Source: an uncultured Gammaproteobacteria bacterium | GTDB lineage: Bacteria; Patescibacteriota; Microgenomatia; Daviesbacterales; UBA10151 | Length of the DNA stretch: 32,000 bases | NCBI GenBank assembly: GCA_964522265.1 | Contig: CAZFVS010000001.1 | Span: 1 to 32,000, forward strand | Direction: 5' to 3' | Shown: positions 1-32,000 of the stretch, piece after piece | How positions within the stretch are numbered: the stretch's first letter is position 1 | Layout of the letters: every line of letters begins with the position of its first letter | Translations under genes and position numbers: made by a program | Notes under the pieces: model-generated | Database searches by the model: none | What the model was told of the DNA's origin: nothing | Seen by the model: only the letters and a program-made list of their open reading frames with translations

Positions 1-1
1 G

Positions 2-70
2 TTAAGGAACCAGGGTTAAGAACCCGCGGACTTTAGTCCGCGGAGTGTTCCGTTGTTGTCCAGTTTTCAT
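2..70 (-). CDS. 22-codon mini-ORF (MKTGQQRNTPRTKVRGFLTLVP); N-terminus resembles ribosomal protein bL34 but ends early; coding status uncertain
   Basis: The minus strand reads AGGAGG (76-81), a 5-nt spacer, ATG (70-68), then 22 codons to TAA (4-2). RTKVRGF resembles the R-x-K-x-H-G-F core of bL34 N-termini (recalled from B. subtilis/E. coli RpmH). The ORF stops about 22 codons short of a normal bL34. It is too short for the supplied ORF track. Confidence 0.25.
   Translation of the reverse strand: MKTGQQRNTPRTKVRGFLTLVP
24..43. other. Perfect 8-bp GC-rich hairpin (CCGCGGAC-TTTA-GTCCGCGG), function unknown
   Basis: Positions 24-31 pair perfectly with 36-43 around a 4-nt loop. It lies inside the mini-ORF and is very GC-rich for this AT-rich window. 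No U-tract follows on either strand. Confidence 0.4.
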
Positions 71-170
71 CTATACCTCCTTTCAGTTCAGATAATGATT
101 TAATTCCGGCAATTTTAAATGCCGCTTTAATATATCTGAGACCCTTAATTCTAACTGAAAGGTGTATACG
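71..170. repeat. Imperfect inverted repeat; arms about 71-95 and 146-170
   Basis: The left arm is CTATACCTCCTTTCAGTTCAGATAA. The reverse complement of the right arm is CGTATACACCTTTCAGTTAGAATTA. Shared cores are TATAC and TTTCAGTT, with about 18 of 25 positions matching by eye. The right arm looks like a degenerate inverted copy of the SD/start region of the minus-strand mini-ORF. Confidence 0.35.
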
Positions 171-185
171 ATCCGCTAGCTCACC

Positions 186-227
186 TACAATTTAAGATTG
201 ACAAATTCCGTATCGATACGCTAGGAT
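186..227 (+). promoter_or_regulatory. Candidate sigma70-type promoter elements upstream of gmhA; two alternatives, neither strong
   Basis: Alternative 1 is TACAAT at 186-191 with only a weak -35 (TGTATA, 163-168). Alternative 2 is TTGACA at 198-203, an 18-nt spacer, then TAGGAT at 222-227. Alternative 2 would place the transcript start at or next to the GTG start at 234, giving an almost leaderless mRNA. Confidence 0.25.
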
Positions 228-233
228 TGGGGG

Positions 234-869
234 GTGGTTGAAGTAAAAAATATCGCTGAAAACTATTTTACCCAACTGAAGAGTGCAATTGAACAGATAA
301 ATCCCGCTGATATACAAGAAATTGCAGATATTTTATATAAAGCATACCAAGATGGAAAAACTATTTATCTGATAGGCAATGGTGGTTCTGCTTCAACATC
401 TTCCCATATTGCGATAGATATAGGCAAAGGAACTTTAAATAACTTCTATGATAAAAAAGAAAAAAGAATTAGAATCATTGCACTAACTGATAATGTTGCA
501 GCTATCACAGCTATTTCAAATGATCTTTCTTATGAGGATATATTTGTTGAGCAATTACATAATTTGATCAATCCCGGAGATATAGTGATTGGTATAAGTG
601 GTTCTGGTAATTCGCCAAATATTATAAAGGGCTTAATGCATGCAAAAGCTGAAGGGGCAGTTACAATAGGCTTTTTAGGGTTTCATGATGGAGGCAGGGC
701 TAAAGAATTTGTAGATTTTGATATTACAATTCAAAGTAAACATTACGGGGTGATTGAAGACCTGCATATGAGTTTAGGGCATATTTTAACGGATTGTTTA
801 GCGTATATGAAAAAACAAGAGAGAACGAGAAACTCTAAAAATAATCCTAAATTACAAACGGCAAATTAA
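234..869 (+). CDS. gmhA: D-sedoheptulose-7-phosphate isomerase (SIS domain, GmhA family)
   Basis: 211 aa with a GTG start. Four motifs are colinear with E. coli GmhA. GNGGSAS matches GNGGSHC, and NDLSYEDIF matches NDFGFNDIF. GISGSGNSPNIIK matches GISTSGNSANVIK, and IEDLHMSLGHIL matches IQEIHIKVIHIL. gmhB and a nucleotidyltransferase follow. Confidence 0.85.
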   Translation: MVEVKNIAENYFTQLKSAIEQINPADIQEIADILYKAYQDGKTIYLIGNGGSASTSSHIAIDIGKGTLNNFYDKKEKRIRIIALTDNVAAITAISNDLSYEDIFVEQLHNLINPGDIVIGISGSGNSPNIIKGLMHAKAEGAVTIGFLGFHDGGRAKEFVDFDITIQSKHYGVIEDLHMSLGHILTDCLAYMKKQERTRNSKNNPKLQTAN

Positions 870-887
870 TATTTAAGTTTTTGGTAA

Positions 888-1448
888 ATGATAAAAAACA
901 GAGCGGTTTTTTTGGACAGGGATGGAACAATTATTGAGCAGGTAGAATATCTTTACAGGTTGAAGGATTTAAAGGTACTTCCTAAAGCAGCTCATGCAAT
1001 AAGATTTTTGAATAAATTTAAAATCCCGACAATAGTTATCACAAACCAGCCGGTTGTATCAAAATGAATGATAACTGAAAAAGGGGTTGTAAAAATCCAT
1101 CAAAAATTACAGAAAATTTTAAACGGGTTTAATGCAAAAATAGATGAGTTTTATTTTTGTCCTCATCATCCGGATGGGGATGTTAAAAAATATAGAATAA
1201 TTTGTGAATGCCGAAAACCCTGCACTGGTCTTTTAAAAAAATCTGCTGAAAAATTTAATATAAAACCTAAAAACTCATTTATGATTGGGGATTCATTCAG
1301 GGATATAGAAGCAGGAAAAAATTTTGGCTGCAAAACAATTGCAGTTAGATGTGGTGTCTCCGATTTTCAAAAATCCAATCCTGATTTTTTGGTGGATGAT
1401 TTATACCATGCAGTTAGATTAATTTTAAAAAACTGGAGTTTAGCATGA
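888..1448 (+). pseudogene. gmhB: D-glycero-D-manno-heptose-1,7-bisphosphate phosphatase (HAD-IIIA, GmhB) interrupted by an in-frame TGA at 1065-1067; pseudogene, split gene or recoded
   Basis: From ATG 888 the translation is MIKNRAVFLDRDGTII...IVITNQPVVSK, then TGA, then ATG 1068 MITEKGV...FYFCPHHP...ICECRKP...MIGDSFRDIEAG. Both halves are in one frame (1068-888=180). HAD motif I (DRDGT), TNQ, the CPHH/CEC Zn-site pattern, RKP and GDxxxD are colinear with E. coli GmhB (191 aa; 186 codons here). The 59-codon N-terminal half is missing from the ORF track. Confidence 0.8.
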
Positions 1449-2161
1449 CAGCAATAATTCTGGCCGCGGGCTTAGGAACAAGAATGCAGGAAAAATATCC
1501 AGGCATTCCTAAAGTTATGCTATCCATTGGTGGTAAGCCTATTTTGGAACAAAATATTAATTATTTAAAAAAATTCGGTTTTGATAACATTTATATTAAT
1601 CTTCATCATCTACCGGAAAAAATTAAAAATTATTTTAAGAATGGTAAGAAATTTAGGGTGAACATTAGTTATTTTGAAGAACCCGTTATACTGGGAACAG
1701 CGGGCGCTTTAAGCAGTATGAAAAAAGACTTAAAGGAGAGGTTTGTGGTGCTTTACGGTGATATTTTCACAAAACTGGATTTTACAAAATTTTTGAATTT
1801 TCATAGTAGAAAAAAAAGCCAGGTAACTTTGCTGGTGCATGACAGCGATCATCCACTAGATAGTGACCTGATTGCATTGGATGATGAGCAAAGGGTTGTT
1901 AAGTTTTATATTTCTCCACACCCAAAGCCTGTTACTGATACTAAATTATCCAGTGCAGCAATATATATTTTAGAACCTGAGACACTAAAGTATATCCCCA
2001 AAAAAATCCCAGCAGATTTTATGGAGGATATGTTTCCTGATCTTTTACAAAAGGGTTTTAAAATGTACGGGTACAAATCTGATGATTATTCAAAAGACAT
2101 GGGGACACCGGAGAGGTATGAACAGGTGAAAAAGGATATAATTGCTCTAAATCTATTATGA
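1445..2161 (+). CDS. Sugar-1-phosphate nucleotidyltransferase (HddC-like by context)
   Basis: 238 aa. It has the N-terminal nucleotidyltransferase signature ILAAGLGTRM...PKVML..GGKPIL and GTAGAL. ATGA overlap with gmhB. Heptose-1-P specificity is inferred only from the gmhA/gmhB neighbours. Confidence 0.7.
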   Translation: MTAIILAAGLGTRMQEKYPGIPKVMLSIGGKPILEQNINYLKKFGFDNIYINLHHLPEKIKNYFKNGKKFRVNISYFEEPVILGTAGALSSMKKDLKERFVVLYGDIFTKLDFTKFLNFHSRKKSQVTLLVHDSDHPLDSDLIALDDEQRVVKFYISPHPKPVTDTKLSSAAIYILEPETLKYIPKKIPADFMEDMFPDLLQKGFKMYGYKSDDYSKDMGTPERYEQVKKDIIALNLL

Positions 2162-2179
2162 AGCAGGGAAAAGTTTTTA

Positions 2180-2198
2180 CTTTTTGCGGAGCAAAAAG
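2180..2198 (+). other. 8-bp hairpin (CTTTTTGC-GGA-GCAAAAAG) just after the nucleotidyltransferase stop codon
   Basis: Positions 2180-2187 pair perfectly with 2191-2198. No U-tract follows, so it is not a canonical intrinsic terminator. Confidence 0.3.
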
Positions 2199-2210
2199 AA
2201 AGGTTCTGAA

Positions 2211-2245
2211 TGAAATCTGCTAAAAATAATAAGGAGCAGATTTCA
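2211..2245 (+). promoter_or_regulatory. 11-bp perfect hairpin covering part of the SD, the spacer and the first base of the ATG of the SDR gene
   Basis: TGAAATCTGCT (2211-2221) is the exact reverse complement of AGCAGATTTCA (2235-2245), with a 13-nt loop AAAAATAATAAGG. The SD AAGGAG is at 2231-2236 and the ATG at 2245-2247. Confidence 0.45.
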
Positions 2246-3357
2246 TGAGGATCCTTATCATTGGAGGCGCTGGTTTTATTGGTTCTCACACTGCGGACGA
2301 ACTTTTTAAAAGGGGGTATAAAATCAGGATTTTGGATAACCTTTCACCAAAAACCCACTTTGACAGATGGCCAAAATATTTAAATCCCAAGTTTGAAAAA
2401 ATAAAAGGTGATGTAAGGGATAGAAAAATTCTGGAAAGAGTTTTAAAAGGCGTAGAATATGTGATCCATTTGGCTGCCATTATGGATTTAATGCCGGATT
2501 ATTCTGTTTTCTTTGATACCAATGTTACTTCAACCGCTTTGCTTTACGAAATTATTGTTGCCAAAAAACTTTCCATCAAAAAGGTGATAGTTGCATCATC
2601 CCAATTTGTTTATGGGGAGGGGAGATGGAAATGTATGAGTCATAGGGAAGTTTTTCCCAAACAGCGGATTAATGATAATTTAATTAAGAAAAAATGGGAT
2701 CCTGTTTGCCCAAAATGTGGAGATAAAGTTACATCCTTGCCAAATTTAGAGACCCATCAAGACCCACCCAATCAGTATGCAATCTCCAAATATACCCAGG
2801 AGCTAATTGCCCTTAAATTGGGCAGATTAAACGGGATTCCTTCTGTTGCCATGCGTTACTCAATAGTTCATGGTCCTAGGCAGTCTTTAAAAAATGCTTA
2901 CTCTGGAGCTTTGAGAATTTTTACACTCCAGCTTTTAAACAATAAACCCCTGTCTATTTATGAAGACGGACTGCAGCAGCGGGATTATGTCTCAGTTTAT
3001 GATGTAGCTAGAGCTAATGCAGATGTGTTGGAATCAGGAAAAGCAGATTATGAAAACTTTAATGTCGGTTCTGGAAAAGCATTTACAGTTTTGGAACTTG
3101 CGACGATGGTGGCAAAAGTTTTGGGAAAAGATGTAAACTTTAAACCTACAGGGGAATTTAGAGTGGGGGATATCAGGCATGCTGTTTCTTCTATTACAAA
3201 ATTGGAAAAGTTAGAGTGGAAAGTAAAGGATAAAGAGGAAGATATTGTGAAAGAATATGTGAGTTGGGTTAAAGAACAAAAACTGGACCAGGATTATTTA
3301 AAAATAGCTGAAGCGCAGATGAAAGCCTTGGGTGTGGTCAAAAAAGCAGTACCGTAG
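2245..3357 (+). CDS. NAD-dependent sugar-nucleotide epimerase/dehydratase (extended SDR) with a Cys/His-rich insertion
   Basis: 370 aa. Rossmann motif IIGGAGFIGSH. Catalytic Ser is in VASSQ (S118/S119) and the Y178-x3-K182 motif is YAISK. The Ser-to-Tyr spacing is about 59 residues, against about 25 in GalE-type SDRs. Confidence 0.8.
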   Translation: MRILIIGGAGFIGSHTADELFKRGYKIRILDNLSPKTHFDRWPKYLNPKFEKIKGDVRDRKILERVLKGVEYVIHLAAIMDLMPDYSVFFDTNVTSTALLYEIIVAKKLSIKKVIVASSQFVYGEGRWKCMSHREVFPKQRINDNLIKKKWDPVCPKCGDKVTSLPNLETHQDPPNQYAISKYTQELIALKLGRLNGIPSVAMRYSIVHGPRQSLKNAYSGALRIFTLQLLNNKPLSIYEDGLQQRDYVSVYDVARANADVLESGKADYENFNVGSGKAFTVLELATMVAKVLGKDVNFKPTGEFRVGDIRHAVSSITKLEKLEWKVKDKEEDIVKEYVSWVKEQKLDQDYLKIAEAQMKALGVVKKAVP

Positions 3358-3392
3358 TTGTTTTAGCCTCAACAAACTGCTACGATTGATTC

Positions 3393-5078
3393 ATGGTTGG
3401 GTTTTTGTGGATTAAAAAACATGCTACAATTTCGCTTCTCTTGTTACTTTTAATCTTACTCATCCCTACCTTTTGGAGGATGCTCAAGCCCGGGATTTTT
3501 TCCATGCATGACTTCCATGTTTTTAGACTGTATGAATATGACAAATGTGTTGCAGATTTACAGATCCCCTGCAGGTGGGCGCCTGACTCCGCTTATGGAT
3601 ACGGAGAACCGATGTTTAATTTTTATACCCAACTTCCCTATGCTTTTGGAGAAATATTCAGGTTCTTAGGTTTTTCAGTTATTGATTCTATCAAAGCCCT
3701 TTTTATCTCATCCCTTATTTTATCTGCCTTTGCGATGTTTCTTTTGGCAAAACAGTTTTGGGGAAATAATTTATCAGCACTAATTTCTGCCCTGATCTAT
3801 ACGTATGCACCATATCGGGCAGTCGATGTTTGGGTAAGAGGTGCTTTGCCAGAAGCGCTAGCTTTCATTTTCTTCCCGCTTATTACTTATTATTTTAATG
3901 ATTATGTATTAAATAAAAGACTAAGGTCTCTTTTTCTGTTTGGCCTGGCTGTTTCAGGACTTGTTTTAACCCACAATCTTTCAATGCTAATGTTTTTCAT
4001 CTTCTTCAGTCTTTGGGCGATTTATTTTTTTACAAAATATAAAGCCTGGAATTTAATTCCAAAATTTATTCTGATTGGAATACTGAGTTTAGGAATAAGT
4101 GCTTTTTATATCTTACCCGTGGTTTTTGAAAGTAAACTGATAACTTTAACAGAAACGACACAAGGTTATTATGATTTTAAACTTCACTTTGTTACTTTAA
4201 AACAGCTTTTAATCTCAAGATATTGGGGGTATGGAGGATCGCTTTGGGGTAATGATGACAGGTTGAGTTTATCTGTAGGACAGATACAATGGATTTTGCC
4301 AATCCTGGTTGCACTAATTGTACTAATTAAAAAAAGACAAAGAAATTATCCGAGTTTTTTCTTTCTGTTAGGGATTGGTTGGTTTATGTTGTTTCTTACA
4401 CACAATAAGTCGGTTTTATTTTGGGACGCAGTAAAGCCTTTAAGTTTTGTCCAGTTCCCCTGGAGATTTTTAGGTTCTGCAGTTTTTCTTTTTGCTTTCG
4501 CCTCAGGTGCAATATTTACATTATTTAAAAAAAGTTATTTCAACAAAATTCTTTTTTTAGTTATTGCAGCGTTGCTTATAAGTTTTAATGCATCCTTTTT
4601 CTTTGAAGATTTATGGTTTAAATTCAGTGATAAAGAATTTTTCAGCGGTAAAAATTACGAACAACAAGTGACATCAGCTATACATGACTTCTGGCCCAAA
4701 ACAGGGGGGAAAGATGTTCCCTCTTCTTTTGCACCAAAAACAGGGACTTTTCTTGAAGGGATGGGGGATGTCAAATTAACAGAAAAAGCAAGCAATAGGC
4801 AATCGTATACTATTGATTCAGGAGGGTTGGGGGGAGTGGTGCAGTTTCCATTAGTTTATTTTCCGGGTTGGATCGGATCTTCCCCGAATCGCAATATTGA
4901 TCTTTTCCCCAGCGGCAAGCTAGGTTTAGCAACAGCAAAACTTAAGCCTCAGGAAAGTAAAATAAAATTAAAATTTTCCGATACACCAATAAGGACTGCA
5001 GGGAATTTTATATCTGAGTTTTCTGCAGGCCTTTTAATAGTTATCTTAATTTACTATAAAAGAAAAAAAGTAATATGA
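3393..5078 (+). CDS. Polytopic membrane protein, probable GT-C-fold glycosyltransferase (PTPS-related/YfhO-like group, from memory)
   Basis: 561 aa with about a dozen hydrophobic segments. The first-loop motif is MHDFHVFRLYEY...CRWAPDSAYGYGEPMFNFYTQLPY. The C-terminal roughly 150 aa are soluble and end in a final TM. The family call is unverified. Confidence 0.5.
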   Translation: MVGFLWIKKHATISLLLLLLILLIPTFWRMLKPGIFSMHDFHVFRLYEYDKCVADLQIPCRWAPDSAYGYGEPMFNFYTQLPYAFGEIFRFLGFSVIDSIKALFISSLILSAFAMFLLAKQFWGNNLSALISALIYTYAPYRAVDVWVRGALPEALAFIFFPLITYYFNDYVLNKRLRSLFLFGLAVSGLVLTHNLSMLMFFIFFSLWAIYFFTKYKAWNLIPKFILIGILSLGISAFYILPVVFESKLITLTETTQGYYDFKLHFVTLKQLLISRYWGYGGSLWGNDDRLSLSVGQIQWILPILVALIVLIKKRQRNYPSFFFLLGIGWFMLFLTHNKSVLFWDAVKPLSFVQFPWRFLGSAVFLFAFASGAIFTLFKKSYFNKILFLVIAALLISFNASFFFEDLWFKFSDKEFFSGKNYEQQVTSAIHDFWPKTGGKDVPSSFAPKTGTFLEGMGDVKLTEKASNRQSYTIDSGGLGGVVQFPLVYFPGWIGSSPNRNIDLFPSGKLGLATAKLKPQESKIKLKFSDTPIRTAGNFISEFSAGLLIVILIYYKRKKVI

Positions 5079-6691
5079 GAAAAAAATTGTTGATATTTTT
5101 TTTGATTATAATAATTGCTGTTTTTTTAAGGTTTTATAGATTGGATGAATTCCCTCCAAGTCTGAATTGGGATGAAATAAGCATAGGATATAATGCTTAC
5201 TCTATTTTAATGACAGGGAGAGACGAATGGGGGGAGTTTTTACCGTTATCATTTAGGGCATATGGAGACTATAAACTTCCGGGATATATTTACCTTGATA
5301 CTTTTTTTATCAGGGCTTTTGGGTTAAATGAATGGGGGGTAAGATTGCCTTCAGCAATCTTAGGGCTTTGGATTGTAATTTTTATCTTTTTAATTGCTAA
5401 AAATTTGACAAATACAAACCTGGCGCTTTGGGTGATGTTTATCTCTGCAGTAACACCATGGCTTATTATTCTTTCAAGAATTGCCTTGGAAGCAAACCTG
5501 GCGCTTTTTTTTACAACAGCATCCCTTTACTTTTTGCTTAGGGGAATTAAGAAAAAATATTTTTTACCCATCGCTACCCTATTTTTAGGGCTGTCGCTAT
5601 TTTCTTATAACTCTTCAAGAGTAGTGGTGTTGCCATTGACTTTACTTGCAGGTATTTTATTTTGGCAGAGAATCAAGAATACAAAAGCATCTTTGGTGGC
5701 ATTTACTGTACTGGCAATATTTTTTATTACAGCTTTTCCTTTGGCACTATTACAGGATTCTTCGGCAAGATATAAATGGACTACCATACTAGATGAGGGT
5801 GCAATCTCAAGAATTAATGAGTTACGCGGATCCGCTGCTTTACCTTCAGTTGTAGATAAACTGATTTACAACAAAATTACTTATTTTATACCCCAGGTGT
5901 TAGGGAATTATTTTTCGCACTTCAACCCCAACTTTTTATTTTTTAACGGAGGATCCAATTACCAATATTCTGTGCCCGGTTCAGGCCTGTTTCATATAAG
6001 TTTATTACCATTTTTAATATTAGGATTCTATCAAATTTTCCTAAAAAAAGAAAAATGGCAGTATTTTATTTTAGGATGGTTTCTTATTGCGCCACTGCCT
6101 GCTGCAATAACAAGGGATTCGCCCCATGCTCTTCGTTCGTTGCTGATGATCCCACCCTTTTTAATTATTTGTGTGTTTGGGATTAATGTTATAACACATA
6201 ACCTAAAACCTGTTTACGTAAAAGTGCTGCTTGCGATTTTTACCATAGTTTTAGTCTTTCAAACTGTACAGTTTTGGCAAAATTATATCGGTAATTATAC
6301 TAGGAGTTATTCCTGGTCATGGCAATATGGTTACAAAGAAACAATAAATTTCGTGAAACAAAATTATGGCAACTACTCAAAAGTATATTTTACAAAAAAG
6401 TATGGGGAACCACATGAGTTCATGTTGTTCTATCTCAAAATTGACCCTCAGTTTTTTAGAGACGGAGCTGTTCCTGTAAGATATAAAAAATCAGATTGGT
6501 ATTGGGTAGATAGTTTTGGTAAATTTGAATTTATTAACGATTGGGAAGTAAAAGAAAGATTAAAAAAAGAGCCAAAAGAAAAAAGTTTGTTAGTGACGAG
6601 TCCTGGAAATTATCCAGCAGGAAGTAAGTTGATAAAAACAATAAACTTTTTAGATGATCAGCCCGCGTTTGATATAGTAGAAATAAAATGA
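5075..6691 (+). CDS. ArnT/PMT_2-like (GT39/GT83-type) polyprenyl-phosphate-sugar-dependent glycosyltransferase, paralog 1
   Basis: 538 aa and multi-TM. The loop-1 acidic motif is NWDEISIGYNAYSIL..GRDEWGEFLPL.F.AYGDYKLPGY, comparable to the ArnT D-E...KPPL pattern. The conserved C-terminal domain contains YGEPHEFMLFY. ATGA overlaps occur at both ends. Confidence 0.7.
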   Translation: MRKKLLIFFLIIIIAVFLRFYRLDEFPPSLNWDEISIGYNAYSILMTGRDEWGEFLPLSFRAYGDYKLPGYIYLDTFFIRAFGLNEWGVRLPSAILGLWIVIFIFLIAKNLTNTNLALWVMFISAVTPWLIILSRIALEANLALFFTTASLYFLLRGIKKKYFLPIATLFLGLSLFSYNSSRVVVLPLTLLAGILFWQRIKNTKASLVAFTVLAIFFITAFPLALLQDSSARYKWTTILDEGAISRINELRGSAALPSVVDKLIYNKITYFIPQVLGNYFSHFNPNFLFFNGGSNYQYSVPGSGLFHISLLPFLILGFYQIFLKKEKWQYFILGWFLIAPLPAAITRDSPHALRSLLMIPPFLIICVFGINVITHNLKPVYVKVLLAIFTIVLVFQTVQFWQNYIGNYTRSYSWSWQYGYKETINFVKQNYGNYSKVYFTKKYGEPHEFMLFYLKIDPQFFRDGAVPVRYKKSDWYWVDSFGKFEFINDWEVKERLKKEPKEKSLLVTSPGNYPAGSKLIKTINFLDDQPAFDIVEIK

Positions 6692-8421
6692 AATTTTCAA
6701 TTTTCAATTTTCAATTTTCAATGCTGGTTTTGATCATAGTTTTGGCTGGGATACTGCGTCTTTGGAATATTTCATCGAATCCGCCTGGGCTTACATGGGA
6801 TGAGGCAGCAATTGGGTATAACGCTTATTCTTTACTTAAAACAGGTAGAGATGAATATGGGCAGATCTTACCGCTAAATTTTAAATCTTTTGGAGATTAT
6901 AAACCCGGAGTTTATATTTATTCTGATATTCCATTTATTGCACTCTTTGGTCTGAATGAATTGGCAGTTAGATTGCCTTCAGCAATTGCAGGGACGATGC
7001 TTGTTTTACTCGTTTATTTATTGATGATGGAACTTTTTAATAACAAAAATCTGGCACTATCCGCATCATTAATGTTGGCAATATCACCTTTGGCGATACA
7101 GTTTTCTAGACCTGCGTTTGAGAGCAATCTGGCGGTTTTTCTAAATTGTTTAGGGATATTTTGTTTTGTTAAGGGATCAAAGAAGTCTAAACTTTTTATA
7201 CTATCAGGTTTATTTTTTGGCCTTTCTTTATTTACATATCAGGCTTCCAGAATATTTATCCCCATACTACTTTTGGGATTGTTTCTAATATATAGAAAAA
7301 ACCTTTCTTTAAAAAAAGATTTAAAAATTGGATTGGGGGTATTTATTTTATTTGCCCTGCTAGTGGCTGCCCAGATTTTTGTGCTGAAACAATCAGGCCG
7401 GCTTGAGGCGATGAACTATTTTGCATACAGGCGTTCTGATGAGCAAATAAACCAAATAGCAAAAGAAGACGGGTATCAAGTTTCAGATTACAAGTTTCAA
7501 ATTTTGCATGGTGAATGGTTTGCCTCTTTTAAGGGTTTGGTTGAAAGATATTTGATCTATTTTTCTCCCAAGATGCTTTTTATTGATGGGGATTATAGTC
7601 CCAGGCACAGAGTTCCAGATCTGGGTGTTTTATATTATGTTTCAGTTTTATTTATTCCTTTGGGAATAATTTATCTTTGGCGGAAGAAAAAGCAGGGTAG
7701 CACTCTTGTTTTTTTTCTGCTGGCAATCTCCTCCATCCCTGCTGTTTTATCAAGGGATTTGATTAGTATGGTGAGGGCTTTAAATTTGCTTATTCCCTTT
7801 ACAATTTTGGAAGGAGCAGGGTTATATTATCTTTTTCTAAACATTAAAAAATTTAATCGGTTCATTTTTATATCGGTGAGTCTGATCATATTTTTTCTAA
7901 TATTTGCAAATCTTGCAGTTTTTTTGGATCGTTATTTCATACATGCTCCTATAAAATATTCTCAAGGATGGTTATATGGGTATAAGGACTTGCTCGCGTT
8001 TCAGTGTGATCAATTATACTTCGCGCTCGCAAAACCTTGCCTTTTGCCTGAGGCAAAAGGTAAAGAAATTTTTTTCTCAAAAGAAAATTTATCAAAATAT
8101 GACAATGTTTTAATAACTGATGATTATGGGCAACCCTACATATATTATCTTTTCTATAATCAATATCCGCCGGTTGAATTTCAAAAGCAGGCAGTTTTAG
8201 TACAACCCGGTGTCGATGTGGGGACGATAAGAAAGATTGATAATATTGGGTTTCGTCATGTTTATTGGCCAAACGATAGAGGATTAAAAAACAGTCTGTT
8301 TATTGCGACAAAAGAAGAACTGCCGGATAAAGATATAATCCCCTTTCCGCAGTATAAAATTTTAAAGGATATTAATTTTTTAGACGGGCAACATGCATTT
8401 AGAGTTGTGGAGTCGGAATGA
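6688..8421 (+). CDS. ArnT/PMT_2-like GT-C glycosyltransferase, paralog 2
   Basis: 577 aa. TWDEAAIGYNAYSLLKTGRDEYGQILPLNFKSFGDYKPGVY is about 60 % identical by eye to paralog 3 over the N-terminal 160 aa. It carries a 25-aa insertion relative to both other paralogs. Confidence 0.7.
   Translation: MKFSIFNFQFSMLVLIIVLAGILRLWNISSNPPGLTWDEAAIGYNAYSLLKTGRDEYGQILPLNFKSFGDYKPGVYIYSDIPFIALFGLNELAVRLPSAIAGTMLVLLVYLLMMELFNNKNLALSASLMLAISPLAIQFSRPAFESNLAVFLNCLGIFCFVKGSKKSKLFILSGLFFGLSLFTYQASRIFIPILLLGLFLIYRKNLSLKKDLKIGLGVFILFALLVAAQIFVLKQSGRLEAMNYFAYRRSDEQINQIAKEDGYQVSDYKFQILHGEWFASFKGLVERYLIYFSPKMLFIDGDYSPRHRVPDLGVLYYVSVLFIPLGIIYLWRKKKQGSTLVFFLLAISSIPAVLSRDLISMVRALNLLIPFTILEGAGLYYLFLNIKKFNRFIFISVSLIIFFLIFANLAVFLDRYFIHAPIKYSQGWLYGYKDLLAFQCDQLYFALAKPCLLPEAKGKEIFFSKENLSKYDNVLITDDYGQPYIYYLFYNQYPPVEFQKQAVLVQPGVDVGTIRKIDNIGFRHVYWPNDRGLKNSLFIATKEELPDKDIIPFPQYKILKDINFLDGQHAFRVVESE
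6693..6720 (+). repeat. Perfect heptanucleotide tandem repeat (ATTTTCA)x4 in codons 2-11 of paralog 2
   Basis: The sequence is ATGAA-ATTTTCA-ATTTTCA-ATTTTCA-ATTTTCA-ATGCTGG. An in-frame ATG follows at 6721. Paralog 3 has a degenerate version at the same place (ATTTACA GTTTACA ATTTAAA ATTTACA, 8430-8457). Confidence 0.9.
8040..8060 (+). other. 9-bp perfect hairpin (CCTTTTGCC-TGA-GGCAAAAGG) inside the paralog-2-specific insertion
   Basis: Positions 8040-8048 pair with 8052-8060. A T7 run starts at 8069. The hairpin is embedded in locally GC-rich sequence (CTCGCG...CGCGCTCGC) that is absent from paralogs 1 and 3. Confidence 0.5.
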
Positions 8422-8425
8422 ACAC

Positions 8426-10054
8426 ATGAAATTTACAGTTTACAATTTAAAATTTACATTTCTGGTTTTGATTATTGTTTTAGCTGCTATTTTACGGCTG
8501 TGGAATTTGGGTGAGTATCCTGCGGGTTTTAATGCTGATGAGGCAGCAATAGGTTATAATGCCTACTCAATTTTACAAACAGGAAAAGATGAATATGGTA
8601 CGTCTTATCCTTTGGCTTTTAAATCGTTTGGTGATTATAAACCCGGTCTCTATTTCTATTTCGTTATGCCTTTTGTAGCGAAACTTGGTTTAAACGAAAT
8701 TGCAGTTAGGTTGCCGTCAGCTCTACTGGGTATTGCAACAGTCTTATTGATTTTTTTCCTGGCAAAAGAGATATTTAAAAATGAAATAACGGGTTTGTTT
8801 TCAGCATTTCTTTTAGCAATCTCCCCATGGCATCTGCATTTTTCGAGAGGTGGTTGGGAAAGCAATGGGGCAACATTTTTTATTACGCTTGGAGTGTTTC
8901 TTTGGCTGAAGGGTTTAACTAAGCCATTACTTATATTCTGGAGTTTATTTAGTTTCTTGATTTCTATGTATATGTACCAAAGTCCGAGATTAATAATCCC
9001 TTTATTTTTGGTGCTGGCTATTTTTCTATATAAGAATATTCTACGGAAAATTGTTAGAAAGGTGATAATTTTTATACCAATTCTTTTTATTTTATCTATT
9101 CCACTTATCTTACAGTTTACATCAGGAGAGGGAGGAGCAAGGTTTAGCGGCTTATCATTTTTTGCAGATAAAGGCCCTTTATCCAGAATAGATGAGTTGA
9201 GAGGGGAGCACGATGATTTAAGCAATAAAGATGCAAAATTGTTGCATAATAAAATAACAGCTTATATACCTTCTCTTCTCGGACATTATTTGGACCATTT
9301 TTCAACCCAATTTTTATTCATCAACGGTGAAGAAGTTATCAGAAATAAGGTTCCCGAAACAGGGCAATTCTATCTTATTGAATCTATTTTTTTAATAGTA
9401 GGATTATTTTTTCTCATAAGAAGCCGTTTTGAAAATGCAAATTTGATTATTTTATGGATTTTAATTTCACCAGTTGCTTCGTCAATGACTTTTCAAACAC
9501 CTAACGCCTTAAGAGCGCTTTCTATGGTTGTTCCGATGACCGTGATGATGGGTTATGGACTAAGTAAAATTTTCAACATCCTTAGTAAAAATTTCAGACT
9601 GCTATTTTTAGTAGGTTGTTTTTTATTTCTTACCTTTGAATTTATACACTATCTTGAAAACTACTATGTACATTATCCTAAAAGATATCCTTTGGCTTGG
9701 GAGTATGGATTCAAAAGTATGGTTTCTAAACTTGAAAAATACAAGGACCAATACAAAAAGGTAGTTATTACGGACCGTTACGATCAACCGTATATTCTAG
9801 TACTGTTTTATGAAAAATATAATCCTGCAAAATATCAACCTCAGGCAGTTTTAACCGAAAGAGATAAGTTTAATTTTGGTACAATCCGTTCATTTGATAA
9901 ATATGAGTTCCATAAAATAGAACCGGACAAAATTAAAAATGCTAAAGACACCCTTTTTATAGTGACAGACAAGGATATGCCTAAGAATGCTGAAATCATA
10001 GATCAGGTTGATTTTCCAAACGGAAAACCTGCTTTTATATTTTTTAAAACATGA
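8426..10054 (+). CDS. ArnT/PMT_2-like GT-C glycosyltransferase, paralog 3
   Basis: I place the start at ATG 8426 (MKFTVYNLKFTFLVLIIVLAAILRLWNL) because it aligns with the paralog 2 N-terminus MKFSIFNFQFSMLVLIIVLAGILRLWNI. The ORF-track start at 8393 overlaps the upstream gene. Motifs are NADEAAIGYNAYSILQTGKDEYG...FGDYKPGLY and C-terminal YDQPYILVLFY. Confidence 0.7.
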   Translation: MKFTVYNLKFTFLVLIIVLAAILRLWNLGEYPAGFNADEAAIGYNAYSILQTGKDEYGTSYPLAFKSFGDYKPGLYFYFVMPFVAKLGLNEIAVRLPSALLGIATVLLIFFLAKEIFKNEITGLFSAFLLAISPWHLHFSRGGWESNGATFFITLGVFLWLKGLTKPLLIFWSLFSFLISMYMYQSPRLIIPLFLVLAIFLYKNILRKIVRKVIIFIPILFILSIPLILQFTSGEGGARFSGLSFFADKGPLSRIDELRGEHDDLSNKDAKLLHNKITAYIPSLLGHYLDHFSTQFLFINGEEVIRNKVPETGQFYLIESIFLIVGLFFLIRSRFENANLIILWILISPVASSMTFQTPNALRALSMVVPMTVMMGYGLSKIFNILSKNFRLLFLVGCFLFLTFEFIHYLENYYVHYPKRYPLAWEYGFKSMVSKLEKYKDQYKKVVITDRYDQPYILVLFYEKYNPAKYQPQAVLTERDKFNFGTIRSFDKYEFHKIEPDKIKNAKDTLFIVTDKDMPKNAEIIDQVDFPNGKPAFIFFKT

Positions 10055-10911
10055 TTAAATTATCATTGGCATTGGCGACTTTTAATGAAGAAGACAATAT
10101 AGGAAATTGCCTTAAATCAGTAGAAGATTTAGTGGATGAAATAGTCATAGTTGATGGTGGTTCAACTGATAAAACAGTTGAAATCGCTAAAAATTATGGC
10201 GCTAGAGTATATATAACCGATAATCCTCCTATTTTTCACATCAACAAGCAAAAAGCGCTTGATTTAACGGCAGGAAGTTGGATTTTACAGCTTGATGCTG
10301 ATGAAAGAGTAAGTGATAAACTTGCTATGGAAATAAAAAAAATTATCTCTATGACAAATCAAGAGATACAGGAATATCAGGATATCTTACCCAACAAAAG
10401 ATTATTTATAGCTCACCAGCAACTAATTGACAAGAGAGATGGTAAAGTTGGAAGTGGTGAAGATGAATATACAGCATTTTTTATTCCTAGATTAAATTTT
10501 TTTCTGGGTAAATTTTTGCATTTTGGAGGAGCATATCCTGATGGAGTAATACGGCTTATTAAAAAAAATAAGGCTTATTTACCTTGTAAAAGCGTCCATG
10601 AGCAATATGTAGTTACAGGACGGGTAGGGTGGTTGCAAAATGATTTACTTCATATGGCAGACCCAACCTTTGCAAGATATCTAAAAAGAAATAAGAGATA
10701 TATTAATTTAATTGTAAATGAATTTGAAAGAGATAAGATAGAAAAAAATGTTCTTCAATTTATTAACTATTGCTTGATAAAACCATTATGGTGGTTTTTC
10801 TGGACACAGATAAGACACAAAGGAATTTTAGACGGTATCCCTGGTGTTATTTTTTCATTTTTTTCGGCACTGCGTTTTCCAAGAGCTTATATTAAGTATC
10901 TAACGACATGA
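10051..10911 (+). CDS. GT2-family glycosyltransferase (WaaE/KdtX-like architecture)
   Basis: 286 aa. The GT-A N-terminus is LSLALATFNEEDNI...IVIVDGGSTDKT and the acidic motif is LQLDADE. The C-terminal KGILDGIPGVIF segment is typical of this GT2 subgroup. Confidence 0.75.
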   Translation: MIKLSLALATFNEEDNIGNCLKSVEDLVDEIVIVDGGSTDKTVEIAKNYGARVYITDNPPIFHINKQKALDLTAGSWILQLDADERVSDKLAMEIKKIISMTNQEIQEYQDILPNKRLFIAHQQLIDKRDGKVGSGEDEYTAFFIPRLNFFLGKFLHFGGAYPDGVIRLIKKNKAYLPCKSVHEQYVVTGRVGWLQNDLLHMADPTFARYLKRNKRYINLIVNEFERDKIEKNVLQFINYCLIKPLWWFFWTQIRHKGILDGIPGVIFSFFSALRFPRAYIKYLTT

Positions 10912-11957
10912 AAAAATTAAAAATCGGGATTGATATTACGGCGATGAATCCCTTGAGTCTGAATCGGGGGATAGGATTTTACACCAACAAGTTATTTAAA
11001 GCACTAACTAAATATACAAATTGTGATGTTATATTGGTTGAAAAAAAGGGAGAAATAGACAATTTAGACCTAGTGCACTATCCTTATTTTGATTTTTTTT
11101 CTCCTACACTACCCCTAATAAAAAAATTGCCGATAGTAGTTACTGTTCATGACGTAATTCCTTTGGTTTTTTCGGAGCATTACCCACCAGGATTAAAAGG
11201 TTATTTTAATTTAAAAATACAAAAATTTTCCCTAAAAACAATTCAAGCAGTTATTACAGACTCTATAGCTTCCAAGTTAGACATAATGGAATATTTAAAT
11301 GTTGCTGAAAATAAAATTTTTACAATTTATCTTGCGCCTGATGAAAAGTTCAAAAAAGAAAAAGATTTTAAAATGTTAAAAACCGTTAAAGAAAAATATA
11401 ATTTGCCTGAAAAATTTGCCCTTTATGTAGGCAATATTAACTGGAATAAGAATTTGCTTAATTTAACAAAAGCATGTATTAACGCCGGTATAAACCTTTA
11501 TCTTATAGGAGATGAAAAAAAAAAAAAAAAAAACCGCGAACATCCTGAATTAAAAGATTACAAAATGTGGATCGAAAAATATTCAACTCATCAAAAAATC
11601 CACGTTATAGACACATATCCTGAAAATGATATTGTTGAGATTTATAATTTAGCTGAGGTTTTACTCCTCCCCTCTTTTTGTGAAGGGTTTGGGTTGCCTA
11701 TTTTGGAAGCTCAAGCTTGTGGTACACCTGTCATCACAAGCAATGTATCCTCAATGTTGGAAGTAGCTGGGGATAGTGCAATCCTTGTAAATCCCAACGA
11801 AACGGACGAAATTATGAACGCAATTAAATCTCTTGAGGATAAATCGATAAAAAATAAGCTGGTTGAAAATGGCTTGAGAAATACAGAAAAATTTTCATGG
11901 AAAAAAGTTGCACAAGAAACTTTCTCAGTATATCAAAATATTTTCTCAAAAGTTTAA
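10908..11957 (+). CDS. GT4 (Glycos_transf_1) glycosyltransferase containing an A19 tract
   Basis: 349 aa. The E-x7-E region is CEGFGLPILEAQACGTPVITSN. The upstream pattern is typical GT-B (VTVHDVIP, LYVGNINWNKNL). Confidence 0.8.
   Translation: MKKLKIGIDITAMNPLSLNRGIGFYTNKLFKALTKYTNCDVILVEKKGEIDNLDLVHYPYFDFFSPTLPLIKKLPIVVTVHDVIPLVFSEHYPPGLKGYFNLKIQKFSLKTIQAVITDSIASKLDIMEYLNVAENKIFTIYLAPDEKFKKEKDFKMLKTVKEKYNLPEKFALYVGNINWNKNLLNLTKACINAGINLYLIGDEKKKKKNREHPELKDYKMWIEKYSTHQKIHVIDTYPENDIVEIYNLAEVLLLPSFCEGFGLPILEAQACGTPVITSNVSSMLEVAGDSAILVNPNETDEIMNAIKSLEDKSIKNKLVENGLRNTEKFSWKKVAQETFSVYQNIFSKV
11515..11533 (+). repeat. Homopolymeric A19 tract inside the GT4 coding sequence
   Basis: The reading is GAT GAA AAA AAA AAA AAA AAA AAC CGC, encoding D-E-K-K-K-K-K-N-R. 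It is in frame as given and lies upstream of the E-x7-E catalytic region. It is by far the longest homopolymer I found in the window; the others are 10 nt or shorter. Confidence 0.95.
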
Positions 11958-11959
11958 TA

Positions 11960-13405
11960 ATGGTCAAAAGAGTTCTAGCTTTTATTCTTCTGCTGAGTCT
12001 TCTTTTATATTTACCATCGTTTTTTAATTTTTATACGAATGATGACTTTTTTCATTTAAGTATTTCAAAAGCTAAAAATGTATCTGAATTTTTAAATTTC
12101 TTCAACCTGATTTCTGCGCCTCAAGGATTTGGATTTTACAGACCGCTAACCACACAAGCTTATTATTTCTTGAGCTATTATTTTAACTATAATCCAATCA
12201 TTCTGCATGTTATTTCATTTGCGGTATTAATAATGATAATTTTACTGGTTTTTAATATTTCGAAAAAACTAACAGCAAATAATTATACGTCTTTACTTGC
12301 AGTATTCTTTTATGCCGTTTCTGCTACTCATTTTGGTCATTTATATTATATTGCTACATTCCAGGAACTTGGATTCTCCCTGTTTTATTTATTATCAATG
12401 ATTTCCTTTATAAATTTTTTAAAAGAAAAAAAAATTAGATATTATTTCTTTATGATTATTACTTTAGTTGGGGCGCTATTATCCAAGGAATCGGCGGTAA
12501 CTTTACCAGCTTCATTCCTTTTAATCATCCTGTTTTATGTGGGCTTCAGATTTAAAGCATTAAATCTAAGACAAATTATTTTTATTCTATCGATACCTAT
12601 TTTAATACTGCTAGTTTATCTTTATTTTCATGTATTTTATTATGGTTTGGCTAAGGGTGATTCTTATGTGTGGATTGTATCGTTTCGTGTTGTTAATACA
12701 GTTGTCTGGTATGTTTTATGGTCACTGAATATACCGGAGATGTTAGTTGATTATATTGGGCCGGGGTTACATGTAAACCCTAATCTACTAAAATTCTATT
12801 GGGATAAGATCATACCAATAATTATTCTATTTGGAGTAATAATATTGGAGCTATTATTTGTATTCGTAAAAACATTAAAAAAAAGTACAAAAAAGGATGT
12901 GAGACTTTATTTATTTGCAATATTTTGGTTTTTAATAACGCTGCTTCCTGTGATTTTTTTACCACTGCATAAATTTAGTTACGAATTAACATTACCGCTT
13001 TTCGCAGTAGCCTTAGTTTTGGGTAATTTGATTGCAAAAGTTCAAAAATATAAATTACTTATTTGCATGTTCCTTTCAAACTATCTTTTATTATCTGTAT
13101 TAACGAACATTTTATCTTATCAAACAAGCTGGATAGTAAGAGGAGCTGTTGTTGCAGAAAGAGTTTTTTCCTTTGCAGAAAGAATTGAAAGAGAATCTGA
13201 AGTTGACCGAACAATCGTTTTTTATGATGAACCTGATGATAGAAAGTTGCTTTGGTTGCCGTCCTCGCAATTGAAACAAATTCTTTCCGACAACAATTTT
13301 TTTAGAGCCTATTACGGAAATAAGGTAAAAGCTATATACTTAAATCAGGGGCAGGAATTATCAATGCCGGACGCAATAATGGTAAGGGCAAGAAACTTTT
13401 TTTAA
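11960..13405 (+). CDS. Polytopic membrane protein, possible GT-C-type glycosyltransferase (N-terminal DD motif)
   Basis: Start is placed at ATG 11960 (MVKRVLAFILLL...), 2 nt after the upstream TAA. The ORF-track start at 11897 overlaps the GT4 gene. There are more than 10 hydrophobic segments. The first loop, FYTNDDFFHL, is reminiscent of TMTC/DUF1736-like GT-C proteins. An O-antigen ligase/polymerase family cannot be excluded by eye. Confidence 0.4.
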   Translation: MVKRVLAFILLLSLLLYLPSFFNFYTNDDFFHLSISKAKNVSEFLNFFNLISAPQGFGFYRPLTTQAYYFLSYYFNYNPIILHVISFAVLIMIILLVFNISKKLTANNYTSLLAVFFYAVSATHFGHLYYIATFQELGFSLFYLLSMISFINFLKEKKIRYYFFMIITLVGALLSKESAVTLPASFLLIILFYVGFRFKALNLRQIIFILSIPILILLVYLYFHVFYYGLAKGDSYVWIVSFRVVNTVVWYVLWSLNIPEMLVDYIGPGLHVNPNLLKFYWDKIIPIIILFGVIILELLFVFVKTLKKSTKKDVRLYLFAIFWFLITLLPVIFLPLHKFSYELTLPLFAVALVLGNLIAKVQKYKLLICMFLSNYLLLSVLTNILSYQTSWIVRGAVVAERVFSFAERIERESEVDRTIVFYDEPDDRKLLWLPSSQLKQILSDNNFFRAYYGNKVKAIYLNQGQELSMPDAIMVRARNFF

Positions 13406-13409
13406 TTTT

Positions 13410-14558
13410 ATGCATAAATTTTCTTTGAATAAATCAATTTTAATCTACTTTACCATTTGGAGAATTTTCCTTTTTTTTATCGCATTTATTTCTACTATTA
13501 TCATTGGTAATTTTGGTGCAAGATTTCCTTATTATAAGGAATTACTTATTAGTACTGGTTTGCCTGCTTGGATTTGGGGATTCGGTAATTTTGACGGCGT
13601 GCATTATTTAACTATAGCTGAGAAAGGGTATGTAGCTCAATTTACTCAAGCTTTTTTCCCACTTTATCCCCTATTGGTAAAATTCCTAACAATTAACGGG
13701 GGTTATTTATTAACTGCACTGGTTTTATCGAATATATTTTTTTTAGCCGCTCTTTTTTTGTTGTATGAGTTATTCAGAATTGATTATGATGGTAAAATTT
13801 CTTTTAAATCACTTTGTTTGCTTCTTGCAATCCCCACGTCATTTTATTTCGGCGCTGTACATTCGGAATCATTATTCCTATTTTTTAGTGTAGGCAGTAT
13901 ATTAGCAATTAGAAAAAAAAAGTATATTTTATCAGGTTTACTCGCAGGTTTTGCTTCTGCCACAAGAATAGTTGGTGTTTTTTTAACACCGCTCATTTTA
14001 ATTGAAGTAATAAGTTTACTTAAGGCTGGATCGTTAAACCTTAAAAGCAAAGAATTCCCCAGAGCGCTTCTTTCTTTATTAATAGCGCCAACAGGACTTA
14101 TTATTTATATGATTTTTTTAAAAATCCAATTCAATGACCCACTTTATTTTTTAAATGCACAACATGCTTTTGGAACAGGCAGAAGTGATCAAAATTTTAT
14201 TCTCTTGCCCCAAGTTTTTTATAGATACATAAAAATCTTATTCACAGTTAATGTTATATCGTTGCCCTTTTTTAATGCCTTGTTAGAGCTTATCTTTACC
14301 GTAATACCGTTAGCTTTATTAATTTTAAAAATTAAAAAAATTAGATTTAGTTATTTTATTTTTACTGTGGGTAGTCTTGTATTACCGACATTAACCGGGA
14401 CCTTAACATCAATGCCAAGATTTATCCTAATGGGTTTTTTACTTCTTCCTGTAGTGGTTATAAGCCTCAATAAGTATTTTAAAGCGATAATTGTCATAAT
14501 GATATTACTTCAAGCACTACTACTGAGTTTGTTCATAAGAGGCTATTGGGTTGCATAA
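13410..14558 (+). CDS. PIG-V-like (GPI mannosyltransferase 2 / GT76-like) polytopic membrane glycosyltransferase homolog
   Basis: 382 aa and multi-TM. The motif FGNFDGVHYLTIAEKGYVAQFTQAFFPLYPLLV matches the W/F-D-G-x-x-Y-L-x-I-A-x-x-G-Y...AFFPLYP signature I recall for bacterial Mannosyl_trans2 homologs. Confidence 0.55.
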   Translation: MHKFSLNKSILIYFTIWRIFLFFIAFISTIIIGNFGARFPYYKELLISTGLPAWIWGFGNFDGVHYLTIAEKGYVAQFTQAFFPLYPLLVKFLTINGGYLLTALVLSNIFFLAALFLLYELFRIDYDGKISFKSLCLLLAIPTSFYFGAVHSESLFLFFSVGSILAIRKKKYILSGLLAGFASATRIVGVFLTPLILIEVISLLKAGSLNLKSKEFPRALLSLLIAPTGLIIYMIFLKIQFNDPLYFLNAQHAFGTGRSDQNFILLPQVFYRYIKILFTVNVISLPFFNALLELIFTVIPLALLILKIKKIRFSYFIFTVGSLVLPTLTGTLTSMPRFILMGFLLLPVVVISLNKYFKAIIVIMILLQALLLSLFIRGYWVA

Positions 14559-14598
14559 ATACTTGAGGGGATATGAAGTAAATGGTAATATTCTGCCT

Positions 14599-15276
14599 AT
14601 GAAAGGTCTAGTTATTATTCCTGTTTTTAACGAAGAGCAGGTTATCTATAAAGTTATTTCTAAAATTCCCCAAAAAATTGAAAGACATAAATTAGATATA
14701 CTGGTAATAAATGATGGGTCAACAGATTTGACGGAAGAAAGAGTTAGAAAAACCAAAGCAAAGGTTTTATCCCATCCTTTAAATAGAGGTTTGGGTGCAG
14801 CTTTGGGAACAGGTTTTGCATTTGCTAAGATGAAAAATTATGATTTTTTAATAACAATCGATGGTGATGGTCAGCATGATCCAAGGGAAATACCTAAATT
14901 ACTGAAGCCAATTATTAATGCAGAGGCTGATTTTATAGTTGGGACAAGAATAAACAAAGGAAGGATGCCTTTTAAAAGGCGGATACTTACCTTCTTTGCA
15001 ACCTTAGCCACTTTTTTAATAACTGGTGTTTGGACGACTGATTCCCAATCCGGATTTAGAATATTTTCCAAGGAAGCTATCAAAAAAATTAATATTCAAG
15101 TTGATAAAATGGAGATTTCATCGGATTTTTTCCGTCAATGTAGAGAAAAGGGATTGGTTATTTTAGAGATTCCCATAAAAGCGATCTATACAAAATATTC
15201 TATAGCAAAGGGGCAGAATTTTTTTAACTCATTTAATATAATAGGAAAATTAATATTGCAAAATTTAAATAAATAA
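14599..15276 (+). CDS. GT2 polyprenyl-phosphate glycosyltransferase (DPM1/GtrB/ArnC/GacI-like)
   Basis: MKGLVIIPVFNEE...ILVINDGSTDLT...NRGLGAALGTGF...TIDGDGQHDP is the classical polyprenol-monophosphate-sugar synthase pattern. ATG 14599 gives a canonical N-terminus. The ORF track offers a TTG at 14551 that overlaps the upstream gene. Confidence 0.75.
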   Translation: MKGLVIIPVFNEEQVIYKVISKIPQKIERHKLDILVINDGSTDLTEERVRKTKAKVLSHPLNRGLGAALGTGFAFAKMKNYDFLITIDGDGQHDPREIPKLLKPIINAEADFIVGTRINKGRMPFKRRILTFFATLATFLITGVWTTDSQSGFRIFSKEAIKKINIQVDKMEISSDFFRQCREKGLVILEIPIKAIYTKYSIAKGQNFFNSFNIIGKLILQNLNK

Positions 15277-15277
15277 T

Positions 15278-15637
15278 ATGCAGATTATTACTCAGTTTTT
15301 TACAATTGTTTTTACTGTTTTCGCTCTAAGCAGAGCATATTTGCGCTTTAAGGAGCGGAAATTATCATCCTTTGCTTTTATATTTTGGATTTTCGTATGG
15401 ATAACAGGGACTGTGGCTATTTTTTTTCCTGATTTAACTACCAAGATAGCCAGGTTTGTCGGAATCGGTAGAGGTGTAGATATTGTCCTTTATGCCTCAA
15501 TTGTTATTATTTTTTATCTACTTTTTAGAATTTACATTAAAATTGAGGATACTCAAAGACAGATTACCCAAATCGCAAGAAAAATTGCCCTCCGCAGAGT
15601 GTTGAAAAGCAAGAAAAGAACTGCCGGAAAATCATGA
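15278..15637 (+). CDS. Small 3-TM membrane protein, DUF2304-like (GacJ-like partner of the preceding GT2)
   Basis: 119 aa with three hydrophobic helices. A C-terminal amphipathic helix (EDTQRQITQIARKIALRR) follows. It starts 2 nt after the GT2 stop. Topology and size fit DUF2304 as I recall it. Confidence 0.55.
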   Translation: MQIITQFFTIVFTVFALSRAYLRFKERKLSSFAFIFWIFVWITGTVAIFFPDLTTKIARFVGIGRGVDIVLYASIVIIFYLLFRIYIKIEDTQRQITQIARKIALRRVLKSKKRTAGKS

Positions 15638-17856
15638 AAATTCTTTTTGTGACCGAGTTTTTTCCGTACTCTAATGAATTGATATTTAGTGGAGGGGTAG
15701 AGGCTTACAATTTTTATCTAATCAGTGAATTATCAAAAAAGCATCAAATTAGCGTGATTTGTAGGAATCAAGGATCCGGTAATTTAAAGCCCAGATTTAA
15801 TTTTAAGATTATTAGAATAGGACATAAAAGTATAAGGATAGATACCGATATCAGTACTTTGCCGTATAGGTTATCGTTTTTTATACAGGCATTGAGATTA
15901 GGATTACGGGAAGATTTTGATATTGTGCAGGGTAATAACTTTGTTACATACCCGATTGCTTTTTTACTAGGAGTTCTTAAAAAAAGACCTGCCATTGCCT
16001 GGTATCCGGATGTATTTATTGGCAAATGGATAAAATTGACGGGATTACTGCCTGGGGTAATAGGAGAAATCGTAGAAAGGATTTCATTGGTTTTGCCTTG
16101 GGCACATGTGATAGCCCTTAGTGGGGAAACAAAGTATAAATTGTTAAGGCTTGGGATAGATGACAAAAATATTTCCCTAATATATGCAGGCATTGATCTG
16201 GTTTTTTTTAAAAAGATCAAAATAAGAAAAAATAAGATTTTAACTTTATGTTGCGTTTCACGACTTGTTAGGTATAAAAGAATAGATTTGTTAATTAAGG
16301 CTGCATCTGTACTCAAAATAAAGGGTTATAAATTTAAGGTTTATATTGTTGGTAATGGTCCTGAAAAAAATAATCTGATAAATTTAAGAGAGGAATTGGG
16401 TTTGGAATCGTTCGTTGTATTTGAATCTGATCTTTCCAGAATTGAGTTGGGGAAAAGAATAAAATCCTCACATCTTTTTTGTCATCTATCCGAAGCTGAA
16501 GGCTTTGGGATGGTTCTTTTGGAAGCAGCGGCCTGTGGAGTTCCGATTGTAGCAAGTAATCTAAGAATTCTAAGAGAGATTACCCAAAATGGCAAGGGAA
16601 CAATTTTCTTTGAACCGGGTAATTATAATAATTTAGCAAAAAAGATAGAGCAAATTATAAAAAACAAAAAATTTCGTCAAGAGTTATCAAAGGATGTATT
16701 TAATTTGGCAGCAGCTTACTCCTGGACTAAAATTACCAAGGATTTTGAGACAATTTATTTCAAATTAACAACTAAAAAAATAAAAATTCTTATGCTTATA
16801 GATGCGTGGTTTCCCTATGTTGGAGGGGGACAAATTCATGTTTGGGAGTTGTCCAAACAATTGGCCAAGATAGGTTGCGAAATAACAATTTTTACCAGGG
16901 ATTTAGGCAGATGGAATGAATTTTCAGATGGGGTTAGGGTAATAAAGGTAGGCTTTTCCAAAAAATTCGCAAATATTTTCGGTAGGATTGAGTACTTAAT
17001 TTATGCATTAATTTACAGCTTGAGTGCTAAATATGATATTCTCCACGCGCATGCCTTTTCTCCCGGATTGATTGCACCATTTGTAAAAATCCTTAGAAAT
17101 AAACCTGTGGTTTATACTGTACACGGGAAAGGGGCAAAAATAGCCGGATTAGGGTTTGGAGAGAAGTTTCTTGAGAATTTAGTCACTTATAAAATACCTT
17201 ATAATTTGGAAATAACCGTTGCTAAAAATACCATAACCAAAAAAACCTCAGCCAAGAAATTAGTAGTAGTCCCGAATGGTGTAGATATAGAAAAATTTGC
17301 AACAGCTAGAAGAAAAAGGACAAAAATCAAAAAAATTTTATATGTCGGCAGATTAAGCTATGAAAAGGGTGTAGATATATTGATTGAAGCTTTTAAAGGT
17401 TTAAAAAGCAAGAAATTAAGTTTATCAATGGTGGGAGAGGGAGGGGAATATGAAAAACTTAAAAAAATGGCTAGAGAAGTTAATATAAATTTTCTCGGCA
17501 AATTAACCAGTCATCATTTAATAAGTGAATATAAAAAAGCGGATTTATTAGTTTTACCGTCCAGAACAGAGGGACAACCTTTAGTTCTTTTTGAAGCTTG
17601 GGCTGCTAAATTACCTATATTGGTAACTAGAGTTGGTGATAATGAAAAATATATTAAAGATGGAGTAAATGGTTATTTAACTTATCCTGATGTTAAATCA
17701 TTAACGATGTCTATTAATAAAATCTTTGATATTAAAGATATTGGAGAAGTGACAAATAAAGCTTACTTAAGAGTACAAAAATTCAGCTGGAATAACATTG
17801 CATACAAAACTTTAGGAGGATATAATCAATTACTTTATGGGGAAGCCCAAAATTAG
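15634..17856 (+). CDS. Tandem GT4-GT4 fusion glycosyltransferase
   Basis: 740 aa. The first module is MKILFVTEFFPY...EAEGFGMVLLEAAACGVPIVASN...YSWTKITKDFETIYFKL. After a short TTKK linker (about nt 16770) comes the second complete module, IKILMLIDAWFPYVGGGQIHVWEL...RTEGQPLVLFEAWAAKLPILVTRVGDN. Confidence 0.8.
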   Translation: MKILFVTEFFPYSNELIFSGGVEAYNFYLISELSKKHQISVICRNQGSGNLKPRFNFKIIRIGHKSIRIDTDISTLPYRLSFFIQALRLGLREDFDIVQGNNFVTYPIAFLLGVLKKRPAIAWYPDVFIGKWIKLTGLLPGVIGEIVERISLVLPWAHVIALSGETKYKLLRLGIDDKNISLIYAGIDLVFFKKIKIRKNKILTLCCVSRLVRYKRIDLLIKAASVLKIKGYKFKVYIVGNGPEKNNLINLREELGLESFVVFESDLSRIELGKRIKSSHLFCHLSEAEGFGMVLLEAAACGVPIVASNLRILREITQNGKGTIFFEPGNYNNLAKKIEQIIKNKKFRQELSKDVFNLAAAYSWTKITKDFETIYFKLTTKKIKILMLIDAWFPYVGGGQIHVWELSKQLAKIGCEITIFTRDLGRWNEFSDGVRVIKVGFSKKFANIFGRIEYLIYALIYSLSAKYDILHAHAFSPGLIAPFVKILRNKPVVYTVHGKGAKIAGLGFGEKFLENLVTYKIPYNLEITVAKNTITKKTSAKKLVVVPNGVDIEKFATARRKRTKIKKILYVGRLSYEKGVDILIEAFKGLKSKKLSLSMVGEGGEYEKLKKMAREVNINFLGKLTSHHLISEYKKADLLVLPSRTEGQPLVLFEAWAAKLPILVTRVGDNEKYIKDGVNGYLTYPDVKSLTMSINKIFDIKDIGEVTNKAYLRVQKFSWNNIAYKTLGGYNQLLYGEAQN

Positions 17857-18547
17857 CGTTGTAATGCCTGTTTATAATGGAGGAAAATACTTAAAACAAT
17901 CTTTGAAAAGTATTTTAAACCAAACGTATAAGAACTTTGAACTTATTGTTGTGAACGATGGTTCAACAGACTCAACAGCTAAAATTTTAACTACGATTAA
18001 TGATAAAAGACTTAAGATTATTCACAATATTTACAATGTAGGAGTAGCCAAGTCATTAAACAGAGGTTTAAAAATCGCAAAAGGTGATTATATAGCAAGA
18101 TGTGATAGTGATGATATAAATTTTAAAAAGAGGTTTAAAATACAGATAGATTTTTTAGATAAACATCTATCATATGCACTTGTTGGATCAAATGCAATGC
18201 TGATTGACGAAAAAGGTAAAAAAATAAAAAAGACTAGTTTGCCCGCAACTGATAGTCAGATAAGAAAAAAAATTTTATTTAGAAATCCAATTCTCCATCC
18301 AGCAGTGGTTTATCGAAAAAAATTAATGAATAAAACTATAAACTATAGAGAAATGTTTAATGGTGCTGAAGATTATGATTTATGGTTTAGGCTACTTAAG
18401 ATAGGGAAAGCATATAATTTTAAGGATTCTTTGATTAAGCATAGGATTCATAAAGACATCGTCACTAAAAAATTTCATCTTAAAATAGAATTATTAGCTT
18501 TGTTTGTCAGGCTTAATAATTTTTCATTTTTGAAATATATATTATGA
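17837..18547 (+). CDS. GT2-family glycosyltransferase
   Basis: 236 aa. Motifs are KISVVMPVYNGGKYLKQSLKSILNQTY.NFELIVVNDGSTDST and the DSDD acidic motif. It overlaps the upstream gene by 20 nt. Confidence 0.8.
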   Translation: MGKPKISVVMPVYNGGKYLKQSLKSILNQTYKNFELIVVNDGSTDSTAKILTTINDKRLKIIHNIYNVGVAKSLNRGLKIAKGDYIARCDSDDINFKKRFKIQIDFLDKHLSYALVGSNAMLIDEKGKKIKKTSLPATDSQIRKKILFRNPILHPAVVYRKKLMNKTINYREMFNGAEDYDLWFRLLKIGKAYNFKDSLIKHRIHKDIVTKKFHLKIELLALFVRLNNFSFLKYIL

Positions 18548-20541
18548 ACCTACAAAATAAAAAAATATTGATAACAGGTGGAGATGGGTTTATCGGTAGA
18601 CATTTGGTTTTTGGTCTTAAGCGATTGGGAGCCAAGATTGACATCTTTGATAGAAATAGAGGAGATGATATGAATGATTATAAAAAACTGGAAAAAATTC
18701 TTAAAAAAAACTATTTTGCAGTTTATCATTTAGCAGGAGTGTCAGGAGCTGTACAAAGCATTACACAAGAACGTAATTTTTTAAATATTAATACTTTGGC
18801 TTCAATTAAATTGGCTGAGCTATTACTAGAACATACGCCCAATACTAAATTAATTATTTCAAGTACCAGACTTGAATATGGTGTACCAAAATATCTTCCA
18901 GTGGATGAGCAACACCCAACTTTTCCTATATCTATATATGGATTGTCAAAATTAGCATTTACCCAAATAGCCATGGGTTTTTTTGCCAAGTGGGGATTGG
19001 ATATCACAATCCTTCGTACCTCAAATGTTTATGGTCCTCATCGTAAGGATATTTTTAAGGGTTACAACGTCATAAACTTTTTTGTAAATTTGGCATTTAA
19101 TAATAAAACGATCCAAATTTTTGGGGATGGATCTCAATTACGTGATTATCTCTATATTGATGATTTTGTTCAGGTTTTGATAAAAGCATTAGACAAAAAA
19201 AGTAAAGGAGAGATTATTAATATTGGATTTGGTAAAGGAATATCGATTAAAGCTATTGTCAAAAAAATTATACGATATTGGGGTAAAGGTAAAATAAAGT
19301 TTATCAAATGGCCTAAAAATTATCAACTTGTTGAGTCCGGAAGTTATATAACCAATATTAAAAAGGCACAAGAATTATTAGATTTTCAGCCAACGATTGA
19401 TTTTGACGAAGGTATTGCTTTGTCAATGAATAGTTGTATCAAAATTTGTTCTCCACATCTTGGTATAAACCCGGAATCGATTTTAGGAGGTGAAATATTT
19501 GACCGACAAATTCTCTTAGGTCTTGCCGAAAAAGGTGTGAATATTGAAATTATCCTTCCGTTTACCCTAAAACATGATGACCATAAAAATTGGCATATAA
19601 CTAATTTACCAATAGTACATTTTCCCGCAATCTTATTTAATATTTTTATTTTACCGTATCTTTTTATTTTATATAAGTTAAGAAAATTTAGAATAATCAG
19701 AATTCATTCTCCCAGATATGTTGGCTTAGGTTGCTTGATCTTTAAAATGATTAATCCAAAAGTTAAATTAATAGCCACATATCACCAATTCAGAGAAACA
19801 AATTTTTTTTGGTTAAGCAAAATTGTTAATAAAGCTTGGGACCATATTATTTGTGATAGCGAAAACGTTAAAAGAGAACTCAATAGAAAATATGGAATAA
19901 GTTTAACCAATATTACCGTTGTGCATAATGGAGTTCCTTCCTACCTAAAACCTATGCCTAAAAATAAACAGCTCATGAAACAATTTAAATTGCAAGGGAA
20001 AAATATTCTTTTATATATGGGGTTGTTTATAGATCGGAAGACCCCCTTATTTTTAATTGATGTTCTAAAAAAACTAGTTCAAAAAGATAAAAATATTATT
20101 CTTTTGATGGTTGGTAAGGGGGAACTAGAGCATCAAATTATAAGTCGAGCTAAAGATAATGGGGTTTTTAATAATCTAAGATTGATCAAACAGGTTTTTG
20201 GAGAGGAGAAAAATCAAATTAAAAAATTAGAAGACTTGTTCGTCTTTCCTTCAAAGGACGAGGGATTTGCTCTTGCTCCCCTTGAAGCCATGGCATGCGG
20301 TGTACCGGTAATAGAAAATAATAGACACTCAGCTGCGGAAGCTGTCACTAATGGTAAAAATGGCTATTTGTGCCAAACTGATAATATTAATGATTGGACA
20401 AATAAAATAAACAAAATTTTGTCAGATTTAAAATTACGTACAAAAATGAGCGATAATTGTTTAAAAAGAATAAATAAAGAATTTGATTGGGAACAAGCTG
20501 TTAATCACCACATTGCAGTGTTTAAAAAGTTAATTTCATGA
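18544..20541 (+). CDS. Fusion protein: N-terminal extended-SDR sugar-nucleotide epimerase/dehydratase plus C-terminal GT4 glycosyltransferase
   Basis: 665 aa. In residues 1 to about 297, the SDR motifs are ILITGGDGFIGRH, SST (106-108) and Y132-x3-K136 (YGLSK). From about nt 19435 the GT4 module has GGEIFDRQILLGLAEKG and KDEGFALAPLEAMACGVPVIENN. Confidence 0.75.
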   Translation: MNLQNKKILITGGDGFIGRHLVFGLKRLGAKIDIFDRNRGDDMNDYKKLEKILKKNYFAVYHLAGVSGAVQSITQERNFLNINTLASIKLAELLLEHTPNTKLIISSTRLEYGVPKYLPVDEQHPTFPISIYGLSKLAFTQIAMGFFAKWGLDITILRTSNVYGPHRKDIFKGYNVINFFVNLAFNNKTIQIFGDGSQLRDYLYIDDFVQVLIKALDKKSKGEIINIGFGKGISIKAIVKKIIRYWGKGKIKFIKWPKNYQLVESGSYITNIKKAQELLDFQPTIDFDEGIALSMNSCIKICSPHLGINPESILGGEIFDRQILLGLAEKGVNIEIILPFTLKHDDHKNWHITNLPIVHFPAILFNIFILPYLFILYKLRKFRIIRIHSPRYVGLGCLIFKMINPKVKLIATYHQFRETNFFWLSKIVNKAWDHIICDSENVKRELNRKYGISLTNITVVHNGVPSYLKPMPKNKQLMKQFKLQGKNILLYMGLFIDRKTPLFLIDVLKKLVQKDKNIILLMVGKGELEHQIISRAKDNGVFNNLRLIKQVFGEEKNQIKKLEDLFVFPSKDEGFALAPLEAMACGVPVIENNRHSAAEAVTNGKNGYLCQTDNINDWTNKINKILSDLKLRTKMSDNCLKRINKEFDWEQAVNHHIAVFKKLIS

Positions 20542-21308
20542 AAATTTTTAAAAAAATATTGATCTTAATGTTAAAACAGCTGGATTATGGGAGTGCTATA
20601 TCTGTACGTCTAATCAAACTTACTGGGAAGTCAACAGCACCGATACACCCGAAACATTTTTTAACAACAAAACCTTGGTTTGTCGAATATATTAAAGAAA
20701 AAGATGTTGTTTTAGATTTAGGATGCGGAAATGGCCAAAACTCATTGAAAATTGCAAAAGTTGCAAAAAAGGTTATAGGTATAGAAATTAACCCTAAATC
20801 TCTAGAAATAGCGATCAAAACTAGCAAGCATTTAAGAATTAGAAACATTAAATTTATTTTAGGAGATTTGGAAAAAAAATTACCAATTCCCAAGAAATCG
20901 ATAGATAAGGTGGTTATGCTTGCATTGCTTGAACATTTAAAAGAGCGCAATCAAATTATGGAAGAAATTAAAAAAGTGATAAAACCCGCAGGCTTACTTT
21001 TTATTAGCGTCCCTAATTCCCAAACGACTTGGAAAAAAATGCAACGAAGTGTTGGAATGTCATCTTATTCTGACCCTGATCATAAGATTGAGTACTCGGA
21101 GCGCCAAATAAAAAAATTTTTGTCCAAACATGGATTTATAATAAAACAATTAAATTATGGCACGTACGATACTCCGTGGAGAGGATTGATAGATATTATT
21201 GGTGGTTTTTCTCTTACCATGTATCGTGTAATGACCGATTTGCGACAAAAACTTGTCGCAAAAAACCCCAAAGAAGCGAGTGGGTTTGAAATAATTGCAT
21301 TTAAATAA
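20538..21308 (+). CDS. Class I SAM-dependent methyltransferase
   Basis: 256 aa. SAM-binding motif I is VLDLGCGNGQNS. It is followed by an acidic loop (GIEIN) and the LLEHL motif typical of Methyltransf_11/23-like proteins. Confidence 0.75.
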   Translation: MKIFKKILILMLKQLDYGSAISVRLIKLTGKSTAPIHPKHFLTTKPWFVEYIKEKDVVLDLGCGNGQNSLKIAKVAKKVIGIEINPKSLEIAIKTSKHLRIRNIKFILGDLEKKLPIPKKSIDKVVMLALLEHLKERNQIMEEIKKVIKPAGLLFISVPNSQTTWKKMQRSVGMSSYSDPDHKIEYSERQIKKFLSKHGFIIKQLNYGTYDTPWRGLIDIIGGFSLTMYRVMTDLRQKLVAKNPKEASGFEIIAFK

Positions 21309-22585
21309 TGAATATTTTAATGCTCTCTGAATATTTTACGCCGTTTGATTTTGGAGGCTCAGAGTGGAGTACTTACTATTTAGCAAAAGGATTGGCCAAA
21401 AACGGAGTGCACATTACTATTCTAACTCCGAACTATGGAAAAGAGAAAAATAAAGAGTTTAAAGAAGGATTCCTAATATATCGACCTGCGTTTTATAAAA
21501 AAATTAATCAAAAAAAACAATTAACACCCTTTTGGTATACAAATTTATTATGGTTTTTTTGGAGCTCTTTTTTTACTATAAAATATTGCTTTCAAAATAA
21601 AGTAGACTTAATTCATGTACAAGGAAAATATTTTCTACTCGCAGCAATCCTGGCTAAATTAATTTTAAGAAAAAAAATAATTATAACTCTGAGAGACTAT
21701 ATTATCTTATGCCCTCTAGGTATGTGTCTTTTGTATCAAAATAAATTATGTACTCCCCTGGAATTTATAAAAAATGATATTCCGAAACTGCTAAAAATTT
21801 ACCATAAAGATAAAAATTTAGTCGTCAAATGCATCTTATATTTGGAGGCAATACGGTTATGGTTTATAAGCTTTTTTCATAAAAAGATATTAAAATATGC
21901 AGATATTATTATTGCAATAAGCAATATAGAAAAAAAAATCTACCAAAAACAGGGATTTAATAATATTTCTGTAATTTCTAATCCTTATTTATTTAAAATC
22001 CTAAAGAAGGCCAGAAAAAAGAAAATAAATAATAAAATTGTATTTGCTGGAAGAATTACCCCCGGGAAAGGTGCAGATATTTTAATTAAGATAGCACCTA
22101 TTTTGATAAAAAAATTTAACAATGTAACCCTCTATTTTATTGGAGAAGGATTTTTAAAAAAGTATTTAATTAATGAATCAAGGATAAATAAATTTAAATC
22201 ACATGTAAAATTTTTAGGGCACATTGATCATAGTAGGCTAGAGGAGCATCTCAAAACAGCCAATTTAACAGTTATACCTTCTGTTTGGCCAGAACCATTT
22301 GGTCGGATTGCTCTCGAGTCTATAGGTGTAGGTACACCGATTGTAGTAAGCGACAGGTGCGGTGTATCTGAAAATATAATTGATAAAAGATGGGGTATAA
22401 TAAGTAGTCCTACAGAAACAGAACTACTAAAAAATATCAATCTAGCCCTGAAAAATCAAAATATAATGAGAAGTAATCTACAAAATGATTTTCTTCTAAT
22501 AAAGAATATTTGGTCGAATGATGTATACGATATGCACATAAGAATTTATAATCGATCAATAAAAAATACCTGCTCCTCAAAATGA
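21308..22585 (+). CDS. GT4 glycosyltransferase
   Basis: 425 aa. The N-terminus is MNILMLSEYFTPFDFGGSEW and the C-terminal catalytic region is WPEPFGRIALESIGVGTPIVVSDRCG. It is joined to the upstream gene by a TAATG junction. Confidence 0.75.
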   Translation: MNILMLSEYFTPFDFGGSEWSTYYLAKGLAKNGVHITILTPNYGKEKNKEFKEGFLIYRPAFYKKINQKKQLTPFWYTNLLWFFWSSFFTIKYCFQNKVDLIHVQGKYFLLAAILAKLILRKKIIITLRDYIILCPLGMCLLYQNKLCTPLEFIKNDIPKLLKIYHKDKNLVVKCILYLEAIRLWFISFFHKKILKYADIIIAISNIEKKIYQKQGFNNISVISNPYLFKILKKARKKKINNKIVFAGRITPGKGADILIKIAPILIKKFNNVTLYFIGEGFLKKYLINESRINKFKSHVKFLGHIDHSRLEEHLKTANLTVIPSVWPEPFGRIALESIGVGTPIVVSDRCGVSENIIDKRWGIISSPTETELLKNINLALKNQNIMRSNLQNDFLLIKNIWSNDVYDMHIRIYNRSIKNTCSSK

Positions 22586-23664
22586 TCTTAGGTATATATT
22601 TATCCATAGGTGATAGTTTATCTAATTTAGCAAATGTTGGACAGGATACACTATTTAAGAAATATTATCTAAGAAAATTCTCAAATGAATTTAAAGAGGT
22701 TTATATTTTTTCTTATAAAAAGGAGAAAATTCAAAACCTGCCTGAAAACGTAAAAATTATACCTAATAAATATAATTTACATCGGTATATTTATGCATGC
22801 TTACTTCCATTATTAAATTTTAAGTTTATCTACAAGTGTGATATTTTTAGGGCATATCATCTTTCGGGCACACCACCAGCAATATTAGGAAAAATTTTTT
22901 TAAATAAGCCTTTTGTCTTTAATTATGCATATAATTACAATGCCTTAGCTAAAATAGAGGGTCATATAATTCAAGCATATTTTTATAAATTAATTGAACC
23001 ACTTGCTATTTTCTTTTCATGCACTTTCTTTACTGCGAATAGAACTATTTATAAAAAATTTAAAAGTAAAAAAAATTTTTTTCTACCCAATGGAGTTGAT
23101 ATAAATATTTTCAAACCTCAAAAAAAGAATATAAAAAATAAAACCCCGCTGGTTTTGTCGGTAGGAAGATTAGAATTACAAAAAAACTACAAAAATTTAA
23201 TTATTGCTATGAAGGGTATAAATGCAAAACTTTTAATAGTAGGTAAAGGAAGGTTATATAAACAACTGTACAGATTAGCGAGAAAAGAGAATGTAAAACT
23301 ACAGATAATAAAAAAAATTGATCATAGTAAAATTGCTGGAATATATAGAAAATCAGATATCTTTATTCTTCCATCTCTTTTAGAAGGCCATCCCAAAACC
23401 CTTCTTGAAGCAATGTCAAGTGGAAAACCTGTCATAGGGACTGATGTTGAGGGGGTAAATGATTTAATTGAAAATAAAAAAAACGGCATACTTTGCAATA
23501 AGAATATAAGCGATATCAATAATGCTTTAAGGTTGTTATTATATAATAAGAAACTGCAACTTAAATTATCAAAACGGGCAAGGGAAACGGCAGTGAGTAG
23601 ATATAACATTAATTTACTTCTAGAAAAAGAATTAACAGTATTGATGGCTGCTTATGAGAAATAA
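22582..23664 (+). CDS. GT4 glycosyltransferase
   Basis: 360 aa. Motifs are LSVGRLELQKNYKNLI and LLEGHPKTLLEAMSSGKPVIGTDVEG (E-x7-E). ATGA overlap upstream. Confidence 0.75.
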   Translation: MILGIYLSIGDSLSNLANVGQDTLFKKYYLRKFSNEFKEVYIFSYKKEKIQNLPENVKIIPNKYNLHRYIYACLLPLLNFKFIYKCDIFRAYHLSGTPPAILGKIFLNKPFVFNYAYNYNALAKIEGHIIQAYFYKLIEPLAIFFSCTFFTANRTIYKKFKSKKNFFLPNGVDINIFKPQKKNIKNKTPLVLSVGRLELQKNYKNLIIAMKGINAKLLIVGKGRLYKQLYRLARKENVKLQIIKKIDHSKIAGIYRKSDIFILPSLLEGHPKTLLEAMSSGKPVIGTDVEGVNDLIENKKNGILCNKNISDINNALRLLLYNKKLQLKLSKRARETAVSRYNINLLLEKELTVLMAAYEK

Positions 23665-24718
23665 AATTTTCTATATTTACAGAACCAAAAGAGAGCCTAA
23701 TTTAAATGCTGACAAAGAAGGATTAGAACCTGACCATATTCTATATGGACTCAATCATATTAATAAGATGGGTATAAAAGCTGAGTTCAGTGATATTGCT
23801 TACTCAAAATTTAACATACTTTATTGGATTTTCCTCCCGATGCAATATATTTTGATCAAAATGACATCCTTTGGATTCAAAATTGATCAAGCTATATTGC
23901 TTTATCCAAAAATTAAAAAGAATAAAATTCTTATTTCTACGGCTGATAGCGCTGGTTTACCAATCCTTTTATTTAAAAAAATGGGTTTAATAACTTCTAA
24001 AGTAATTTATATAAGTACCGGTTTAATAAATGAGCTAAAAAAAAGAAAACAAAATTCCTTGATAAAGTTTTATTATAATTTATTAAACTATGCAGATAGA
24101 ATTATATGTCATTCAAAGGTAGAAAAGAAACTATTTCTAGAAAAAATCAGTATAAATAAAAATAAAATATACGTAGTTCCTTTTGGGATAGATTGGAATT
24201 TTTTTAAGGGTCAAGTCAAAAGTCAAAATTATATCTTATCAGTAGGCAGAGATAGGTCGAGAGATTTTAAGTTACTCAAAGAGGTTGCAAAAATATTAAA
24301 AAAAGAAGCCTTCGTATTGGTAACGAGTAAACCAAATACAAAAAATATAAAATTTCCAACGAATGTAAGCGTCTATTATGATATTTCTTATATAGAGGTA
24401 AGGAAATTCTATAGGAAATCAAAATTAGTCTTTATTCCACTAAAAGAATTAGATAGGGCGGAAGGGCAAATAAGCTTTCTTGAGTCTATTGCTTCTGAGA
24501 AAAAAATAGTTATATCTAAAGTGACCGGAATTTATGATACTTATAAGAAAATCATAAACCATAAAAAGATCTTTTTTTACAAGCCGGGTGATTTAAACGG
24601 GGCAGTAAAAAAAATTAAAATGGCTTTGAAGCATGTTGACAGGAGTACAATGATAAATAAATTTTATTCCTCAGAAAGTTATGCAAAAAAAATTTTGAAA
24701 ATAGCAAAAAAAACTTAA
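23654..24718 (+). CDS. GT-B-fold (GT4-like, divergent) glycosyltransferase
   Basis: 354 aa. VVPFGIDWNFF and ILSVGRDRSRDFKLL are GT4-like. The acidic motif is atypical (AEGQISFLES, E-x6-E). Confidence 0.55.
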   Translation: MRNKIFYIYRTKREPNLNADKEGLEPDHILYGLNHINKMGIKAEFSDIAYSKFNILYWIFLPMQYILIKMTSFGFKIDQAILLYPKIKKNKILISTADSAGLPILLFKKMGLITSKVIYISTGLINELKKRKQNSLIKFYYNLLNYADRIICHSKVEKKLFLEKISINKNKIYVVPFGIDWNFFKGQVKSQNYILSVGRDRSRDFKLLKEVAKILKKEAFVLVTSKPNTKNIKFPTNVSVYYDISYIEVRKFYRKSKLVFIPLKELDRAEGQISFLESIASEKKIVISKVTGIYDTYKKIINHKKIFFYKPGDLNGAVKKIKMALKHVDRSTMINKFYSSESYAKKILKIAKKT

Positions 24719-24725
24719 TTTACCA

Positions 24726-26300
24726 ATGCTGAATTTTTTTAAAAATCCAATATTCATATTAATATTAGTTGGGATATTTATTGGAGTATCTTTATTAGGA
24801 CATTTAAATTTAGGTACACCATCTATAGATTCGGCTACTTTTTTATATATAGCTAAAGAAATCACAAAAGGGAAAATTCCATACAAAGATATTTTTGATC
24901 ATAAGGTACCTCTTGTGTATTTTATTGATGTTGCGGGGTTGTTAATTAGCAAGCATTCTTTATTTGGAGTTTGGATGTTGGAATTCATATCACTTTTTGT
25001 TTCAGTAATCCTGAGTTTTTATTTGGTTAAAAAAATTTTTGGTCCCTTTCCAGCTTTTTTATCAACCCTCGCTTGGCTGAATATTTTCTTTAAATTATTA
25101 AATGGAGGCAATTTAACTGAAGAATATGCAATACCCTTTCAATTTGGGGGAATTTATCTTTTTTGGTTATCAGAAAATAAAGAGGATAAAAACAATAATA
25201 TAACCTGGATAGTATTTGGAATATTATCCGCCTTAGTATTTTTTTTAAAACAAAATCTAATAGGAATATTCTTTATAATATGTATTATAGAATTTATAAA
25301 GGGAGTAAGGAATAAAAAATGGAATCATTTAATAAAACTTTTCAGGAATTTTTTTATTGGAAATCTATTAGTGTTTCTTCCGTTTATGCTTTATTTTATA
25401 GTTAACGATGCTTTGAGCGATTTTTCCAACTTTGCTTTTAGGTATAATCTTTATTATTCAGGAAAAGCTTTTTCAAATTTTTTCAATGTTGTATTCAGCG
25501 GGCTCCAATTAATGTTATTTTCACCCCTTGGTTTTTTGGGACTTTTGGGGTGGTTTGATGTAGTAGTTGTTCTGCTGTATGGCTTTTATAGAAAAGAACT
25601 TAAAGACAAAAAAAGTATTTTATTTTTTTTACTTCTTCTTTTACCGATAGAGTATTTGTTAGTAAGTACAAGCGGGAAAATCTATACACATTATTATATA
25701 GTTTGGATTCCTGCAATGACTTTGCTTACGGGTTATATCATATATATGATACAGGCCTATTGGAAAAAAATGTGGTTTGGTCAAAAACAACATCGTGATG
25801 TAATACTTTTTTTAGTACTACCCGTCATAATATTATGGATTTTTTGGCAAAACTTGGTTTCGTTCTATCGTGGATTAGAATCCATACGTAATCTGCGCTA
25901 TCAAAAATTAGAAATATCTAATTTTATTGACCATAATACTTCTTCGGATGACTATATTTTTATTTGGGGGGTTGGATCCACTATAAACTTTGATTCAAAC
26001 AGACGATCACCCTCCAGGTTTATTTACCAAACACCGCTATATATAAAGGGTTTTCAGAATCCGTCGATGTACTACGAATTACTATATGATTTAATAAATA
26101 AAACCCCAGAGTATATTTTAGACGGAAATACTCAAAAAGATAAATTTAGACCAATTATTTGTAACAAACCATTTCGTATAGAAGATTACCACCCTGCTAT
26201 GATACCTCTTTCGGAAATAAAAATTGTTGAAAACTTTATTTGTAAAAATTATAAAATTATAGGTATAATTGATGGCTATAAAGTTTTAAAGAAGATATGA
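24726..26300 (+). CDS. Polytopic membrane protein, ArnT/PMT_2-like GT-C glycosyltransferase
   Basis: 524 aa and multi-TM. The first loop, PSIDSATFLYIAKEITKGKIPYKDIFDHKVPLVYFI, parallels the ArnT-type D...G..PY...KPPL pattern. The C-terminal roughly 130 aa are soluble. Confidence 0.5.
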   Translation: MLNFFKNPIFILILVGIFIGVSLLGHLNLGTPSIDSATFLYIAKEITKGKIPYKDIFDHKVPLVYFIDVAGLLISKHSLFGVWMLEFISLFVSVILSFYLVKKIFGPFPAFLSTLAWLNIFFKLLNGGNLTEEYAIPFQFGGIYLFWLSENKEDKNNNITWIVFGILSALVFFLKQNLIGIFFIICIIEFIKGVRNKKWNHLIKLFRNFFIGNLLVFLPFMLYFIVNDALSDFSNFAFRYNLYYSGKAFSNFFNVVFSGLQLMLFSPLGFLGLLGWFDVVVVLLYGFYRKELKDKKSILFFLLLLLPIEYLLVSTSGKIYTHYYIVWIPAMTLLTGYIIYMIQAYWKKMWFGQKQHRDVILFLVLPVIILWIFWQNLVSFYRGLESIRNLRYQKLEISNFIDHNTSSDDYIFIWGVGSTINFDSNRRSPSRFIYQTPLYIKGFQNPSMYYELLYDLINKTPEYILDGNTQKDKFRPIICNKPFRIEDYHPAMIPLSEIKIVENFICKNYKIIGIIDGYKVLKKI

Positions 26301-27349
26301 CTGTTTGTTATTTTGGATCCTACGAACCGCAATACCCAAGGAATGTAATTACCATGAAGGGATTTAAAGCGTTAGGTTGGGATATTATTGAATGCAACGA
26401 TCGCACGGGTGGTATCAAGCATTATTTAGGACTAATAAATCAGTTTGTCAAAGGTTGTAGAAAATCAAACTTGATATTTATAGGCGTTTTAGGACATTAT
26501 GATGTTCCTTTGGCATGGATTATGGCTAAGGCATTCAAAAAAAAAATCATATTTGATGCTTTTTATTCTGTTTATGATACTTACGTTGAGGATAGAAAAG
26601 CATATAAAAAATGGAGTTTGAATGCCCTAAGGTTTTATTTTTACGATTGGATCTCGGTTAGACTGGCAGATAAAGTAATACTGGATACCAATGAACAAAT
26701 AGAATATTTTATTAAAGAATTTCACTTATCTGGTAAAAAATTCTTTGAACTACCAGTTTGTGCAGATGACCAGATTTTTAAAAAGGGAAGCATTAAAAAA
26801 CATACCGTACCCACTATTGGTTTCTACGGCAGTTTTCTTCCTCTGCATGGAGTTAGTGTAATAGTTGAAGTAATGAACATACTTAGAAAAGACTCATTTC
26901 GGTGTTATTTATTAGGTTCAGGTCCAGGGTTAAAGGTTATTAAGAAAGAGGTCACCAATAGGAGATTAAAAGGTAAGATAAAATTTTATAAAAACTTACC
27001 TTATTCAGATCTTCCGAAATTCTTTACAATGATTGATTTGTTTTTAGCAGGACCTTTTGGTAACACAAATAAAGCACAAAGGATATTGCTTGCAAAAACA
27101 GTTGAGGCCCTATCTTTTGGGATTCCTACTGTAATAACAAAAACTCCGGCTTGTAAAAGGCTTATCGGTAAATATAAAAATAATGTTATTTGGGTTGAAA
27201 ATAACAAACCAGATACTTTAACGAAAATAATTAAAGATTTCTTCAAGACATTTGATCAAAAAAATGCTCAATTTAAACAATCTAAAGATGACTTTCCGTT
27301 AAGTTTTTTGAATTTTACTAAAAAAATGAACGAAATTATCACTTATTAA
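26297..27349 (+). CDS. GT-B-fold glycosyltransferase-like protein (divergent GT4-like)
   Basis: 350 aa. The N-terminal VCYFGSYEPQYPRN pattern and the central IGFYGSFLPLHGVSVIVE...LLGSGPG resemble a GT4 subgroup. There is no clear E-x7-E. Confidence 0.45.
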   Translation: MTVCYFGSYEPQYPRNVITMKGFKALGWDIIECNDRTGGIKHYLGLINQFVKGCRKSNLIFIGVLGHYDVPLAWIMAKAFKKKIIFDAFYSVYDTYVEDRKAYKKWSLNALRFYFYDWISVRLADKVILDTNEQIEYFIKEFHLSGKKFFELPVCADDQIFKKGSIKKHTVPTIGFYGSFLPLHGVSVIVEVMNILRKDSFRCYLLGSGPGLKVIKKEVTNRRLKGKIKFYKNLPYSDLPKFFTMIDLFLAGPFGNTNKAQRILLAKTVEALSFGIPTVITKTPACKRLIGKYKNNVIWVENNKPDTLTKIIKDFFKTFDQKNAQFKQSKDDFPLSFLNFTKKMNEIITY

Positions 27350-27350
27350 T

Positions 27351-28343
27351 ATGCAACAACTTTTATATTTAGTTCCATCAGCATCTTCGTATAAAAAAGC
27401 GATAGGAAATGCCTTTCTTCAACTTGGTTGGAAAGTTAAATATTTTGATTACAGAAAAGGTGACTTTCCCATTAGAGTCTATAGATTTCTACCTTTAATC
27501 GGCGGTTTTGAGAAAGCCAAGACAGTTTTAGAGAATAGGATTATAGAAATAAACAAAGAATTAAAACCCGATTTAATTCTTACTGCAAAAGGAGAACTAT
27601 TAACGGAAAGAGTGATGAAAACTATAAAAAAATCCTGGAATATAACAGCTAATATATTTCCTGACTATTTAAACCACTGGGAGCTAATAAAAAAAATTTC
27701 TGCTTATTATGATTTCTTCTTTACTTTTGATAATGCCATAATAAAAAAATTAAAGAGAATTGGAAGGAAGAATGTATATTATATGCCGCAAGCAACCCAA
27801 CCAGAGAAGAATATAAAAAAAGGAAAAAAATATGATGTTTCATTTGTCGGAACATATAATAAATGGCGGGAAAATTATTTCACTGGATTGAGAAGTCTTG
27901 ATTTTAATATTTGGGGGGATAAAAGATGGTTTAATTCCTCACTGAAAAAATATGTAAGGGGTGGAAGGATACCACTAAAAAGAATGAAGGAAATTATTAA
28001 AAAAAGTAGAATCAATATAAATGTTTTTTTTGATGATGAGACTCCAATGGAAGGAGTGAGTATTAGGCCGTATGAAATTACCGGCTCAGGAGGATTTTTG
28101 TTGACTCAATATGTTAAGGATTATGATAATGTTTTTTTAAATAAAAAAGAAATAGTTTATTTTAAAACTCCGGCGGAAATGAAAAGATATATTGAATTTT
28201 ATCTCAAGAAAGATGATTTAAGAAACAAAATAGCTGAAAGAGGCTATGTAAGAACTTTAAAAGATCATACTTATGAAATTCGTATGAAACAAATGCTTAT
28301 AATTATAAATAAAGCCCGGAAAAAAGGATCATTTGATATCTGA
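27351..28343 (+). CDS. CgeB-like glycosyltransferase (DUF3880 plus Glyco_trans_1_2-type C-terminus)
   Basis: 330 aa. INVFFDD....GVSIRPYEITGSGGFLLTQY...EIVYFKTPAEMKRYIEFYLKKDDLRNKIAERGYVRTLKDHTYEIRMKQM matches the CgeB-family pattern as I recall it (R-x-FE-x-x-G-x-G...HTY..R). Confidence 0.6.
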   Translation: MQQLLYLVPSASSYKKAIGNAFLQLGWKVKYFDYRKGDFPIRVYRFLPLIGGFEKAKTVLENRIIEINKELKPDLILTAKGELLTERVMKTIKKSWNITANIFPDYLNHWELIKKISAYYDFFFTFDNAIIKKLKRIGRKNVYYMPQATQPEKNIKKGKKYDVSFVGTYNKWRENYFTGLRSLDFNIWGDKRWFNSSLKKYVRGGRIPLKRMKEIIKKSRININVFFDDETPMEGVSIRPYEITGSGGFLLTQYVKDYDNVFLNKKEIVYFKTPAEMKRYIEFYLKKDDLRNKIAERGYVRTLKDHTYEIRMKQMLIIINKARKKGSFDI

Positions 28344-29678
28344 AATAATAACCCTGATAGTTTCATATAATCGATCTTTGTAAAGTTTATTATCAAAATA
28401 CAAATATCTTCTTATGGCAACAGATAAAATATGTTTATAAGTACGATTAACAGCAGATTCATTTTTAAATTTTACTGTCAATATTCTAAAATGATTTTTT
28501 AACCCCTTAAGATTATAGGCAAAAAACCATCCCGGGATAGTCACTGCTCCCTCAAAGTGTTTCCATTTGGATTGTAAACTTGCAGGGATTGGATTATATT
28601 TATCGGGGTGTGCCAAAACTAAAGTTGATACATCAAAGATAGCTGCCTCTAAAATTAATGAGGACAAGGGTGATATGACAAACAAAGCATTATTTAACAA
28701 GTGTGGATAGTAATTAAGTTCAGGAAAATTTTGTGCCGCCCCTGATTCCATCCCCTTCTCTTTATCCCTGTAATAGTCATCAGCAACCTGAGGGTCAATA
28801 ATGATATGTTTAAAATCTTTTTCTTGAAATAGATCCCTCCCTTTTCTGGAAGCCCTCATTGGATGGGGTCTGTAAACAATTTTGATGTCCTTTATTTTCA
28901 TATCCTCTAAAATCTGATCACAGATTTTAAGCGGGGTTATCTCGTCTGCGGCAGTTGTAGAACCTGCAAAAAGGATATATTTAAAAGGGAATAAAAATTT
29001 GTCCCCCGCTCTTTTTTTGAAATAATTTTCATAACGGGAGCATCCAATTAAAAAACATTGATGCGATTGCATACCCTGAATGTTTACGGCGTCCACTAGA
29101 GCTTGAGGCCCCCACACACCCAAATAATCTGGTTTGAGTAATAATACTCCCTTGCTGGAAAGATTATCCCACCCGTTTGTTAAAAAGAAAGTTTTAAATT
29201 TATATTTTTCAGATAACAATTTAAGCTCTATTCCGGTTGCTTCATATCCGGATGTTGGGAATAAAACCAAATTCGGCTGAAAATCCTTAATATTTTTTTC
29301 CAAGCTTTTATTGACTACAAATTTCTTGAGTAATATCTTTTGAGCAAAGTTATAAAAAAAAGGCAAAGCAAATAAATTGAATATTAAAGAGTCCTTGAAA
29401 TTAGCATCATATTTTTTTGTTTTAATATCAAATGTAGAGGATTTTTTTTTGAAATGCCGCATTGAAATTTGATTAAAAACTTTAACCCGGTTTTTATTTT
29501 CTTCCAAGCGGATATAGTCAACGACCTTAAAGGATTTTGGGATAAATTTCCGGAGTTTGACAACCGCATCAGAAAGAGCAAAAGCAGTCTGAAAGTTATT
29601 ATTTATTTTGTCTAAGGATCCGGATAAAATAAAATTTCTAAAATAGAGATCATTGTCTATACATACTAAAATTTTCAT
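28329..29678 (-). CDS. Uncharacterised protein, alternating alpha/beta (Rossmann-like) pattern; possible GT-B-type sugar-processing enzyme
   Basis: Start is placed at ATG 29678 (MKILVCIDNDLYF...). The promoter predicted at 29698-29726 excludes the longer ORF-track start at 29726. 449 aa. Motifs seen are LTNGWDNLSSKG, LGVWGPQ, LIGCSRYENYF, ILFAGSTT and VYRPHP. I cannot name a family. The coding call is solid; the function is a guess. Confidence 0.5.
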   Translation of the reverse strand: MKILVCIDNDLYFRNFILSGSLDKINNNFQTAFALSDAVVKLRKFIPKSFKVVDYIRLEENKNRVKVFNQISMRHFKKKSSTFDIKTKKYDANFKDSLIFNLFALPFFYNFAQKILLKKFVVNKSLEKNIKDFQPNLVLFPTSGYEATGIELKLLSEKYKFKTFFLTNGWDNLSSKGVLLLKPDYLGVWGPQALVDAVNIQGMQSHQCFLIGCSRYENYFKKRAGDKFLFPFKYILFAGSTTAADEITPLKICDQILEDMKIKDIKIVYRPHPMRASRKGRDLFQEKDFKHIIIDPQVADDYYRDKEKGMESGAAQNFPELNYYPHLLNNALFVISPLSSLILEAAIFDVSTLVLAHPDKYNPIPASLQSKWKHFEGAVTIPGWFFAYNLKGLKNHFRILTVKFKNESAVNRTYKHILSVAIRRYLYFDNKLYKDRLYETIRVIISDIK

Positions 29679-29697
29679 ATTTGCTTCAATTTGCATA

Positions 29698-29726
29698 AAT
29701 ATAACAGATAGACTTCTACTTGACAA
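29698..29726 (-). promoter_or_regulatory. Sigma70-type promoter for the minus-strand gene: TTGTCA-N17-TATATT with extended -10 (TGT)
   Basis: On the minus strand the -35 TTGTCA is the complement of 29721-29726. The spacer is 17 nt, with TGT at the complement of 29704-29706. The -10 TATATT is the complement of 29698-29703. ATG 29678 lies about 20 nt downstream. Confidence 0.6.
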
Positions 29727-29748
29727 ACAATAATGTGATTGTTAAAAT
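29720..29748 (+). promoter_or_regulatory. Sigma70-type promoter for the plus-strand gene: TTGACA-N17-TAAAAT with extended -10 (TGT)
   Basis: TTGACA is at 29720-29725, the spacer is 17 nt, TGT is at 29740-29742 and TAAAAT is at 29743-29748. The ORF-track TTG start at 29739 lies inside this promoter, so ATG 29769 is the likelier start. Confidence 0.65.
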
Positions 29749-29768
29749 CCCCCAAGAGTTACGACAAA

Positions 29769-31064
29769 ATGCTTACAGAACTACAAAGAGAATACGTCGA
29801 TAAAATACATATACCAAGTCTTGAAAAAGCACAAATAGACTTATTTTTACCAATAAATGTATATGACGATCTATTAAAATTTGAATACCCTAAGTATATT
29901 TTCCCACGTTATAGAGGTCGCAATTTAAGGATTCTTTGGATTTTAAGGGATGCAGGTGGATTTAGCGCAGGTTTACCTGTTATGAATTTATTAAAAGATG
30001 AAGCGGTAGATCTATATATAGTTGCTGATAATCCTGCGAAGAGAGAACTGGAAAGTAAAATTGACAGTATAGGTTTGATGAAAACCGAGGAATGTTCGGT
30101 TGGTGGTAGGATGGTTCAGTTTTTACCAGATGGTGTAGTAACTGGGCATTCGGCCAAGTTTGACCTGGAACAAGTATTTACAGCTGTAGCAAAAGATACA
30201 GGGGCAAAGTCAGTTCTTTATGAAGATATGTCACCTTTTGCAGCATTTTACAGAAGAATTGCCGCTAGGGAAGGATGGCTTGTTGTCCCGGATCATTTTT
30301 TTGCAGGAAGTGAAAGTTCGGCAAAAATAAGTGCACAGTTTGTACCGCAGTTTGCAAATAGAACATCTGTCGTTGGAAACCCTGCTTTTGATAAATTTGT
30401 AAGTGAAAATTTTGATAGTACTTATAAACGCGTAAGACAAGAATTGGGTATAGAGGATGATGAAAAGTTAATTGTTTACATGGCGACAAAAACAAGGGCA
30501 ACGTTTTTAACATTTAGGGATTTAGTTAATTACGGTGCCAACAAATTAAACGGAGAAAAATATAAATTATCTGTAAGAGTTCATCCCCAAGAGCAAAAAG
30601 ACCCGCAAATAAAAGAAGATTATGCAACAGTTTTGGCTAAAGTAGGGGACCATGCTGTAAATACCATGCTTCCAAATGATGAAGGTAAGATGCGTTACTC
30701 AACTGATGAGATAAGGTTGGCAGCAGATATTGTGGTGACTGACACATCAACTGCAGGTTTTGAGGCAATTTTGGATAAAGGCAGAAGGTTGGTTATCCAT
30801 GCTCTCATCCCTGATAATATGCAAGTAAGGGATGAGTGGAAGGATGAGTTTCCACCTGAACCGGCAGTAATTGCAGATGGTTCAAGCGCTGTAGTAAGAG
30901 GAAAGAAAGAGTTTGAGGGAGTACTTAAAAGTTTGTTTAATGATGCTGAAACTCAAACTAAAATGTTAGAAGCATCACAGATTTGGAAAAATATGAATGA
31001 TGGGCAATCAGCCCAAAGGTTTAGAGATAGGTTAATGGAGATAGTGCAAAAAATTATTTTATAA
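29769..31064 (+). CDS. Uncharacterised protein, GT-B/epimerase_2-like pattern; visibly higher GC and different amino-acid composition from the glycosylation operon
   Basis: 431 aa from ATG 29769 (MLTELQREYV...). VVGNPAFDKF, LIVYMATK, RVHP and VVTDTSTAGFEAIL resemble the C-terminal half of MurG/UDP-GlcNAc-2-epimerase-type GT-B proteins. No family was confirmed. Confidence 0.5.
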   Translation: MLTELQREYVDKIHIPSLEKAQIDLFLPINVYDDLLKFEYPKYIFPRYRGRNLRILWILRDAGGFSAGLPVMNLLKDEAVDLYIVADNPAKRELESKIDSIGLMKTEECSVGGRMVQFLPDGVVTGHSAKFDLEQVFTAVAKDTGAKSVLYEDMSPFAAFYRRIAAREGWLVVPDHFFAGSESSAKISAQFVPQFANRTSVVGNPAFDKFVSENFDSTYKRVRQELGIEDDEKLIVYMATKTRATFLTFRDLVNYGANKLNGEKYKLSVRVHPQEQKDPQIKEDYATVLAKVGDHAVNTMLPNDEGKMRYSTDEIRLAADIVVTDTSTAGFEAILDKGRRLVIHALIPDNMQVRDEWKDEFPPEPAVIADGSSAVVRGKKEFEGVLKSLFNDAETQTKMLEASQIWKNMNDGQSAQRFRDRLMEIVQKIIL

Positions 31065-31083
31065 ATTTAGACGGTTTTGATAA

Positions 31084-32000
31084 TTAACGAAACAGGTTTC
31101 TAATTTTTTTAGCTAAACTTTCTGCATCCAGACCGTGGTATTTTAAAACTTCCTGGTTTGTTCCACAAGCCGGGATTATTTCTACTCCAAAAGATACAAC
31201 CTGCGGTTTTTTGTCAAATTCTCTAGTAATTGTTGCAGCAATCATCGTCCCCTGGCCAAAACCAGTGTAGTGGTCGTCAAGGGTAAAAACTGTTTTGTAA
31301 GGATTCAGAATCCTTTTTAACCATGTCGAATCCACTCTGTTAAGCCATGGGAGGTTAATGACTGCCAAACCGACCTTCTCGTCTTTCAAAAGTTTTGAGG
31401 CAAGGTAAGCTTCTTTTAACATAACCGGGCCATATGAAATTATTGCTGCATCATCCCCCTCCAAAATTTTTACCCCTTTACCGTCAGTAAGTTCATATTT
31501 TTTAGACAGTTTGTATGGTAATTCAATAGGTATGCTGACCAGGCGAATATAACTTGATGAAGGATTTTGATAAACTGCCCAATTTATAGCCTGTCTTGTT
31601 TCAGACTCATTGCAAGGCTCCAGCATTATTAGCCCCGGATTATCAGCCAAAGCAGAAATATCTCTCACAGATTGGTGAGAATGCCCCGGTCCCCCAGGAA
31701 TGAGTCCTGCTAAAGACCCAACATAGATGATTTTGGTTCTCTCTGAAGAGTTATTATATATTTGGGCATTTGCATGTGTTGACAGGAAGCAGGCAAAAGA
31801 ATGGACAATTGGTAATCTACCCCTAAGTGCCAATCCTCCAGCCATGGAAACCATATCCTGTTCTGCTATTCCGCATTCGACATACCTTTCGGGGATTTGG
31901 GCCTTGAATGGTATGAGGCCTGTATCTAAGACTAAATCTGCATCCATAGCAACAATATCTTTTCTTCGTTTTGCAATTTTTACAAGTTCATCTGAATAGG
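31084..32000 (-). CDS. Transketolase C-terminal subunit (pyrimidine-binding plus C-terminal domains), 5' end outside the window
   Basis: Motifs are ECGIAEQDMVSMAGGLALRG..PIVHSFACFL, GGPGHSHQSVRDISALADNPGLIMLEP and the C-terminal GVEIIPACGTNQEVLKYHGLD. The frame stays open upstream of the ORF-track Met (31947) to the window edge (..YSDELVKIAKRRKDIVAMDADL), which matches the usual N-terminal region of this subunit. Confidence 0.8.
   Translation of the reverse strand, partial: YSDELVKIAKRRKDIVAMDADLVLDTGLIPFKAQIPERYVECGIAEQDMVSMAGGLALRGRLPIVHSFACFLSTHANAQIYNNSSERTKIIYVGSLAGLIPGGPGHSHQSVRDISALADNPGLIMLEPCNESETRQAINWAVYQNPSSSYIRLVSIPIELPYKLSKKYELTDGKGVKILEGDDAAIISYGPVMLKEAYLASKLLKDEKVGLAVINLPWLNRVDSTWLKRILNPYKTVFTLDDHYTGFGQGTMIAATITREFDKKPQVVSFGVEIIPACGTNQEVLKYHGLDAESLAKKIRNLFR

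Follow-up and report, generated by a model that had tools for sequence, protein, structure and literature searches.

A candidate envelope-glycan gene cluster with seven GT-C membrane glycosyltransferases in a Daviesbacteria-like Microgenomates bacterium

The stretch of DNA analysed here, 32 kb in length, is referred to as the window. It holds a run of 24 co-directional genes on the + strand (g1 to g24, positions 234-28343), as revealed by the ORF list and gap analysis. Neighbouring genes in this run are tightly packed and share exactly ten 4-nt overlaps of the ATGA type, in agreement with an earlier note on this DNA. That note also gave a maximum gap of 83 nt, which holds only when g2 is read from position 888; otherwise, the ORF finder leaves a 198-nt gap. 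Likely internal starts are found in g8 (8426), g11 (11960) and g13 (14599). From the spacing alone, we infer a single transcript for the run. Promoter and terminator scans of the window gave totals at chance level, and a promoter-like TTGACA-N18-TAGGAT at 198-227 (+) is suggestive only by its position, directly upstream of g1. A GC-rich 8-bp hairpin is located at 24-43.

Pfam searches reproduced the domain counts of the earlier note: three GT2 enzymes (g9, g13, g16), nine GT-B domains (g10, two in g15, g17, g19, g20, g21, g23, g24), two SDR domains (g4 and the N-terminal domain of g17) and one methyltransferase. All NCBIfam matches were below the equivalog cut-offs, and the names used here mark family likeness, not sugar identity. 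Downstream of the run, g25 (28329-29726, -, likely start 29678) is a convergent soluble enzyme with a GT-B fold, from an uncharacterised family with WDN..SSK and RPHP motifs and conserved synteny. It is followed by g26 (29739-31064, +), a TagF-like CDP-glycerol glycerophosphotransferase family protein by Pfam, also a conserved neighbour.

The first four genes are related to sugar supply. The SIS-domain sugar-phosphate isomerase g1 (234-869) is GmhA-like (Pfam SIS_2, 72.7 bits), with 105.8 bits against the TIGR00441 gmhA model, below its cut-off of 209. The GmhB-like HAD phosphatase g2 (888-1448), assigned by Pfam and frame analysis, has an N-terminal DRDGT motif upstream of an in-frame TGA at 1065-1067; its orthologues in the related loci L001 and L005 are intact. 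A sugar-1-phosphate nucleotidyltransferase of the mannose-1-P guanylyltransferase/HddC type, g3 (1445-2161; Pfam and NCBIfam), and an SDR epimerase/dehydratase, g4 (2245-3357; Pfam), follow. The latter is 77-85% identical to its L005 and L001 counterparts. A heptose-nucleotide module had been proposed earlier. The module is incomplete: the phosphatase gene is interrupted, and no GHMP kinase was found within the 32-kb window, whereas relatives do have one. Judging by the in-frame stop and the missing kinase, the module looks defective here. Further along the run, g17 (18544-20541) is an SDR-GT4 fusion by Pfam, with an L007 orthologue that has no SDR domain, and g18 (20538-21308) is a SAM-dependent methyltransferase by Pfam.

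Seven membrane proteins had been described as GT-C-like, and all seven proved to be GT-C by Pfam, family matches, the fold of g5 and acidic residues in loop 1. The first, g5 (3393-5078), is YfhO/PTPS_related in type; its C-terminal part has a beta-sandwich and ends with a TM helix. Among 35 members of its family, 23 matched PTPS_related and 13 matched YfhO. In its AF2 model (pLDDT 89.8), the top 31 PDB fold matches were all GT-C enzymes: PglB, AglB, STT3, ArnT, AftD, AftA, Emb, Pmt4 and DPY19. The paralogues g6 (5075-6691), g7 (6688-8421) and g8 (8393-10054) were above the Pfam threshold for PMT_2/PMT, and g12 (13410-14558) for PIG-V (Mannosyl_trans2). For g11 (11897-13405; PMT_2 type) and g22 (24726-26300; PMT_2/PF27757 type), PMT_2 was carried by relatives, and alignments showed invariant first-loop acidic residues, DD in g11 and D35 in g22. 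The earlier note had left room for g5, g11 and g22 to be Wzx, Wzy/ligase or ABC proteins; all three are GT-C.

These proteins could serve protein O-glycosylation, as in actinobacterial Pmt or S. mutans Pgf: the GT-Cs, especially the PMT paralogues g6-g8, would move polyprenyl-phosphate sugars to proteins that are secreted or lie on the surface (S-layer, pilins, adhesins), with soluble GTs elaborating the glycan. Besides exceeding the PMT (PF02366) threshold, g6-g8 have a W/A-D-E motif in loop 1 that resembles PMTs, and protein acceptors would fit their PMT-family matches equally well. Oligosaccharyltransferases top the fold matches of g5, the GT2 g13 and related GT2s match PgfS and AglJ, and pilin glycosylation was suggested bioinformatically in a CPR bacterium (PMC11623550). 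However, PMT_2/PMT profiles also capture ArnT-like lipid/glycan transferases, and the sole PDB sequence match of g7 is ArnT, although weak. YfhO, matched by the g5 family, is a teichoic acid glycosylating protein (PMC8035078), and the OST WWDYG-type motif is absent from the invariant columns of the g5 family alignment. The cluster has no acceptor protein gene, and g25 and g26, which are TagF-like and conserved next to it, suggest a polymer. We consider protein O-glycosylation unlikely; the acceptor would most likely be a secondary cell-wall or membrane-anchored glycopolymer.

Directly after g12, two genes offer a source of lipid-linked donors. By Pfam, NCBIfam and solved structures, g13 (14551-15276) is a GT2 of the polyprenyl-phosphate sugar synthase type (PpgS/GacI/DPMS/ArnC-like). 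Its best NCBIfam match, over the full length, was PpgS, and its four closest solved structures were a Dol-P-Man synthase and three ArnC sequences. The small membrane protein g14 (15278-15637) carries DUF2304 (Pfam 89.3 bits, cut-off 25.5), like GacJ and Rv3632, the known activators of GacI and PpgS (10.1101/180810). By these likenesses, g13 and g14 are a predicted polyprenyl-phosphate sugar synthase pair of the GacI/GacJ (PpgS/Rv3632) type, and thus direct support for lipid-linked monosaccharide donors. The earlier reader had proposed that such donors feed the GT-Cs without recognising this pair; the idea gains further support from six relatives in which an N-terminal GT2 is fused onto a g5-like GT-C. 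The triad of PIG-V-like GT-C, GT2 and DUF2304 protein recurs in L001, L005 and L011, and also in L007, where the edge of the locus truncates the g12-like gene. L010 has g11-like and PIG-V-like genes, and its contig ends before the GT2.

The remaining glycosyltransferases are cytoplasmic. By Pfam and NCBIfam, they include the GT2 g9 (10051-10911), with an ambiguous role as donor synthase or chain GT, the GT4 g10 (10908-11957), the tandem double GT4 g15 (15634-17856) and g16 (17837-18547), a GT2 of the EpsE/TuaG-like chain-building type. Three GT4/GT-B enzymes follow, g19, g20 and g21 (21308-24718; Pfam), and the run ends with the GT4 g23 and with g24, a DUF3880 + Glyco_trans_1_2 protein resembling WaaS/CpsH (both within 26297-28343; Pfam and NCBIfam). 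The suggestion that the glycan is built largely outside the cytoplasm was overstated, since 12 cytoplasmic GT domains outnumber seven GT-Cs.

The nearest loci belong to Ca. Daviesbacteria, Blackburnbacteria and Woesebacteria (Microgenomates), in line with the CPR-type host considered earlier. Every part of the cluster was syntenic in at least one of ten related loci, with L001 and L005 sharing g4-g14 and L007 sharing g12-g27. A core (g4/g5-g10, g12) was kept in all ten related loci covering it, across the three groups, and g9 came after the block's last GT-C in 10 of 10 loci covering that slot. The g15-g24 half was found only in the clade of the window, in full in L007 and, in L005, with just the beginning of a double GT4 resembling g15. 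A composite locus could explain this pattern, with at least two juxtaposed modules, the conserved core and a clade-specific GT4-rich extension, that make or decorate different products. The GC content falls along the run from 0.37 to 0.28, g11 varies among close relatives (present in L010, absent from L001 and L005), and the module after g12 alternates between Wzx+GT2 and GT2+DUF2304. However, the 4-nt overlaps run on across the g12/g13 and g14/g15 junctions, and L005 and L007 retain the gene order. Such a composite reading appears improbable, and it would be compatible with an envelope-glycan operon, not exclusive of it.

Among the 27 proteins of the window, Pfam and NCBIfam gave no match to Wzx, Wzy, ABC or phosphoglycosyltransferase families, so the earlier note was right that the stretch holds no primer, flippase, polymerase or exporter. 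Its reading of the missing flipping module as a property of the system was not supported. Five of the nine homologous clusters covering the slot (L002, L003, L006, L008, L009) carry a Polysacc_synt/Wzx (MOP) flippase gene adjoining a GT2, where the clade of the window has GT2+DUF2304. The missing flippase is therefore a clade-specific feature and not the logic of the system, and the gene content of these relatives indicates that this system type does use a flippase. Apart from these five Wzx genes, neither the window nor the ±10 kb around any related locus showed a primer, flippase, LCP ligase or exporter; that the missing functions are provided in trans is thus assumed. Unlinked components are normal in characterised Gram-positive systems and not, as had been proposed, a sign of new logic. 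The GAS primer gene gacO is unlinked to its cluster (10.1101/180810), and cflA of L. lactis is another such example in a wall-glycan system (PMC8035078). Multi-component systems combine a separate GT-A and TM partner with Wzx or GtrA flippases, which are often unlinked (reviewed in PMC8035078).

The stronger reading of the earlier note was a primer-independent lipoglycan pathway, resembling mycobacterial LM/LAM or ER pathways. The GT4s would begin synthesis on a membrane lipid itself; their product would be flipped by an unspecified route and then lengthened, mostly by the GT-Cs, with polyprenyl-phosphate sugars as donors, so that a phosphoglycosyltransferase, Wzy or exporter would not be needed. 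Indeed, neither the window nor the related loci to ±10 kb showed a primer, polymerase or exporter, and GT-Cs are numerous (seven here, up to nine in L004). L009 has an MptA_B_family GT-C, L002 a weak GT87 match, and g10 resembles diacylglycerol glucosyltransferases at a low level over its full length; in a saccharibacterium, a PIM-like pathway has been put forward (PMC6031116). However, the GT4 matches are unspecific and all lie well under the cut-offs, and the Wzx genes of the five relatives argue for a flippase step of the conventional kind. In genomes of ~1 Mb, absence within 10 kb carries little weight, and comparable Gram-positive systems as a rule have unlinked primers (10.1101/180810). 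A pathway of this kind is doubtful.

Among known systems, the S. pyogenes gacA-L cluster (GacI/GacJ/GacK/GacL) shares the cytoplasmic GT2 and DUF2304 protein making a polyprenyl-phosphate sugar, the GT-C transferring it outside, and the setting among cytoplasmic GT genes. It has one GT-C instead of seven; in-cluster Wzx (GacK), ABC exporter (GacD/E) and rhamnose genes are absent here, and g13 comes nearer to PpgS than to any equivalog cut-off. In mycobacteria, PpgS (Rv3631) is the best NCBIfam match of g13, Rv3632 shares the DUF2304 family with g14, and Rv3779 is paralleled by the adjacent GT-C g12. Mycobacterial arabinogalactan/LAM pathways also use many GT-Cs on lipid-phosphate sugars, with an unassigned flippase. 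Unlike these, our host is a CPR bacterium; its GT-Cs are of other families (PMT_2, YfhO/PTPS_related, PIG-V), and no orthologues of Emb, Aft or Mpt enzymes were identified in the window. Firmicute systems (CsbB/GtcA/YfhO, GtlA/GtlB, Csd pairs) share the logic of GT-A donor synthase plus GT-C, including the YfhO matches of the g5 family, and may rely on a shared, unlinked flippase (PMC8035078). They consist of two or three genes decorating a polymer made elsewhere, whereas here this logic is merged with the 12 cytoplasmic GT domains in a 28-kb run, and a GtrA-type protein is absent. Eukaryotic and archaeal LLO assembly (ALG GT4s, Dol-P-Man/Glc synthases, lumenal ALG3/9/12/6/8/10, PIG-V) similarly combines cytoplasmic GT-B enzymes with several GT-Cs fed by a DPMS-like GT2. 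Further parallels are g12, in the PIG-V family, and the archaeal Dol-P-Man synthase, the closest solved structure to g13. An ALG7-like primer and STT3-type motif were not found here, and this likeness is one of logic only, not of membership.

On balance, the cluster is somewhat more probably than otherwise an operon for envelope-glycan biosynthesis in a Daviesbacteria-like Microgenomates (CPR) bacterium, working on both sides of the membrane, with presumed donors, topology and co-transcription. Modified nucleotide sugars would come from the g1-g4 products together with the SDR domain of g17. About eleven cytoplasmic GT domains (possibly g9, then g10, both of g15, g16, g17, g19-g21, g23, g24), together with g18, would build a lipid-linked glycan at the inner membrane face. 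With its helper g14, g13 would transfer the sugar of a nucleotide sugar to polyprenyl phosphate, and g12-g13-g14 may form one cognate unit. After flipping, the seven GT-Cs would extend the glycan on the outer face from lipid-phosphate donors. The priming phosphoglycosyltransferase, flippase(s) and final ligase would be encoded elsewhere in the same genome. The single clear donor synthase in the cluster (g13), set against seven GT-Cs, counts against this explanation. An expanded multi-component transmembrane glycosylation system is the best reading. Dividing the synthesis of a surface glycan between the two sides of the membrane is a known strategy, and it would be present here at unusually high density.

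The ORF list bore out a run of 24 co-directional plus-strand genes (g1 to g24, 234-28343), and ten of its junctions were 4-nt overlaps of the ATGA type, the number given in the earlier note. The remaining junctions lay mostly between -29 and +7 nt. What looked like a gap of 198 nt (869-1068) holds the 5' part of a HAD phosphatase gene, which starts at 888. The 233 nt 5' of g1 are non-coding; a GC-rich hairpin lies there, and a TTGACA-N18-TAGGAT element immediately precedes g1. Because promoter and terminator scans gave counts no better than shuffles (chance level), it is the spacing only that suggests co-transcription of g1 to g24. The tRNA and Rfam scans of the window were empty. Four minus-strand ORFs of 107-189 aa (7949-8272, 8656-9225, 15768-16316, 20585-20950) lie wholly inside plus-strand genes and are most likely shadow ORFs.

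Pfam reproduced the domain counts of the earlier note: three GT2 domains (g9, g13, g16), nine GT-B domains (g10, two in g15, g17, g19, g20, g21, g23, g24), two SDR domains (g4 and the N-terminal domain of g17) and one methyltransferase (g18). GT-C proteins above the Pfam threshold were g6, g7 and g8 (PMT_2 and PMT) and g12 (13410-14558, PIG-V). The first three are paralogues with 32-35% identity, scoring 40.7, 53.4 and 27.7 bits with PF02366 (PMT; cut-off 22.7). No GT received an equivalog-level name from NCBIfam. Hydropathy estimates gave 7-12 TM segments for each of g5 to g8, g11, g12 and g22, which we counted as agreeing with the 8-13 or more TM helices of polytopic GT-Cs. All seven proteins were polytopic, resembled the GT-C superfamily in sequence or fold, and had acidic residues in loop 1. 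Family alignments revealed these as invariant at D40 in g5, D49-D50 in g11 and D35 in g22. The first loop of g6 to g8 carries a W/A-D-E motif (WDE or ADE), and loop 1 of g12 an FDGVHY motif, read from one sequence only.

The product of g5 (3393-5078), a protein with more than 1,100 homologues, itself matched nothing in Pfam, NCBIfam or the PDB sequences. Within its family, PTPS_related was matched by 23 of 35 members and YfhO by 13 of 35. An AlphaFold (AF2) model built on the family alignment (pLDDT 89.8, pTM 0.90) showed a multi-helix bundle with a terminal TM helix and a C-terminal beta-sandwich. When solved structures were searched with this fold, the best 31 matches were all GT-C, namely PglB, AglB, STT3, ArnT, AftD, AftA, EmbA/B/C, Pmt4 and DPY19; none had the fold of a flippase, a ligase or an ABC protein. 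The fold search thus ruled out g5 as a Wzy, an O-antigen ligase or a flippase.

Relatives of g11 (11897-13405) and g22 (24726-26300) had PMT_2 matches and ArnT-like or GT39 names. Against the PDB sequences, the g22 profile found ArnT, weakly, at E 0.003, and the family profiles of g5, g11 and g25, a gene just past g24, found nothing significant. ArnT was also the sole PDB sequence relative of g7, again a weak one. In the earlier note, g5, g11 and g22 were the genes that could have turned out to be flippases, polymerases, ligases or ABC proteins. All three are GT-C, g5 by fold and family matches and g11 and g22 by matches in relatives and loop-1 Asp, so this reassignment does not arise. From what is known of the family and from the co-located g13 and g14, we infer that the GT-Cs use a polyprenyl-phosphate-linked donor on the outer face of the membrane.

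A feature overlooked in the earlier note is the predicted donor-synthase pair formed by g13 (GT2) and g14 (DUF2304) at 14551-15637. The best NCBIfam match of g13 was PpgS, the polyprenyl-phospho-GalNAc synthase of mycobacteria (141.5 bits over the full length, below the equivalog cut-off of 370); the nearest model was not a Ppm1-type synthase. Its top four PDB sequence matches were a Dol-P-Man synthase (DPMS) and three ArnC, enzymes that are polyprenyl-phosphate glycosyltransferases. The g14 product matched DUF2304 at 89.3 bits (cut-off 25.5), and its gene starts 1 nt past the end of g13. In characterised systems, the DUF2304 proteins GacJ and Rv3632 bind and activate GacI and PpgS, and the products, GlcNAc-P-Und and polyprenyl-P-GalNAc, go to the GT-Cs GacL and Rv3779 (10.1101/180810; PMC8035078). 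The triad of PIG-V-like GT-C, GT2 and DUF2304 genes recurs in three related loci (L001, L005 and L011). It was also seen in L007, where the locus edge truncates the g12-like gene, and in L010 a PIG-V-like gene occupies the same slot on a contig that ends before the GT2. As the triad recurs across related loci, g12, g13 and g14 are probably one cognate unit. The PMT-family matches of g6 to g8 would also fit protein O-glycosylation as the function of the cluster, a reading that we regard as rather unlikely.

The nearest relatives of the cluster were found in Ca. Daviesbacteria (L001), two further MAGs, Ca. Blackburnbacteria and Ca. Woesebacteria, and they place the host in the CPR/Microgenomates, as the earlier note had considered. 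Protein identity to L001 was 73-88% over g4 to g14. A core of a g5-like gene, two to three PMT genes, a GT2 and a GT4 was present in all ten loci covering this region, with one PMT_2-type gene fewer in L006. Locus L011 has another arrangement, without the g6-g8/g9/g10 core. The match to the window extends from the heptose genes through g15 in L005 and from g12 through g27, including g25, g26 and the transketolase gene, in L007. GT-C paralogues are more numerous in relatives, with up to nine in 20 kb (L004). Six relatives encode fusions of ~800 aa with an N-terminal GT2 and a g5-like GT-C (L002:7551-9965, L003:7366-9954, L004:6308-8722, L005:2467-4935, L006:311-2710, L009:7626-10004). The best matches of their GT2 domains included PgfS, ArnC, AglJ and Dol-P-hexose transferase, with weak scores. 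The fusions form a Rosetta-stone link between donor-synthase-type GT2s and the g5-like GT-C family, and they may be self-supplying donor-synthase/transferase enzymes.

Several further observations were made in these loci. The SDR-GT4 fusion g17 (18544-20541) is specific to the window lineage, and in its orthologue L007:4683-5819 (378 aa) the GT4 stands alone. Loci L002 (CAYMZD010000003.1) and L003 (CAYMIA010000004.1), titled 'uncultured Gammaproteobacteria', carry a Microgenomates-type cluster at 50-68% identity, and the 'Gammaproteobacteria' label of these MAGs is probably wrong. In L011, several radical-SAM/B12-binding enzymes and a GT2-methyltransferase fusion (5143-6144, 11462-12865, 17836-20686) are interleaved with a GT-C/GT2/DUF2304 cluster, a hint that the sugars of this relative are C-methylated or unusual in some other way.

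The presence of g11 varied among close relatives: it has a counterpart in the same slot at L010:3444-4889 (67% identity) and is absent at the g10/g12 junction of L001 and L005. GC content falls along the run from ~0.37 at 3000-9000, in the conserved core, to ~0.28 at 21000-26000, in the GT4-rich half, and is back up to 0.39 at the transketolase gene. Such variation is typical of variable glycan loci. The uneven distribution of g11, the GC drop and the fact that g15 to g24 were seen only in the window's clade, set beside a widespread core, would all fit a composite cluster, a reading that we nevertheless hold to be very unlikely.

Across the whole 32 kb, the earlier statement that primer, flippase, polymerase and exporter are missing was upheld. 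No phosphoglycosyltransferase (WbaP/Bac_transf or WecA/MraY) was matched by Pfam or NCBIfam among the 27 window proteins, nor was a GtrA- or Wzx-type flippase. Likewise, the window has no Wzx with a Wzy polymerase/ligase and no Wzm/Wzt exporter. It thus differs from Wzx/Wzy- or ABC-dependent polysaccharide loci, lacking their initiating phosphoglycosyltransferase, Wzx/Wzy and Wzm/Wzt. Compared with GacIJKL and CsbB-GtcA-YfhO systems, it has a polyprenyl-phosphate-sugar GT-A (g13) with a DUF2304 partner but no GtrA- or Wzx-type flippase.

Five homologous clusters do contain a Wzx/MOP gene (Polysacc_synt/Polysacc_synt_3), at L002:19659-20954, L003:18490-19743, L006:11944-13182, L008:19882-21141 and L009:18405-19670. 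There, Wzx directly precedes a GT2, in the slot that holds GT2+DUF2304 in the window, L001, L005 and L007. The nine loci covering the slot had either Wzx+GT2 (~260 aa) or GT2 (~225 aa)+DUF2304, and never both. The absence of a flipping module therefore describes the window and its clade, but not the type of system, because five relatives have Wzx in the same slot of the cluster. A phosphoglycosyltransferase or an ABC exporter was not seen within 10 kb in any related locus. A primer-independent route resembling LM/LAM lipoglycan synthesis is an improbable explanation. In characterised Gram-positive systems the primer gene (gacO) is often unlinked (10.1101/180810; PMC8035078), and so is the flippase, as in L. 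lactis, where cflA acts for three GT-A/GT-C pairs (PMC8035078).

The sugar-nucleotide genes of the window encode a SIS isomerase (g1), a HAD phosphatase (g2) and a nucleotidyltransferase (g3). GmhA-like g1 and HddC-like g3, both scoring under the NCBIfam equivalog cut-offs, are what stands of the heptose-nucleotide module named previously; its kinase is missing and g2 is interrupted, and an intact four-enzyme set for GDP-D-glycero-D-manno-heptose (GmhA, HddA, GmhB, HddC) was not found in the window. Intact orthologues have Gly or Lys where GmhB-like g2 (888-1448) has its in-frame TGA (1065-1067). No other in-frame TGA occurs in the 9,353 codons, and TGA ends 13 of the 24 genes, so the genetic code is standard and UGA recoding (code 25 or 4) was rejected. 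The stop probably arose by a nonsense mutation or from an assembly/sequence error. No GHMP kinase was found in the window and no kinase remnant in positions 1-233, whereas a GHMP (HddA-like) kinase adjoins the heptose genes at L001:3837-4814 and L005:4932-5909. With g2 interrupted and the kinase missing, this genome may be losing the module.

On the minus strand, g25 (28329-29726) converges on g24, overlapping it by 15 nt at the 3' end. It had no family match. Its model (pLDDT 93.8) is a soluble GT-B fold, with UDP-GlcNAc 2-epimerases and GT-B transferases as top fold matches, which ruled it out as a membrane polymerase or exporter. It belongs to an uncharacterised GT-B-fold family, large at more than 1,100 representatives, in which WDN..SSK and RPHP motifs are invariant; it is tentatively linked to TagF and the TagF-like g26 (hhalign probability 42%). 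Fusions of this protein to a TPR + DUF3880 + Glyco_trans_1_2 (g24-like) module or to a sulfotransferase occur in some relatives. As the acceptor we favour a wall- or membrane-anchored glycopolymer; suggestive of it are the YfhO-type g5, with its C-terminal beta-sandwich, and the conserved TagF-like neighbours.

The cluster is best explained as an expanded multi-component transmembrane glycosylation system. In this model about eleven cytoplasmic GT domains, supplied with nucleotide sugars, would assemble a lipid-linked glycan, accompanied by methylation. The g13/g14 pair would make a polyprenyl-phosphate sugar, and the seven GT-Cs would then add sugars outside the membrane. Since the cytoplasmic GT domains outnumber the GT-Cs, assembly "largely outside" the cytoplasm, as first proposed, was abandoned. 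A bolder proposal, unlikely in our estimation, is that in this CPR lineage the main envelope glycoconjugate arises by a route like that of the ER or of mycobacteria. GT4s would begin synthesis on a membrane lipid, with no phosphoglycosyltransferase involved, and seven to nine tandemly expanded GT-Cs, some fused to a donor-synthase GT2, would extend the glycan mostly outside from polyprenyl-phosphate sugars. GT2+DUF2304 would have replaced Wzx+GT2 in the Daviesbacteria-like clade, which, if true, would imply Wzx-independent presentation of the lipid-linked sugar.

CPR/Patescibacteria episymbionts depend on surface contact, and to our knowledge the envelopes of this group are almost uncharacterised. 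The components and logic of the cluster are already known. New are how densely the GT-Cs are packed and how far they have expanded in tandem, their combination with a large set of GT4s in a single conserved, operon-like run of a reduced genome, and the alternation of Wzx with the DUF2304 module. Our literature search found no description of the cluster, and GT-C clusters in CPR only in passing remarks; multiple "dolichol-phosphate mannosyltransferase" genes were noted in Peribacteria (PMC4736985), and a PIM-like pathway was proposed for a saccharibacterium (PMC6031116). The cluster would take up perhaps 3% of a ~1-Mb genome, a fraction inferred from a complete relative of 916 kb, which points to a major surface structure. 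It offers as handles the g13/g14 synthase pair, the YfhO-like GT-C family (>1,000 members) and the swap between Wzx and DUF2304. This swap could inform how lipid-linked monosaccharides cross membranes, a question that mycobacterial PpgS/Rv3632/Rv3779 raises too.
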